Source: Alphaproteobacteria bacterium
GTDB lineage: Bacteria; Pseudomonadota; Alphaproteobacteria; JBFXJJ01
Direction: 5' to 3'
Assembly (NCBI GenBank): GCA_050175015.1
Contig: JBFXJJ010000009.1
Location: 29,937-93,936 of the forward strand
Length of the DNA: 64,000 nt
The position numbers were made by a program, and so were the translations under genes. The notes beneath the pieces are model-generated. The model worked only from the letters and a program-made list of their open reading frames with translations, was not told where the DNA came from and did no database searches. The number at the start of each line of letters is the position of its first letter. The first letter of the stretch is position 1. Shown here piece by piece: positions 1-64,000 of this stretch.

Positions 1-1
1 T

Positions 2-715
2 GGTCCTATCATCTCGGCGTTGGCATATCCAGCGTTCTTGGTGATTATGACGGTTGCTGTGGTTTATGCTATTGGTGCATACATGGTTCCTCCTATGATT
101 GAGGCGGCTCCTGATACGATTTGGCGAGGCGTTGCAAAAGATGTTGTTGGCTTGTCTAACTGGATTATTAAATATTGGGCTTTAGCTTTTGCTGTGCCTC
201 CTACTTTATTCATAATTATATATTTCACCTTAGGAAACTGGACAGGATTTATAAGAGTTATTTTTGATAGGTTTCCTCCTTGGTCAATTTATCGAGTATT
301 TACTGGGGTTTGCTGGCTTTTAGCGCTAGCTGCTTTGGTTAAAGCAGGAACGCCAGTTTCTATTGCTTTGCGTTCTTTGCGGGCAGATTCTAATCGTTAC
401 TTAAGGGAAAGAATTGATAAAGCCTTAGTTTACGTTAATAACGGTGATAACTTAGGTGATGCTTTGTTTAAAACAGAAACAGGGTTTCCTGATGAAGAGA
501 TTATTGGAGACCTTAGAATTTATTCAGAATTGGATAATTTTGAAGCCGCATTGGATCAAATGGCTAATGATTGGCTGGAAGAAAGTGTAACGGGTATTGC
601 TGATAGAGCCGCTCTTCTTAATACAATCGCAATCTTAATGGTCAGTGGTGTGATTGCTTGGGCGGTTATGGGTGTGTTTGAAATGCAAAACCAAATCACG
701 AATTCGATGAAATAA
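2..715 (+). CDS. Type II secretion F-family inner-membrane platform protein, PilR/BfpE-like (type IVb pilus); 5'-truncated by window edge
   Basis: Frame is open from base 2. TM segments plus DRFPPWSIYR, GDNLGDAL and GFPDEEIIGDLRIY motifs resemble R64 PilR-type T2SSF proteins. Confidence 0.8.
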   Translation, partial: GPIISALAYPAFLVIMTVAVVYAIGAYMVPPMIEAAPDTIWRGVAKDVVGLSNWIIKYWALAFAVPPTLFIIIYFTLGNWTGFIRVIFDRFPPWSIYRVFTGVCWLLALAALVKAGTPVSIALRSLRADSNRYLRERIDKALVYVNNGDNLGDALFKTETGFPDEEIIGDLRIYSELDNFEAALDQMANDWLEESVTGIADRAALLNTIAILMVSGVIAWAVMGVFEMQNQITNSMK

Positions 716-738
716 AATCAATAATTTTTGAAGAATTG

Positions 739-771
739 TTAAAGGAACTTTTTTTAAAAAAGTTCCTTTAA
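739..771. terminator. Palindromic hairpin between convergent genes, probable bidirectional terminator
   Basis: TTAAAGGAACTTTTTT-T-AAAAAAGTTCCTTTAA, perfect 16-bp arms. Confidence 0.65.
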
Positions 772-833
772 TTTTGTGTAGGTAATAATATTTATGCTTA
801 TGTAGAGAATAACGATGCTCTAAAAGCTGTCGC

Positions 834-885
834 TTTTGTCCTAGCGGACGGCTTTTACTTTTATAAAAGTAAAAACAAAACTTTT
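834..885 (-). repeat. Intergenic palindromic repeat, copy 1 (internally shortened)
   Basis: Reverse complement AAAAGTTTTGTTTTTACTTTTATAAAAGTAAAAGCCGTCCGCTAGGACAAAA; perfect 22-bp palindrome at 853-874; matches copies at 26897, 27166, 59731. Confidence 0.65.
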
Positions 886-1545
886 TTAAGGAATATCAGC
901 AATAATCTGAGCTAAATCTTTCATATCTGAAAAAACACATCTTGCCCCAGCGTCTTTTAGCACGTCATTATGACCAGTTTGACAGTGGCTTCCTCCAGTA
1001 AAACCAATAACATTCATACCAGCTTTTTTGGCGCCCTTTATACCCGATGGACTATCTTCAACAACGAGGCATTTAACAGGGGCTATCAGCATTTTTTCTG
1101 CGCAATAATAAAAAATATCAGGGGCAGGCTTACCGTTTCTAACAAGGTTAGTGCTGAAAATATGAGGGGCAAAAAAGTCATATAATTTGGTTATTTTTAA
1201 AGTGCTTTCAAGGCGTTCTGGCTTGCTTCCAGAAGCGATGCATACTGGAAGAGTATTTTTTTTAAGGAATTGCTTAATACCTTTAATAGGTTTTAAAGTT
1301 TTGGCAAAAACGTTTAAAGTTTCCTGCATAACGTCGTCTTCGAAATTATCAGGAATAGTAATGCTTTGCTCTTCTTGCAGGATCCTATACATTTCTTCGG
1401 TTTTCATACCAGTAAAACGTTTTACAATATCTTGATATGTTATTTTAAAACCTAAACTAGAAAGCATTTTGGCTTCCGTTTGGCAGCCGCCTACTTCACT
1501 ATCAATTAACACTCCGTCGCAGTCAAAAATAATTAATTCAATCAT
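886..1545 (-). CDS. HAD-superfamily hydrolase (IA, phosphatase/beta-PGM-like)
   Basis: FDCDGVL, GKPAPD and VEDS..G motifs; ATG at 1545 overlaps the recX stop. Confidence 0.9.
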   Translation of the reverse strand: MIELIIFDCDGVLIDSEVGGCQTEAKMLSSLGFKITYQDIVKRFTGMKTEEMYRILQEEQSITIPDNFEDDVMQETLNVFAKTLKPIKGIKQFLKKNTLPVCIASGSKPERLESTLKITKLYDFFAPHIFSTNLVRNGKPAPDIFYYCAEKMLIAPVKCLVVEDSPSGIKGAKKAGMNVIGFTGGSHCQTGHNDVLKDAGARCVFSDMKDLAQIIADIP

Positions 1546-2107
1546 TGTTACTTCCATTACTACAAGTTAAGTCAGATTCCGTTGCCGCTAAGACAATTTT
1601 TTTAGATGTTTCATAATCAAAGCCGCCTCTTGCCATTTTACCTAGTTCTTTTTTTATGCTATTTTCAAGCAGTTTTTTGCGAAAAGGCCCGATTTTTTTC
1701 TTGCGAGCAAAATTAACAGCGGCAATAAAATCGGTATTATAATTATTGGCATCATCTAAAGAAGAAAGAACTTTAGAAATAGTTTCGCTTTTTATGCCTT
1801 TTAAAGCTAGCTTTTGTTCAATTATCTTTTTTGATTTTCCCTTTGCAAAAAGTTCTTTTACCTTATTTTCAGCATAGCGTTCATCAGATAGGTAGTTATA
1901 TTCTTTCATTTTAGAAATGATATTATTAATAGAGTTTTCAGCATTTTGAACATCTATGCCATTGTTTTTTGCTTTTTCTATGCGCCTTTTTAGGACATCT
2001 TTAAGACTTTTTTCGGTAGCTTCATAGCGGCTTAAATAAAAAAGAGCAATTTTTTGCAATTTTTCTGCGGATAAGGTATTTTGTTGCTTTTTGCTTGAGG
2101 ACATCAT
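1538..2107 (-). CDS. recX: Regulatory protein RecX
   Basis: ALFYLSRY, YLSDERYA, AAVNFARKKKIGPFR, MARGGF: alphaproteobacterial RecX pattern. Confidence 0.85.
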   Translation of the reverse strand: MMSSSKKQQNTLSAEKLQKIALFYLSRYEATEKSLKDVLKRRIEKAKNNGIDVQNAENSINNIISKMKEYNYLSDERYAENKVKELFAKGKSKKIIEQKLALKGIKSETISKVLSSLDDANNYNTDFIAAVNFARKKKIGPFRKKLLENSIKKELGKMARGGFDYETSKKIVLAATESDLTCSNGSNND

Positions 2108-2165
2108 AAAAGCGTATTATCTCCTTGTTGATAGTCTTTTTTATTTATATGGGATTTTAAAAACT

Positions 2166-3068
2166 GTGAATAGTAGTAATTTTGATATAATTCTGCCTTT
2201 TTTAATTGAAAATGATTCTATAAGGGGTCGTTTTTCAAGATTAGATGAAACTGTTAATGTCATTTTGAGCCAGCATCAGTATCCTTTAGCAATCGGCGGC
2301 GCTCTTTGTGAGTCTATGGCATTAGCTGCGATTTTGGCATCAACACTTAAAATTGATGGTACTTTCACACTGCAAGCCCAAGGAAACGGTATTATATCTC
2401 TGCTTGTGGTTAATATTTTTCAAGATGGCAAAATGAGAGCTTTTGCTAAATATGATGAAGAAAAGTTAAAAACAGCACAAATAAAGAGAAAAACTGAGAA
2501 TATGTTAGAGCCTACACCTCATCTGCTAGGAGGAGGTTATTTAGCCTTTACCGCGGAACAGGGAGAAGAAAGATATCAAGGAATTGTTGCTTTAGAGGGA
2601 AATACTTTGGCAGAATGTGCTAATAAGTATTTTATAAAATCAGAGCAGATTGATACAGCTATTAAAATTGCCGTAAAAGAACCTAACGACAAGAGAGGTT
2701 GGCAGGCAAGCGCTGTGATGGTTCAAAAAATGCCTCAAGAAAAGAAAGATGCAGTTATTTCTCAGGACGACGATGATGATGTTTGGCGCAGTGCTGTTAT
2801 TTTCTTAAGTTCGCTTCAAGATAATGAAATGCTTAGCTCTAGTAATAGTCCAGAGGAAATCATTTATCGTATTTATCATGATAATAATTTAAAAGTTTTT
2901 GAGAAAAAGCATATTAGTTTTGGTTGCAGTTGTTCTAAGGAACGAGTTGAAAATACGCTTAAAACATTTTCGAAAGAAGAGCTGGCTGATATGAAAGAAG
3001 AAGGTAAAGTAAAAGTTAAATGTCAGTTTTGCTCCAGAGAATATATTTTTAATGATGGAGACTTATAA
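2166..3068 (+). CDS. hslO: Hsp33 redox-regulated chaperone
   Basis: RYQGIVAL, CSCS...CQFC zinc motif; GTG at 2166 chosen as the likely start. Confidence 0.92.
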   Translation: MNSSNFDIILPFLIENDSIRGRFSRLDETVNVILSQHQYPLAIGGALCESMALAAILASTLKIDGTFTLQAQGNGIISLLVVNIFQDGKMRAFAKYDEEKLKTAQIKRKTENMLEPTPHLLGGGYLAFTAEQGEERYQGIVALEGNTLAECANKYFIKSEQIDTAIKIAVKEPNDKRGWQASAVMVQKMPQEKKDAVISQDDDDDVWRSAVIFLSSLQDNEMLSSSNSPEEIIYRIYHDNNLKVFEKKHISFGCSCSKERVENTLKTFSKEELADMKEEGKVKVKCQFCSREYIFNDGDL

Positions 3069-3637
3069 TGAAAAAGATTCTATGTGTTTTATTAATGTTT
3101 GTAATGACGGCTTGTGCCGCAGTGAAAAAAACAGAAATAAAAAATTATGATATTTCATTCGATGATGGCGAAATCATTACTTTAGATGCCAAGGAAATGA
3201 AAATAAAGATTCTGTATGAGCCGCCATTTAAAGCTCCTAATATTGAACATTTAATGCCATATCCTCTAGAAAAAGCTATTCTTGGTTGGGCTAAAGCTAA
3301 ACTTAAGGTTTCAGGAAAGGGCGAAAATATTGCGGTATTTACCATAAATAATGCCAGTGTTGTTCAAGCGATAACAGATGAAGGGCTTTTAAAAGGCGGA
3401 GATAGGGAAACTTATAAAGCAAATGTTGAAATATCATTAGAAATTCAAGACTATAAAGGCGGCAAAACAGAAGCCGTTGCAAATGCCTGGCAGGATTATA
3501 CCCGTCCTTTGGTTATGACATTAAGCCAAAGAGAAGAAGTTTGGTTTAATATGGTAAAAGACGTTACAAATGATGCTGGGGGTAAACTTGAGGCTACTAT
3601 AAAAGAGTTTTTATCAAGTTATATTGTAGAAGAATAA
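3068..3637 (+). CDS. Hypothetical lipoprotein
   Basis: Signal peptide with lipobox MTAC; start overlaps hslO stop. Confidence 0.7.
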   Translation: MKKILCVLLMFVMTACAAVKKTEIKNYDISFDDGEIITLDAKEMKIKILYEPPFKAPNIEHLMPYPLEKAILGWAKAKLKVSGKGENIAVFTINNASVVQAITDEGLLKGGDRETYKANVEISLEIQDYKGGKTEAVANAWQDYTRPLVMTLSQREEVWFNMVKDVTNDAGGKLEATIKEFLSSYIVEE

Positions 3638-3805
3638 CAGCACATTTCTTATCATAAATTTATAGCAATCAAGGGATAAGTTTTTTCTTATCGGTTTTGG
3701 TTGCTATAAATTTTTTTAATATTATAATTATGTCTAATTTTTTGCAGTTCAGTCTTTTTGCGAAAAAGAATAATAATGTCTAATAAATATAATCTCAGGT
3801 GAAAA

Positions 3806-4996
3806 ATGAATAAAATTGATGCTTTAATATCTAAAGTTAAAAGTCTTGACTCTAATCTTTCAAACAAAGATTTCCTGCTTACTTGGGAACAAACAAAAGA
3901 TGAGCTTCTCTCTGTTTTAACAGTTGCAGAAGCTTTAAAAACATTTAGAGATAACAACGTGTCTCCTAAAATTTTTGATTCTGGCATAGGTGTTTCTTTA
4001 TTCCGTGACAACTCAACTAGAACCAGATTTTCTTTTACATCTGCTTGTAATTTGCTCGGTTTAGGTATGCAAGACCTTGACGAAGGCAAATCACAAATCG
4101 CTCATGGTGAAACAGTTCGTGAAACTGCAAATATGATTTCTTTTTTAGCCGAAGTTATAGGAATTCGTGACGATATGTATTTAGGTGCAGGAAATGCCTA
4201 TATGCGTGAAGTTGGTGAAGCTCTTGATGACGGTTTTGAAAGTGGTGTTTTACCTCGCCGTCCAGCTATTGTTAACTTACAATGCGATATCGATCACCCA
4301 ACACAGGCAATGGCTGATTTTGCTTGGCTCATAGAGCATTTCGGTTCTCTTGAAGCATTAAAAGGTAAAAAAATTGCAATGACTTGGGCTTATTCTCCAA
4401 GTTATGGCAAGCCTTTATCTGTACCTCAAGGTATAATCGGTCTTATGACAAGATTTGGTATGGACGTATCTTTAGCGCACCCAGAAGGCTATAACCTTAT
4501 ACCTGACGTGGTTGAAGTTGCACGTAAAAATGCCAAAGAATCAGGCGGCAATTTTACCGCTGGTAATTCTATGGAAGATGCATTCAAAAATGCTGATATT
4601 GTTTATCCAAAATCATGGGCACCTTATGCTGTTATGGGCAGAAGAACAGAATTGTTAAGAAATAATGACCATGCAGGTCTTAAGGATCTCGAAAAAGAAT
4701 GTCTTGCCAACAATGCTAAGTTTAAAAACTGGGAATGCACAGAAGAAAAAATGAAGCTTACTAAAGACGGTAAAGCTCTTTATATGCATTGCTTACCTGC
4801 AGATATTTCTGGTGTTTCTTGCAAAGAAGGTGAAGTTGCAGCTTCTGTTTTCGATAGATATAGAATCGAAACTTATAAAGAAGCAGGCTGGAAACCTTAT
4901 ATCATTTCTGCTATGATTCTTTGTCGTAAGTTCAAAAATCCTGCTGAAGTACTCGAGAACATTAAAAAACAAGCTCCTAAGAGAGTTATGTACTAA
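3806..4996 (+). CDS. ygeW: Knotted carbamoyltransferase YgeW
   Basis: FRDNSTRTR, HPTQ, WAYSPSYGKPLSVPQG and HCLPADI motifs. Confidence 0.92.
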   Translation: MNKIDALISKVKSLDSNLSNKDFLLTWEQTKDELLSVLTVAEALKTFRDNNVSPKIFDSGIGVSLFRDNSTRTRFSFTSACNLLGLGMQDLDEGKSQIAHGETVRETANMISFLAEVIGIRDDMYLGAGNAYMREVGEALDDGFESGVLPRRPAIVNLQCDIDHPTQAMADFAWLIEHFGSLEALKGKKIAMTWAYSPSYGKPLSVPQGIIGLMTRFGMDVSLAHPEGYNLIPDVVEVARKNAKESGGNFTAGNSMEDAFKNADIVYPKSWAPYAVMGRRTELLRNNDHAGLKDLEKECLANNAKFKNWECTEEKMKLTKDGKALYMHCLPADISGVSCKEGEVAASVFDRYRIETYKEAGWKPYIISAMILCRKFKNPAEVLENIKKQAPKRVMY

Positions 4997-5032
4997 TTTT
5001 TATTGATTAAATTTTTTAGAAAAGAGAGAAAA

Positions 5033-6235
5033 ATGGAAAATAAAATAATGGAAGCGGCAAAAGGTTATGCCGATGATATGACACAATTTTTGCGTGATAT
5101 GGTTGCTATTCCTTCCGAAAGCCGTCAAGAAAAAGAAGTTATCTTAAGAATTAAACAAGAAATGGAAAAAGTTGGCTTTGATGAAGTTCGCATTGATAAA
5201 ATGGGAAATATTCTTGGCCGTGTTGGTAGTGGTAAACATGTTATAGCAATGGATGCCCACATAGATACCGTTGGTGTTGGTGATCCTGAAGCTTGGAGAC
5301 ATGACCCATATAAAGGCAAACTTGAAAACGGCGTTATTTATGGCCGTGGCGCTACTGACCAAGAAGGCGGAATGGCTTCTATGGTATATGCTGCTAAGAT
5401 TATTAAAGATCTTAAACTTGAAGATGATTTTACACTTTGGGTAACTGGCACTGTTAATGAAGAAGATTGCGATGGTCAATGCTGGCAGTATATTCTTAAA
5501 GAAAAAGTTTTGAATCCTCAGCCAGAAGTTGTTGTTATTACTGAACCAACCAATCTCAATATTTACCGCGGTCATAGAGGCCGTATGGAAATCGGAGTTA
5601 CAACCAAAGGCGTTTCTTGCCATGGTTCTGCTCCTGAGCGTGGCGTTAATGCTGTTTATAAAATGGCAAAAGTTATCAATGAAATTGAAAAACTTAATGA
5701 TCGTATCAAAGATGATGCTTTCTTGGGTAAAGGCACGGTTACGGTTTCTTACATTGATTGTAAGACCCCATCACTATGCGCTGTTCCTGATAGAGCATAC
5801 ATTCACCTTGATCGCAGACTTACTGCAGGCGAAACCAAAGAAAGCGCTGTAGCTGAAGTCAAAGAAGCTGTTAAACTTGCTGGTGTTGAGGCTGATGTTG
5901 AAGTTCTTCGTTATGACGTTCCTAGTTATACAGGTTTCTCTTATGAAGTTGAAAAATATTATCCAACTTGGGTTTTAGAAAGAGAGCATAAAGCTTGCAA
6001 AGCGGCAGTTGAAGCCTATAAATCAACCATTGGCGGTGAGCCTAAAGTTGACAAATGGACATTCTCAACCAATGGTATTGCTACCATGGGTATGATGGGA
6101 ATTCCAACGGTTGGTTTTGGTCCTGCAAATGAGATTTATGCGCACTCCATTGATGACCAATGCCCTGTTGAACATTTAGTTAAAGCAGCTGCTTTCTATG
6201 CTGCTTTCCCTCAAAAATATTTAGCTGAAAAATAA
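5033..6235 (+). CDS. ygeY: M20-family metallo-amidohydrolase YgeY
   Basis: DAHIDTV, GRGATDQEGG, EEDCDG, RGHRGRME, KWTFSTNG; follows ygeW. Confidence 0.88.
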   Translation: MENKIMEAAKGYADDMTQFLRDMVAIPSESRQEKEVILRIKQEMEKVGFDEVRIDKMGNILGRVGSGKHVIAMDAHIDTVGVGDPEAWRHDPYKGKLENGVIYGRGATDQEGGMASMVYAAKIIKDLKLEDDFTLWVTGTVNEEDCDGQCWQYILKEKVLNPQPEVVVITEPTNLNIYRGHRGRMEIGVTTKGVSCHGSAPERGVNAVYKMAKVINEIEKLNDRIKDDAFLGKGTVTVSYIDCKTPSLCAVPDRAYIHLDRRLTAGETKESAVAEVKEAVKLAGVEADVEVLRYDVPSYTGFSYEVEKYYPTWVLEREHKACKAAVEAYKSTIGGEPKVDKWTFSTNGIATMGMMGIPTVGFGPANEIYAHSIDDQCPVEHLVKAAAFYAAFPQKYLAEK

Positions 6236-6276
6236 AATTTGTTTTTTTAAATATTTTTTAAATGTGACATAAAAAC

Positions 6277-6318
6277 AATATAGCCCGTTTTTCTATAGGA
6301 AGACGGGCTATATTTTTA
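6277..6318 (+). terminator. Rho-independent terminator after ygeY
   Basis: AATATAGCCCGT...ACGGGCTATATT stem followed by T run. Confidence 0.8.
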
Positions 6319-6395
6319 TGTTTTAGTTGACAATTAGATGTTTTTGTCCAATATACTGGAATTATGAAAGCCACTTTCTTTAAAGAGGATTTGAG

Positions 6396-7208
6396 ATGTC
6401 AAAAAGAAAAGATAGTGCTGAAGCTAGATTTTTAGCTTTTAAAAGCAGGGGTGTGGCCGGAGAGTTTCTTAGCGGCGCTAAAAATATATTAAAAAAAGCA
6501 CAAGAAGATAATAAGTCTTTAGAACCACAAGATTTATCGAAGACAAACCTTGTTGCTGTTGTGCGCAAATATTTTCCAGATTTTTGGAATAGTTCAGAAT
6601 GTGGAATTCGTTGGAATAACAATTGTTATTCATATGCTTGTAACGATCCTTTTGGTCATAAAGGTAAGCCTCAGCCAGGAGAAAAAGCTGGACACTGCTG
6701 TGAGAATATGACTATCGCTGATGTTACTAGAGCATCTATCAAAGATGGATTAGTTAAAGCTGAGTTAGATAAAAAAGGCAATCCTATTCCTAAAGACGGC
6801 TGCTATGTTGTAGCTTTAGTCGTAGCCGAAGATTATGATTATCATTGGTATCGCCAAGATGAAAATGGGAAATGGACTCACAAAATGGGTTCATCAGACA
6901 CTTTTGATGTTGATGCTGGAGGGCAAGTAATTACAGACCCTAGATATTGCAATCGTGGCTTGTATGATCAATTTGGCGGCTTCTTTTATGTTCCTAATAA
7001 CGGAATTAGGATTGGTGAAAAAGCAAGAAGATATAAAAAAGCAACATTTGAAGATGATTATAAACGTCATTTAGATAAACTTGATGAAAAATCTCGCAAA
7101 AAACTAAGCAAAGTTGTTGAAAAATGTGGAGTTTTTGTTGATAAGAAAAATATAGCAAATCAAAACTCTAGTTTTATAAATATGGTTAATAGAGGGAAAA
7201 GCCGTTAA
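6396..7208 (+). CDS. Hypothetical protein with putative papain-like Cys-His catalytic domain; candidate exported effector
   Basis: NNCYSYA, DYHWYRQD and WTHKMG motifs; no signal peptide; GAGG RBS; C-terminus FINMVNRGKSR. Confidence 0.65.
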   Translation: MSKRKDSAEARFLAFKSRGVAGEFLSGAKNILKKAQEDNKSLEPQDLSKTNLVAVVRKYFPDFWNSSECGIRWNNNCYSYACNDPFGHKGKPQPGEKAGHCCENMTIADVTRASIKDGLVKAELDKKGNPIPKDGCYVVALVVAEDYDYHWYRQDENGKWTHKMGSSDTFDVDAGGQVITDPRYCNRGLYDQFGGFFYVPNNGIRIGEKARRYKKATFEDDYKRHLDKLDEKSRKKLSKVVEKCGVFVDKKNIANQNSSFINMVNRGKSR

Positions 7209-7295
7209 AAAGCTTCCTCTTTATTAGAGAATTTGATATTTTTCTTTCTTAATAAAAAAGATAACTGGTATTTAACAAATACTAGTAAATCCTAG

Positions 7296-7913
7296 TTGGA
7301 GTTTATTACATTGCTTGAAGAAAAAATAGTCAAAGCTCTGCAAAGTTTAAATGGCGGAGAATTTAAACCTAAAAATAAAATAGGATTTAATGAGGCAAAA
7401 GATATTTTGAATGATATTCTGCAAGGCAAGTATCAAAAAGAAAACTATTTTTTGAATGAGAAGTATGAAGGCTCAAATAAAAGCCAAGAACAATTTAGCA
7501 CAGGAGATATAAGCGTTTTCAGACTTTGTGCGGTCACCAAACTTGGCGAAGGGGTTAGTGTCAATTTGGGCGGCATAGTTTATGATGAACCTTTTTTTGC
7601 GGTTCTTGCGGCTTTAAATGCTAATAATAAGGAAGTCTTACCTGTAGCTAAGAATTACGATACTTATAAAGCGTTGTTAAAAAAAGCAGAAATGGGTCTA
7701 AAAAAAGGTGTTTTCCAGTCTGACTTTTTGAGCAAGATTCAAATCTTTTTTAAAGAAGGCGATTTTATCGACGGCAAGGCCGAGCCTATGTTTGATGTTA
7801 TAACTATTAAAAAAGAGCAATTTGAAAAACTTCAAGCCAAGGGTTTTGCATCATTTTCTCAAAACGGCAGCATCAAGTTGTTTGAGCTTTACAAAAATCC
7901 GGATTTTAAATGA
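7296..7913 (+). CDS. Hypothetical protein
   Basis: 205-aa ORF whose stop overlaps the dtd start (ATGA); no recognised motif; start uncertain. Confidence 0.6.
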   Translation: MEFITLLEEKIVKALQSLNGGEFKPKNKIGFNEAKDILNDILQGKYQKENYFLNEKYEGSNKSQEQFSTGDISVFRLCAVTKLGEGVSVNLGGIVYDEPFFAVLAALNANNKEVLPVAKNYDTYKALLKKAEMGLKKGVFQSDFLSKIQIFFKEGDFIDGKAEPMFDVITIKKEQFEKLQAKGFASFSQNGSIKLFELYKNPDFK

Positions 7914-8353
7914 AAATAGTTTTACAGAGAGTTTCTAAAGCATCTGTTGTCGTAGATAATAAAATGATAGCAGATGTAGCTAAAGGCTTTTTAATTTTGT
8001 TTTGCGCAGAGATTGACGATAAGGAAGAAGATGCCAAATATCTTGCGTCAAAGATTATAAAAATGCGTATTTTCAGCGATGAACAAGATAAAATGAATCT
8101 TTCTATCAAAGATGTTGGGGGACAAATTCTAGCGGTTAGTCAATTTACACTTAGCGCTGATTGGAGAAGAGGCAACCGCCCCAGTTTTTCGAAAGCGGAA
8201 AAACCAGAAAGAGGCAATGACTTATATAATAAGTTCTGCTCTTATCTTGAAGAAGAGGGAATTGAGGTTCAAAAGGGCATTTTCGGTGCTAAGATGGAAG
8301 TCGAACTTCTTAATGATGGACCTGTTACCATTATAATGGATTCAAAAAATTAG
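7910..8353 (+). CDS. dtd: D-aminoacyl-tRNA deacylase
   Basis: VLQRV, VSQFTL, GNRPSF, NDGPVT signature motifs. Confidence 0.97.
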   Translation: MKIVLQRVSKASVVVDNKMIADVAKGFLILFCAEIDDKEEDAKYLASKIIKMRIFSDEQDKMNLSIKDVGGQILAVSQFTLSADWRRGNRPSFSKAEKPERGNDLYNKFCSYLEEEGIEVQKGIFGAKMEVELLNDGPVTIIMDSKN

Positions 8354-8404
8354 AATTGTCCGTGTCTAGATATCTATAACATTAATTGTTTTTTGCCTTA
8401 ATGC

Positions 8405-8887
8405 TTAGCGTCCGTTTTTAGCATTTTTTATAACAGCGATGTTAATAGCCGAGTTACTTGCTTCGGTAATCGGAGCGGGCTTATTATCATTAGATTTTTC
8501 TTCAAGATAACGCTGTTTGTTATCTAATATTTTACGGTTTATTTCTGACTTGTCAGGTGAGACAGACGCTTTTTCTAATGTTTTTGCTCTATCTAAGCCC
8601 TCTTTTTTAGTTGAGGAAAGCTTATCATCTTTAGGATTATGATGTTTTTGATCTTGTTCTTTTAAAACAAATTTCATCAATCTTGGAAAAATAGGTTTAA
8701 GTTTTTCTGCTATGCTTCGTCCTAGTTCTGTATTGCGAGCCAAAAAAGTTAAACAAACAAACTGTAATGAGCTAGAAAAAGGAACGCCAACCAAAATCAC
8801 ACTCGTTGTACAAACAAGAGCAACTTTAACTTTATGTGGTATTTTATTCCAATATCTTTTAAAGAATCCGGGCTTTTTTTCTGACAT
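8405..8887 (-). CDS. Hypothetical membrane protein; candidate exported effector
   Basis: Hydrophobic segment near the N-terminus, charged remainder, C-terminus INIAVIKNAKNGR. Confidence 0.6.
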   Translation of the reverse strand: MSEKKPGFFKRYWNKIPHKVKVALVCTTSVILVGVPFSSSLQFVCLTFLARNTELGRSIAEKLKPIFPRLMKFVLKEQDQKHHNPKDDKLSSTKKEGLDRAKTLEKASVSPDKSEINRKILDNKQRYLEEKSNDNKPAPITEASNSAINIAVIKNAKNGR

Positions 8888-8931
8888 TATAAAGCTTTCA
8901 TATTGTTTTTTCTTTAAAAATAATAATACAC

Positions 8932-9381
8932 TTATTTAACATTATTACTATCTTGATTTCTAGGTGTTACGACTAAAGATATTGTGGTATCATTAGTTCC
9001 AGAATTTTCTAATTGGATTGTAACAACCCTGGCTCTGCGTACATAGGTCATACTGCTGATTTTGGAACGTATGATGGCAACCTCCTGCCAATTAAACTTA
9101 GGCATTTCCGACATATAAAAATCAAACATTGAGCTTACATTGTATGGTGCAGAAAAAACAATTTTGCCTGTCCAAGATTCGCCGCTTCCTAAAACAACGG
9201 TGCTGTCTAAATCCATAATAGTTTTCTCAGGGAAAGGCAGGTCAGGAAATTGAGCAAAAGAAGCAGGAATCGCTTCTTCTTCTGTTCCCGATATGCTTCG
9301 GTTCGAAGCAACAGGGGCAAAACTGCTGGTGCAGCCTTGAATAACCATTAACAGAGAAAAAACACATATAATTCTAAACAT
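8932..9381 (-). CDS. Hypothetical lipoprotein
   Basis: Lipobox IQGC; FAQFPDLP...FDFYMSEMPKFNWQE globular region. Confidence 0.7.
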   Translation of the reverse strand: MFRIICVFSLLMVIQGCTSSFAPVASNRSISGTEEEAIPASFAQFPDLPFPEKTIMDLDSTVVLGSGESWTGKIVFSAPYNVSSMFDFYMSEMPKFNWQEVAIIRSKISSMTYVRRARVVTIQLENSGTNDTTISLVVTPRNQDSNNVK

Positions 9382-9581
9382 AAGTTTTCCACCTTAGACA
9401 TATACTAAAATATTTATAATCCTTTTTAAAATACACAAAAAAGAAAAAATATCAAAGCAGTTGTTTAAAAATAGGGAAATCTTTTTATGTTTTTTTTACC
9501 TTTATGCTTGCTTTGATTGTGGATTCAAACATAAACTAAAAACCATCTTATTTTTTTAAATTTTTTGGGAGTAGTTAAGAT

Positions 9582-10886
9582 ATGCGTATTGCTATGATAG
9601 GCACAGGCTATGTTGGTTTGGTCTCTGGTGCCTGTTTTTCAGAATTTGGAATAGATGTTATCTGCGTAGATAAAGATCAAGAAAAAATTACAAAATTAAA
9701 AAACGGAATTATTCCTATTTATGAACCTGGTTTGGATAAGCTTGTTGAAAGCAATAAAGAGGCAGGACGTCTTAATTTTTCAACCGATATTAAAAGCGCA
9801 GTCAAAGGGGCTGACGCTGTTTTTATTGCTGTGGGAACACCGACTCGCAGAGGTGATGGTCACGCTGACTTGTCATATGTTTATCAAGCTGCAAAAGAAG
9901 TGGCTGAAGCGATTGAAGGTTATACTGTAATTGTTAATAAATCGACCGTTCCTGTCGGCACAGGTTCCGAGGTTGAAAAAATTATTAAAGAAACTAACCC
10001 TAAAGCTGATTTCGATGTTGTTTCTAATCCTGAGTTTTTAAGAGAAGGCTCGGCAATTAATGACTTTATGCGTCCAGATCGTGTTGTAATTGGCACATTA
10101 TCTGAACGTGCTCGGGAAGTTATGCGCAAGCTTTACAGAGTGTTATATTTAATTGAAACACCGATCGTTTTTACTTCCAGAGAATCTTCGGAGCTGATTA
10201 AATACGCATCTAATGCCTTTTTAGCCGTTAAAATTACCTTTATTAACGAAATGGCTGATATTTGTGAAAAAGTTGGGGCAAATATTCACGATGTTGCTAA
10301 AGGAATGGGGCTTGATAACCGTATTGGCAAAAAGTTTCTGCACGCAGGTCCGGGGTATGGCGGTTCTTGCTTTCCTAAAGATACTTTGGCTTTAGTTAAA
10401 ACTGCTCAAGAAGCCAAAGCACCAACAAAATTGGTTGAAGCAACCGTTGAAGTTAATAACACTCGTAAAAAAGAAATGGCTAATAAAATTGCTAATGCCT
10501 GTGATGGTTCAGTTGAAGGCAAAACGGTAGCTATCCTTGGTTTAACATTTAAACCTAATACTGATGATATGAGAGATTCTCCTAGTTTAGATATTGTTCC
10601 TGCGTTGATTGCCAAGGGTGCGAATGTTAGGGTTTTTGATCCTCAAGGTATGGAAGAAGCTAAAAAGCAAATTTCTGATGTTATATGGTGTGAAGATGCG
10701 TACGATGCTATGAAAAATGCAGACGTTATGGCGATTGTAACCGAATGGAATGAATTTAGAACGTTGAATATTGAAAAAACAAAGGCTGCAATGAAGGGAA
10801 GAGTAATTGTTGATTTACGAAATGTCTTTGATCCTGAAGATATTCGTAACGAAGGCTTTACCTACTATAGCATTGGCAGAAAATAA
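9582..10886 (+). CDS. ugd: UDP-glucose 6-dehydrogenase
   Basis: GTGYVG, NPEFLREG, GYGGSCFPKD, FKPNTDD. Confidence 0.97.
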   Translation: MRIAMIGTGYVGLVSGACFSEFGIDVICVDKDQEKITKLKNGIIPIYEPGLDKLVESNKEAGRLNFSTDIKSAVKGADAVFIAVGTPTRRGDGHADLSYVYQAAKEVAEAIEGYTVIVNKSTVPVGTGSEVEKIIKETNPKADFDVVSNPEFLREGSAINDFMRPDRVVIGTLSERAREVMRKLYRVLYLIETPIVFTSRESSELIKYASNAFLAVKITFINEMADICEKVGANIHDVAKGMGLDNRIGKKFLHAGPGYGGSCFPKDTLALVKTAQEAKAPTKLVEATVEVNNTRKKEMANKIANACDGSVEGKTVAILGLTFKPNTDDMRDSPSLDIVPALIAKGANVRVFDPQGMEEAKKQISDVIWCEDAYDAMKNADVMAIVTEWNEFRTLNIEKTKAAMKGRVIVDLRNVFDPEDIRNEGFTYYSIGRK

Positions 10887-10896
10887 TAAAATTTAA

Positions 10897-12543
<1,647 letters not shown>

Positions 12544-12635
12544 TAAATTTTTTACTTAAATTTAACGGCTTATCATTCATAATCGTTTCTTAAAATGAAT
12601 TTTCTTTAGGCTCTTTTTAAGGAAGAGGAATAGCT

Positions 12636-14912
12636 TTGCGTTTGATTGTATCATTATTGTTATTTCTGATTACAGGTTGTGTTAATCTTGAACAGCCTTC
12701 ACAGGGTGTAAAGTACACTGAAGAAGATTATCAAGATTTAGCAAAATACGGCGATCCTTTTTCCAGATGGCAGGTTAGCGAGCAAGATTTAATAGGAAAC
12801 GCTTCAAGCTTAGAAGATTGCAGAGCTGTCTGGAGTGAGCTTAAAGCGGGTAAAAACAAAGCTAAAAAAGAAGCATATTTCAAGATTTTAAAGCTAGCAG
12901 AAAAGGGTCTGCCCGAGGCGCAGGAGCTCGTGCTTGGGGTTTATGAAAAAGGCGAGAATATTTCTACCAAAAGGGGTGATTATGTTTGGCTTAAAAAGGC
13001 TTCTAATCAAGATTCTGATCTAGCGACATATGAGCTTATTAGGTGGGATAATAAAACTGCTGTTGCGGGACAAGAATTTATTGATAAGTTTATGCCTTAT
13101 AACAAAATTGGTTTTGCAAGATGGTTTGGTAAAACTTCGAAAGATATTGATGAAATAAAGCTGGCTTTTGCACTTGGTCGTATGTATGACGAGGGAATTG
13201 TGGTCAAGAAAGATTATGCTAAAGCGGCGCTATGGTACAATTTTGGTTTTGATTATGTTTTAAAACGAGTAGCTTTTTTAGGAAAAAGCAAAGTTAATTT
13301 CGAAGAAGAGCTTTTCTGGGCTTATTCTCTTTATGATGCAACCGATGCTGGCAGTCGGCATTTGGCACGGTGGATTTTAGAAAATAATAAGGACGGCGGC
13401 AAATTCGAATATGATTTAGCTAAAGCTTTTTATTTTGGAAAAAACGAAATTCCGCAAGATCGTGAAGCTGCCTATAAATGGTATTTCAAAGCAGCTTATA
13501 AAGGCTATCCCGATGCAATGTATCTTATCGGTGCGGCTTATGATTTGGGTGGTCAGGTCGAAAAAGATAGTGAAGAAGCCGCCAAATGGTATCAAAAAGC
13601 CGCTGATGCAGGACAGGAATATGCGATGGTTGCACTGGCTAATATTCTTGCTAAAAGTGATAGGAATCAGGCTCAAATTCTGCTTCAAAAGGCGGTAGAT
13701 AAAGTTTTAAAATCTAACTCTAGTGAGATTAAAGAAGAAGCCGTCGGCGATCTTTTTACCGCAGTTGTTTCTAAGGGCGAAAATATTTCTAACGCTGTTA
13801 ACTGGTATCAAAAAGCTGTGGCGGAAGGCAGTGATTCGGCAGGATATAAACTGGGGCAGATTTATGAAAGTGGCAAAGGTGCCGATGTTAACTATCAAGA
13901 AGCTGCAAAATGGTATCAAATTTCCGCAGACAGAGATTTTGGAGCGGCTCAAGTTGCATTAGCTAAGATTTATCTAAAAGGTTTAGGAAACGTTAGAAAA
14001 GATATTAATTATGCGGTTAAGCTGCTTATGGCAGCGGCAGAAAAGGGAAGTGTAGAAGCTCTTGTTTATTTAGGAAGGATTTATTTAAACGGCGAAAATG
14101 TTGTACCTAATTATGACTGGGCAGAAAAATGGTTATTAGAAGCTGCCAGAAGGGATAAAATTGAAGCCGAGGTTTTATTGGGCATTAACTATTTTACAGG
14201 AGAAAAGCTGAATAAAGATTTGGATAAAGCATATTATTGGCTAGAAATTACTTCTGACAGGGCTAAGAAAGAAGCTTTAGACATTCTTAATGAAGCATAT
14301 AATCTGAGAACGGATAAAACCAAGGAAGCTCAAAACAGTTTGTTTTTAGCGTTAGATTTAGCGGTTAATAAAAACAATCCTCAAGCTCAGATGCTTTTAG
14401 CAAAATTTTTTGATTATGGTATAACCGATGATTTTGATAGCCAAGAAATAGCGAAATACTGGTATGAGAAAGCAGGTTTAGGCGGCATATCAGAGGCGCT
14501 TTTTACGGTTGGCAAAAAATACTTCAAAGGAACTTACGGCTCAGTAGACTATGATAAAGCAGCAAGATATATTGCCGAAGCGGCAAAACAAGGAAACCTC
14601 GATGCTGAAGTTTATCTAGGCTGGATTTTGTTAAAAGGGTATGGTTTTACACAAAACACAACAAGAGCCTATGCCTTGTTTGCTAAAGCCGCAGAAAAGA
14701 AAAATTCTGCTGCGGAATACTATTTGGGGCTTATTTATGAAAAAGGTCTATTAGGTCAGATAGATATTGAAGAAGCGGTTAAACATTATTTAGAATCATC
14801 AAAAGGTGATAATATCTTTGCCCGCAAGAGTTTTTGTGAACTTTATGATAAATCCTTTGTGGAATCGGCAGATAGATTTGCTGCAATTTGGTGTAAAGGA
14901 AAAGAGGAATGA
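12636..14912 (+). CDS. Sel1-repeat lipoprotein
   Basis: Lipobox ITGC; many A..LG..Y..G......D...A..WY.KAA repeats. Confidence 0.88.
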   Translation: MRLIVSLLLFLITGCVNLEQPSQGVKYTEEDYQDLAKYGDPFSRWQVSEQDLIGNASSLEDCRAVWSELKAGKNKAKKEAYFKILKLAEKGLPEAQELVLGVYEKGENISTKRGDYVWLKKASNQDSDLATYELIRWDNKTAVAGQEFIDKFMPYNKIGFARWFGKTSKDIDEIKLAFALGRMYDEGIVVKKDYAKAALWYNFGFDYVLKRVAFLGKSKVNFEEELFWAYSLYDATDAGSRHLARWILENNKDGGKFEYDLAKAFYFGKNEIPQDREAAYKWYFKAAYKGYPDAMYLIGAAYDLGGQVEKDSEEAAKWYQKAADAGQEYAMVALANILAKSDRNQAQILLQKAVDKVLKSNSSEIKEEAVGDLFTAVVSKGENISNAVNWYQKAVAEGSDSAGYKLGQIYESGKGADVNYQEAAKWYQISADRDFGAAQVALAKIYLKGLGNVRKDINYAVKLLMAAAEKGSVEALVYLGRIYLNGENVVPNYDWAEKWLLEAARRDKIEAEVLLGINYFTGEKLNKDLDKAYYWLEITSDRAKKEALDILNEAYNLRTDKTKEAQNSLFLALDLAVNKNNPQAQMLLAKFFDYGITDDFDSQEIAKYWYEKAGLGGISEALFTVGKKYFKGTYGSVDYDKAARYIAEAAKQGNLDAEVYLGWILLKGYGFTQNTTRAYALFAKAAEKKNSAAEYYLGLIYEKGLLGQIDIEEAVKHYLESSKGDNIFARKSFCELYDKSFVESADRFAAIWCKGKEE

Positions 14913-16018
14913 AATCGTTAGTAGTTTATATATTTATATTGGTAATGTTTAGTTCTTCTTTAGCAAAGGCTCAAGTTAACATCAGAAGGAATATTCCTGA
15001 AGCCGATTTTTTGGAAGAGCATATTGATGTCCCTATAATGCTGATACCAAATTATCGTGATGTTATGAGAGATATGGTTTCTGATTTGTCGGTTTATTTA
15101 AAGGGCAGAAATCCAGAATTTGATGTTTTGGCACGGGAAGGTTTATATCTTCTGTTTAGAGGTGAGTGGGAACAAAATTTATATGAACTTAGGCAAGCCC
15201 AGCAAGAGGGGTTGGTTTATGATGATGAAAAGTTTATAGCTAGTCTTTTTCGCAATGAGGAAGATGCTCCACCCAAAATAGGGACGCCGATTAGAAGATA
15301 TTTGCAAAGCATTGATGCCGAAGTGATAGAGGGCATTTTTTGTGATAATAATCCACCAGATAAAGAGACATCTAAAATTATAAAAGATGCAGGGCTTATT
15401 ACTTTTGGGATAGAACATTGCCGCAGTAAAAATGATGAAGCAAGTGCGGTTAAAGATGCCGCAGTAAAAGAGATTGCTTTGCATATAGACAATGATTTAA
15501 AGGCTAAATTTGATAATGTTCCTGAAAAAGCAATGGCATTTGAGAACCCAGAGAATATCAAGTCTTTAAAAGATGTTAGAAATTTTTTAATGGTTGAAGA
15601 TACAAAAAAGTTTGGCAATCGGGGAGAGTTTATTCTTGCGCTTTCTAATACTAATTACGATATGTTGGTTATAGACCCATTTTTTAAGGGTTCTGAAGCG
15701 TTATTGAAAGAAGATATTACCGCTTTAAAGTTTAAAAAGCTCGGGGCAAGGCGTAAAGTTATAGCAAGAGTGAATCTTACAGAAGCAGAAGACTTTAGAT
15801 ATTATTGGAAAAGAGGCTGGAGACTTGGAATCCCTTCTTGGTTGAGAATGATTTCTAAAGAAAATCCTTATGCGATTGTAGTTGAATACTGGAATCCAGA
15901 GTGGAAAGAAATTATCGGTAATTATGTTCGTGCGATTTTCGATTTGGGCTTTGACGGCATAATGTTTGAAGGACTTGACGCTCATTTGCGCTTTGAACGA
16001 TTAACCCCAATTGATTAA
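14909..16018 (+). CDS. Secreted glycoside-hydrolase-like protein (endo-alpha-1,4-polygalactosaminidase/TM1410-like)
   Basis: Signal peptide; YDMLVIDPF, EAEDFRYYW, YWNPEWKEII, LGFDG motifs. Confidence 0.72.
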   Translation: MKSLVVYIFILVMFSSSLAKAQVNIRRNIPEADFLEEHIDVPIMLIPNYRDVMRDMVSDLSVYLKGRNPEFDVLAREGLYLLFRGEWEQNLYELRQAQQEGLVYDDEKFIASLFRNEEDAPPKIGTPIRRYLQSIDAEVIEGIFCDNNPPDKETSKIIKDAGLITFGIEHCRSKNDEASAVKDAAVKEIALHIDNDLKAKFDNVPEKAMAFENPENIKSLKDVRNFLMVEDTKKFGNRGEFILALSNTNYDMLVIDPFFKGSEALLKEDITALKFKKLGARRKVIARVNLTEAEDFRYYWKRGWRLGIPSWLRMISKENPYAIVVEYWNPEWKEIIGNYVRAIFDLGFDGIMFEGLDAHLRFERLTPID

Positions 16019-16040
16019 TATTTTTTAGGAAATAAAATAA

Positions 16041-17033
16041 ATGTCAGAGAAAGATACTTGTTCTTGTCATCATTGCCATTCAGATGAACATCATCACCAC
16101 ACAGAACACGAACATCATCACGAAGGTCATAGCTGCGACCACGGAATTACAGGGCATTGCCACGTATCGGACTTCTCCAATAAGAAGCGCATAATTTTTG
16201 TTATGATAATATCATTTCTTTATATGCTTTTAGAGATAGTTTTTGGCTTTTTATCTGGTTCACTGTCTCTTTTAGCGGATGCAGGACATGCCTTTATTGA
16301 TTCGGCATCTTTGTTGCTGGCATTCTTAGGGTTTCATTTGGCGGGTAAGGAAATAGATGAAAAAAGAAGCTATGGCTATCATAGATTTGAAATTCTAGCC
16401 GCCTTTGTTAATGGGCTTTTTTTGGCAGCTATTATCACTTGGATTTTTATCGAAGCGGTACAAAGGATATTAAATCCTGTCGATGTTAATGGCGAAATTG
16501 TGTTTGTCGTTGCTTTAGGCGGTTTTATTTTTAATGGAGCATCATTTTTTGTTCTTTTCAAAGGTGATAAGAAAAATCTTAATATGCAAGGCGCTCTTTT
16601 GCACGTTGCAGGCGATGCCCTTGCCTCACTGACGGCGATGATTGCGGGAGCGGTCATTGCATATACGGGCTATACAATTATCGATCCCATTTTATCGTTA
16701 TTATTAGTCGTTATTCTTGGCAAGGGAGCTTATGAAGTTATCAGAAAAAGCGGACATATTTTACTTGAAGGAACGCCTGCGGGTTTTAATCAGGAAGAAG
16801 TTAAAAAAACGCTTGAAGAAATTGATGGTATTGAAAACATTCACCATATTCACGCTTGGTCGCTGACTTTAGAAAAACCACTTCTAACGCTTCATATAAA
16901 GATAAAAGACAATCATAAAAACGATGACATTTTAAACAAGACCAAAGAAATTTTAAAAGAAAAATGGAATATTGTTCATACTGTAATTCAAATTGAAAAA
17001 GATGATTGTCCTGATTCTGAAGGGACATTTTAA
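16041..17033 (+). CDS. Cation diffusion facilitator (CzcD/ZitB-like Zn/Co/Cd exporter)
   Basis: His-rich N-terminus; SLSLLADAGH, SYGYHRFEIL, LHVAGD, HHIHAW. Confidence 0.92.
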   Translation: MSEKDTCSCHHCHSDEHHHHTEHEHHHEGHSCDHGITGHCHVSDFSNKKRIIFVMIISFLYMLLEIVFGFLSGSLSLLADAGHAFIDSASLLLAFLGFHLAGKEIDEKRSYGYHRFEILAAFVNGLFLAAIITWIFIEAVQRILNPVDVNGEIVFVVALGGFIFNGASFFVLFKGDKKNLNMQGALLHVAGDALASLTAMIAGAVIAYTGYTIIDPILSLLLVVILGKGAYEVIRKSGHILLEGTPAGFNQEEVKKTLEEIDGIENIHHIHAWSLTLEKPLLTLHIKIKDNHKNDDILNKTKEILKEKWNIVHTVIQIEKDDCPDSEGTF

Positions 17034-17050
17034 ACGTTGTTTTAGAGTTT

Positions 17051-17449
17051 TTATTGCTCTATTTTATCTTCCCAGAAAGTTCTCATAACGCAATCATCTG
17101 ATAAATCATTTTGCAGGCAGCTGTTTAAGGCATTTTGTTTAGCGGTTTCAGCGTCACCAACACCGCAAGTAGCGCCGATAGATGTAATTAAACCATCAAC
17201 TCTTTCCGTAAAGCTAGCGCCAAAGCCGGCTTTCTCACATTTTAAAAGAAGTACACAATTGTTATCTGTTTTAGAGCAATTCTCTAAAACGTTCTGAACC
17301 GCATCTGTAATATTTTTAAGATTAGACGATGAATAAACGGATTTTGTTCCATAAGCTACCGCAGAGGCAGCAAAAGAATGATTTATAGTGGTTATATTAA
17401 ATAATAAAGCAAAAACTGTTATCTTAAATTTGATAGAGTTGTTAATCAT
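17051..17449 (-). CDS. Secreted Cys-containing protein, DUF4189-like (two repeats)
   Basis: Signal peptide; two A.Q..L..C......C units. Confidence 0.55.
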   Translation of the reverse strand: MINNSIKFKITVFALLFNITTINHSFAASAVAYGTKSVYSSSNLKNITDAVQNVLENCSKTDNNCVLLLKCEKAGFGASFTERVDGLITSIGATCGVGDAETAKQNALNSCLQNDLSDDCVMRTFWEDKIEQ

Positions 17450-17637
17450 AAAAAATATTCCTAAAGTCTAAAATAAATATAACCTATTTTATTAATATGT
17501 AATGAAAAAAAAATCAAATACGAATATAAAGCTTGCAATATTTATAGTTTTAATTTACATAAAAAAGATGCAAGCTTTTGCTTTTTAGAAAGTTTTGGGT
17601 GTTTAAGATATTTTAAAATGGGAATGAGGGATATTTT

Positions 17638-18027
17638 ATGAAAAAGATTTTAATAGGTGCAGCTGTTGCTGCTTTATTTTCGGCGTCATTAGCTGTAAGT
17701 GCTAATGCTCAGTCCGCAGGTGCTGGTTATTATGGTGCTGGAGCTGTCCAAACTGGTGGTGCTAGTGGTGCTATTGGTGGTGCTGGTTATGGTGGTGCTG
17801 GTTATGGTGGTGCTTATGGGGCTGGTAGTAGTGCTGGAATGGCTGCTGGTGCAGGCGCTGGCGCTGCTGGTGCTGCTGGTGCCGCAGGTGTTGCTGCTGG
17901 TGCATTAGGTACTGGTCTTGTCGCTGGTGGTGTTGTTGCTGCTGCTGTTGGCGCAGCTGTTGCTGTTTCAGGCAACGATAGCAAGACAACAACAACTTCT
18001 GCTACAAGTGCTACGGCAGACCAATAA
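17638..18027 (+). CDS. YjbE/GfcA-like small secreted Gly/Ala-rich protein
   Basis: Signal peptide, Gly/Ala tract, hydrophobic VVAAAVGAAVAV then a Thr-rich tail as in YjbE; GAGG RBS; adjacent to yjbF. Confidence 0.65.
   Translation: MKKILIGAAVAALFSASLAVSANAQSAGAGYYGAGAVQTGGASGAIGGAGYGGAGYGGAYGAGSSAGMAAGAGAGAAGAAGAAGVAAGALGTGLVAGGVVAAAVGAAVAVSGNDSKTTTTSATSATADQ
17776..17817 (+). repeat. 15-bp coding tandem repeat (GGAGY x2 plus partial)
   Basis: GGTGGTGCTGGTTAT twice, then GGTGGTGCTTAT. Confidence 0.85.
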
Positions 18028-18046
18028 AATAGTTTTTTAAACTTAA

Positions 18047-18082
18047 TAAAAAAGACTGCCTTTCTGAGGTGGTCTTTTTTTT
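18047..18082. terminator. Bidirectional terminator
   Basis: AAAAAAGACTGCC...GGTGGTCTTTTTT, stem with G-U pairs, between convergent genes. Confidence 0.7.
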
Positions 18083-18166
18083 ATGCTTTTTAAAACTAAA
18101 CAGATATTATGCTCTAAAATAATTTATCTGATTGCAATCTGTGGATAAGTTGAGACGTTTTAGTGC

Positions 18167-18841
18167 TTATGGGGCTTCATAAGGCGTTAATACCTGAATT
18201 TTTATCGACGGCGTGTTAGGCAGGAAATGTTGAACGCTCTGCCATATGAAACCTGTTTTTAAGTCTTTCCAAAAAAGATTTTCGAAATGCCAATCAAGTT
18301 GTTTAGCATAAGATTTTTCTTTAATTACATAAGTTTCGTGCAAAGTATCTACTATTTTTATTTTGCCAACGCCCATAAATTCATAATCCGAATCGATTTT
18401 GATGCCATAATTATTATCCTCAGCAAAATCAACAATTCTTTGTGATGTTTGGGGTATAGGTTGTCCGTAAAGATGGCTTGCAATAGGATCATTATGAGCC
18501 CAAGCCGTATTAGATAAATTATGCTCAAAACCAATCGTCTTTACTAATCTTCCTTGGGAAGTAATTAAAATGGCATTATCAGCAGAATACCATATTAAAT
18601 CCTGATTAGAAGCTTGACCTAAAACTAAGACCGAATTTTGTCCTTTGCCGATTTTTGCCGCGATGCAGGCGTATGGAATATTATCCACAACCTGCTTTGT
18701 TATTTCAAAATTATCGGGACCATAAAGAGAATATTTAGCTGTTTTGATAACATTGCTAAATGTGCTGTTTTGACACGAAGTAATGAAGAAAAACGTAAAT
18801 AAAATCAAAACAATAGTTAATCTATTTTTGGATAAAGTCAT
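18167..18841 (-). CDS. yjbF: YjbF/GfcB-family group 4 capsule lipoprotein
   Basis: Lipobox ITSC; IPYA, WYSAD...GRLVKTIG, FENLFW.D..TG.IWQS.Q. Confidence 0.85.
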   Translation of the reverse strand: MTLSKNRLTIVLILFTFFFITSCQNSTFSNVIKTAKYSLYGPDNFEITKQVVDNIPYACIAAKIGKGQNSVLVLGQASNQDLIWYSADNAILITSQGRLVKTIGFEHNLSNTAWAHNDPIASHLYGQPIPQTSQRIVDFAEDNNYGIKIDSDYEFMGVGKIKIVDTLHETYVIKEKSYAKQLDWHFENLFWKDLKTGFIWQSVQHFLPNTPSIKIQVLTPYEAP

Positions 18842-18957
18842 AAATTTTTTAAGCCTTGTTGAAAACGGGTATTATTTCGAAATATAATTATCGTAAACTA
18901 CAAGCTTGTGGTATATCAACATTAGAGTTTTGTTTTATAAAAAAAGGTTCGTTGTTT

Positions 18958-21795
18958 ATGAAATTTCATAGTCGTTTTTTTCAATCATTGTTAATTTGCA
19001 GTCTTCTTTTGTGTTCCCTAAGCGCTGAGGCACAGAATTTGGGCAGTTTTAATGATAATTTGCTAAATTCTTTGGGTGAGCAGTTACAGACTAATGCCAA
19101 AAATGCCAATAACGCATCAAGCCAGCTAGACAATGCAAGAAACAGGCAAACGACAAATAACGTTAACAATGACAGAATCATAAACAACCAAAACCAAATA
19201 CCCGCGCCAACTAGAATAGAAAAGGATTATTTAAAGCGCCTAAAAGCAGTTTACTTTGATAATTTTGAAAAGAATACCAATAAAGCAAACAGTTCAGCAC
19301 AGGAAGAAAATCTAAATAACAAAGATGCTAATAATCCAGAGTCTTATTCTGAAGAAACTCTTAAACAGTTTGGATATGACTTATTTGATGGTTCTCAAGA
19401 TGGGGAACAAAATTTTGGAGCATTATTTAATTCTGTTAGAGATAGTTATGTTTTGGGAATCGGTGACGAGCTTATTCTTACCTATCGTGGGCAAAAAAGT
19501 GAGACCGAAACGGTTAAAGTAAATACTGAAGGGCAGATATTTTTAGAAGATTTTTCTCCGTTTGTGGCTTTGGGCCGTAAATTTGCGGATGTTAAAAATC
19601 AGATAAAAGATTTAGTTGCTAACAATATGGTAAAAACCGATGTTTTTGTATCTTTGGGTTCAGTCAAAGATTTATCTGTTGTGGTTAGTGGCGAAGTTGA
19701 AAAAGCTGGCGTTTATACTCTATCTGGTGTTGCCAATCTTTTTGATGCTCTTCTTAAAAGCGGCGGTATAAAGAAAACAGGTTCACTTAGAAACATTAAT
19801 ATCATTAGAAAGGGAAGAACAATCAATCTTGACCTTTATAACCTTTTGCTTGGTAAAGGTGACGTTAAAGATGTTGCTTTGGCTGACGGTGACCGTATCG
19901 TTGTTCCAACAATAGGAAAAACCGTTGCTGTTTTAGGTGATGTTAATCGTCCTGCTATTTATGAGTTAAAGCAAGATGAAATTAAGCAAGACGACGCTTT
20001 AGATTATGCAGGAGGAACTTTACGAGGAACCAGCTCAGGCTATAGGTATGTTACGATTTCAGGCAAAGAGAATGGTTTAGACGTTGTTAAAGAGCAAAAA
20101 TCGGCTAGCTATACAATGAAAGCCAGCGATATCTTAATTGTGATGAGAACGAGGGACAAACAGACGGAAGCTGTATTTTTGGAGGGACACGTTAATGTCC
20201 CAGGCGTAAGATCTTTATCTGCTTCATCTAATATCTCATCAATTATCAATGATGTTGAAATTTTTAAAGATAATCCTTATTTGCTTTTTGGTTTGGTTCA
20301 AAGACGAGATCCCGCTACTTTATCAAGATTTTTTATCCCTGTTAATTTTTTGCAGGTATTAAATGGCAGTGAAGATTTCTCTCTTGAAGACGGCGACAGA
20401 ATCATTGTTTTTGGTAGAGATGATATTAAATGGCTGACATCAAAAGATGTGCAAGATGTGTTGAATAAAGAAACGTTGGAATCCAAAAATCCTTGCCTAA
20501 ATAGGCTTATTTCTGCGGTCTCCTCTGGTTGGACAGATCGTTTTACAGCGGCTACACAGATAAACAGCAAAAATGCAATTAAGAAAGAAGATAAAGAAAA
20601 TCTTCGTAATACCTCTCGTAATAATAGCGACAATTATGATGATGATAATTATAATAACAATCAGAACAATCGTAATAATTTGAATTCTCAGAGAACAGAT
20701 AATTCAGATTTTGCTAATAAAACTGATGAAGAGGTCTACTTTTGCCCGGCAATATTTGAAAAATATTTAGATGTTTTACCTTTTATATTAACTAATGTTG
20801 TTAATGTTAATGGTGAGGTTAATTTGGTTGGAATTTACCCTGTTGTTGGAAAAGCTCCAGTTTCTTCATTGGTTACAGTCTGCGGAGGTTTAAGTCCTAA
20901 TGCTGATTTGTCAGCAATTGAGATTACGAGATTTTCTAATAGGGAAGCTTCAGAGAGAGATGTTATCAATGCTAACAAGCAGCCTTTAACCGAAGTTTTT
21001 GTTTCAGCTAACGATTATATAAGGTTTAATCAGACCTTTACAGATAGAGAGTCTGGCCACATTAATTTGGTAGGTGAGTTTAAAAGACCTGGATTTTATT
21101 CCATTAAGAAAGGGGAGAAACTTTCTGATGTTATAAACAGGGCTGGAGGACTTACTGATGAGGCCTATCCTATTGGCTCAGTCTTTACTAGAGAGTCTGT
21201 AAGGCAAGCAGAATATCAGATGATACAAATAGCTGTAAATAATATGCAGTCTGGCTTTATGCATTCGATGGCAAGTATGGAATTAAAAAACATTTCTCCT
21301 AACGCTGTGGTATCAATGATGTCAGAGTTAAAAAATTTAATGTCTGATACCGAACCATTAGGGAGAATTGTTGTTGAAGCCGATCCTTTAAAACTGCAAT
21401 TAAGTCCAGAGTTAGATATGATTTTAGAGGCTGGGGATAATGTTTATATGCCTAAGCGTCCTAACCATGTTTTAGTTAGTGGCGAAGTGCTTCATAGTGG
21501 GGCATTGCAGTTTATTTCAGGAAGATCTCCTCGTGAGTATATAAAACTTGCAGGAGGAACAACCCAAAGCGCTGATAAGTCAAGGACGTTTATGGTTTTA
21601 CCTAATGGTACAGCTAAACCAGTTAGCCTTTCCTCTTGGAACTTAGGTAAAGTCAATGTTCCACCAGGAAGTACAATATTGGTTCCAAGGGATACGGCTC
21701 CTGCAAACTTTATGATATTTACAAAAGATATTCTTGATATTGTAAGTAAAGCAGCTGTTACCGCCGCATCAATTAAAGTTCTTAACGATGATTAA
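18958..21795 (+). CDS. Large multi-SLBB polysaccharide export protein (Wza/KpsD-like)
   Basis: Signal peptide; QFGYDLF, YVLGIGD, repeated V.GEV..PG.Y / GG SLBB units; ATG at 18958. Confidence 0.88.
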   Translation: MKFHSRFFQSLLICSLLLCSLSAEAQNLGSFNDNLLNSLGEQLQTNAKNANNASSQLDNARNRQTTNNVNNDRIINNQNQIPAPTRIEKDYLKRLKAVYFDNFEKNTNKANSSAQEENLNNKDANNPESYSEETLKQFGYDLFDGSQDGEQNFGALFNSVRDSYVLGIGDELILTYRGQKSETETVKVNTEGQIFLEDFSPFVALGRKFADVKNQIKDLVANNMVKTDVFVSLGSVKDLSVVVSGEVEKAGVYTLSGVANLFDALLKSGGIKKTGSLRNINIIRKGRTINLDLYNLLLGKGDVKDVALADGDRIVVPTIGKTVAVLGDVNRPAIYELKQDEIKQDDALDYAGGTLRGTSSGYRYVTISGKENGLDVVKEQKSASYTMKASDILIVMRTRDKQTEAVFLEGHVNVPGVRSLSASSNISSIINDVEIFKDNPYLLFGLVQRRDPATLSRFFIPVNFLQVLNGSEDFSLEDGDRIIVFGRDDIKWLTSKDVQDVLNKETLESKNPCLNRLISAVSSGWTDRFTAATQINSKNAIKKEDKENLRNTSRNNSDNYDDDNYNNNQNNRNNLNSQRTDNSDFANKTDEEVYFCPAIFEKYLDVLPFILTNVVNVNGEVNLVGIYPVVGKAPVSSLVTVCGGLSPNADLSAIEITRFSNREASERDVINANKQPLTEVFVSANDYIRFNQTFTDRESGHINLVGEFKRPGFYSIKKGEKLSDVINRAGGLTDEAYPIGSVFTRESVRQAEYQMIQIAVNNMQSGFMHSMASMELKNISPNAVVSMMSELKNLMSDTEPLGRIVVEADPLKLQLSPELDMILEAGDNVYMPKRPNHVLVSGEVLHSGALQFISGRSPREYIKLAGGTTQSADKSRTFMVLPNGTAKPVSLSSWNLGKVNVPPGSTILVPRDTAPANFMIFTKDILDIVSKAAVTAASIKVLNDD

Positions 21796-21809
21796 AAAGG
21801 ACTTAGTAG

Positions 21810-24782
21810 TTGGGCTTTGGGGAGCATAAAAGAGATAGATTTAACTTATTTTTAAAAGCAGGGACAAGTTTAACTGCCGCTGCTTTTATCTCTGGTGTGC
21901 CTTCAAAAGCAAAAGCTGTTCCGTTGTTTTTCGAAGATGATGCTATGGCGCCGTCATATTCTGATTGGGGCGATACAGGGCTTCTTCAAATGCCTAACGC
22001 TAGAATGATGTCTGATGGCGATTTTGGTGTTGGTACGAGTTATATCGATCCCTACACCAGATATTTTATCAATATTCAAGCTCTTCCTTGGCTTCAAGGC
22101 GTTTTTAGGTATACCTCGATTGATGGTGTTAGTTATAGTGCCAGCCACCCAGATCAAGACTACAAAGATAAAAGTTTAGATCTCAAAATAAGGCTTCTAA
22201 AAGAAAGAGAATATTTTCCAGAAACGTCAGTGGGATTAAGAGATATTGGCGGTACGGGGCTTTTCCAAAGTGAATATTTTGCATTTAGCAAAAGGTATCT
22301 TAACCTTGATGCAACCTTGGGGTTTGGCTTTGGCAATATGGGAACAAGGGAACAGATATCAAATCCGTTTAAAAGTCTACTTGGAGATAGCTTTGGAACC
22401 AGAACAAGATCAAGTGGCACAGGAACGTTAAGTAACAGCTTTTTTAAAGGTGATAAGATTGGCGTTTTTGGTGGTTTAGAATACCAAACTTTTTATAAGC
22501 CAATAAGGTTAAAGTTAGAGTATGACAGCAATGATTATGCATCGGAGCCGAAAAGCGGATTAAAATCAAATAGCTCGGTTAATTATGGCGTTCAATATAG
22601 TCCTACGGAGTGGCTCGATATTACGGGAGCATATGAACGTGGTGACCAATTTATGCTGCAAGCTAGCTTAAAGACAAACTTCAATAAAATTAAACCTATG
22701 CCAAAGTTCGATGAAAAACCTGCTCCGGTTTTAGCTGTTAGAAATTTAGGCAGAATAGCCTCTCGAGATGATGTCGAAACAAATTTAGATAAAAAACTGC
22801 CTGCTATTTCAAAAGATGACGGTTCATTTACTCAAAATACTAGAATAGAAGATGATTCTAAAAAAGCTAGAGAACCTTACTATGATAAAAAAGTTGATGA
22901 TTTCTTTAGTGTTGTAGAATCTAAAGGTTTAGAAATACAGAATGTTATTTTTGAAAATAAAGAAATAAAAATTTATGTTGCTCTTGCTGGAGAAAAGATT
23001 CCAACTTCTGGTGATATGGCGTACGCAGCAGACAAAATTCTGCTTTCTGAAATGGCTGACGGCTGCAATAAAGTTGTTTTTGTTGCTGTTAACAATAGTG
23101 GTGATGAAGCCGCCACGTCATATAGCAGGAGTGACATTAAAAGATCAACAGCTCTTACAGGAAGCCCTATCGCATTGGCTCCAGCCCTGCCAGCTAAATG
23201 GGCAGCTAATCTAATAAACAACAATACTTCTGACAATATTGAGGCAATATCTAATCAGGTTTTAGACAGCTTGGAAGGTCAAGGTATAACTTTTTCAGAT
23301 ATAGCGGTTGAGGGAAGCAAAATTGAAATTGAGGTTGTAGTTTATAATAATGTAAACACCTCAGCATACGATTTGACGGTTTCTCAAATAGATCAAAAAA
23401 TAAATTCAGGTGTGTCGGATATAACCTTTGTTGAAGTTACGCCTGAGGGGAAAAAGGTTAGAGAAATTAACCGCTCTTTGACACTTAAGCACAACTTTGT
23501 TGCTGTTAATAATTATAATATTAATGGTGATGACAATGTTTTGCAAACAGGAGCAGTGCCTCGCGTTGAAACCAAAAAGATAGCAGAGAAAATTTTTGCT
23601 GATTTAGAAAAAATAGATTTTGAAGGTATAAATTTCGAAATCAAAGGCAAAGAGGCAACTCTTTATTTTTCACAAAATGTTTTTAGAAATAAAGCGATTG
23701 CAATTGGCAGAGCTGCTAAGATAGTTGCTAATAACAGCCCTTATGATGTTGAACTTCTTTCCTTAGTCTTGGTTAAAAAGGGGCTGGCGACAACCAAGAC
23801 AACAATTTATCGCAAAGATTTAGAAAAAGCAGCACTTAACAATATAAGTCCTGAAGAAATGATTATTAATACGAGTTTTAAAGCGGTTGATTTTTCAGAT
23901 GTTCAAAATTCGGTATCAAATGATAAAGTTTATCCTAAAATAAAATATGCACTTGAGCCTAAACTGAGACAACATATCGGCGGTGGTGACAACTTCTATT
24001 TCTGGCAGGTTTTTGGAAATCTGGGAAGTGAAGTAGCTTTTGATAGAAATTGGTCTGTTGCAGGTAATCTTGGTATAAATATTTTTAATAACTTTGACGA
24101 TATGGAAACAAAGCCGTCTAATAGTGTTCTGCCTCACGTTAGAAGTGATGTATCTCGATATATTAAAGGTAATGACATTTGGATAGATAATTTAAGCACG
24201 AGTTATGTTACTAATTTAGCGCCGAATTGGTATGCGGGAGCTTCAGCTGGTATTTTTGAAATGATGTATGCGGGTGTTGGCGGCGAGATTTTATATTTTG
24301 ATGAATTAAGAGATTTTGGAATAGGACTTGATGTTAATAGAGTAAAGCAGAGAGATTATTCTGGTGTTTTTGAATTCTTGCCGTATCAAACTACGACAGG
24401 ACACCTAAGTCTTTATAATAAATGGCCAGTTTACAATATAGAAACAACGCTTAGTATTGGACGTTATTTAGCAAAAGACAATGGTGCAACGTTAAATGTT
24501 GCTAGAAATTTTGAAAGCGGAGTTAAGCTTGGAGTTTTTGCAACTAAAACTGATGTCTCGGCGCACGAATTTGGTGAAGGCTCTTTTGACAAAGGCGTTT
24601 ATGTTACAATTCCTCTTGACTTCTTTACGCCGAAATCAACGGCTAGTGTAAGTTCGTTCTCTTGGCGGCCATTATCACGTGATGGAGGTCAAATGTTAAG
24701 CAGACCAAAATCTTTATACGATATAGTATCTGATACCTCTAAAGATGATATTACCAAAGATTGGAATAAAGTAATGAAATAG
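21810..24782 (+). CDS. yjbH: YjbH/GfcD outer-membrane protein, enlarged
   Basis: GDTGLLQMPNARM, YKDKSLDLK, GRYLAKD.G, FGEGSFDKG, W.PLSRDGGQ. Confidence 0.9.
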   Translation: MGFGEHKRDRFNLFLKAGTSLTAAAFISGVPSKAKAVPLFFEDDAMAPSYSDWGDTGLLQMPNARMMSDGDFGVGTSYIDPYTRYFINIQALPWLQGVFRYTSIDGVSYSASHPDQDYKDKSLDLKIRLLKEREYFPETSVGLRDIGGTGLFQSEYFAFSKRYLNLDATLGFGFGNMGTREQISNPFKSLLGDSFGTRTRSSGTGTLSNSFFKGDKIGVFGGLEYQTFYKPIRLKLEYDSNDYASEPKSGLKSNSSVNYGVQYSPTEWLDITGAYERGDQFMLQASLKTNFNKIKPMPKFDEKPAPVLAVRNLGRIASRDDVETNLDKKLPAISKDDGSFTQNTRIEDDSKKAREPYYDKKVDDFFSVVESKGLEIQNVIFENKEIKIYVALAGEKIPTSGDMAYAADKILLSEMADGCNKVVFVAVNNSGDEAATSYSRSDIKRSTALTGSPIALAPALPAKWAANLINNNTSDNIEAISNQVLDSLEGQGITFSDIAVEGSKIEIEVVVYNNVNTSAYDLTVSQIDQKINSGVSDITFVEVTPEGKKVREINRSLTLKHNFVAVNNYNINGDDNVLQTGAVPRVETKKIAEKIFADLEKIDFEGINFEIKGKEATLYFSQNVFRNKAIAIGRAAKIVANNSPYDVELLSLVLVKKGLATTKTTIYRKDLEKAALNNISPEEMIINTSFKAVDFSDVQNSVSNDKVYPKIKYALEPKLRQHIGGGDNFYFWQVFGNLGSEVAFDRNWSVAGNLGINIFNNFDDMETKPSNSVLPHVRSDVSRYIKGNDIWIDNLSTSYVTNLAPNWYAGASAGIFEMMYAGVGGEILYFDELRDFGIGLDVNRVKQRDYSGVFEFLPYQTTTGHLSLYNKWPVYNIETTLSIGRYLAKDNGATLNVARNFESGVKLGVFATKTDVSAHEFGEGSFDKGVYVTIPLDFFTPKSTASVSSFSWRPLSRDGGQMLSRPKSLYDIVSDTSKDDITKDWNKVMK

Positions 24783-24875
24783 GGTAAAAAACCTATTTGA
24801 AAAAAAAAGTAAAAGATGATAAACCTAAAATCAGATTATTTTTTTGTTACAACCTAAAAATTGATAGGAATTTTT

Positions 24876-25274
24876 ATGCCTTTAAAAATAGAACTAAAAC
24901 CACATGAAAAGATTATAGTTGGCGAAGCTCTTATTACTAATGACAGCGAAAGAACTCGTCTTTACATTGAAGGAAATGCTCCTATTCTCAGAGAAAAATT
25001 TATTATGAGAGAAGCAGAAGCAAACACTCCTTGTAAAAAAGTTTATTATGTTGTTTTACAAATGTACCTTTCTAAAACGCCGATTAATCTCCATAATACT
25101 TATTTTAAACTTATTGGTGAAGTTCAGTCTGCGGCTCCAAGCTTAATGCCGATTATCCTTAAAATAAATGATTCTATTCAAAGTGGTGAATATTATAATG
25201 CTATTAAACACTCTGATGAATTGATTAGTAAAGAAAAAGAAATTTTTGAAAAAGTAGGAATAGTAAATCCCTAA
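24876..25274 (+). CDS. flbT: Flagellar biosynthesis regulator FlbT-like
   Basis: MPLKIELKPHEKIIVG...APILRE...ANTPCKKVYY..LQMYL. Confidence 0.82.
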   Translation: MPLKIELKPHEKIIVGEALITNDSERTRLYIEGNAPILREKFIMREAEANTPCKKVYYVVLQMYLSKTPINLHNTYFKLIGEVQSAAPSLMPIILKINDSIQSGEYYNAIKHSDELISKEKEIFEKVGIVNP

Positions 25275-26149
25275 TGTCCTCTAAGATAAAAAAAGTTATT
25301 TTTCCTGTTGCAGGTCTTGGCACAAGGTTTTTGCCAGCAACCAAAGCTATGCCTAAAGAAATGCTGCCAGTTGTTGATAAACCTCTTGTTCAATATGCGG
25401 TAGAAGAGGCAAGAGCTGCTGGTGTTGAACATTTTATCTTTGTTATAAGCAGAGGAAAATCAATTATAGAAGACCATTTTGACTATGCTTTTGAATTAGA
25501 AAACACTCTTAAAGGCAAAGGTCGGGTAGATATTCTTGATAATCTTAAAGGATGCAGCCCTATAGCAGGCTCTTTTGCTTATACTAGGCAAGATGAAGCT
25601 AAAGGTTTGGGGCACGCTGTTTGGTGTGCTCGTAAGATGATTGGAAATGAACCTTTTGCTGTCATTTTACCAGACGATTTATTTTTATCAAAAACACCAG
25701 TTTTGAAACAAATGGTTGATGTTTATGAGAAAAACGGCGGCAATTTGGTTGCGGTTGAAAATGTTCCAAGAGAACATACTTGTCGTTATGGTATTTTAGA
25801 CATTGAAAATGACGATGGTATTCTTGCTAAAGCCAAAGGGTTAGTAGAGAAACCATCTCCTGAAAATGCCCCATCAACACTTTCAATTATAGGGCGATAC
25901 ATTTTAGATGCTAGCGTTTTTGATGAGCTGGAAAAACAGCAAAAAGGCGCAGGTGGAGAAATTCAGCTAACAGATGCTATTGCAAAAACAATGAGTAAAG
26001 TACCTTTTTATGGCTATCGCTTTGAGGGAAAGAGATTTGATTGCGGAGATAAAGTAGGGTTTTTAATGGCTAATGTGGAATTTGCACTTCAAAGAAGTGA
26101 TTTAGGTCCTGAGTTTAAAAAAAGATTAAAAAAATCGCTAGATTTTTAA
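25274..26149 (+). CDS. galU: UTP--glucose-1-phosphate uridylyltransferase
   Basis: PVAGLGTRFLPATKAMPKEMLP, VEKP, GEIQLTDA. Confidence 0.97.
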   Translation: MSSKIKKVIFPVAGLGTRFLPATKAMPKEMLPVVDKPLVQYAVEEARAAGVEHFIFVISRGKSIIEDHFDYAFELENTLKGKGRVDILDNLKGCSPIAGSFAYTRQDEAKGLGHAVWCARKMIGNEPFAVILPDDLFLSKTPVLKQMVDVYEKNGGNLVAVENVPREHTCRYGILDIENDDGILAKAKGLVEKPSPENAPSTLSIIGRYILDASVFDELEKQQKGAGGEIQLTDAIAKTMSKVPFYGYRFEGKRFDCGDKVGFLMANVEFALQRSDLGPEFKKRLKKSLDF

Positions 26150-26155
26150 AAAGAT

Positions 26156-26186
26156 AAAAAAACACCTAATTTTAGGTGTTTTTTTG
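26156..26186 (+). terminator. Rho-independent terminator after galU
   Basis: AAAAAACACCTAA-TT-TTAGGTGTTTTTT. Confidence 0.8.
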
Positions 26187-26348
26187 TTTTGCTGTTATTA
26201 TTACAGTAAAGTCAAGGAAACTAGTATTTTACAGTTAATTTATAACTAAATAATATAGGTTTCATTTTTTTGCCAAAAAGCAAATCTTAAAGAATAATTT
26301 TCAAAAAACAGCTAAATATATTGCTTCTAAAAAACAAAGGGATAGAAA

Positions 26349-26870
26349 TTGGATTTAAGTAATATCAAATATAAAAATAAAAGCCCTCAGATTGCAGAGA
26401 ATGTTTTTATCGCTCCTAACGCCGTTGTTGCTGGCGATGTAACAATTAATGATAACGCTAATATTTGGTTTAATGTTGTTTTAAGGGGTGATGTTAATAA
26501 AATAACCGTCGGCAAAAATACTAACATTCAAGATGGTACCGTAGTTCACGTTGGTAGAAATGAAGGGGGTGAAACGGTCATTGGCGATAATATTACGATT
26601 GGACATTCGGCAGTAATCCACGCTTGTAAGTTAGAAGATGGTTGTTTTGTTGGTATGCAGGCTCTTGTTCTGGATAGAGCGGTTGTTAGAAAAAATGCGT
26701 TTGTTGCGGCAGGTTCTCTGGTTGTTGGCGGGACTATAATTCCTGAAGGGGAATTGTGGGCAGGGCGTCCAGCTAAATTTTTAAGGAAAGTAAGACCAGA
26801 AGAATTTGATTTTATGAAAGATAATATTGAGGTTTACTTGAATCTTGCTAAAGAATATCAAGGAATTTGA
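26349..26870 (+). CDS. Gamma-carbonic-anhydrase-family hexapeptide-repeat protein
   Basis: VLRGDVN, TNIQDG.VVH, TIGH.A.IH Zn-ligand pattern. Confidence 0.92.
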   Translation: MDLSNIKYKNKSPQIAENVFIAPNAVVAGDVTINDNANIWFNVVLRGDVNKITVGKNTNIQDGTVVHVGRNEGGETVIGDNITIGHSAVIHACKLEDGCFVGMQALVLDRAVVRKNAFVAAGSLVVGGTIIPEGELWAGRPAKFLRKVRPEEFDFMKDNIEVYLNLAKEYQGI

Positions 26871-26896
26871 GCAGCATATAGCTAAAAGGTTCTTGT

Positions 26897-26960
26897 TTTT
26901 GCCTTAAGGACAAGCATTAACAGGTAAGTTTTTACTTTTGTAAAAGTGAAAGCAAAACTT
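26897..26960 (-). repeat. Intergenic palindromic repeat, copy 2
   Basis: Reverse complement AAGTTTTGCTTTCACTTTTACAAAAGTAAAAACTTACCTGTTAATGCTTGTCCTTAAGGCAAAA. Confidence 0.75.
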
Positions 26961-27016
26961 CTATACAACAAAATGAAATATGCTCTAAGACAATGAAAAG
27001 TTTATTTTGCTAAATT

Positions 27017-27267
27017 TTAGAGCAATGTTCATTTAAATAGAAACACTTTATTAAAAAATTTGCTTACGCAAACTAAGATTTTTTTTGTAAAAAAATCCTT
27101 AGCAATCTCAAAAAACTATTTTTATTACTTTCAAATCTTTGTTTACAAAAAGGGTTAAGAATAATAAAAGTTTTGCCTTTGCTTTTATAAAAGCAAAAAC
27201 TGCCTGCTTAAGGCTTGCCGTAAGGCAAAATAAAAAGGTGCGTACAATTAAATGCACAATGCTCTAA
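27017..27267. mobile_element. MITE-like non-coding element with 20-bp terminal inverted repeats
   Basis: TTAGAGCAATGTTCATTTAA (27017-27036) vs TTAAATGCACAATGCTCTAA (27248-27267), 18/20 inverted match; no ORF; contains repeat copy 3. Confidence 0.55.
27166..27230 (+). repeat. Intergenic palindromic repeat, copy 3
   Basis: AAAAGTTTTGCCTTTGCTTTTATAAAAGCAAAAACTGCCTGCTTAAGGCTTGCCGTAAGGCAAAA; inverted relative to copy 2. Confidence 0.75.
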
Positions 27268-27271
27268 TGAT

Positions 27272-27305
27272 AAAAAAAGGGCAACTTATTAAAGTCGCCC
27301 TTTTA
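27272..27305. terminator. Bidirectional terminator
   Basis: AAAAGGGCAAC...GTCGCCCTTTT. Confidence 0.7.
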
Positions 27306-27361
27306 AATCGTTATACATAGGCGGAAAGTCCTATAAAACGCTATAAGTAGAGTTAATATTT

Positions 27362-29248
27362 TTAACGCTGCTTGTTATTTAAGGCTTTGGCCGCAACATT
27401 TTTTTCAACTTTAGCTGGAGCCTTGGCTGGTTGTTGCGTCTTTGTTTTATCCATACCTAATTCATCAGTAAGTTTTTCAAGTTCATCAACAAACCCAGAA
27501 ATAACTTTTAAGCCTTTGTCCCAAAAATCTGGTTTAGAAGCATCTAAGCCAAAAGGAGCAAGCATTTCTTTATGTTTTTCGGTGCCGCCCTTAGAAAGCA
27601 TTTCTAGGTATTTGCCTTGGAAGTCAGAAACTTTGCCATCTTCATAAGTTTTATAAAGAGAGTTAACAAGGCAGTCTCCGAAAGCATAAGCATATACGTA
27701 GAAAGGGGTATGAATCATATGAGGGATACGTCCCCAGCCTGTTTCAGACACTTCCGTTTGATTAACACTTGGGCCAGAGCTGTCTTTTTGATGTTTTGAC
27801 CAAATAGCATTTAAACGTTCAACTGAAAGCTCACCATTCTCGCGGCGTTCTTTATGCACATCGGTTTCGTAACTATGAAATGCTATTTGTGTTACGGCGG
27901 TGCCTAACATATCGCTGGTTTTTTCAGCTAACATCGAAAAACGTTTTTTAGGATCTTTTTCTTCTTTGAGCATTGATTTAAAGGTAAGCATTTCACCAAA
28001 AACTGAAGCCGTTTCAGCTAAAGTTAAAGGAGTATCTGCCATTAAATCGCCACGTTCTTTCGCAAGATATTGGTGAACACCGTGCCCTAATTCGTGAGCA
28101 AGCGTCATAACATCACCAGCTCTGCCTTGGAAGTTTAAAAGAATATAGGGGTGAGATTCTTGTACTCCGGGCATTGAATAAGCTCCAGATCTTTTTCCTT
28201 CTTTCGGTGCAACATCAATCCAGTTGTTATCAAAGAATTTTTTCCCAATCTCTGCCATTTCAGGCGAAAATTCACCAAAAGCCTTAAGAACGATTCTTTT
28301 AGCATCATCAAAAGAATACTTGGTTTCTGGAATATCTGGAATTGGAGCGTGCTTATCCCAAGATTCTAATTTTTCAAGTCCCAGCCATTTTGCTTTTAAG
28401 GCATAATAGCGGTGAGAGGTATTCGCATAATTGTTTTTAACTGAAGAAACAAGAGCATCAACAACTTCATTCTCAACATTATTGCCAAGATTTCTTGATT
28501 CATAAGGTTCTTTGAAACCGCGCCATTCATCATCAACTTTTTTATCAAGAGCAAGGGTGTTGGTAACAAAAGCAAAAAATTTAGCCTTTTCGTTAAGAAC
28601 TTTGCTTCTGGCCTTGGCTGCTTTTTCGCGCATTTCACGATCTGGGTTTTCAAAAAGTGCGCTGACTTCTGTTTCGGTATACTGCTTGCCGTCGATGTTA
28701 TAACGTAAATCGGAAAGGGTTTCATCATAAAGACGAATAATTGCAGAATGACCTGTCATAGCTTTTTGCTGTGACATTTTTTCTAAATCATCAGATAAGT
28801 CGTGTTTGCGGAAAGATCTAACATTATCAAGCCAAGGTTTGTAATGGGCAACATTAGGATTTGCCATTTTTTCTGCTAAATTTTCGTCAGAAAGACGATT
28901 GATTTCTAGGCTGTAAAAAAGGGTTTTGCTTCCAATATCGGTCGACTTTTCTTCGAATCCTTGATAAAAGCCCATAATCTTTTCATCATTAAGGCTGGTT
29001 GAGCGTAGCAAGTAGGCGTATGCTCCCATTTTGCCGAGAAGACCTGATATTTTTTCATATTCTTCAACCGATTTGGCAAAATCTTCACCAGAAAGATTTT
29101 TAAGATTGCCTTGATACCTTTTAGCAAATCTTTCGGAAAGAGTTGCGGCTTTGGCTAAATCATTTTTGAATTCTTGTGAATCTGGGCTTGGATAAAGGTC
29201 TGTTAAGTCCCAGTTTGGCATTGCTTGGCTGTTATCTTGTTCGCTCAT
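27362..29248 (-). CDS. pepF: Oligoendopeptidase F (M3B) with extra C-terminal tail
   Basis: WDLTDLY, GKRSGA, TLAHELGHG.H, LAETASVFGEM, PFYVYAYAFG. Confidence 0.92.
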   Translation of the reverse strand: MSEQDNSQAMPNWDLTDLYPSPDSQEFKNDLAKAATLSERFAKRYQGNLKNLSGEDFAKSVEEYEKISGLLGKMGAYAYLLRSTSLNDEKIMGFYQGFEEKSTDIGSKTLFYSLEINRLSDENLAEKMANPNVAHYKPWLDNVRSFRKHDLSDDLEKMSQQKAMTGHSAIIRLYDETLSDLRYNIDGKQYTETEVSALFENPDREMREKAAKARSKVLNEKAKFFAFVTNTLALDKKVDDEWRGFKEPYESRNLGNNVENEVVDALVSSVKNNYANTSHRYYALKAKWLGLEKLESWDKHAPIPDIPETKYSFDDAKRIVLKAFGEFSPEMAEIGKKFFDNNWIDVAPKEGKRSGAYSMPGVQESHPYILLNFQGRAGDVMTLAHELGHGVHQYLAKERGDLMADTPLTLAETASVFGEMLTFKSMLKEEKDPKKRFSMLAEKTSDMLGTAVTQIAFHSYETDVHKERRENGELSVERLNAIWSKHQKDSSGPSVNQTEVSETGWGRIPHMIHTPFYVYAYAFGDCLVNSLYKTYEDGKVSDFQGKYLEMLSKGGTEKHKEMLAPFGLDASKPDFWDKGLKVISGFVDELEKLTDELGMDKTKTQQPAKAPAKVEKNVAAKALNNKQR

Positions 29249-29436
29249 AAAAAACTCCCACTAGTTATTTTTTTGAATATAGCAAAATACGTTGAATAAT
29301 AATTCAAAGATAACCACTAAAACCAGCATAAAAAGGTTCAGTTTTTTTCTTAAAACTTCTATGCAAATATTTTTTAATAGCTACATCTATTAATATTAAT
29401 AACCGTTTTTGTCTTTTTTTGCAAACGTCTTTTGTC

Positions 29437-29476
29437 AAAAAAGTCCTGCTGTTGCAAAAATACCGCAGGACTTTTT
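29437..29476 (-). terminator. Terminator after trxA
   Basis: AAAAAGTCCTGC...GCAGGACTTTTT. Confidence 0.8.
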
Positions 29477-29505
29477 AATTTATTTAGCGATGATATAATG
29501 AAATA

Positions 29506-29823
29506 TTATTTAATTTCAGAATTAAGCCATTGTAAAATTTGAGTTTTAGGAAGAGCTCCTACTTTAGTAGAAACCTGTTGACCATCTTTAAAAAGAATCA
29601 TAGTTGGAATGCCTCTTATTCCATATTTGGTCGGAGTTTCTGGAGCGTGGTCAATGTTCATTTTGACAATCTTAACTTTGCCTTCTAATTCTTTTGAAAC
29701 TTCTTCTAAAACAGGGCCAAGTTGGCGGCAAGGGCCACACCATTCTGCCCAGAAGTCAACTAGGACATTGGTTTTTTCATTTAAAACTTCGGCCTCAAAG
29801 GTGGTATCATTAATTTCTTGCAT
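29506..29823 (-). CDS. trxA: Thioredoxin
   Basis: DFWAEWCGPC, GIPT. Confidence 0.97.
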   Translation of the reverse strand: MQEINDTTFEAEVLNEKTNVLVDFWAEWCGPCRQLGPVLEEVSKELEGKVKIVKMNIDHAPETPTKYGIRGIPTMILFKDGQQVSTKVGALPKTQILQWLNSEIK

Positions 29824-29898
29824 AGGGGTTTTTACCTTTCAAAAGTTATTTAGATATATCTAATGTAGTTAGTCGGTATAAAAAAATCAACCCATCTT

Positions 29899-32800
29899 TT
29901 ATAATATATTATCAGGAATTTCCATAAGTATTGGAATTGCTGTCCAAATTATAGCACATTTTATTTTTTTTCTAGGATATATCTGCATAATGGCATCTTT
30001 ATAAGAAGACATTTGATAAAGATAAATGGGCGGTATTTCGGCAATAGTTTTAGGCGGCATACGTGAAGTTTTATAATCTATAATAAAGACTTCATCATCT
30101 GTTACTAAGAGTCGATCGATTTTTCCTGAAATAATATTCTTGCCAACTAATCCTGTTATTCCGACTTCTGCTCTTGACTGCGCGTTTTTAAAAATTTCAC
30201 AAAAACTGGGATTGTTAATAACATCAAACGTTTCTTTTATAATGTTATTAAGCTCTATTTCAGTGCAGTTTCCCGCATTTTTTCTTAAATAAAATAATGC
30301 AGATTTTTCTCTTTGCGAAGGTTCTATTTCAGGCAGAATTTGTAGTAGTTTATGTATCAGGTTACCTTTTAGAAACTTTTTGCCCGCATCATCTCTTAAG
30401 GGAGAAAAAACAGACGGTTCTTCAAGATTTGGTTTGGAAGGAGCCAACGGCCTTGGCGGGGTTGGTTCTTTTTCAGGGTTGCTGGTTAACCACGATGGTA
30501 GATTAAGGTTTGTTGCGCTGATTACTAAGGGGGTGTTTTTTTCAGGCAGAGTAATTTCTTGAGGACAAGATAGCCGCAGAATCTCACTTGGAATTTCATC
30601 GTTGTAATTTTTTAAAAACTCATTTGTTTCTTTTTCTGCTATAGGTTCGATTCCTTTTTTAACTAAATCAATCCAAGAATCGTTTTGAAGTTTGCCGTAA
30701 CCGCAAATGTAAAGCCTATCCTCAGCCCTAGTCATAGCAACATATAACAGCCTTTTGTATTCTTCAAAAAGACGGTCTTTTCTATATGTAATCAAGCTAT
30801 CAATAAAGTCATTTTTTAAGCTTGAATATGGTTTCCATATCAAAACATCATTAAGCGTAAAAATGTTTTTTTCTTTCGAATATGATGGTTTTTTGGTTGT
30901 GTCTGGAAGAAAAACAATCGGAGCCTGTAAACCTTTAGCTCCGTGAACCGTCATAATTCTAACCATATTAGAAGAGTTTTTTTCTAAATCTCTTTTAATC
31001 ATAGTTTCATCAGTTTCCAGCCATAAAACAAAACTTTGCAGCGATGGAATATGTTCTTTTTCATATAACAAAGTCAGATTTAAAAGCTCATCAAGGCAGT
31101 CTTCGGCTTCAAAACCAAGTCTTGAGACAATCTTTTTTCTGCCATTTAAGACGTTTAGAATATAAGCAAACAGTTCATATGGACGTATAAAATCCGTTTT
31201 ATTTAAAAGATGGTTTAAATAATCATACGCCTTGCCAAGATTAGAGTTTTCTCCGTTATGTTTTTTCAAACTTTCCCATAAGGTCAAATGACCTCGGTTA
31301 TATGCAACTTCAAACAACTCTTCTTCACTAATATCTATCAGCGGACTTCTCAGAGCTTCGGCTAAAGAAAGATTATCCTCTGGAAGCAGCAAAAATTTAG
31401 CCAAAGATAACAAATCCATAACGGCGATTTGTTCGGTTAGCTTCATACGATCTGCGCCAGAAGTAGCGACTTTAAGATTTTTTAATTCTTTGATTAAATC
31501 TTCAACCAAACCGTTGCGCTGTTTTACCAAAATCATAATATCTTTAGGTTCAATCGGTCTGTTTTGAGATAATAAAAGCTCCTTATTATCAATCATATCA
31601 GCAATTTTTTGTGCTATGAGTTTTGCCAGTCTTTTTTGTGGTGAAGGCAGAGTAAAACGTTCAACTGGCGGCTGCCAAGGTTCTGCGGGCTGTTCCTTAT
31701 AAGGTTCAATAACGGGCCACAACTCAACAAGTCCGCTTTCGCCAACACGGAAAGGAATATGAATCGGACTTTCATCTTTATCTAGAACCCCTTTTTGGTT
31801 TTCTGGAATAGAAAAAGTTTCATTTACAGCTTGAAGAACAGCTCGAGTTGAACGGAAAGAAATATCAAGATTAATATCATTCCAATGATGATTAGAACTT
31901 TCAGCCTTATCTTTTAAAAGATTCTTCATCAAAGAAAAGCCCGCTGGATCTGCGCCTTGAAAACTGAATATTGATTGTTTCTTATCACCAACAGCAAAAA
32001 TAGTTCGATTGTTCTTTTTGGCGCCATCTCCTGCAAAAAACTCAGAAGACAAAGCTTCAATTATAGACCATTGTTGAGGATTGGTATCTTGAGCCTCATC
32101 AACTAAAATATGGTCTATGCCAGCATCAAGTTTATATAAAACCCAAGCCGCCGTTTCTTTATTTCTTAACAAATCCGATGTTATGGCAATTAAATCATCA
32201 TAATCAAGCAAAGCATTTAATTTTTTGTGTTTTTCATATTGCATTATGATTTCTTTGCTTATCGCAAAAAGCGCCGATGACGCCTTATAAATCGTTAAGG
32301 TATCAATCTTAGAAATAAATTTTAGATGTTTGTCCGCTTCTTCATATAAAAGTTCTTTTATGTCAGGGTGTTTTTTTAGAGCATTAGATCTTTCCCTGCT
32401 CCTTACATCTAAATCTTTTCTTAAAAAGCAGTTGCGATATTCTTCATAAAGCTGTTTTTTCCCTTCCAAAGATGCCTCAAGCCAAAGCTTTATAGTTTTA
32501 CCGTCTTCTATTTCCGTCTTTGCTGAACTGCTTAAAAAGGCATCTGCCATTTTAATAAGGTTGGGCTTATTATCTTGTTCTATGAAGAAACTTAAGAATA
32601 AAGAATCAAAATTTTCGCCTTGTGATATGTTTAACTCTTTTTGCAAGGCGGTTTCAAACTGTTCAATATTTTCATATTTTATTGCCAAATCTAATATCTG
32701 ATGGCGATTGCTTAAAACATTGTTGATAATATCATCAAAACGGCTTTCAGGCGAAAGTTCGGCAACGGTTTTTAAGGCATCAGCAATTTCAACATAATTT

Positions 32801-33342
32801 TTATATTGTGATTTTAAAAAGACATCATTTTTAGCATCGCTCATAATCTCTAAAGCATCACGGTCATTCATAACTTTAAAATGAGGCGATATTCCAGCTT
32901 CAAGCGGAAATCTTTTTAAAATATGCTGGCAAAAAGCGTGAATGGTCTGAATCTTTATATCGTTTACAGCATCAAGCATAATCGCAAAAAGCTGCCTTGC
33001 TAGTGCGATTGTTTTGGCTTCATCTTTAGGAGAAGCGGCACATATTTTTATAATATCATCTAAAATAGCTTTATCATTTTTAGCCGTTGCCCACTCTTGC
33101 AGTTTGAGTGAAATTCTATCGTGCATTTCTGCGGCGGCGGCATTGGTAAAAGTCAGACACAAAATTGTTTTGGGATTAACGCCTTCAAGCAAAAGTCTTA
33201 AATATCTATCGGCAAGAACTTTAGTTTTTCCAGAACCAGCCGAGGCAGTAACCCAAGATGATGTTAAAGGATTTGATGCTTTCTGCTGTTTTTGGGAGGC
33301 GCTCTTTTTTACCTGTTCTTGGGTGGTTTTTATATCCATCAT
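29899..33342 (-). CDS. addA: Helicase/nuclease AddA
   Basis: ASAGSGKT, LVDEAQD, VGDKKQSIFSFQGA, TVHGAKGL, YVAMTRA, GKIDRL..IIDYKT. Confidence 0.95.
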   Translation of the reverse strand: MMDIKTTQEQVKKSASQKQQKASNPLTSSWVTASAGSGKTKVLADRYLRLLLEGVNPKTILCLTFTNAAAAEMHDRISLKLQEWATAKNDKAILDDIIKICAASPKDEAKTIALARQLFAIMLDAVNDIKIQTIHAFCQHILKRFPLEAGISPHFKVMNDRDALEIMSDAKNDVFLKSQYKNYVEIADALKTVAELSPESRFDDIINNVLSNRHQILDLAIKYENIEQFETALQKELNISQGENFDSLFLSFFIEQDNKPNLIKMADAFLSSSAKTEIEDGKTIKLWLEASLEGKKQLYEEYRNCFLRKDLDVRSRERSNALKKHPDIKELLYEEADKHLKFISKIDTLTIYKASSALFAISKEIIMQYEKHKKLNALLDYDDLIAITSDLLRNKETAAWVLYKLDAGIDHILVDEAQDTNPQQWSIIEALSSEFFAGDGAKKNNRTIFAVGDKKQSIFSFQGADPAGFSLMKNLLKDKAESSNHHWNDINLDISFRSTRAVLQAVNETFSIPENQKGVLDKDESPIHIPFRVGESGLVELWPVIEPYKEQPAEPWQPPVERFTLPSPQKRLAKLIAQKIADMIDNKELLLSQNRPIEPKDIMILVKQRNGLVEDLIKELKNLKVATSGADRMKLTEQIAVMDLLSLAKFLLLPEDNLSLAEALRSPLIDISEEELFEVAYNRGHLTLWESLKKHNGENSNLGKAYDYLNHLLNKTDFIRPYELFAYILNVLNGRKKIVSRLGFEAEDCLDELLNLTLLYEKEHIPSLQSFVLWLETDETMIKRDLEKNSSNMVRIMTVHGAKGLQAPIVFLPDTTKKPSYSKEKNIFTLNDVLIWKPYSSLKNDFIDSLITYRKDRLFEEYKRLLYVAMTRAEDRLYICGYGKLQNDSWIDLVKKGIEPIAEKETNEFLKNYNDEIPSEILRLSCPQEITLPEKNTPLVISATNLNLPSWLTSNPEKEPTPPRPLAPSKPNLEEPSVFSPLRDDAGKKFLKGNLIHKLLQILPEIEPSQREKSALFYLRKNAGNCTEIELNNIIKETFDVINNPSFCEIFKNAQSRAEVGITGLVGKNIISGKIDRLLVTDDEVFIIDYKTSRMPPKTIAEIPPIYLYQMSSYKDAIMQIYPRKKIKCAIIWTAIPILMEIPDNIL

Positions 33343-36308
33343 TCACTTTCTCCCTCATTATCTTCAGAAGAAGCCCATTCTTTAACTCTAGCAAGATGTT
33401 GATAATCAGAATATTTAGGGGCATAAGTTGGGTGTGGTCTGGATTGATATGGCGTAGCAGGATTATCAAAAGCATTAATAAGAGCTTTGAGTCCTTCAAA
33501 GGCTCTTTCTGCTTGCTCAATTACTTCTGTTTTTGAGATTTTTTTGCTTTTTTCTCGCCCCTTTAATTCCCAAAAACAAACATCAGAAACGAGGTATCCT
33601 TGCAGTTCCTTGAAGCCGCCTTGCTCCGCAATAACAACCTCTAAAGGCAGTTGGGGAGAAAATCCGGCTAAAATATGTTTTTTGCTGGGAATGGTTCCTG
33701 TTTTATAGTCAACAATTTCAAGAGTATTATCGGTTAAAAGATTAATTCTATCGGCTATGGCATAAAGTTCAAAAGGCGCCAAAGATGCGGCAAAATTAAA
33801 ACCGCCTTTAATTTCACAAAAAGACTTTTTTATAGCTCCTTGATGATTGTTTTCTTCATTTATGAGCCAGCTAGCAATCGAAAGGAAATCTTGCCACCAG
33901 AATGATTTAATCGATGCAGGATATTGTTCAGCATCAAATTTTGAGCGCCCTATTTGAAGCAGATTTTCCAGACTGCGACTAGAACCTGCTAAGAAATCAG
34001 CAATAATTTCGTGGATTAGCGAGCCAAACTCCTTGGCTTCAGGTTCTTTGGCAATATTATCGAGAGCTTTAATTTTCAAAATATGTTTAGCATAAATTGC
34101 ATAAGGATCCCGCATTAAGGTTTCAATACCTGTTACCGCCAACTTGCGGGGGCGGGATTCTACAGGCGGACAGGGGGCGGGCGGTGCTATCGCTTCTATT
34201 TTTTCTGGTTTATCAATAGCCGAAATATAATATTTCAAAAGCTCGGACGATTTTGAATTGGCATTAAAAACGTCATTTAATTCTAAAATATCAATAATAG
34301 CACTTAGTTTTAAGAGCCATCGGGAACATGTTGTCGGTGAGCCGTTTTCTTTCCCTGCTCTAGTTATGACAACTCTTGGGGCGCAAAAATTGGCGGCAAA
34401 ATCATAAGCCATAAAACCAAGATAACAATCAGGAGACGGCAGTCCAATCTCACTTCGCATTTTTCGGTTCATAAAAGGATCTGTATTTACAGTGCTCCAA
34501 ATTTCTTCATTAACGCTTCCCATTATCATAAGGTCATAACGTTGCAGTCTTGCTTCCATTAAACCTAAGATAGCTAATCTATTATGAGAGTGATATTTCG
34601 AGCGCACGTTTTGCGGCGACATTAGATTTGAGATTATACCAAAATATTCCTGTGGTCGTATTGTTGGCAGCAAGTCGGCTTTTTCATACAAAGATGATAT
34701 AAATTCTGCAGCCGCTTCGCCGTCATCATTGCGCCATAATTTAAAATAACCTTTTTCTTGGTCATCTGATGCCAGTTCTTCAATAAATTCCATATGAGCT
34801 TTTAATAGTTCTTTAAAAGACGCCGTTTCTTTCTGGCACAGGTCATAAAATAATTGAGCCTTTGCTGATAATTCATCAAGCCAAGACGATAGTTCATCAG
34901 ATTTATTATGTTCTGTACAAAATCTAATTAAAGCTGTTTTTAAACCGTTTATGCCGTTAGTTGGACAGACCCCGCGTAAAACAGCAATCTCCAATTTTCT
35001 AACCATAGAACGGAAAGCAGGTGCGCTTATTCCGCCGCAGGAAAAAGGGTGTTTTAGAGCAGAGAGCAATTCTTTGGGAGCAAAATCTTTTATAACCATT
35101 TCCGCAGTAAGCAGAATAAAAATACCGATAGGTGTTTTGGTTAAAGGTTTGCCCGCAGAATCATCAAGGGTTATATGCCAGCGTTCTAATTCAGCGGCAA
35201 CGCTTCGAGCCAAATTACGATCTGGCGTAACAAGAGCCGCTGTCTTTCCTTTTGTTTCCAGTGCTTGGCGCATCATTAGTGCTATGCCTAAAGCCTCTTC
35301 TCTGTGATCTTTGAAATTAATAACATTTAGTCCTGAAACAGCCTCATCATCAATGCCATCGGCTTCAAGCCAGTCTTTTGTGTTTTCTGCGGGAAGCATA
35401 ATTTCAGAACAAAGTTTAACTCTGCTTTGGTTGAAAATATGACCATTATTTTTTAGTTCTAAATCTAAAAAATCCAGCTCGCTAACATCAAACCTTGATA
35501 ATTCTAATTTTTCTAAAAAACGTTTAATACCATACTGAGGGTGATTTTCTTCAATATGGGAATAAGCATCATCGCTTAATAAAAAATCAAGACCATAAAA
35601 AACAACCAGCCCCTTATCTAAATTGGCAACGGTATTCATCATTTGCGAAATTATGGGTTGAAAACCTGAAAATCCTGCCATAATAACCGTGTTTTGAGGC
35701 GGATTATGATGCCAGTAGTTGATTTGTTCATCAATCAATCTCTGGCGTCTTTCGGCACTTTCAATACAACCTTTTTCCTCTAAAATTGGCTGCCAGTAGG
35801 TTGTTATAATTGAAAGGAAATCGATAGTTTCCTGCCAATGTTCGGCAAATTCTTGCGGAATGAGGTCATTAATCTTATCTAAATCTGCCCCCTCATTTAT
35901 TACTTCATTAAGTAATTTAGAAAGTTCTGAAGCAAGCGATAGCGCAGTGTCATAGGATATAGGGTTATCTTTGGCTTCAAACTTTGCTTTAATCAGCTTT
36001 GATAAAATTAGTTTTTTTTCAAGCTCATTAATTGCTGGAGGAATTTCAATTTCTTTCGTGCTTAGAAGAGTTAAATCGTCATCATCAATATCACCTAAAG
36101 ATAATATCTTCGGCAACAGGATAACTTTTCCTGCCGACAGTCTTAAAAAAGCTTCGGCAAGACTTCGACAAGCTCTACGATTGGGCAGAAAAATCGTTAT
36201 ATCACACAAAGCAAGCAGGTTATCATCAACATAATTTAAGATTTTAGATGCTAAAGCATCAAGAAAGCTTCGTGCTAAAGAAATATTGTAAACATTGTGT
36301 TTTAACAA
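33339..36308 (-). CDS. addB: Double-strand break repair nuclease AddB
   Basis: LPNRRACR, ALVTPDRNLAR, RDPYAIYA, ADRI..IVDYKTG, YQHLARVKEW. Confidence 0.93.
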   Translation of the reverse strand: MLKHNVYNISLARSFLDALASKILNYVDDNLLALCDITIFLPNRRACRSLAEAFLRLSAGKVILLPKILSLGDIDDDDLTLLSTKEIEIPPAINELEKKLILSKLIKAKFEAKDNPISYDTALSLASELSKLLNEVINEGADLDKINDLIPQEFAEHWQETIDFLSIITTYWQPILEEKGCIESAERRQRLIDEQINYWHHNPPQNTVIMAGFSGFQPIISQMMNTVANLDKGLVVFYGLDFLLSDDAYSHIEENHPQYGIKRFLEKLELSRFDVSELDFLDLELKNNGHIFNQSRVKLCSEIMLPAENTKDWLEADGIDDEAVSGLNVINFKDHREEALGIALMMRQALETKGKTAALVTPDRNLARSVAAELERWHITLDDSAGKPLTKTPIGIFILLTAEMVIKDFAPKELLSALKHPFSCGGISAPAFRSMVRKLEIAVLRGVCPTNGINGLKTALIRFCTEHNKSDELSSWLDELSAKAQLFYDLCQKETASFKELLKAHMEFIEELASDDQEKGYFKLWRNDDGEAAAEFISSLYEKADLLPTIRPQEYFGIISNLMSPQNVRSKYHSHNRLAILGLMEARLQRYDLMIMGSVNEEIWSTVNTDPFMNRKMRSEIGLPSPDCYLGFMAYDFAANFCAPRVVITRAGKENGSPTTCSRWLLKLSAIIDILELNDVFNANSKSSELLKYYISAIDKPEKIEAIAPPAPCPPVESRPRKLAVTGIETLMRDPYAIYAKHILKIKALDNIAKEPEAKEFGSLIHEIIADFLAGSSRSLENLLQIGRSKFDAEQYPASIKSFWWQDFLSIASWLINEENNHQGAIKKSFCEIKGGFNFAASLAPFELYAIADRINLLTDNTLEIVDYKTGTIPSKKHILAGFSPQLPLEVVIAEQGGFKELQGYLVSDVCFWELKGREKSKKISKTEVIEQAERAFEGLKALINAFDNPATPYQSRPHPTYAPKYSDYQHLARVKEWASSEDNEGESE

Positions 36309-36312
36309 TTTC

Positions 36313-37023
36313 TTATCCTAATCGTTTTTGTGCCATGGCTAAAGCCTCTGGAGTGCCGACGTGAAACCAATCGCCTTTATGAACAACAGCGCCTAAACGT
36401 TTTCTTTTTTCGGCTTCATCATAGATTTTAACCAAAGAAAATTTGGTATCAGTTATATTTTTAAAGACATTAGGATTTAGAATTTGAGCGCCAGCATAAA
36501 CTAAAGGAGCGCTGTTTTCTTCTTTGAATTTACGCCTAGGGACTCCGTCTTCCATAAAATAATCGCCAACGCCATCGTGTCCAAAACAGCGCTCAATAGG
36601 TTGCAGCAAGATAACAGCATCATATTTCTCAGAATCAAAATGTTCGGCAAGCTTCAAAAGCGCAGGTTTTTCGTCTTCTTCAGTCCATATCGGGTCACTG
36701 TTTGTAACCCAAAATGGTGCTGCACCTAATAAAGGCAGAGCTTTTTTTACTCCGCCGCCAGTATCAAGAGGTTCTTCTTCTTCAGAAAAGATTATTTCTG
36801 GAGCGCTTCTTTTGGTAATATATTCCCGTATCATAGAACCTAAATGGCAGATATTAACCACACAAGAATCAAGACCTGTTTCTGTAATACGATTTAAAGC
36901 ATAATCAATTAGAGCTTTGTTGTTTACTTGAACTAAAGGCTTTGGGGTTTCTTTAGAAATATCACGCATTCTTGTGCCGCGCCCTGCAGCAAGAACCATA
37001 GCTTTATTGGGGGTTACGGACAT
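36313..37023 (-). CDS. murU: MurNAc-alpha-1-phosphate uridylyltransferase
   Basis: AMVLAAGRGTRMR..PKPL, DTGGG, WFHVGT; coupled to amgK. Confidence 0.8.
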   Translation of the reverse strand: MSVTPNKAMVLAAGRGTRMRDISKETPKPLVQVNNKALIDYALNRITETGLDSCVVNICHLGSMIREYITKRSAPEIIFSEEEEPLDTGGGVKKALPLLGAAPFWVTNSDPIWTEEDEKPALLKLAEHFDSEKYDAVILLQPIERCFGHDGVGDYFMEDGVPRRKFKEENSAPLVYAGAQILNPNVFKNITDTKFSLVKIYDEAEKRKRLGAVVHKGDWFHVGTPEALAMAQKRLG

Positions 37024-38032
37024 TGGGTATCTTCCTTAAGTTTATAGGAATGTTACGGTTAAACCATTGTTTAAGTTGGTAGAGAGCTGAATGTTCCAAT
37101 GAGTTTTCAAGTAGTTTCCAAACTCTTGGTATGTGATTAAGATAATTTGGTTTACCGTCTCTTACACATAATCGGGTAAAAATTCCGATAACTTTGGAAT
37201 GTCTGACCGCTCCCAATATTGCCCACGCTGCATCAAAATCATCTAAATCAATAAAGGTGCTGTCATTTTGACCATCAAATGCGGAAAGATAGCGAGCTTT
37301 CATTTCTGAGATGAGGTTTTGATCAATATCACGTCTTGCATCTTCCATAAGAGACATTAAATCATAAATCATAGGTCCTTTAAGGCCATCTTGAAAATCT
37401 AAGAGACCGCAGGATTTTAGACCGTTGGCGTTCTTTACTTTCATTAAATTGTCAACGTGATAATCTCTCAAAACAAGGCTTTCAGGTATAGCTCTAACTT
37501 TTTTTAAAGCATCTTTCCATAAGGCAATATATTCTTCACGTACGCTTTCAGTAACAGGTTTTTTAAACAAGGCAGGCATATACCAATCAGTTAGCAGAAG
37601 AGCTTCATTGATAAATCTATCATCGTCATAAGATGGAATATTTTCAGGCGTTGCCTCTTTTGTCGGGCGTTTGTTCAATTCAATTAAAACGTCAACCGCT
37701 AAACGGTAAAGGTCTTTTTCATTTTCTCCTTTTGCTAAGAGTTTGGTATAAGTATCATCACCAAAATCTTCTAGCAGAATTAAGCCGTTTTTTTCATCTT
37801 CAGCAATAATTTCTGGAGCATTAAGTCCTAGTCCTTTTAAGTGCTTAGCAATATTTACAAAGGGTTTTATATCTTCTTGGGGAGGAGGGGCGTCCATTAG
37901 CACGACCGTAAAATCTTTTTTGGTTAATCGAAAATATTTACGGAAAGAAGCATCTGCTGCCAAAATATTCATTTGGGCATCACTTAAATTGTTGTTCTTA
38001 ATAAAATTTTTTATCGTTTCTTCTCTGTTCAT
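37004..38032 (-). CDS. amgK: Anomeric MurNAc/GlcNAc kinase (APH-like)
   Basis: DASFRKYFR, LMDAPP, RDYHVDNL, LDFQD, GIFTRL..RDGK. Confidence 0.85.
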   Translation of the reverse strand: MNREETIKNFIKNNNLSDAQMNILAADASFRKYFRLTKKDFTVVLMDAPPPQEDIKPFVNIAKHLKGLGLNAPEIIAEDEKNGLILLEDFGDDTYTKLLAKGENEKDLYRLAVDVLIELNKRPTKEATPENIPSYDDDRFINEALLLTDWYMPALFKKPVTESVREEYIALWKDALKKVRAIPESLVLRDYHVDNLMKVKNANGLKSCGLLDFQDGLKGPMIYDLMSLMEDARRDIDQNLISEMKARYLSAFDGQNDSTFIDLDDFDAAWAILGAVRHSKVIGIFTRLCVRDGKPNYLNHIPRVWKLLENSLEHSALYQLKQWFNRNIPINLRKIPNVRNPQ

Positions 38033-38064
38033 AATTTATAATCTTTATCTAAAAGCTGTATCAA

Positions 38065-38574
38065 TTATAATTTTAAGCTGGCTAAGCGCTCATCCCAAGC
38101 GTTATGCAGACTAGTTATGGTTATTATTCGTTTTTGATTAGAATGAGGGGTGCCATCATCTGCCATAGATATTTTAATTTCTAGTCTTTTTAAAGGGAGA
38201 TATGCTCCCATATTTTTTGACCATTCAATCAAAGATATTCCGCTGGCAAAGGCATCTTCAATTCCTAATTCAAAAACCTCTTCAGGTGTTTTTATACGGT
38301 AAAGATCAAAATGCCAAATAGTTTTATCAATATCATCACGTTTATCTTGATAATCATATGTTTGAACTAAAGTAAAGGTCGGGCTTGGAACTTTTTCTTT
38401 TTTGCCACATAGATTTTTGATAAAAGCTCTCGCAAAAACGCTTTTTCCAACCCCAAGCGTCCCTTCTAAAGAGATAATATCCTGAGGTCTAGCTATAGTT
38501 GAAACTAACTTAGCTAGTTTTTCAGTCATTTTCTGATTTGTAATCGTAAAACTGACAGAAAGGTTTGGGCTCAT
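38065..38574 (-). CDS. tsaE: tRNA t6A biosynthesis ATPase TsaE
   Basis: GTLGVGKS, VPSPTFTLVQ.Y, HFDLYR, IEW. Confidence 0.95.
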   Translation of the reverse strand: MSPNLSVSFTITNQKMTEKLAKLVSTIARPQDIISLEGTLGVGKSVFARAFIKNLCGKKEKVPSPTFTLVQTYDYQDKRDDIDKTIWHFDLYRIKTPEEVFELGIEDAFASGISLIEWSKNMGAYLPLKRLEIKISMADDGTPHSNQKRIITITSLHNAWDERLASLKL

Positions 38575-38587
38575 ATCGTAATATTTA

Positions 38588-39619
38588 CTAGAACATTTTT
38601 AATAAAGAACCGACTAGTCCTTCAACCATTGACGACGAAGAGCTGGAAGATGATCCTCCCTGAGATGGAATTACATTATCCAACATCGCTTTTTTCTGAA
38701 TAGTATTATGTTCACGCCAATCCCAAGGCATATAAAATTCACCTTCCCAAAGACCTATTTGTTCGGTGCGGGCTTTGTTCTCATAAGGAACATAAACATC
38801 ACCAGAGAATTGACGATATGCAACAGCCCAACCGTTAATAACCATTGCTGCGCCAACATCATAAACGCCAACAGAACAGGTTCCAATAGCGTGTCCTTTA
38901 CTGTTTTGCTGCATAATGTTGCAAGCAACATCACTGTTGCCTAACATTTTTCTAAGTTCTTGAGCCGCTTTTTGACCACAGCGATAAGATGTTCCTGAAC
39001 GGTTAGCACAGGTCTGATTTGGCTCAGGAGCATCAATGCCAAACAAGCGAATGATTCGGTTGCCAATTTGAATTGTATCACCGTTAATAACACGAGCTAC
39101 ACCTGAAATAATATTTTGAGCTGGTTGTGGTTCCGGTTCTGGTTGTTCTTGAGGAATTTGTTTTTGGACTTGCTTTTCAGGCTGGGGTTTAGGAGCATAA
39201 TCTTGAAGTAGGTCTTGTTTTAAAAAGTTATCTTCATCTTCTTCAATTTCGTTAAGCATTGGAGCCGTAGTATTGGCGGAAGTCTCTTGAGCTTTAGAAA
39301 GTTCCTCTTCAGTTTTGGTGGCATCTATCTTTTTTTCTTCTTTCATTGAAGACATCATTTGACCAATAGAACCTAAATCTGGCATCGATCCTGAACCAGA
39401 AAACAACATAAAACTGCCAATAACAATTAGACCAATAACAATTAAGCAGCCGATAGCTTTCCAGATGATTTTATAAACAACAATTAAAAGTAGGGCAACG
39501 GCAAGCAGCCCAGCGCCGCCTTTTAAAAAGGAAGAGTCTCCTTGTTGTACGCCTACTCCCCCCATTATTATGCTGGAAGCAAATAGTGTTAGTAAAATAA
39601 GGCGAACAAAGGAAAACAT
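38588..39619 (-). CDS. Membrane-anchored thermonuclease (SNase-family) protein
   Basis: N-terminal TM helices and linker, then VINGDTI..IRLFGIDAPE..Q.C..CG, GWA.AY, GLW....PWDWR. Confidence 0.85.
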   Translation of the reverse strand: MFSFVRLILLTLFASSIIMGGVGVQQGDSSFLKGGAGLLAVALLLIVVYKIIWKAIGCLIVIGLIVIGSFMLFSGSGSMPDLGSIGQMMSSMKEEKKIDATKTEEELSKAQETSANTTAPMLNEIEEDEDNFLKQDLLQDYAPKPQPEKQVQKQIPQEQPEPEPQPAQNIISGVARVINGDTIQIGNRIIRLFGIDAPEPNQTCANRSGTSYRCGQKAAQELRKMLGNSDVACNIMQQNSKGHAIGTCSVGVYDVGAAMVINGWAVAYRQFSGDVYVPYENKARTEQIGLWEGEFYMPWDWREHNTIQKKAMLDNVIPSQGGSSSSSSSSMVEGLVGSLLKMF

Positions 39620-39758
39620 TATAAAAAAACCACTTAATATTTCAAAACCTGAGAAGCTAGATTATCAATTATATGACTAAAAGTAAAAATCTTTTTACCT
39701 TTTTAACACAAAACTAAAACTAAAGGTATAAAAATTTGCAAACTAAATTTTGCAAAAT

Positions 39759-40592
39759 TTACTTGCTTCTATCTGCGGCTTTTTCTTTAGCCATTCTAAC
39801 TTGTTCGGCAGACAATTCACGTTTCGTAACCTTTTTCACAGCTTTGGTATTGTGACGTCCTGATTTTTCTAAAATCATAGATAATTTACGACGTTCGTTT
39901 TTATCCATTTTGCCGTGACGTGATTTTTCAATCTTTTGAACTTGAACCTGAGATTTTTTCTTTTCTTCTTTTTCTTCTTTTTTAGCAACTTTTTTACCGA
40001 GATATTTAGAAAATTCTTTGTAATATTTATTGTCTTTAATGCTGAAACTGAAGAGTCCGCTGCTTGCTCTCTTTTTAGCAGCTTTTTCAAAATCTTTGGC
40101 TTTGGCATTTGGGTTATTTCTTGCATTGTCTAAGGCTTTGTTTTTTAATCCCTTAGGCATTTTTATTTTATGCTTTCTTAAAATTTTTCTGGATTCGTTA
40201 GCACGATTTTCACGGCGATGAATGCGATCTTCATTAGATCTTTCTGAGGCATTTTTTTGAGTGCTAGCATAAGGATTTTTAGCTTCCTCAGCCCCGCCTT
40301 TTTCGACTCTATTATTTCTAATATTATCTAAAATATGTTCTTCGATTAGGTCGTTAGTGCGAGATTGAGTATTGCTTTCTGTAACTTTTTTATCGTGTAC
40401 CGAGTTATGATCAAGTCCTCTTTTTTTCATTATCATATCAAGGACTTCTCTTTTTAATGTGGAGCTATTAGCGTGAAAGTTTTCGCCTAAATCTTTAAGA
40501 GTTGCGTTTTCAACGTTTTCTTCTCTTTTTTTGCTACGAGCAGACTTTTGTCCGACATCGGTGTTTTTATTATTATTTTGGCTCCAGTCCAT
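39759..40592 (-). CDS. Hypothetical Lys/Arg/Asn-rich protein; candidate exported effector
   Basis: 277-aa hydrophilic ORF with AAGGA RBS; C-terminus LSAEQVRMAKEKAADRSK. Confidence 0.6.
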   Translation of the reverse strand: MDWSQNNNKNTDVGQKSARSKKREENVENATLKDLGENFHANSSTLKREVLDMIMKKRGLDHNSVHDKKVTESNTQSRTNDLIEEHILDNIRNNRVEKGGAEEAKNPYASTQKNASERSNEDRIHRRENRANESRKILRKHKIKMPKGLKNKALDNARNNPNAKAKDFEKAAKKRASSGLFSFSIKDNKYYKEFSKYLGKKVAKKEEKEEKKKSQVQVQKIEKSRHGKMDKNERRKLSMILEKSGRHNTKAVKKVTKRELSAEQVRMAKEKAADRSK

Positions 40593-40649
40593 TGTCTTTT
40601 CCTTAGCTTAATAAATTGCAATAACTACATATAAATATATCTAAAATAA

Positions 40650-40678
40650 ATTATCTCGCAAAGCATCTTTTTTGTCAA
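40650..40678 (-). promoter_or_regulatory. Sigma70-like promoter of the 39759-40592 gene
   Basis: Minus strand TTGACA-17 nt-GATAAT. Confidence 0.55.
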
Positions 40679-40724
40679 GTTTTTCGAAAACAAATACTAA
40701 CAGTTTTTATAAAAGTGTAATATT

Positions 40725-43304
40725 TCAAGAGTTCGTAGGCAGTACAATATAAACGTTAGTAATATTATTTTCCTCGTTTTTTACTTCGATTAGACCATGG
40801 TGTTGTTCTACAAATTTTTTCACCATATTGTCACCTATGCCATTTAGTTCATACCAGCCACTGTTGCTATCATTTTCAAATTCTGGAAAATAGGGATTTT
40901 TATCAAATACACTAGAAATACAGAAAATAATGCAATCGCCTTTAAGGGCATAGTTTTCTCTTTTCACATTTAATTCAATTTTGCTTTCAAGACTTGATGA
41001 GGCCACTGTATGTCCTATCATATAGTATAGAACTTGTTTAACTCTTTTCTCATCTCCAACTATCCAGCCAATGTCTTTAGGAGCGTTTATAGTAAATTCG
41101 ATTTTACTTTTCTTTATTTTATTTGCAGTCATTGCCAGCACGCCTTTAAGCATTTGATTAACATCAAAAGCATTTAAGGAAAGAGGCATTTGTCCAGCTT
41201 CAATCGATGCTAAATCAACAATATTATCAATATTGTCTTTTAATGTGTTGGCGTTTTCATAAATTTTATTAATGCTTTCTTTGGTTTTCTTAGCAATTTT
41301 TATTTTGGTATCAGAGATTTGTTTTTCTAAAGTTTGGGCATAGGACATTATTTCAGACAAAGGTTCTTTAAATTCATCGGAAACACTTGATAAGAAACGT
41401 GAGCGCATACGGCTGGCAGCTTTCATAGAATTGTTTTGATCTTTTAAAATTTTAGCAATTTTTTCTTTATCGGTAATGTCAACATAGGTGATTAATATTC
41501 CGCCGTCGGGCAAAGGTACGCTGTTGGTTTCGAGAGTGATATCGTCATTACGGTTTATTTTTACGGGTTTAAATGATTTCTCTGTTAGTTTTTGCAGCAT
41601 ATCTTCCTTGAATTCATTAAGAGTTTTGCTGTTATCAAAGAACGAATATTGCCACTCAATAACCTGTCCTATGGTAGGGTTTCGATCTAAAAGACTAGAT
41701 TCAATGTTCCATAATTCTGAATAGGCAGGGTTAAACAATTTTAATTTGCCATCAACTCCGAAAACAGCTACGGCTTCATGAAGATGAGCAATGGTATCAT
41801 TTTGAACTGCAAGGAGGGTGTTATATGAACTTTCCATAGCTAATTTATCGGTTATATCTTCATAAATCATCATTAAACCGCCAGCATAGTGAGGAGCAGT
41901 CACACGCCTAATCGTTATTCCAGAGGAAAGGTGCAAAAGCTCCTCTTTGGAGTCAATTAAAGATGAAAAATTGCGAATCTCAGCGGCTTTATAGCTTGGG
42001 TAATCAATAGTTTCAGGAAGAAGCCGTTTATCTCTTAAAAGATCAAGAAAGACACCGTATGAAGGCTGAGATAAAAGCTGTTCCTCATCTAATTTCCAAA
42101 TATTTATAAAGGAATAATTATAAAAAGCTAAGTTAGCGTTAGCATCAAATACCGCAACCGCAGTATTAATATTTTTCCAGACATCATCATTTTGCTTTTT
42201 GATAAGGTCTGATTTTTTTTCAATTTCTTCAATATTGGTTATGTCATAGGCTATTCCTGCTGTGTAGAGCTGGCTCTGTTCGCCCATAATACCATAATCA
42301 AGTGGGTTGAAAGGAATTTCATTAATTTCGATGAATTTTCTTTTGCCATCAACAATAAGATGCATCTTTTCAGTTCGCTTTTCTCTTGAGGCTCTAGCTC
42401 TAGCGGCTAGGGCTCGCAGTTTGCGGGCATCATTTCCTTTGAAGAGTTCTTCAGATTTTAGCGCTGCCTCCTTCGCTGTAGGTGCATCCGTCATTTTAGC
42501 ATAAGCACTATTGCACCATATAATGGACAAGTCGTCGCCTCTAAGCCAGACTGGAGAATTAAGCGAATCAAGCATTGCACGGTTCATATTCCGGCTGCTT
42601 TTGGCTTGTTTCAACTTGTCTTCTAGCGTATCAATTTTTTCAAAGTCTTCGGTAATATCTCGAAACCAGATGACATCACATAAAGTTCTTCCTGCAGAAG
42701 ATGTTGCTCTGTTTCCTTTTATGCGAAATATTTTTTCATCATTATACAGTCGGAATATACCTGAGAAATTGTTGCCATAACGTCTTAAATCATCAACATA
42801 TTTTACTAATGAGCGCCGATCTTCATCTTTAAACTTTTCGGCGGTTTGGGAAAAGTTTGCTTCCAGTCCAGATGAAAGACCAAGCATTAGAGCTAAGGTT
42901 CTAGAACATTCTTGTTTTACTTTTTTGTTATCATAGTTTGATAATTTATCATTTTCATTGTTATATGTTTCAAAAACGGCTTCAGGATAATAAATGAAAG
43001 CGTAATAACCGTCGGGACCGATAGAAAGCATTTCAAATAAACGTTCTGAAGCTAGATGTTCCTTATCAAGTTTACGGTAAATGCGGAGCATTTTTGATGA
43101 AACCATAAAAAGTATCAGCAAAAGGGTAATGAAAATTAAAATTATAAGGGGCAGAGTTTCATAAGATGCTTGTAAATTATTCTCAATGCTTATAGTTTTA
43201 TCTTGAGCATACAAAAAATTAGGATACAAAATCGTATATCCAATGAAAAATATCTTCATTTTTAAAAGATACTGTGATGTACTTTTGGTAATTTTTTCTA
43301 GCAT
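40725..43304 (-). CDS. divL: Multi-PAS DivL-like pseudo-histidine kinase
   Basis: PAS units (PVWLR, FNPAY..LW, PLPDGG.L.TY.DITD); DHp and CA domains degenerate; lies upstream of the tsaE cluster. Confidence 0.75.
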   Translation of the reverse strand: MLEKITKSTSQYLLKMKIFFIGYTILYPNFLYAQDKTISIENNLQASYETLPLIILIFITLLLILFMVSSKMLRIYRKLDKEHLASERLFEMLSIGPDGYYAFIYYPEAVFETYNNENDKLSNYDNKKVKQECSRTLALMLGLSSGLEANFSQTAEKFKDEDRRSLVKYVDDLRRYGNNFSGIFRLYNDEKIFRIKGNRATSSAGRTLCDVIWFRDITEDFEKIDTLEDKLKQAKSSRNMNRAMLDSLNSPVWLRGDDLSIIWCNSAYAKMTDAPTAKEAALKSEELFKGNDARKLRALAARARASREKRTEKMHLIVDGKRKFIEINEIPFNPLDYGIMGEQSQLYTAGIAYDITNIEEIEKKSDLIKKQNDDVWKNINTAVAVFDANANLAFYNYSFINIWKLDEEQLLSQPSYGVFLDLLRDKRLLPETIDYPSYKAAEIRNFSSLIDSKEELLHLSSGITIRRVTAPHYAGGLMMIYEDITDKLAMESSYNTLLAVQNDTIAHLHEAVAVFGVDGKLKLFNPAYSELWNIESSLLDRNPTIGQVIEWQYSFFDNSKTLNEFKEDMLQKLTEKSFKPVKINRNDDITLETNSVPLPDGGILITYVDITDKEKIAKILKDQNNSMKAASRMRSRFLSSVSDEFKEPLSEIMSYAQTLEKQISDTKIKIAKKTKESINKIYENANTLKDNIDNIVDLASIEAGQMPLSLNAFDVNQMLKGVLAMTANKIKKSKIEFTINAPKDIGWIVGDEKRVKQVLYYMIGHTVASSSLESKIELNVKRENYALKGDCIIFCISSVFDKNPYFPEFENDSNSGWYELNGIGDNMVKKFVEQHHGLIEVKNEENNITNVYIVLPTNS

Positions 43305-43358
43305 AAAAATGTTATAACATAAAAAAAATCTAATTAAATAAAAAAAGTTTTTTGATAA

Positions 43359-44045
43359 ATGATTATTCTAGCTTTTGATTCGTCTGTTAATGCTTGCTCA
43401 GTGTCAATCTGGCAAGATGGTAAAGATGTCTTTTCGGAGACTAAAGAAATGTTTACAGGTCAGGCTGAAGCCCTGCTGCCAATGGTCGCTGATGTGCTTG
43501 ATAAAGCCAAAATTAAGCCCCAAGAAATAAATGCGGTTGCTGTGACCTCGGGACCTGGGTCTTTTACGGGAATTCGAATAGGACTTTCTGCAGCTAATGC
43601 TCTTGGTTTTGCTTTGAATGTTCCTGTGATTGGCGTTTCAACTATGGAGGCTTTGGTGTATTCTCTTCCAGAGATGTTAGATAATCAGCCTTTGGGAGTA
43701 GTGATTGACACTAAAAGGAATGATTTTTACTTTCAGCTTTTTGACAACAAAAGACAGGCCGTCTCTGAAATATTTTATTATAAAGCTGAGGAAATTTGTG
43801 GTTTTCTTGAAAAGATGAATCTAACAGAAGTAAACTTGGTTGGAGATGGTGTTGGCAGATTTTTGGCAGAAGCAAACAGCAATAAAAGAATAACGTTTAA
43901 TGAATTTTATAAAACAAATTACCCTTTATCGATAAAAATTGCATCAATAGCTAGTAATGAATTAACTAAAATTACACCAAAAAGGCAAACAGCGATAGTA
44001 AAACCATTATATCTGCGCCCTCCAGATGTTTCTATGCCTAAATAA
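43359..44045 (+). CDS. tsaB: tRNA t6A biosynthesis protein TsaB
   Basis: ILAFDSS, QAEALLP, GPGSFTGIRIG, PLYLRPPD. Confidence 0.93.
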   Translation: MIILAFDSSVNACSVSIWQDGKDVFSETKEMFTGQAEALLPMVADVLDKAKIKPQEINAVAVTSGPGSFTGIRIGLSAANALGFALNVPVIGVSTMEALVYSLPEMLDNQPLGVVIDTKRNDFYFQLFDNKRQAVSEIFYYKAEEICGFLEKMNLTEVNLVGDGVGRFLAEANSNKRITFNEFYKTNYPLSIKIASIASNELTKITPKRQTAIVKPLYLRPPDVSMPK

Positions 44046-44297
44046 ATTGTGCTATTTGCATTGTTTTTTAATGGCTTTTTATAAGTTAATTTTGTAATTG
44101 TAAGAAAAAAATAACATTTTTAACATTTTGTTATGTTTTATTCTTGACATAAAGGACATTTTTTAAAATAAATATAGCTTAGTATATAAAATAAAATATA
44201 TGTTTATTTTTATAAATATGTTTTATTTGTAAATGTTGCTATACATAATTTCTAAATAAAGTAACGAAAAATAATAAACAAAAAGGATAATAAAAAA

Positions 44298-44702
44298 ATG
44301 GCAGACAATTTAAATAAGGATGAAATTTTAGCACTAACAACTGAAATAGTTTCTTCTTATGTTAGCAATAATTCATTATCAGTTAATGATATTCCCAAGT
44401 TTATCAATGAAGTTTGCTCAACACTTTCTAACTTGAGTTCTTGTACTTCATCCGAACCTAAGCTTGAACCTGCTGTTCCAATTAAAAAGTCGATTATGCC
44501 AGACTATATCGTCTGTCTTGAAGATGGTAAAAAATTAAAAATGTTAAAAAGACATTTGAAAACAGCATATAGTATGACACCTGAAGAGTATAGAGATCGC
44601 TGGGGACTTCCTGTGGATTACCCAATGGTTGCACCTAATTATGCGGATCATCGTTCTTCTCTTGCTAAAAAGATAGGTCTTGGAACAAAGCCTAAAAAAT
44701 AA
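44298..44702 (+). CDS. mucR: MucR/Ros zinc-finger regulator
   Basis: PAVPIKKS, CLEDGKKLKMLKRHL, YPMVAPNY. Confidence 0.95.
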   Translation: MADNLNKDEILALTTEIVSSYVSNNSLSVNDIPKFINEVCSTLSNLSSCTSSEPKLEPAVPIKKSIMPDYIVCLEDGKKLKMLKRHLKTAYSMTPEEYRDRWGLPVDYPMVAPNYADHRSSLAKKIGLGTKPKK

Positions 44703-44728
44703 TCTTAAATAAGATATTTAATTGAAAT

Positions 44729-44766
44729 AAAAAAGCGCACTTGATGTTTATTATGGTGCGCTTTTC
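44729..44766 (+). terminator. Terminator after mucR
   Basis: AAAAGCGCAC...GTGCGCTTTT. Confidence 0.7.
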
Positions 44767-44833
44767 TCATTTAAAAACTATGCTCTGGATATTATAAGTG
44801 GTTAATGCTAAAATAGTTGAAGGAAAAAAAATG

Positions 44834-44861
44834 TTGCAATTTAAAAATTTATAAATATTAT
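44834..44861 (+). promoter_or_regulatory. Probable sigma70 promoter of tRNA-Ala
   Basis: TTGCAA-16 nt-TATTAT, 15 nt upstream of the tRNA. Confidence 0.45.
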
Positions 44862-44876
44862 CTTTTAATGTATTTT

Positions 44877-44952
<76 letters not shown>

Positions 44953-44983
44953 AAATTTTGTTTCTTTAAAAAAGATGTTAGCC

Positions 44984-45448
44984 ATGAAAAAATTATTTTT
45001 AATTATGTTTAGTCTTCTTTTGGTATCACCTGTTTTTGCTCAAGAACGCGGTACAAGAGATGAAGCTGTGGCAATGGTTAACGATTTTATTGCTTATTAT
45101 AAAGAAAAAGGTCCAGTTAAGGCTTATGCAGAAGTTCAAAATACTAAAGGCAGATTTAGAAAGAAAGATCTCTATATCTTTGTTGCCAAAACGACTTTTG
45201 ATAATGAAACATTAGTCCTAGCCCACGGTGCCAATCCGGCTATTGTTGGGCGTAATGTTGATAGTATGCGTGATGCTGATGGTAAGTATTTTTTCCAAGA
45301 TTTTAGAACGGTGTATTTAAGTGAAGCCAAAGAAGGATGGGTTGATTACAAATGGCCTCATCCAGTAACTAAAAAAGTGGAAAGCAAGTCAACTTTTATC
45401 AAAAAAGTAGATGAAAATATTTACGCTGGTTGTGGTGTTTCTGAATAG
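44984..45448 (+). CDS. Stand-alone periplasmic single Cache domain protein
   Basis: Signal peptide; EAVAMV, DLYIFV, AHGANP..VG, DADGK, GWVDYKW.HP, K.TF. Confidence 0.85.
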   Translation: MKKLFLIMFSLLLVSPVFAQERGTRDEAVAMVNDFIAYYKEKGPVKAYAEVQNTKGRFRKKDLYIFVAKTTFDNETLVLAHGANPAIVGRNVDSMRDADGKYFFQDFRTVYLSEAKEGWVDYKWPHPVTKKVESKSTFIKKVDENIYAGCGVSE

Positions 45449-45510
45449 CCGTTTTAAAAAGGCTTGTCAAACTTCTAATCCATAACACAGTTTTATGACT
45501 TATATCACCA

Positions 45511-45536
45511 TTAGTTTAAGTAAATCCTTAAACTAA
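45511..45536. promoter_or_regulatory. Inverted repeat upstream of MATE gene (operator or weak terminator)
   Basis: TTAGTTTAAG-6 nt-CTTAAACTAA. Confidence 0.4.
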
Positions 45537-45590
45537 TCCTCTTTTTATTCTTATAAAAATTTAACTAAGGCCTTAAAAAAGGTTACGAAA

Positions 45591-46970
45591 ATGATTACAC
45601 GTTTTTTTAATAAGCATTTCCGCGGAGCTGGCGGAATTAATGAATTGTTTGCTGTTGCGCTACCGCTTTATATATCGTCTTCTTGTGAAACGGTTATGCT
45701 GTTTACAGATAGATATTTTTTATCAAAATTAGGCTCAGAATATATGTCGGCATCACTTGGAGGTGGATTGTCAGCATTTATGTTCTTCACATTCTTTTTG
45801 GGATTGATTGGCTATGGTACTGCTTTGGTTGCCCAGTATTTTGGGGCAAGAAAACTGAAAAAATGCCCTTTGGTATTTACGCAGTCTATTATTATATCGT
45901 TATTTGCCTATCCATCAGTGCTTTTATGTATTCCTTTGGGCTGCTTTATTTTTGAAAAAATAGGTATTCCTAGGGAACAGCTGGAGCCTCAGAAAATATA
46001 CTTCAAAATACTTATGTATGGGGCATTTTTAAGTTTTGCTCATCATAGTATTACTTGCTATTTCAGTGGAATAGGAAGGACAGGAGTTATTATGGTGACA
46101 AGTGTTGCCACAATGGCGATTAATGTCTTTGTTACCTATACCCTTGTGTCGGGACATTTTGGCTTTCCAGCATTGGGTGTAAGGGGAGCGGCAATAGGAA
46201 CCGTTATCGGACATATTTCTGGGCTTTCATCTTGCCTTTATGTTTATCTTTGTAGAAAAAACAGGCTGCAATTTAAAGTTAAAGAATCTTTTAAGTTTGA
46301 TAAAAATGTTTTAGGAAAAATTTTTCGTTTTGGTTATCCCGCAGGAATAGAATTTTTCTTAAGCCTTATTGCGTTTAACTTTTTTGTTATGACTTTTCAA
46401 TCATACAGCATATCTGTTTCTACAGCGGTAACTATAATGTTTAACTGGGAAAACGTTTATTTCTTACCGTTGTTAGGTATGAATACGGCTGTTACTAGTT
46501 TGGTCGGGAGATATATAGGCGCTAAAAACTATGATATAGCAGATCGGATTACTAGATCGGGTTTAAAAATAGTCTTTATTTATGCTATGGTTGGTATGGT
46601 CTGTTTCTTGGTTTTTGCTGGAGATATGGTTGATTTTTTCAGGCCAGACAAAAATGATGAAATTTTTAATCAAGCGAGACCTTTTGCCGCCTTTATGCTT
46701 GGTAGTGTAAGTTTTTATCTTTTGGCTGATGCTTTAGGACTAGTTTATAGTGGAGCTTTAAGAGGAGCAGGTGATACCTTTGGTCCAATGTGTATTTCGA
46801 TTATTTCATCGTGGTCAATGTTTTTAACAACATTTATTATGGTTAGATTTTTGACGGTTAAACCAGAAGCAATATGGATTTTTACCATAATATCATTTTG
46901 GAGTTTTAATTTAATGTTCTTTTACCGCTATCGTTCAGGCAAATGGCGAAATATTAAAGTTATTGAGTAA
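45591..46970 (+). CDS. MATE-family efflux transporter
   Basis: About 12 TM segments; FTDRYFLSKLG, VAQYFGA, LGVRGAAIGT, GALRGAGDT. Confidence 0.92.
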   Translation: MITRFFNKHFRGAGGINELFAVALPLYISSSCETVMLFTDRYFLSKLGSEYMSASLGGGLSAFMFFTFFLGLIGYGTALVAQYFGARKLKKCPLVFTQSIIISLFAYPSVLLCIPLGCFIFEKIGIPREQLEPQKIYFKILMYGAFLSFAHHSITCYFSGIGRTGVIMVTSVATMAINVFVTYTLVSGHFGFPALGVRGAAIGTVIGHISGLSSCLYVYLCRKNRLQFKVKESFKFDKNVLGKIFRFGYPAGIEFFLSLIAFNFFVMTFQSYSISVSTAVTIMFNWENVYFLPLLGMNTAVTSLVGRYIGAKNYDIADRITRSGLKIVFIYAMVGMVCFLVFAGDMVDFFRPDKNDEIFNQARPFAAFMLGSVSFYLLADALGLVYSGALRGAGDTFGPMCISIISSWSMFLTTFIMVRFLTVKPEAIWIFTIISFWSFNLMFFYRYRSGKWRNIKVIE

Positions 46971-46999
46971 GAAGATAGCAAAAATAAGGAAATATAGTT

Positions 47000-47043
47000 T
47001 AATCAACGGTGTTTTTTATATTAATTAAAAATGCCGTTGATTA
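47000..47043 (+). terminator. Stem-loop after MATE gene
   Basis: TAATCAACGG...CCGTTGATTA. Confidence 0.5.
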
Positions 47044-47143
47044 GTTCAATAGATAATATGTGATTATTTCTTTGGTTTAAATATTGTGTGAAGGTTCGTT
47101 ATCTTAGAATTTTTTGGTTTGACTATATTGTTGAGGCAAAATA

Positions 47144-47181
47144 AAAACCCCTAGAATTAACGTTTTGTTTCTAGGGGTTTT
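47144..47181. terminator. Bidirectional terminator
   Basis: AAAACCCCTAGAA...TTCTAGGGGTTTT. Confidence 0.8.
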
Positions 47182-47199
47182 GTTTTAAACTTTTCAGTT

Positions 47200-47631
47200 T
47201 TAAGATTTTTCGCCATTTTTCCAACGTTTTACGGCACCGAACTGTTTTACGAGCTCGTCTACATTGCGAGCTTTGCGGATAACATCGTTTCGTGTTTCTA
47301 ATCCTTCGGCAAGAATCTCATCAACTTTTTCAACAGTGACACCATAAACACGCTCAACTGTCTTACCGTCTAATTCTGCAACCATAACAATTTCAGTATG
47401 ATTCAAAGGTCTGCAAGCTTCTTCATGAATATTTTCTAACTTAATAGAAAGGTCAGCGTTGCGTCTTAAAAGGGCAGTTTTTTTGCCATCAAATAAAAGT
47501 TCAGGGTGTTCTGGCTGACCTTTTTTGGCATCAATAAATATTGCAATTTCACCATATTTATTTTCAATAATTTCAAAACTATTTTGTTTTTCAATAGTTG
47601 TATAATAATTCTGATTATTTATTTCTGTCAT
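47200..47631 (-). CDS. Hypothetical small acidic protein, paralog of 60205-60519
   Basis: FEIIENKYGEIAIFIDAK...P.LL...A.L.R......LENIH aligns by eye with 60205-60519. Confidence 0.7.
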   Translation of the reverse strand: MTEINNQNYYTTIEKQNSFEIIENKYGEIAIFIDAKKGQPEHPELLFDGKKTALLRRNADLSIKLENIHEEACRPLNHTEIVMVAELDGKTVERVYGVTVEKVDEILAEGLETRNDVIRKARNVDELVKQFGAVKRWKNGEKS

Positions 47632-47798
47632 TTGATTTTACACCAAAAGAAAAGTTACGCTGTTACTTTTGGTAAGCTATTTTAAGTCTAGAGTCAATTT
47701 TTAAAAATAAACTATACGAAAAACATTAGTGAAAAACTTGTAAATTACTGAAATCATATTTAAAATGCACTGTAAAATTTGGAAAATAAGGAAAAAAA

Positions 47799-48728
47799 AT
47801 GAATAAAAATAAAATAATAATAGATACGGATCCTGGTGTTGATGATGCTATTGCCATTTTTTTAGCTCTAGCTTCTCCTGAAATAGAGGTTTTGGGGTTA
47901 ACAACCGTTGCGGGCAACGTTCCTTTAGAGACTTCTTTCGATAATGCTCGAAGAATATGCGCTTTAGCTAATAGAAAAGATATTCCTATATTTAAGGGCT
48001 TCAAAAAACCACTTAAACGTGATTTTGTTGATGCTGCTTGGGTGCATGGTAATGATGGTATTGGCGGCGTTACGATGCCCGAATCTGATGCTGATTTTAA
48101 AAAAGAGCACGCCGTTGACTTCTTATTAAGAACGATAAGAATGAATGATGATAAAACAATAACGCTGGCAACTCTTGGCCCTCTCACTAATATTGCGGCA
48201 GCATTGACTCAAGACTTAGAGACAATGAAAAGGCTTAAAAAGATAGTCATAATGGGCGGGTCTTTTGATAAAAATGCAGACCCTAGAGGTAATTCTTCTC
48301 TTTATGCTGAATATAATATTTTTGCAGATCCTCATGCGGCTGATATTGTTTTTAAATGCGGGATAGATATGGTTATTGTTCCGATGGAAACTGGAAAACA
48401 GGCGGTTGCGGACAGAGATTTTATTAATAAAGTTGAACAGATAGATAATCCTTGCGCTCAAGCTTTTTGTAAAATGATTGAGAATTTTATGAAAAGGCTA
48501 GATGTTGACTTGGCTCCGCTTTATGACCCTTGTGTTAGCGGTTATCTTCTGCGTCCTGATATTTTTGAGGGTGTAAAGGGCAGCATCGAAACCGTGATTG
48601 ATGCTGATGATGAAAAGTTTGGACTGACTGATATTTATCCTGATGGCAGCTCTAATTGTTTAGTCGCTAACAAAATTGATAAAGACCAGTTTTTAGCATT
48701 AGTGTTGGAAAGAATGGCTCGCCTGTAA
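47799..48728 (+). CDS. Nucleoside hydrolase (IUNH family)
   Basis: IIDTDPGVDDA, GPLTNIA, MGG, AEYNIFADPHAA. Confidence 0.95.
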   Translation: MNKNKIIIDTDPGVDDAIAIFLALASPEIEVLGLTTVAGNVPLETSFDNARRICALANRKDIPIFKGFKKPLKRDFVDAAWVHGNDGIGGVTMPESDADFKKEHAVDFLLRTIRMNDDKTITLATLGPLTNIAAALTQDLETMKRLKKIVIMGGSFDKNADPRGNSSLYAEYNIFADPHAADIVFKCGIDMVIVPMETGKQAVADRDFINKVEQIDNPCAQAFCKMIENFMKRLDVDLAPLYDPCVSGYLLRPDIFEGVKGSIETVIDADDEKFGLTDIYPDGSSNCLVANKIDKDQFLALVLERMARL

Positions 48729-49333
48729 TGTTTTCAGTAAAATCGCTTTATCGTGAAGATGGCAATTTAGGTTGTCCTGAGGCTATTAGCCTTGAGATTG
48801 ATAATGGTGAATGTTTGGCGGTTGTTGGTAAATCGGGCTCTGGAAAGAGCTTGTTGCTGCGGGCATTGGCTGATATTGATGAAGCTTTTGGCGAAATTAT
48901 GGTTAACGGTATCGGCAAAAACCAAGTGAAGGGCTATGAATGGCGAAGGAAGGTTACGTATGTCGCCTCTGATTCTGGTTGGTGGTATGATAGTGTTGGA
49001 GAACATTTTAAAGATAAAAATGAAGCCCTATCTTATATCCGTTTATTAGATTTATCTGATAACGTTCTATCTTGGCAGGTAGCAAGACTTTCTAATGGCG
49101 AAAAGCAGCGTTTGGCTTTAGTAAGGGCTTTGGTGCAAGAGCCAGAAGTTCTGCTGCTTGATGAACCAACTTCTGCTTTAGATGAATTATCCATCACAAA
49201 AGTGGAAGAGTTATTTAAAGATTTTCTAGCTAAAGGCAGAAGCATCATTTTTTCAACCCATAATAGGGAACAAGCTAAAAGACTTGGGCATAGAACGGTT
49301 ACGATTAAAAAGGGGATAATCGATAATGTCTAA
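48728..49333 (+). CDS. fetA: ABC ATPase, FetA/YbbL-like
   Basis: GKSGSGKS, LSNGEKQR, LLLDEPTSALD; coupled to FetB. Confidence 0.78.
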   Translation: MFSVKSLYREDGNLGCPEAISLEIDNGECLAVVGKSGSGKSLLLRALADIDEAFGEIMVNGIGKNQVKGYEWRRKVTYVASDSGWWYDSVGEHFKDKNEALSYIRLLDLSDNVLSWQVARLSNGEKQRLALVRALVQEPEVLLLDEPTSALDELSITKVEELFKDFLAKGRSIIFSTHNREQAKRLGHRTVTIKKGIIDNV

Positions 49334-50144
49334 CGATTATATTCATCTTTCTTATTTAACAATAGCTCTTGCTTCAATTACTATTTTGATTAATGCTGTT
49401 TTGTCTTTTTATTTTAAACTTGGTATGGAAAAAAAGTTGCTGTTTGCTGCAAGTCGAATGGTTTTGCAGCTTTTTCTGCTAGGCTTTGTTTTAAAATTTT
49501 TATTTGAGAACACATCACTTATTTTTACGTTTATCGCTGTTTTTTGTATGCTTATGTTTGCGGGAAGGGAAGCGTATGCCCGCCAGCAGAGAAAGTTTAA
49601 AGGTCTTTGGTCCTTTGGTTTAAGTTCTGGCAGTATGACGATTGCGGCAAGCTGTATTACAATTTTTGCTTTATTTACCCAAATTAGTCCTGAGCCTTGG
49701 TATAATCCACGTTACTTCCTGCCCATATTAGGAATGATTCTTGGTAATACGATGAATGGTATTAGTTTGGGACTGGATAATCTTACGGCGATTGCAGCAA
49801 GAGAAAAAGCAAGTATTGAAGCTCGAATTGCGCTGGGGCATACAAGGCTTGAAGCTCTTAACTTAGTCATTCGTTCGGCTTTACGCACCAGCTTTATGCC
49901 TGCCATTAACAGTATGTCGGCTATTGGTATTGTTTCAATTCCAGGAATGATGACAGGGCAGATTTTAGCTGGAGCCGATCCCGTTGAAGCAACGAAGTAT
50001 CAGATGATGATAATGTTTATGATTGCAGGCAGTACAGGGCTTGGCTCATTATTTGCTGTTCTTGGCGGGGCATTGCGTATAACTGATGATAGGCACCGTT
50101 TGCGTTTAGATCGTTTGCGTGGAGTGTATTCAAAAAATGGATAA
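49326..50144 (+). CDS. fetB: ABC permease FetB/YbbM (UPF0014)
   Basis: RMVLQL, PILGMILGN.MNG, GIVSIPGMMTGQILAG.DP..A.KYQ. Confidence 0.9.
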   Translation: MSNDYIHLSYLTIALASITILINAVLSFYFKLGMEKKLLFAASRMVLQLFLLGFVLKFLFENTSLIFTFIAVFCMLMFAGREAYARQQRKFKGLWSFGLSSGSMTIAASCITIFALFTQISPEPWYNPRYFLPILGMILGNTMNGISLGLDNLTAIAAREKASIEARIALGHTRLEALNLVIRSALRTSFMPAINSMSAIGIVSIPGMMTGQILAGADPVEATKYQMMIMFMIAGSTGLGSLFAVLGGALRITDDRHRLRLDRLRGVYSKNG

Positions 50145-51096
50145 TGTTTTTTTAGCGCAAAAGATAATATCTATAGCGCCGATGCTTAAACTGACTGATA
50201 GGCATTTCCGTTATATCCTGCGGCAAATCAGTCAGGAAGCTGTTTTGTATACTGAAATGGTTCCCGCAAATGCTATTGCCTGTGGTAAAGGGCTCCATCT
50301 TTTTGATTATAACAAAGAAGAAAAACCGTTGGTTTTGCAGCTTGGGGGCAATAATCCTGAAATAATGGCACAGGCGGCGGCGATAGCTGAAGAATACGGC
50401 TATAATGAAATTAATATCAATGCGGGTTGTCCCTCAGATAGAGTTGCGGGGGCTGGGCTTTTTGGTGCGGCATTAATAAAAGAGCCACAGCTTTTGGCTA
50501 ATATCTTTAAAAAAATGCAGCAAAGCTGCTCTATTCCTGTAACCATTAAAACTAGAATAGGTATTAGACCAAATGATTCATATGACGATTTAAAACAATT
50601 TATAGAAATTTTATCAGAGGCAGGGTGTCATACCTTCATTATTCACGCAAGAAGTGCCGTTTTGCATAAACTTTCTCCTAAGCAAAATCGTAAAGTCGTG
50701 CCGCTGCGTCCCGAAATTGTTTACAGATTAAAGCAAGAGAAGCCTAACTTAAAAATCATTATCAACGGAGGAGTAAAAACTAAAGAAGAAGTTTTTAATC
50801 ATCTGCAATTTGTTGATGGGGTTATGATTGGGGAGGGCATATACAAAAACCCGATGTTGCTGGCAGATATTTATGGTGTTTCAAAAACGAGATATGAAAT
50901 AGTTGAAAACACAGTTTCATATATGGAGCAGATGGCTGCCTTGGGAATTAGACCTAAATATGTTTTAAGGCATCTTATGGGATTATTTTATGCTACGCCT
51001 TATGCTAAAGATTGGAAAAAACACTTAACCTTATTTTCAAAACTTGATAACGTTGATAAAAACAAGTTATTAGATATAACAGCAGAATTTATTTAA
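50137..51096 (+). CDS. dusA: tRNA-dihydrouridine synthase A
   Basis: APML..TDRHFR, LYTEMV, LQLGG, NINAGCPS.RV, HAR.A....LSPKQNR..PL. Confidence 0.88.
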   Translation: MDNVFLAQKIISIAPMLKLTDRHFRYILRQISQEAVLYTEMVPANAIACGKGLHLFDYNKEEKPLVLQLGGNNPEIMAQAAAIAEEYGYNEININAGCPSDRVAGAGLFGAALIKEPQLLANIFKKMQQSCSIPVTIKTRIGIRPNDSYDDLKQFIEILSEAGCHTFIIHARSAVLHKLSPKQNRKVVPLRPEIVYRLKQEKPNLKIIINGGVKTKEEVFNHLQFVDGVMIGEGIYKNPMLLADIYGVSKTRYEIVENTVSYMEQMAALGIRPKYVLRHLMGLFYATPYAKDWKKHLTLFSKLDNVDKNKLLDITAEFI

Positions 51097-51119
51097 AGCT
51101 TTTCTTGGGATATAAAATT

Positions 51120-51716
51120 ATGACAGTCTATCTTATTATTATTTCTTGCATCTTGGGTTATCTTCTAGGGTCTATTCCTTTTGGACTTGTTATTGTACGC
51201 CTTGCGGGCCTTGGTGATATTAGGAAAATAGGTTCAGGGAATATTGGGGCGACGAACGTTTTAAGAACAGGGCGTAAAGATTTAACAGCTTTAACGCTTA
51301 TTTGTGATTCAGGAAAGGCTGCTTTAGCAGCTTTTTTAGCATTTAAGTATTTTGGCTCTCAGGAAATTGGGCTTTTAACAGGCTGCCTTAGTGTCCTTGG
51401 TCATAACTTTCCCGTGTGGTTAAAATTTAAAGGCGGCAAAGGTGTTGCTACAACTATAGGCGTTATGCTTGTTACGTCTTTCTATTCTGGAGCATCAGTT
51501 TGCGCTATCTGGCTTTTTATGGCATTCGTTTTCAAAAAGTCATCATTATCAGCATTAACAGCCTTGTTTTTAGCGCCATTCTTGGGTTTTTATTTTGCTG
51601 GGGCGAATGTTGCGATTTTTTATGCTTTTCTGACAATTCTTTCTTTTATAAGACATCACGAAAATATTAAAAGGCTTTTAAGAGGCGAGGAAAGCAATAT
51701 AAAAATAAACAAATAG
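51120..51716 (+). CDS. plsY: Acyl-phosphate:glycerol-3-phosphate acyltransferase
   Basis: YLLGSIPFG, GSGNIGATN, GHNFP..FKGGKGVAT, RHHENIKRL. Confidence 0.96.
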   Translation: MTVYLIIISCILGYLLGSIPFGLVIVRLAGLGDIRKIGSGNIGATNVLRTGRKDLTALTLICDSGKAALAAFLAFKYFGSQEIGLLTGCLSVLGHNFPVWLKFKGGKGVATTIGVMLVTSFYSGASVCAIWLFMAFVFKKSSLSALTALFLAPFLGFYFAGANVAIFYAFLTILSFIRHHENIKRLLRGEESNIKINK

Positions 51717-51725
51717 CGGAAAGAA

Positions 51726-52886
51726 TTGAATGTTATGATTTTTTCCCGCTTTCAGATGAATGATGAACAAAGATTAAATTGGCTGCGGCTTATTCGCAGT
51801 GATAACATTGGTGTTATAACTTTTTTTGAATTGCTGCAACGTTTTGGTTCAGCGGAAAATGCGCTTGATGCTATTCCTAAAATTTCTAAAATAAGCACGA
51901 AAAATTTTAAAATATGTTCAAGAGAAAAAGCTCAGGAAGAAATAGATTACCTAGATAAAATTAAGGCTAAAATAATCACACTGTGTGATCCAGAGTATCC
52001 GCCTCTTTTGGCAGAAATAGCAGATCCCCCGCCTATAATAATAGCTAAGGGTAATTTTGATATTTTAACTAAAAAGTCCGTAGCTATTGTTGGGGCAAGA
52101 AATGCTTCGATAAGTGGTAAAAAACTGGCTTATGAAACAGCTGTTGGACTTGTTAGTTCTGACATTACGGTGGTATCTGGAATGGCTAGAGGAATTGATA
52201 CCGCGGCTCACGAAGGTGCCCTAAGCAGTAAAGGAGCAACAATTGCGGTTTTGGGAACAGGTGTAGATGTTGTTTATCCTTATGAAAACACAAAGCTTTA
52301 TCATCAATTATGTAGTGAAGGAGTGGTGATTTCAGAGTTTCCTTGTAAGACTTCTCCACAGCCGCAGAATTTTCCCCGACGCAACCGTATTATTTCTGGA
52401 ATTTCTGAAGCTGTTGCCGTTATTGAGGCATCTCTCAAATCTGGTTCTCTTATTACCGCAAGGACAGCCCTTGAGCAAAACCGTGAAATATTTGCAATCC
52501 CTGGCTCTCCTAAGGATCCTAGAGCGGGCGGGCCTAATAGCTTGATAAGAAATGGCGCCAATCTGCTGGAATCGTATGAAGACATTATTAAGGTTTTAGC
52601 TGATAGAAACTTTGTTAATTATGAAAATCGTAAAATTATTAAGCAAAAAGAGCAAACAAGCTTTGATTTTTGTAAAAAAGATGATTATTTTGAAAAGCCT
52701 ATACAAAATATTAACGAAACTCGAGAGACAATCATTAATATGATTGGCAAAGCTCCTGTATGCATTGATGACATCATAAGGGTTTGTTCATTGTCTAACA
52801 GTGAAATATCTATGATTCTTTTAGAACTTGAACTAGAAGGAAAGCTTGAAAGACATATAGGAAATAGGGTATCTCTAATAGATTAA
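51726..52886 (+). CDS. dprA: DNA-processing protein DprA
   Basis: AIVGARNAS, SGMARGIDTAAH, FPRRNRIISG, SGSLITA; true start may be ATG 51735 or 51756. Confidence 0.95.
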   Translation: MNVMIFSRFQMNDEQRLNWLRLIRSDNIGVITFFELLQRFGSAENALDAIPKISKISTKNFKICSREKAQEEIDYLDKIKAKIITLCDPEYPPLLAEIADPPPIIIAKGNFDILTKKSVAIVGARNASISGKKLAYETAVGLVSSDITVVSGMARGIDTAAHEGALSSKGATIAVLGTGVDVVYPYENTKLYHQLCSEGVVISEFPCKTSPQPQNFPRRNRIISGISEAVAVIEASLKSGSLITARTALEQNREIFAIPGSPKDPRAGGPNSLIRNGANLLESYEDIIKVLADRNFVNYENRKIIKQKEQTSFDFCKKDDYFEKPIQNINETRETIINMIGKAPVCIDDIIRVCSLSNSEISMILLELELEGKLERHIGNRVSLID

Positions 52887-52904
52887 GGAAGTTTTGAGGA
52901 TAGA

Positions 52905-55481
52905 ATGAACGTTGTAGTAGTTGAATCACCAGCCAAAGCTAAGACCATAAATAAATATCTTGGCAAAAATTATAAGGTTATAGCTAGCTTTGGTCATATT
53001 AGAGATTTGCCCAGCAAGGACGGTTCGGTAAAACCCGATGACGACTTTGCTATGACTTGGGAAATAGAAGCCAAGAACGAAAAGCATATTAAAGAGATTG
53101 TTGCAGCTATTAAAGATGCTGATACTGTTATTCTCGCTACCGACCCTGATCGTGAAGGAGAAGCCATTGCTTGGCATATTGTTGAGGAACTTAATAAGCG
53201 CAAAAAATTAAAAGACAAAGATATTAAAAGAGTCGTTTTTAACGAGATTACTAAAAATGCGGTTTTAACCGCTATGAAAAACCCAAGAGAAATTGATGCG
53301 GCCTTAGTCGATGCTTATTTAGCAAGACGTTCTTTAGATTATTTGGTTGGTTTTACAATTTCGCCAGTGTTATGGCGCAAGCTTCCTGGTTGTAAATCCG
53401 CAGGCAGGGTACAGTCTGTTGCTTTAAGGCTGATTTGCGAAAGAGAAGGCGAGATTGAAAAATTTAAAACGCAAGAATACTGGACGATAGACGCCGATTT
53501 AACAACAACTAGCAAAGCTTTGTTAACCTCAAGACTAACTTATTTAGATGGCAAAAAATTAGATAAGTTTAGCATTCCTTCTCAGGCTAAAGCTGAAGAC
53601 GCGGTTGATAAAATCAAGAAATCATCTTTTAGAATCAGTCGTATCGCTAGAAAACAAGTCGCAAGATATACCGCCCCTCCATTTACAACATCAACCCTGC
53701 AACAAGAAGCTGCTCGTAAGTTATATTTTTCGGCATCAAAAACAATGACGATAGCTCAAAAGCTTTATGAAGGAATTGAGCTTTCAGGAGAGGTTACAGG
53801 TCTTATCACATATATGAGAACTGACGGCGTTCAAATGTCAGTTGAAGCTATAAATGATGCTCGTAAATATATTGATAAAGAATTTGGGGAAAAATATCTT
53901 CCTAAAACCCCTAAAATTTATAAAACGAAGGCTAAAAATGCTCAAGAGGCGCACGAGGCAATTCGTCCTACCGATATTTTTAGAACTCCAAAAAGTCTAG
54001 AGAAGTTTTTAGACAGAGATCAAATGAGGCTTTATGAATTGGTTTGGAACCGTACGGTAGCGAGCCAAATGGAAAATGCTCTTTTCGATCAGCTGGTCAT
54101 AGATTCTGCATCACAAGATGATTTAATCGTTATGCGCTCAACTGGACAGGTAATGCTTTTTGATGGCTTCATTAGGTTATATCACGAAGATATTGATGAT
54201 GAGCTAGAAGAAGGTGAAAAAGTTCTGCCTAATGTAACAGAGGGTGAAGCTTTAAGTTTGGGCAAAGTTGTTCCTCTCCAGCATTTTACCCAGCCGCCTC
54301 CAAGATATTCTGAAGCAAGCTTGGTTAAAAAGTTAGAAGAGCTGGGTATAGGTCGTCCATCAACCTATGCTTCCATTATTTCGGTTCTTCAGACTAGAAA
54401 ATATGTAATACTAGATAACAGAAGGTTTATCCCTGAGGATAGGGGGCGAATAGTTACGGCCTTTTTAGAAAATTATTTTAATCAATATGTTCAATATAAC
54501 TGGACAGCAGAATTGGAAGATAAGCTTGATGATATTTCGGATCAAAAGCTTAACTGGAAAGATGTTTTAAAAGATTTCTGGGTCGATTTTGCTAAGGCTG
54601 TAAGTGATATTTCACCGCTTACAATTACGGAAGTTTTAAACACGCTTGATGAAGTATTGGGCGACCATTTCTTCCCTGAGAAGGAAGACGGTTCCGATCC
54701 TAGGAAATGTCCTAAATGTGCCGATGGCAGAATTTCGATTAAGATTGGCAAATTTGGAGCATTTTTAGGGTGTTCTAATTATCCCGATTGTAATTTTACA
54801 AGCCAGCTGAATATCGAAGGCGAAGACAAAGACATCGCTGAAAATGAAAACAAGGTTTTAGGCACAGATACGGCAACAGGGTTAGATGTTACTCTAAAGA
54901 AAGGTCCTTATGGGTATTATATCCAACTGGGAGAAGCCGAGAAGGGCAGTAAAGTTAAGCCAAAACGCTGCGCTATTCCTAAGGAAATAGAGCTTGCGGA
55001 TATAGACTTAACCTTAGCGCAAAAACTTTTATCCTTGCCGAGAGAAATAGGGGATCACCCTGAAACAGGCGAAAAAATTTCTGCTGGGATTGGACGTTTT
55101 GGACCTTATTTAAAAATTGGTTCCAAGTTTAAGTCTCTACCTAAAGGCGACAGCGTTCTTGATGTCGGTTTGGATAGAGCGGTTGAGCTGCTTTCGGCAA
55201 AAGTGAAAGAAATGCCTGCGCAGGTAATTGGAAAACACCCCGATGATGGCGTTGAAATCACCTTAAATTCTGGACGTTTTGGGCTTTATATTAAACACGG
55301 CAAAGTTAACGCTGCTATTCCTAAGGATATGAAAGATAAAGAGCTTACCTTAGAAGATGCGGTTACCATTCTTAAAAACAAAAAGCCATCAACCAAAACA
55401 AAAAAAACAGCAACAAAAAAAACAGCGTCTAAAGCTAAGACGACATCAAAAAAGACTAAGAAGACAAAGGCTGAAGAATAA
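52905..55481 (+). CDS. topA: DNA topoisomerase I
   Basis: VESPAKAK, ATDPDREGE, SAGRVQS, ITYMRTD, zinc ribbon, G.FG.Y repeats. Confidence 0.97.
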   Translation: MNVVVVESPAKAKTINKYLGKNYKVIASFGHIRDLPSKDGSVKPDDDFAMTWEIEAKNEKHIKEIVAAIKDADTVILATDPDREGEAIAWHIVEELNKRKKLKDKDIKRVVFNEITKNAVLTAMKNPREIDAALVDAYLARRSLDYLVGFTISPVLWRKLPGCKSAGRVQSVALRLICEREGEIEKFKTQEYWTIDADLTTTSKALLTSRLTYLDGKKLDKFSIPSQAKAEDAVDKIKKSSFRISRIARKQVARYTAPPFTTSTLQQEAARKLYFSASKTMTIAQKLYEGIELSGEVTGLITYMRTDGVQMSVEAINDARKYIDKEFGEKYLPKTPKIYKTKAKNAQEAHEAIRPTDIFRTPKSLEKFLDRDQMRLYELVWNRTVASQMENALFDQLVIDSASQDDLIVMRSTGQVMLFDGFIRLYHEDIDDELEEGEKVLPNVTEGEALSLGKVVPLQHFTQPPPRYSEASLVKKLEELGIGRPSTYASIISVLQTRKYVILDNRRFIPEDRGRIVTAFLENYFNQYVQYNWTAELEDKLDDISDQKLNWKDVLKDFWVDFAKAVSDISPLTITEVLNTLDEVLGDHFFPEKEDGSDPRKCPKCADGRISIKIGKFGAFLGCSNYPDCNFTSQLNIEGEDKDIAENENKVLGTDTATGLDVTLKKGPYGYYIQLGEAEKGSKVKPKRCAIPKEIELADIDLTLAQKLLSLPREIGDHPETGEKISAGIGRFGPYLKIGSKFKSLPKGDSVLDVGLDRAVELLSAKVKEMPAQVIGKHPDDGVEITLNSGRFGLYIKHGKVNAAIPKDMKDKELTLEDAVTILKNKKPSTKTKKTATKKTASKAKTTSKKTKKTKAEE

Positions 55482-55507
55482 CAAAACATTATAACTGGAG
55501 TCAGAGA

Positions 55508-57496
55508 TTGCCTAAGAAAAAACATTTTCCGAGTAAATCTGAGCTTTTAAAATATATTGAAGAAAACCCAGATAAAGTTGGTAAAAGAGAGATTGCCAAA
55601 GCCTTTTCGATTAAAGGTGATGATAGAATTGTTTTAAAGCAGCTTTTAAAAGAGCTTAGCGATGAAGGTCATCTGGTAAAAAAACGTAAAAAGAGACCTT
55701 TAAAAATAGCTAATCAAATTAATGAAGGCGTCTCTTCTCTAATTGTTGGTGTTTTTAGGCAGAAACGTGGCGGCGGGGTTGTTGAGCCTGCCGATAATAA
55801 AATTCCGTTTTGTTTTAAAATCTCACCTGTTGATGCTGCAAAATTTAATAATGATGATTTACTGGTTGTCGAACCAGATGCTTCTAATCCTTACTCTGGG
55901 TTTGCCAAAGTCGTAGACAGCTACGGCAATTATCTTTCAACCAAGGCTCTTCCTATAATAGAAATAATTAAGCAGGATATTCCTTTTATTTTTTCCGATA
56001 AAGTTAAGAATGAAGCTAAAGAAATTAAGCCCGCTTCAATGAAGAACAGAATAGATATGAGAGATATTCCGTTGGTAACAATCGATGGAGAGACGGCAAA
56101 AGACTTTGATGATGCTGTTTTTGCGGAGCCAGATAAGAGTTCTAAGAATAAGGGCGGCTGGCATTTGATTGTGGCAATTTCTGATGTTGCATCATATATC
56201 CACTCGCAAACAGCGCTTGATTATGAGGCAAGAGAAAGAGGCAACTCCGTTTATTTTCCTCAAGGTGTTGTTCCAATGCTGCCTAAAGAAGTTTCGAATG
56301 ATTTAGGCTCGCTAAAACAAGGAGAGGACAGACCTTGTATTGCTGTTCATATTTGGATAGATAAAGAAGGAAACAAGCTAAAGCATAAGTTTGAAAGAGT
56401 TATGATAAATTCGGCAGCTCGTCTTACTTATGTCGAGGTGCAGGATATTCTTGACGGCAAAACTAAACCAAGCCAAAAGCTGCAAAATATTATTAATCCT
56501 CTTTATGGGGCTTATCTATCACTTGCTAAGGCGAGAGATAAAAGAGAAACGCTTGATTTTGATATTCCTGAAAAAGAAGCAGTTATTAATGCGGAAGATG
56601 TTATTGTTGCAATTGAGCCTGAAGAACGTTTTGAAAGCAATAAATTAATAGAAGAATTTATGATATTGGCAAACGTTTGTGCGGCTGAAGAGCTGGAAAA
56701 ATTTGAATATCCCATTATGTACCGTATTCACGAGATTCCAACTCCAGAAAAACGGCAGCATCTTTTTGATTTTTTAAAAACGATAGGCGTTCCACTGCCT
56801 ATGGGTAAGAGTTTTGTTGCGGAATATTATAATCAAATTCTTGCGAGTGTCCGTGATAATCCCCTTGAGAACATTGTTAAGCAAATGGTTTTAAGATGCC
56901 AGTCTCAGGCTAAATATGCGCCTGAAAATGTTGGACACTTCGGTCTGGCTCTAAGTCATTATGTTCACTTTACATCACCAATTAGAAGATATGCGGATCT
57001 TATGGTGCATAGGGCTTTAATTTCAGCCTTGGGCTTTGGCGAAGACGGGCTTTCTAAAAAAGATATTTTAAAATTTGAAGAAACGGCAGAACATATCAGT
57101 TTAACCGAACGCAAAGCAATGACGATTGAGCGTCAAACCATGGATCGTTTTGTGGCGGTTTATATGCGTGATAAAATAGAAAACACCTTTGTTGGTACGG
57201 TAACAGGAGTAACAACCGCAGGTCTTTTTGTTACGCTTGAGGAAAGCGGTGCTGACGGTTTGGTTCCAATGCGCAGCTTGCCCGGGGGAAGATATGAATT
57301 TGATGAAAAAGCGCAATGCTTAAGAGGAGATAGAATTTACCGTTTAGGTGATGAAATTGATATTGTCTTAAAGGAAGCGGAGCCTTTAACTGGACATTTG
57401 CTTTTTTCTTGTGTTGAAACTGACTATGAGCCAGTTAAAAAGATAGTTAAAAAACCCCAAAATAAAATCCCAAGGAAAGGTAAGCGCAGGAAGTGA
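55508..57496 (+). CDS. rnr: Ribonuclease R
   Basis: TIDG..AKDFDDA, RGNSVY, IEEFMILAN, HFTSPIRRYADL.VHR, C-terminal S1 domain. Confidence 0.93.
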   Translation: MPKKKHFPSKSELLKYIEENPDKVGKREIAKAFSIKGDDRIVLKQLLKELSDEGHLVKKRKKRPLKIANQINEGVSSLIVGVFRQKRGGGVVEPADNKIPFCFKISPVDAAKFNNDDLLVVEPDASNPYSGFAKVVDSYGNYLSTKALPIIEIIKQDIPFIFSDKVKNEAKEIKPASMKNRIDMRDIPLVTIDGETAKDFDDAVFAEPDKSSKNKGGWHLIVAISDVASYIHSQTALDYEARERGNSVYFPQGVVPMLPKEVSNDLGSLKQGEDRPCIAVHIWIDKEGNKLKHKFERVMINSAARLTYVEVQDILDGKTKPSQKLQNIINPLYGAYLSLAKARDKRETLDFDIPEKEAVINAEDVIVAIEPEERFESNKLIEEFMILANVCAAEELEKFEYPIMYRIHEIPTPEKRQHLFDFLKTIGVPLPMGKSFVAEYYNQILASVRDNPLENIVKQMVLRCQSQAKYAPENVGHFGLALSHYVHFTSPIRRYADLMVHRALISALGFGEDGLSKKDILKFEETAEHISLTERKAMTIERQTMDRFVAVYMRDKIENTFVGTVTGVTTAGLFVTLEESGADGLVPMRSLPGGRYEFDEKAQCLRGDRIYRLGDEIDIVLKEAEPLTGHLLFSCVETDYEPVKKIVKKPQNKIPRKGKRRK

Positions 57497-59070
57497 AGAA
57501 GTTTTTAGTATGTTTTATGCTAATAATTGCGGTTCCTATAAGCGTTAAAGCTTGGTGGGCAGATGGTCTCTTGCGTTTTGATGATTATCCTGTAGCTGCG
57601 GAAGAAGAGTATTTTAAGGCTCTTTATTCTGATATTTATGAAAAATATCTTTGGCAGAAAAAACTGCTTGATTTAACAACAACCGCCGTAACCGCTCTTA
57701 ATACTTTGGATCAAAATGTCAGAGTTGCTATCGAGGCGGATAGATTTTTAGTCTATAACAACAACTCAATGATTAAGAGTTTCAAAATTCCGAAAGAAGG
57801 TAAATCATATCTCAAAGACTGGGCAAGATTCACCGTTGAAGTTATTGTCGCTTCGCGTTCGCAGTCTCAAAAAATTAAAGCCCTCAGAGCTGTTGATGTT
57901 CACAAGATTATGACCGAAGCTGTTATGGATACGCTGGATAGTTTTTCTCATTACATCATTAGGGAAGATACCACCGATGCTTCCGAAGACTTTTTTGCGG
58001 AAACAGGTCTTAGATTAAAAAAAACGGGGCGCATTTTGGAGGTTGTCTCAATCGTTGCAGGTTCTAGTGCCGAAGATGCAGATATTAATATTGGTGATTT
58101 TATTACTCATATTGATGGTGAAGAAATATCGCCTATGGATTCGCAAATGCTGATTGATAGACTTAACGGCAAAAAAGGCAGTTTTGTAAAGCTTACCGTT
58201 GTTAATCATAATAGTTTTGTAGCCGAAGATGTTAAGCTTATGAGGACTAAAATCGCTCCCAGTCCAATAGCTGCCGAGCTGAAAGATGATATTTTGTTTA
58301 TTGTGATTTATGGTTTTAACAAAGCAACCGCTGGTGCAATTAAGGAGGCGGTGTTTAATGCCACAATCGCAAAAGATAAGGACGGCAACAGCACCGTTAA
58401 AAATCTTAAGGGTATCGTAATTGATTTGCGAAGCAATTTAGGCGGAATTTTTGAGCAAGCTGTAGAGACGGCAGATTTGTTTTTAGACAATGGTCCTATT
58501 GTTTTTGCCAGAGGACGGCACGATGAATCTTTTCAATATTATGAAGCCTCAAAAAGTGTAATTGTTCCGACGGCGATTCCTATGGTGGTTATAATTGATG
58601 GTAAGACAGCCTCATCATCTGAGGTTTTAGCCGCAGCTCTGCAAGATAATGGCAGAGCCGTTGTGGCTGGTACAACATCTTATGGCAAAGGGACGATACA
58701 GACCGTTATGAAGCTTCCAGATGGCAATGAACTGTCATTAACGTGGTCAAGATTCTATGCCCCATCGGGGTATTCTCTGCATTCGCAAGGGGTTTTGCCT
58801 AGTATTTGTTATCCCGACAGATCTTTAGCGAAAGATGAAGATGTTATAACTAAAACGGCTGATAATTATAAAAATATTAGCCGCAAGCTGTATGATTGGC
58901 GCAGAACTAACCCTGACGATAAAAAACTTCATCAAATTCAACGTGAAATATGCCCGCCGCAGATTCGTTTTGCCGAAAAAGATGACCTTCAATTGGCTAA
59001 AGAAATAATCTTAAATGCCGAGGTTTATAAAAAAGTTATTGCAAATTCGGTATTTTTTATAAGTTATTAA
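57493..59070 (+). CDS. S41-family C-terminal processing protease (PDZ)
   Basis: Signal peptide; PDZ; IDLRSNLGG, TASSSE, SYGKGTIQ. Confidence 0.9.
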   Translation: MKKFLVCFMLIIAVPISVKAWWADGLLRFDDYPVAAEEEYFKALYSDIYEKYLWQKKLLDLTTTAVTALNTLDQNVRVAIEADRFLVYNNNSMIKSFKIPKEGKSYLKDWARFTVEVIVASRSQSQKIKALRAVDVHKIMTEAVMDTLDSFSHYIIREDTTDASEDFFAETGLRLKKTGRILEVVSIVAGSSAEDADINIGDFITHIDGEEISPMDSQMLIDRLNGKKGSFVKLTVVNHNSFVAEDVKLMRTKIAPSPIAAELKDDILFIVIYGFNKATAGAIKEAVFNATIAKDKDGNSTVKNLKGIVIDLRSNLGGIFEQAVETADLFLDNGPIVFARGRHDESFQYYEASKSVIVPTAIPMVVIIDGKTASSSEVLAAALQDNGRAVVAGTTSYGKGTIQTVMKLPDGNELSLTWSRFYAPSGYSLHSQGVLPSICYPDRSLAKDEDVITKTADNYKNISRKLYDWRRTNPDDKKLHQIQREICPPQIRFAEKDDLQLAKEIILNAEVYKKVIANSVFFISY

Positions 59071-59090
59071 GATTAAAGAGATTAAAAGGC

Positions 59091-59118
59091 TTGACTTTGC
59101 TGCTATCTTCGTTATTGT
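59091..59118 (+). promoter_or_regulatory. Probable sigma70 promoter of rpmG
   Basis: TTGACT-16 nt-TATTGT. Confidence 0.4.
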
Positions 59119-59163
59119 TTTCTTTTATTATTAATAACCATTGAAGAATTGTTTAGGTGCGTT

Positions 59164-59331
59164 ATGGCAAAACCAGTTGTGATCCAAGTCAAACTTGAAA
59201 GTACTGCGGGAACAGGATATTTCTATGTAACCAAAAAGAATCCAAGAAATCTTACTGAAAAGTTGGTTATGAAAAAATATGATCCCAAAGTTCGCAAGCA
59301 CGTTGAGTTTAAAGAAACCAAACTCAAATAG
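59164..59331 (+). CDS. rpmG: 50S ribosomal protein L33
   Basis: [23 protein letters not shown]...[13 protein letters not shown]. Confidence 0.97.
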
Positions 59332-59362
59332 TAGCTTTAGTACTTTATGAAAAAAGTTTTTT

Positions 59363-59394
59363 AAAAATAGTGCATTTATTGCACTATTTTTTTT
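59363..59394 (+). terminator. Terminator after rpmG
   Basis: AAAAATAGTGCA-TTTAT-TGCACTATTTTT. Confidence 0.8.
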
Positions 59395-59455
59395 GTAAAT
59401 TTTTTTGCTTTTACTAAAGGCAGAAAGATAAAATATTTTGTTGCGGAGGTTTTTA

Positions 59456-59677
59456 ATGTTTATAAAAGAAAAAGATTATATAGATTTTAAAATTACGGCG
59501 GAAAAGTTACAGTCAGAACTTGAAAAGCTAAGGAAACTTCCCTTTCTTGTCGGCATTGAAGATTTAGATGATATGACAACTTTTATATTTTGCAAAGATG
59601 AGCAATTTTATGCTGTCGATACGATTGTAACCAGCAATAATTTAGAAAAATTAAAACAAGATTTACTTAATAAATAA
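59456..59677 (+). CDS. Small hypothetical protein
   Basis: GGAGG RBS before ATG 59456; 73 aa; no recognised motif. Confidence 0.5.
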   Translation: MFIKEKDYIDFKITAEKLQSELEKLRKLPFLVGIEDLDDMTTFIFCKDEQFYAVDTIVTSNNLEKLKQDLLNK

Positions 59678-59730
59678 AACCGAGTTTAGATTGTTTGATA
59701 CTTTAGATAAGAGTATTTTGCGATTTTAAA

Positions 59731-59794
59731 AAAAGTTTTGATTTTACTTTTACAAAAGTAAAGCTGTCGGCAGGCATTTGCCGTGAGGCAAAAT
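59731..59794 (+). repeat. Intergenic palindromic repeat, copy 4
   Basis: AAAAGTTTTGATTTTACTTTTACAAAAGTAAAGCTGTCGGCAGGCATTTGCCGTGAGGCAAAAT. Confidence 0.72.
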
Positions 59795-59825
59795 TATAAA
59801 CTTAATAAAACTTCTAGCGATATAA

Positions 59826-59859
59826 AAAAACCGTTTAAGTTGTTTCTTAAACGGTTTTT
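59826..59859. terminator. Bidirectional terminator
   Basis: AAAAACCGTTTAAG...CTTAAACGGTTTTT. Confidence 0.82.
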
Positions 59860-59866
59860 ATTTTGA

Positions 59867-60208
59867 TTAACGGTTGTTTGCCCTGTTTTGCAAATCTTTA
59901 ATGCTTATTTTAGCAGGTTCAACAGGTTTGTAATTAGGATCAACTTGTTCATATACGGCATTAATGGCATTGATATGATCATTCATCATTTTTTCCATGG
60001 ATTTATAAGCATTGTATCCAACGGTTGCGGTATAGAATACAATAGTTCCAACTATGGCAAGCCTTGCTGCCGTTCCCAGAGGTCTGGTTAGGATATTCTT
60101 ATTTTCAAAAGATGCTTTTTTGCGGCTGGCATCTTCACCACGTCTTACTTGACCATACACTTTTATTTGTTTGCTTTTAGCAAATCTTTCTAAATTTTTT
60201 TCTGTCAT
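59867..60208 (-). CDS. Hypothetical single-TM protein; candidate exported effector
   Basis: Central hydrophobic helix; C-terminus ISIKDLQNRANNR; start overlaps the upstream stop. Confidence 0.6.
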   Translation of the reverse strand: MTEKNLERFAKSKQIKVYGQVRRGEDASRKKASFENKNILTRPLGTAARLAIVGTIVFYTATVGYNAYKSMEKMMNDHINAINAVYEQVDPNYKPVEPAKISIKDLQNRANNR

Positions 60209-60519
60209 TTTTGTTCTCTATTATTAGGTAAAATATCCTTTTTTATAATCTTTGCTAAATAATTATATTTGAATTTTTCATTTTTATCAATCTCTCCAAC
60301 CATAATTTCATTAAGTTGTAGAAATTTTTGTAAAATATCAGGATGTATGCCTTCTAAAAAAACGGCATCATTGGGAGTGCGATATAAAAAGGCGTTACCA
60401 TTTTCGGCAACAAGAATTTTGGGAGATACCGGCTCTTCTTCCTTAGCTGGCAAAGAGAGCATTAATTCGCCATCATCATTTTCAAATATAAGAAAATCAT
60501 CTTGAGTGTTTTTTGACAT
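60205..60519 (-). CDS. Hypothetical small acidic protein, paralog of 47200-47631
   Basis: FLIFENDDGELMLSLPAKEEEPVSPKILVAENGNAFLYR...FLEGIH. Confidence 0.7.
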   Translation of the reverse strand: MSKNTQDDFLIFENDDGELMLSLPAKEEEPVSPKILVAENGNAFLYRTPNDAVFLEGIHPDILQKFLQLNEIMVGEIDKNEKFKYNYLAKIIKKDILPNNREQK

Positions 60520-60605
60520 TTATTTTTTTAACCTGTTAAATGGTTATCACTATTATTTTTTAATAAGCGGTTTTGGATAGAATTGCTAGTTATTTTATAA
60601 AAATC

Positions 60606-62216
60606 TTAGGCAAGACGATGTCTTTTCTGGCGGGCAAGCTGCTCTGCTCTATAAATTTCATCATAGGTCATTTCTTTTTTTAGAAGACTACAGAATTTGC
60701 TAATAACAATATATTTTTCGCCAATCAAAAGACCTGATGCCGCTAAAAGCAGCCACATTAGAGCTTTGGATATATCACATCTTACCCCAACTCCCGAAAG
60801 GTACATTTCGGCAAGCATAAAACAGCTTAAAAGATGATTGCCATCGCTGGCTTCGGAAAACAATTCATGAGCTTTCTCGTAGTTGACGTCGACACCTTGT
60901 CCTTTTAGATACATTATGCCAATAGCATACTTAGCTTTAGGACTTCCTTGTTCAGCCGCTTTCTTAAACCATTCTAATGCGATTTTATGATCTTTGGGTA
61001 CCGAATTTCCTGTTTTGTAAAAGTTTCCGACTCTGATTTGGGCATCTATGTCACCTAACTCGGCAGCACTTTTAGTCAGTTTTAGGAATTCTTGATAATC
61101 TTTTTTGGTTCCTCGTCCTTTAGCATATAAGCAGGCGAGGTGAGATTGAGCCATAGCATTATTATTGGTAGCGGCTTTTGACAAGAGCCTGAAAGCCTCA
61201 TCATCATTACGTTCTATGAAAACGCCTTCGGCGTACATCGTTCCAAGATAAGCTTCGGCATTAGGTTCTTCTTGTTCCGCTGCTTTTAAAAACCATTTTA
61301 CGGCTTCTCTTTCATCTTTTTCAGTGCCTATACCTTTGAGATAATGATAACCGACTTGATATTGACAGTGAGCATCTCCTGCAATGCCGCCTTTGCGCAG
61401 CCATTTGATAGCTTCAACAGAGTCACTAGCTACCATACTGCCTTTTTCATACATATCAGCTAGCAGTAATTGGGCTTCTACAACATTGCTGTCACCAGCT
61501 TTCTGAAGCCATCTAAGTGCAGTTTCTTCGTTTTTTTCAACGCCACGTCCCTCGGCAAACATTTTGCCCAATCGTAATTGAGCTATGGCATGGTGTTTTA
61601 GAGCCGCATTCAGATACCATTTGGCGGCATTAGTGTCATCTTGAGGAAGTCCTTGTCCTGTTTCAAACAATCTTGCAAGATTATATTGAGCTGAAACCGA
61701 GCCTTCTTCAGCCGCACTGCGTAAAAATTTTATGGCATTAGGGTCATTAATGTCTAAACCGCGACCATTATCATACATTCTTTTTAAAAGAATTTTAGCA
61801 TCACTGCTTCCTTGTTCTGATGCCAGTTTGTACCATTTGACAGCTTCTAAATCGTCTTGGGTAACACCAATGCCTTCAGAGTATAGAAGACCTAGGTTGT
61901 TTTGAGCGCCGATGTTGCCTTGCTCTGCCGCAAGTCTAATCCATTTGGCTGCTTCTATATCGTTTTGGGTAACACCCCTGCCATTTTCATACATTAACCC
62001 GAGGCTGTATTGGGCATCAGCATTGCCGCCTTCAGCAGCTCGTAGGAAAAATTGGGAGGCACGTTTTTCGTTATAAAAAACAAGCTTGCCCTGTTGATAA
62101 AGCAAGCCCAGTGTATACTGCGATTGGGAGTCCCCTTCTTCAGCCAATTTTTGCAACTGTAGAAGCTTAGTCTCATCAATGGTATCTAGTGCAGGATCTG
62201 CCATAACTTTTCCCAA
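60606..62216 (-). CDS. Sel1-repeat protein
   Basis: About 13 AQY.LG..Y..G.GV..D..EA.KW...AAEQG repeats; no signal peptide. Confidence 0.92.
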   Translation of the reverse strand: MGKVMADPALDTIDETKLLQLQKLAEEGDSQSQYTLGLLYQQGKLVFYNEKRASQFFLRAAEGGNADAQYSLGLMYENGRGVTQNDIEAAKWIRLAAEQGNIGAQNNLGLLYSEGIGVTQDDLEAVKWYKLASEQGSSDAKILLKRMYDNGRGLDINDPNAIKFLRSAAEEGSVSAQYNLARLFETGQGLPQDDTNAAKWYLNAALKHHAIAQLRLGKMFAEGRGVEKNEETALRWLQKAGDSNVVEAQLLLADMYEKGSMVASDSVEAIKWLRKGGIAGDAHCQYQVGYHYLKGIGTEKDEREAVKWFLKAAEQEEPNAEAYLGTMYAEGVFIERNDDEAFRLLSKAATNNNAMAQSHLACLYAKGRGTKKDYQEFLKLTKSAAELGDIDAQIRVGNFYKTGNSVPKDHKIALEWFKKAAEQGSPKAKYAIGIMYLKGQGVDVNYEKAHELFSEASDGNHLLSCFMLAEMYLSGVGVRCDISKALMWLLLAASGLLIGEKYIVISKFCSLLKKEMTYDEIYRAEQLARQKRHRLA

Positions 62217-62311
62217 ATCGCAAGCTAAGTTTTCACCTAGTTATATTGTATCATAACTCTCAGTTTATTACAATTTTAGTTAAAATATATTAAAGGAATT
62301 GTTATTTATTG

Positions 62312-63532
62312 TTAAATATGTTTCTTTTTGGAAATTTTTACCAGCATTACGCTCAAAAAGAGACCTGCCAGCCACCAATTCTGCCAAATGCCGAAACTAA
62401 AGGAAGCTATAAAAAATCCAGAAGCAGAAACGCTGGTGATTGTGGCTGCTGTTATAATATCATCATTGCGTATGCGCTTTAAAGCCGTTTTCATAATTTG
62501 AAAAATCAGCAAGGCAAAAGCTGCGATTCCAAGAAGACCTAATTCGAGCCATACTTGAATAGCCATATTGTGAGGGTGTAAGGGAAGAGCTGATGCAAGG
62601 TGAGGATGATCTTCATTTTGTTCGGTCGTAATAATCTTTTGCGGAGCGGTCTTTCCAAGTTCCCTAGAGGTTTCTAAGCCATAACCTAATAAGGGTTTAG
62701 CGGCAATAAGTTTAGAGCAATATTCCCATATCACAAGCCTATGGCGCCAAGATGACGGAATTGATGAGGCATAATCTTTGGTGGTATCAAAATTAACATA
62801 ATTGAGCGAAATGTATGGTGCACTTGTCAGCGCTATGATGATACAGCTAAATATCACAATAATAGCTGACTTTCGTAAAGAATAAACTAAGATAAAACTA
62901 ATAAAGCTTAGTAGAATACTAATAATAGCTGAGCGCATAGGAAGCAAAGTAATAATCAAAAAGCTTGCAAGCAGAAAAAGAATAGACTGCCAGAGTTTTT
63001 GCTTCTGTTTATAAATCATAACTGAAATAGGCATAGACATAACAGCAAGCAAAGCCGCTCCTCTTCCTATGCGTGTAAAATTAAGCTGTTCCTCACCTTT
63101 TATAAGAGAAGCGAGAGTTGCGCCTGTTGCTAAATCAAAACCATAAAAAACAAGCAGTAAAACAAAGGCTGTAATTAAGGTTTTTTGCAAAGCAGAAGAG
63201 GTTCTGGCATCAAGATTTTTAATAATGGAAAGATTAAGATTTAGAACCAAAAATAGTATCAAAATGCGGCTGGCTAAGCTCAATGATACGGAAGGCATAA
63301 TTGACCATAAGGAACTAAGAAAACCAATAGCAATAATTGCGAGGACACTAAGGAAGCAAGATTGATTTATCTGTTGTTTGATATTGAAAAAAAGAGGCGC
63401 AATTTTATGTTTTCCTATAGCGGCTACCGCTAAAGCTATAACGGTTGCATTGCTTGCATAAGGAACAATTAAGCATAAAGCAAAACAAGCAAAAAATAAG
63501 CCAAATTGGTTTTTTATTAAGGACAAATTCAT
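62312..63532 (-). CDS. O-antigen ligase/polymerase (Wzy_C) family protein
   Basis: Multi-TM; S.RHRLVIW, PLLGYG, HPHN..IQVWLELG.LG. Confidence 0.88.
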   Translation of the reverse strand: MNLSLIKNQFGLFFACFALCLIVPYASNATVIALAVAAIGKHKIAPLFFNIKQQINQSCFLSVLAIIAIGFLSSLWSIMPSVSLSLASRILILFLVLNLNLSIIKNLDARTSSALQKTLITAFVLLLVFYGFDLATGATLASLIKGEEQLNFTRIGRGAALLAVMSMPISVMIYKQKQKLWQSILFLLASFLIITLLPMRSAIISILLSFISFILVYSLRKSAIIVIFSCIIIALTSAPYISLNYVNFDTTKDYASSIPSSWRHRLVIWEYCSKLIAAKPLLGYGLETSRELGKTAPQKIITTEQNEDHPHLASALPLHPHNMAIQVWLELGLLGIAAFALLIFQIMKTALKRIRNDDIITAATITSVSASGFFIASFSFGIWQNWWLAGLFLSVMLVKISKKKHI

Positions 63533-63539
63533 AATTATC

Positions 63540-63987
63540 TTATTCAAAGCATCGTTTAAAAATAGTATCAATATTTTTCAAGTAGTCATTGACATTAAAA
63601 ATCTGATTTAAGTCATCAGTTGATAAATAAGTCCCTATTTTAGGATCATTATAAATATCTTCTTTGAAATTGCTTTTGTTTTCAAATGCCAGCAAAGCTT
63701 TTTCTTGAACCATTTTGTAGGCATCTTCTCGGCTTACGTTTTTTTGAGTTAAGGCTAAGAGAATTTTTTGTGAGAAAATAAGCCCTTGCAGAAAGTCAAC
63801 ATTTCTTGCCATATTTTCAGGATAAACGACTAGATTTTTAACAATACCAGTAAGGCGTGACAAAGCAAAATCCAAAACCGTTGTAGCGTCTGGAGCTGCG
63901 ATTCTCTCAACCGCAGAATGAGAAATATCTCTTTCGTGCCACAAGGCTACATTTTCTAAGGCTGGAGTAACGTAACTGCGCACGAGA
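63540..63987 (-). CDS. purB: Adenylosuccinate lyase, C-terminal part (truncated at contig end)
   Basis: ENVALWHERDISHS.VER, SREDAYKMVQ. Confidence 0.95.
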
Positions 63988-64000
63988 AGATCGGAAGAGC
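63988..64000 (+). other. Illumina TruSeq adapter remnant (assembly artefact)
   Basis: AGATCGGAAGAGC as the last 13 nt. Confidence 0.93.

What the first reader, a model, noticed from the sequence alone, without database searches (positions are those of the whole stretch)
6396..60208. Five scattered, unrelated proteins share a basic C-terminal tag: candidate export signal and effector repertoire
Seen: the C-termini are SSFINMVNRGKSR* (6396-7208), INIAVIKNAKNGR* (8405-8887), KNVAAKALNNKQR* (PepF), ISIKDLQNRANNR* (59867-60208) and, more weakly, LSAEQVRMAKEKAADRSK* (39759-40592). Each has a polar linker, a short amphipathic stretch, N/K/R-rich residues and a terminal Arg (Lys in one). None has a Sec signal peptide. 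The four orphans sit singly among conserved genes. Established: VirB/D4-type type IV secretion substrates often carry positively charged C-terminal signals. Inference: these are substrates of a secretion machine encoded outside the window, in a host-associated or predatory alphaproteobacterium. Caveat: AT-rich codons favour N and K, and n=5.
Basis: partly seen in the sequence, partly recalled or inferred. Interest (0 to 1): 0.78.

Follow-up and report, generated by a model that had tools for sequence, protein, structure and literature searches.

The report
Basic protein tails: mostly not a tag
Five proteins that seemed to share a basic end-tag are a mixed set: one is a real toxin-type protein, one is a housekeeping peptidase with a conserved lineage-specific tail, and the shared tag is not shown.

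Summary
As a five-member tag they do not hold up.

- **Basic tails are common.** 15 of 54 window proteins carry net charge of +3 or more in their last 13 residues.
- **Terminal Arg is not enriched.** Exactly 4 of 54 proteins end in Arg.
- **Profile test.** I built a profile from PepF tails of relatives. Only the 8405-8887 tail matches it beyond its own composition (13 of 3000 shuffles score as high). The tails of 6396, 59867 and 39759 do not.

Two things are real.

1. **6396-7208 is a toxin-type protein.** It is a stand-alone copy of a Cys/His domain (invariant N76-C77 and H150). Elsewhere this domain forms the C-terminal toxin end of RHS/YD and PAAR proteins.
2. **The PepF tail is conserved in a lineage.** 22 of 24 extended relatives end in Arg, and they fall in one clade of uncultured Alphaproteobacteria. 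The tail is predicted to be disordered.

No gene for a secretion machine that reads C-terminal signals lies in the window. The genome could not be searched. The type IV secretion reading is untested and currently unsupported.

The parts
6396..7208 (+). 270-aa stand-alone toxin-domain protein. The N-terminal ~60 aa are low confidence. The core is residues ~60-215 (nt ~6573-7040), with invariant N76-C77-Y78, K91-P-Q-P-G95, D148-Y-H150-W-Y-R-Q-D155 and W160. A clade-specific helical C-terminal extension covers residues ~207-270. The quoted tail is nt 7167-7205.
   Evidence: 72 homologues at E<=0.001. Alignments A1 and A2. AF2 mean pLDDT 81.7, with 10-residue block means of 91-98 over residues 61-240. 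No Pfam, NCBIfam or PADLOC family.
7296..7913 (+). 205-aa protein of no family, directly downstream of the toxin gene and overlapping dtd by 4 nt. It is a candidate immunity protein by position only (inferred).
   Evidence: No family. Atlas gave no usable hit, and the Atlas model has pLDDT 0.45.
8405..8887 (-). 160-aa small protein with a basic N-terminus and a hydrophobic segment at residues ~20-50. Its C-terminal tail (nt 8408-8446) is the only one resembling the PepF-clade tail beyond composition.
   Evidence: KD19 maximum 1.87. HMM 9.2 bits, top of 1335. Shuffle test 13/3000. One homologue, P0195, among 1.84 billion representatives.
27362..29248 (-). M3 oligoendopeptidase (PepF-type), 628 aa. 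The family model ends at residue 593. Residues 594-628 (nt 27365-27469) are a lineage-specific disordered extension ending in ...NNKQR.
   Evidence: TIGR02290 623.6 bits against a cutoff of 561.7, matching residues 12-593. Relatives' tails. Tree. AF2 tail pLDDT 42-67 with no secondary structure.
39759..40592 (-). 277-aa Lys/Glu/Asn-rich protein of no family, downstream of the CckA-like histidine kinase. Its tail ends in K and does not match the PepF-tail profile.
   Evidence: No family. Atlas model pTM 0.22, no usable hit. Shuffle test 2931/3000 reach the observed score.
59867..60208 (-). 113-aa protein with no detected relative. It has a basic N-terminal 45 aa and a hydrophobic segment at residues ~46-68. 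Its C-terminal 44 aa probably lie on the other side of the membrane from the N-terminus (inferred). The tail does not match the PepF-tail profile.
   Evidence: Only itself found among 5 candidates. KD19 maximum 1.37. PSSM rank 14 of 54. Shuffle test 692/3000.
60205..60519 (-). 104-aa protein of no family, translationally coupled to 59867-60208 and paralogous to 47200-47631. Listed as context, not as part of a tag.
   Evidence: BLASTP E 8e-11, 32% identity over 73 aa.

Best explanation
The five tails are not one tag. They are a mixed set that looks alike because basic, Asn/Lys-rich C-termini are common in this 36% GC genome, and because the four proteins that end in Arg were picked out.

1. **6396-7208** encodes a stand-alone papain-like Cys/His domain (NC...H signature). 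Elsewhere this domain is the C-terminal toxin end of RHS/YD and PAAR proteins. I infer that it acts as a cysteine peptidase or deamidase on a protein of another cell. I also infer that it leaves the cell by a contact-dependent route. A type VI cargo route is the first guess, because some relatives are fused to PAAR and RHS. The downstream orphan 7296-7913 is a candidate immunity protein. Homology and conserved residues are shown. Activity, export route and immunity are inferred.
2. **PepF** is a cytoplasmic M3 oligoendopeptidase. In one clade of uncultured low-GC Alphaproteobacteria it gained a disordered extension of about 30 aa ending in a conserved ...K-x-R-COOH. This is a real short linear motif under selection. 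Its partner is unknown. I infer a cytoplasmic binding partner that reads the free C-terminus.
3. **8405-8887** is a small membrane protein whose tail resembles the PepF tail. It may share that partner, but the evidence is only suggestive.
4. **59867-60208 and 39759-40592** are lineage-restricted basic proteins whose tails match nothing beyond composition.
For: - Basic tails occur in 15/54 window proteins. Eleven are outside the finding, and 10 of those 11 have a Pfam family.
- Terminal R occurs in 4/54.
- Post-hoc descriptor: 4/54 against 36/1277, p 0.075.
- The tails of 6396, 59867 and 39759 score no better than their own shuffles against the PepF-tail HMM. They are absent from the top 40 of 1335.
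- Toxin homology: 72 hits at E<=0.001. Ten carry precomputed Pfam accessions PF25023, PF05593 or PF05488. Eight are named RHS repeat-associated or YD repeat-containing by JGI.
- In the fused forms the domain is at the extreme C-terminus.
- N76, C77, H150, R153, Q154 and D155 are invariant in 71 sequences.
- The toxin model is confident: mean pLDDT 81.7, with block means of 91-98 over residues 61-240.
- The weak Foldseek hits are mostly papain-like cysteine peptidases: USPs, the PCAT1 chain, protein glutaminase, OspI and Josephin-type enzymes.
- PepF tail: 24 of the 119 other listed relatives have an extension. 22 of those 24 end in R, and the other two have R at position -2.
- Tail-bearing rows are 23 of 29 in one branch with 100% support.
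- The PepF tail is predicted disordered and not docked on the body.
Against: - The 8405 tail is the best match to the PepF-tail HMM among 1335 C-termini and beats 99.6% of its own shuffles. So at least two unrelated proteins may share a real motif.
- The only homologue of 8405 (P0195, 39-44% identical) keeps a similar ...LAVFKRAFNRD end although the region before it has diverged.
- The three closest stand-alone toxin homologues (P0002-P0004) also carry a C-terminal extension with a hydrophobic patch and basic end. One of them ends in R.
- All four terminal Arg codons are CGT or CGC, though CGY is only 289/805 of Arg codons. This hints at selection for Arg in an AT-rich genome.
- The window holds only 54 proteins, so the tests have little power.
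- The controls are ORFs of 150 aa or more from unrelated bacteria, not curated genes.
- No T6SS gene is in the window either, so the proposed export route for the toxin has no local support.
Confidence: 0.6

Rival explanations
1. The tails are positively charged C-terminal signals read by a VirD4-type coupling protein. The five proteins are substrates of a type IV secretion system encoded outside the window.
For: - All five tails are net positive: +3 or +4 in the last 13 residues for four of them, and +2 by my count for 59867.
- Type IVA signals are described as short, positively charged or hydrophobic C-terminal stretches (passages).
- 6396-7208 has a toxin domain. Stand-alone toxin domains are reported as effectors of intracellular bacteria (passages of PMC3482391).
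- The toxin's close homologues share a C-terminal extension that the RHS-fused forms lack.
- Membrane-helix-bearing type IV effectors are known (abstract of PMC12981334).
Against: - No type IV gene is in the window.
- Three of the four non-PepF tails are not distinguishable from shuffles.
- Equally basic tails sit on MucR, TopA, RNase R and others.
- PepF is a housekeeping enzyme. Its tail is kept across a deep clade, which is odd for an effector signal.
- The C-terminal part of 59867 probably lies across the membrane from the cytoplasm (inferred).
- The Arg-cluster consensus that I recall for Agrobacterium substrates is not present. These tails are Lys/Asn/Ala-rich with one or two Arg.
Confidence: 0.1
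2. A lineage-specific short C-terminal motif (small hydrophobic residues, Lys, then K-x-R at the free end) marks PepF, the membrane protein 8405-8887 and perhaps the toxin. It would serve a cytoplasmic partner other than a type IV coupling protein, for example an adaptor for localisation, a stabilising or destabilising factor, or loading into a compartment.
For: - PepF tail conservation: 22/24 end in R, in one clade.
- The tail is disordered, as expected for a linear motif.
- The 8405 tail is top of 1335 and beats its shuffles.
- P0195 keeps a similar tail.
- P0002, a toxin homologue, scores 5.2 bits, rank 7 of 1335.
- The strict position of Arg at the very end suggests that the free carboxyl end is read (inference).
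Against: - E 0.19 for the 8405 match is not significant on its own.
- After allowing for picking the best of 53 window tails, the rank-based chance is about 4% (my arithmetic).
- P0195 ends in ...NRD, not R, and is not in the top 40.
- The toxin's own tail scores 0.2 bits.
- No candidate partner was identified. No encapsulin-type gene is in the window.
- In the one study I read, terminal Arg is disfavoured by Lon (passages of PMC11986505). That argues against a Lon degron but says nothing for other partners.
Confidence: 0.2
3. The tails are membrane-binding amphipathic helices that hold the proteins at the inner membrane.
For: - The toxin's last helix (residues 254-266) is predicted helical, at low confidence.
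- The tails are cationic, which favours acidic lipids (established knowledge).
- A HeliQuest-type discrimination value exceeds 0.68 for PepF, 8405 and 59867.
Against: - Hydrophobic moments (0.21-0.48; PepF-clade mean 0.32) are not above controls (0.38).
- The PepF tail is Ala/Lys-rich with few bulky hydrophobic residues and is predicted to be coil.
- This reading does not explain a conserved terminal Arg.
Confidence: 0.05

Closest known systems
C-terminal toxin domains of polymorphic toxins (RHS/YD- and PAAR-linked), papain-like clades such as Tox-PL1 (Zhang et al. 2012, PMC3482391)
   Same: The core of 6396-7208 is homologous to domains at the extreme C-terminus of proteins carrying RHS/YD and PAAR Pfam accessions. 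It has an invariant N-C dipeptide and a His on a following strand. Tox-PL1 is described with an NC-H-DxQ signature (passages). The weak fold matches are mostly papain-like.
   Different: It is stand-alone, with no RHS, PAAR or other trafficking region. It has an extra ~55-aa C-terminal extension seen only in its three closest relatives. No Pfam model matches even at E<=10, so membership of Tox-PL1 itself is not shown. After the His the conserved residues are R-Q-D, not DxQ. No recognised immunity family lies next to it.
Positively charged C-terminal signals of VirB/VirD4 (type IVA) substrates, such as Agrobacterium Vir proteins and the tail of Bartonella Beps
   Same: They lie at the extreme C-terminus, carry net positive charge and have no fold of their own (for the known signals; for the charges here).
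   Different: No type IV genes are in the window. There is no BID-type domain match. The tails are Lys/Asn/Ala-rich rather than Arg clusters (the consensus is recalled, not from a call). A conserved terminal Arg is not a known requirement. One carrier is a housekeeping peptidase.
M3 family oligoendopeptidase (TIGR02290 subfamily; PepF-type)
   Same: The match is full-length and above the curated cutoff, covering residues 12-593. The HEXXH region is invariant in the alignment as H385-E386-L-G-H389.
   Different: It has a 35-aa disordered basic extension ending in Arg. This is shared only with one clade of uncultured Alphaproteobacteria. The 95 other listed relatives mostly end in an acidic ...FIDELE-type sequence.
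Short C-terminal recognition peptides on otherwise unrelated proteins: encapsulin cargo-loading peptides and basic ClpX C-terminal signals (both recalled, not tested)
   Same: The layout matches for PepF: a flexible linker followed by a motif of about 10 residues at the very end, with basic last residues.
   Different: No encapsulin shell gene is in the window. Two of the five proteins have membrane segments. No sequence comparison with those motifs was made here.

Membership tests
Type IV secretion (VirB/VirD4-type) substrate | A type IV secretion system with a coupling protein is encoded in the same genome. | not testable with these tools
   None among the window's 54 proteins. The source genome was not found in genome contigs, and no other genome access was on hand.
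Type IV secretion (VirB/VirD4-type) substrate | A net positive, unstructured extreme C-terminus. | tested here: met
   Net +3 or +4 in the last 13 residues for four of the five, and +2 by my count for 59867. The feature is not discriminating, because 11 other window proteins also reach +3.
Type IV secretion (VirB/VirD4-type) substrate | The tail is necessary and sufficient for translocation of a reporter. | not testable with these tools
   This is an experiment.
   Against the PepF-clade tail HMM, the number of 3000 shuffles reaching the observed score is 13 for 8405, 2081 for 6396, 692 for 59867 and 2931 for 39759. The feature is met for one of four.
Polymorphic-toxin C-terminal toxin domain (papain-like) | Homology to domains at the C-terminal end of RHS/YD or PAAR proteins. 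| tested here: met
   72 hits at E<=0.001. Ten carry PF25023, PF05593 or PF05488. The domain is terminal in the fused forms.
Polymorphic-toxin C-terminal toxin domain (papain-like) | A conserved catalytic Cys and His in a papain-like fold. | tested here: inconclusive
   C77 and H150 are invariant in 71 sequences. Foldseek gives no match at E<=0.001; the best is E 0.061, and the top hits are mostly papain-like peptidases. The PDB profile search found 0 hits at E<=10.
Polymorphic-toxin C-terminal toxin domain (papain-like) | An N-terminal trafficking region (RHS, PAAR, WXG and the like) on the same polypeptide. | tested here: not met
   The 60 N-terminal residues match no family and are modelled at low confidence.
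Polymorphic-toxin C-terminal toxin domain (papain-like) | A cognate immunity gene immediately downstream. | tested here: inconclusive
   7296-7913 is in the right place but matches no family.
M3 oligoendopeptidase (TIGR02290) | A score above the curated cutoff over the full model. | tested here: met
   623.6 bits against 561.7, model positions 1-587.

The most novel reading that the evidence does not exclude
An uncultured clade of low-GC Alphaproteobacteria uses a so far undescribed short C-terminal signal. The signal is a disordered linker, a few small hydrophobic residues and Lys, and a strictly terminal Arg. It marks unrelated proteins for one recognition machine, which could serve export, compartment loading or controlled turnover. 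The marked proteins would be PepF, the small membrane protein 8405-8887 and possibly the stand-alone toxin 6396-7208. The three independent losses of the PepF tail in the clade would let that machine be found by phylogenetic profiling.
Probability: 0.2. Interest if true: 0.6.

Novelty: new member of a known kind. Interest (0 to 1): 0.33.

Why it matters
If the five-protein tag had been real, it would have pointed to a secretion signal and an effector set in an uncultured lineage. It is not supported as a set, which spares a wasted effector hunt based on basic tails alone. Two modest leads remain.

- **A stand-alone toxin domain.** It is papain-like, matches no Pfam model, and is related to RHS and PAAR toxin ends. 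It is a testable toxin with a candidate immunity gene next door.
- **A conserved PepF extension.** It is disordered, ends in Arg, is conserved across a clade, and was lost about three times. That pattern gives a clean comparative handle for finding whatever reads it.

Tried and rejected
- **Shared DNA element at the gene ends.** A repeat or mobile element could make similar tails. I rejected this: the last 63 nt plus 120 nt downstream show no common sequence beyond CGY-TAA.
- **Finding the source genome or syntenic relatives.** The single genome-contig scan, with Dtd as query, returned only distant non-syntenic loci at 58% identity or less (tblastn of all 54 proteins against the 80 loci).
- **The listing of cluster members.** Switched off.
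- **Complex prediction for the toxin with 7296-7913.** Not available.
- **Atlas look-alikes for 7296-7913 and 39759-40592.** No usable hit.
- **PADLOC.** Nothing below E 0.01.
- **PDB profile search for the toxin.** 0 hits.
- **Plasmid search.** 3 distant hits, all hypothetical proteins (Rhizobium, Streptomyces, Vibrio). I opened the Rhizobium and Vibrio regions. The plasmid typing lists MPF_T for the Rhizobium record, and a traI gene lies about 2 kb from the Vibrio hit. No type IV gene is annotated in the Rhizobium stretch, and I drew nothing from the traI.
- **Membrane-binding amphipathic helix.** Not supported by the hydrophobic moment.
- **Lon degron.** Made unlikely by the one study read, in which terminal Arg is disfavoured (passages only).
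- **Paper searches.** Four searches, including one for a PepF C-terminal extension and one for a terminal-Arg signal, turned up nothing specific in the listings I read. This does not show that nothing is in print.

Full report
**What is in the window.** The window is 36% GC. From the 138 ORFs of at least 60 aa I chose by hand 54 long, non-overlapping ORFs as the working gene set and translated them. Pfam places most of them in ordinary families. Among these are a partial T2SSF-type gene, an Hsp33 family protein, Dtd, a UDP-glucose/GDP-mannose dehydrogenase family protein, a phosphoglucomutase and a yjbF/yjbH-type capsule cluster. Others are FlbT, an M3 peptidase, a thioredoxin family protein, AddA/AddB-like proteins (my reading of the UvrD-helicase and PD-(D/E)XK domains), a CckA-like kinase and MucR. 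The list also includes DprA, a type I DNA topoisomerase (TopA-type), an RNB-domain exoribonuclease (RNase R-type), an S41 peptidase and two Sel1-repeat proteins. PepF's closest named relatives are 'MAG: Alphaproteobacteria bacterium' at 79-80% identity. Rhodospirillales-type names follow at about 53-54%. So this is an uncultured alphaproteobacterium. My single genome-contig scan (query Dtd) found only distant, non-syntenic loci.

**Check of the observation.** The five ORFs and their C-termini are exactly as quoted. The four non-PepF proteins match no Pfam or NCBIfam family. Basic ends, however, are common here.
- 15 of 54 proteins have net charge of +3 or more in the last 13 residues. Eleven are not in the finding, and ten of those have Pfam families (MucR, TopA, RNase R, a MATE transporter, a Wzy-type protein and others).
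- The control rate is 16-18% in 1277 control C-termini, taken from ORFs of at least 150 aa in the 80 unrelated loci.
That is 7.4%, against 10.4% in all controls and 3.8% in the 208 low-GC controls. The set was in effect chosen by this feature.
- A descriptor that I tuned afterwards to include all four was: ends in R, net charge at least +2, at least 3 hydrophobic residues upstream, and no acid in the last 8. It gives 4/54 against 36/1277, Fisher p 0.075.
- The 'amphipathic stretch' is not borne out. Best helical hydrophobic moments are 0.21-0.48 for the five. The controls average 0.38 and all window termini 0.43.
- No DNA repeat is shared at the gene ends.

**An independent test of the tag.** PepF has many relatives, so its tail can be profiled without using the window. 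Of the 119 other listed relatives, 24 have an extension of at least 22 aa after the conserved ...FIDELE-type helix. 22 of those 24 end in Arg, and the other two have Arg at the second-last position. By my reading, the remaining 95 end mostly in acidic residues, and one ends in R.

I ran two profile tests, both leaving out the window's own PepF.
- **Ungapped matrix from 20 such tails.** It ranks the other window proteins as follows: 62312-63571 (a Wzy-type membrane protein, not in the finding), then 8405, 6396 and 39759. 59867 is 14th of 54.
- **Gapped HMM from 22 tails.**
  - It puts the 8405-8887 tail first of 1335 C-termini (9.2 bits, E 0.19), above the window's own PepF (5.3 bits).
  - The toxin homologue P0002 scores 5.2 bits.
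  - The tails of 6396, 59867, 39759, P0003, P0004 and P0195 are not in the top 40.
  - 8405 is also first of 431 six-frame ORFs in the window.

In a shuffle test, 13 of 3000 free shuffles of the 8405 tail reach its score (25 of 3000 with the last residue fixed). The figures for the others are 2081 for 6396, 692 for 59867 and 2931 for 39759. So one of the four non-PepF tails resembles the PepF tail beyond composition, and three do not.

**What the PepF tail is.** TIGR02290 covers residues 12-593 above its cutoff, and residues 594-628 are extra. I built a quick maximum-likelihood tree of 60 rows. These were the 23 tail-bearing rows, window included, plus 37 tail-less ones that I picked from the list, and the tails were cut off before tree building. 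The tail-bearing rows are 23 of 29 in one branch with 100% support. The tree needs about one gain and three losses (4 changes; starred branches force at least 3). The careful search did not finish. AlphaFold2 with this alignment gives a confident body (mean pLDDT 92.4). The tail has pLDDT 42-67, no secondary structure and no docking on the body. So this is a disordered, lineage-specific extension whose last residue is held as Arg across substantial divergence. That is a short linear motif under selection. I could not find what reads it.

**What 6396-7208 is.** A search found 72 proteins at E<=0.001 among 478 candidates.
- Ten carry precomputed Pfam accessions PF25023, PF05593 or PF05488. I recall these as YD-shell, RHS repeat and PAAR.
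- Eight carry the JGI names 'RHS repeat-associated protein' or 'YD repeat-containing protein'.
- In those fused forms the matched domain sits at the very C-terminus.
- Invariant residues in 71 aligned sequences include N76, C77, Y78, Y80, P94, G95, H150, R153, Q154, D155 and W160 (one hit, P0062, was left out).
- The AlphaFold2 model has mean pLDDT 81.7, with 10-residue block means of 91-98 over residues 61-240.
- Foldseek against the PDB gives no match at E<=0.001 (best 0.061). The weak list is dominated by papain-like cysteine peptidases and deamidases.
- A sequence profile search of the PDB found nothing. Pfam finds nothing even at E<=10.
- Zhang et al. 2012 describe several papain-like toxin clades in polymorphic toxins, among them Tox-PL1 with an NC-H-DxQ signature (passages of PMC3482391). 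The N-C dipeptide fits, but the residues after the His do not obviously fit, and membership was not shown.

Only the three closest homologues (P0002-P0004, 38-52% identity) are stand-alone like this one. They share its ~55-aa C-terminal extension, and each has a hydrophobic patch and a basic end. Only P0002 ends in R. The gene downstream, 7296-7913, has no family and no usable look-alike. It is a candidate immunity gene by position only. The complex prediction that could have tested this was not available.

**The other three.**
- **8405-8887** has a basic N-terminus and a hydrophobic stretch of about 30 residues. It has a single homologue among 1.84 billion representatives (P0195, 141 aa). The tail of P0195 is similar in its hydrophobic-Lys core but ends in ...NRD.
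- **59867-60208** has no relative in the word-based search. It has a basic N-terminal 45 aa and one hydrophobic segment, so its tail probably lies across the membrane from the cytoplasm (inference). It overlaps by 4 nt the upstream gene 60205-60519, a paralogue of 47200-47631.
- **39759-40592** is a Lys/Glu/Asn-rich protein with a poor Atlas model (pTM 0.22) and no look-alike.

**Mechanism and rivals.** My best reading (0.6) is that there is no five-member tag. The set combines four things:
- a real toxin-type protein whose export route is unknown; a type VI cargo route is a guess from the PAAR and RHS relatives, with no local support;
- a housekeeping peptidase with a real lineage-specific C-terminal motif;
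- one small membrane protein that may share that motif;
- two basic proteins without detected relatives.

The type IV reading (0.1) rests on charge alone. The literature does describe such signals. But the window has no type IV gene, and the tails are not separable from those of core proteins. A narrower reading (0.2) is that PepF and 8405, perhaps with the toxin, share a new recognition motif. The evidence allows this, and it is the interesting residue of the finding. A membrane-binding helix (0.05) is not supported. A Lon degron is unlikely if the Yersinia result on terminal Arg carries over (passages of PMC11986505).

**Novelty and verdict.** The five-protein tag as posed is not established. 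What is real are new members of known kinds: a stand-alone relative of polymorphic-toxin papain-like domains, and an M3 peptidase with a clade-specific tail. Interest is 0.33. The open question worth following is what reads the Arg-ended PepF tail. It can be addressed by genome-wide scans and by phylogenetic profiling across the tail losses.

Noticed in passing
window 60205-60519 (-) and 47200-47631 (-): Two small proteins of no family are paralogues (BLASTP E 8e-11, 32% over 73 aa). One is translationally coupled to 59867-60208 and lies just downstream of the 12-repeat Sel1 protein 60606-62216.
   Followed up: partly
window 7203-7208, 8405-8410, 27362-27367, 59867-59872: All four terminal Arg codons are CGT or CGC followed by TAA, although CGT+CGC make up only 289 of 805 Arg codons in the window's genes (AGA is the commonest).
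   Followed up: partly
window 6700-9100, including dtd 7910-8353: Dtd's best relatives in genome contigs carry non-alphaproteobacterial titles at 58% identity or less. It overlaps the orphan 7296-7913 by 4 nt, and GC dips to 0.30-0.34 here. This may be an acquired islet holding the toxin gene and three family-less genes. The scan method only finds shared peptide words, so the taxonomic signal is weak.
   Followed up: partly
window 18167-24782: A capsule-type cluster holds yjbF, a 979-aa fusion of Poly_export, three SLBB domains and a GfcC C-terminal domain, and a 990-aa YjbH protein whose best-matched Pfam stretch covers only residues 541-974.
   Followed up: no
window 17638-18027 (+): A 129-aa Gly/Ala-rich protein with a signal-peptide-like N-terminus and a Thr/Ser-rich end. 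It matches no family.
   Followed up: no
window 62312-63571 (-): The Wzy_C (O-antigen ligase-type) membrane protein has a basic tail that scores second in the ungapped PepF-tail matrix. It is an example of how ordinary cytoplasmic ends of membrane proteins mimic the 'tag'.
   Followed up: yes
window 59149-59331 (+) and 59438-59677 (+): The ~800-nt gap upstream of 59867 is not empty. It holds a short ORF whose translation I read, from recall and with no family search, as ribosomal protein L33, and a 79-aa ORF of no known family.
   Followed up: partly
window 2-715 (+): A partial T2SSF/PilC-type inner-membrane platform gene runs off the window start. It is the only secretion- or pilus-type gene in the window, and it is not of a kind that reads C-terminal signals.
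   Followed up: partly
window 16041-17033 (+): The cation-efflux (CDF) transporter has a His-rich N-terminus (…CSCHHCHSDEHHHHTEHEH…).
   Followed up: no
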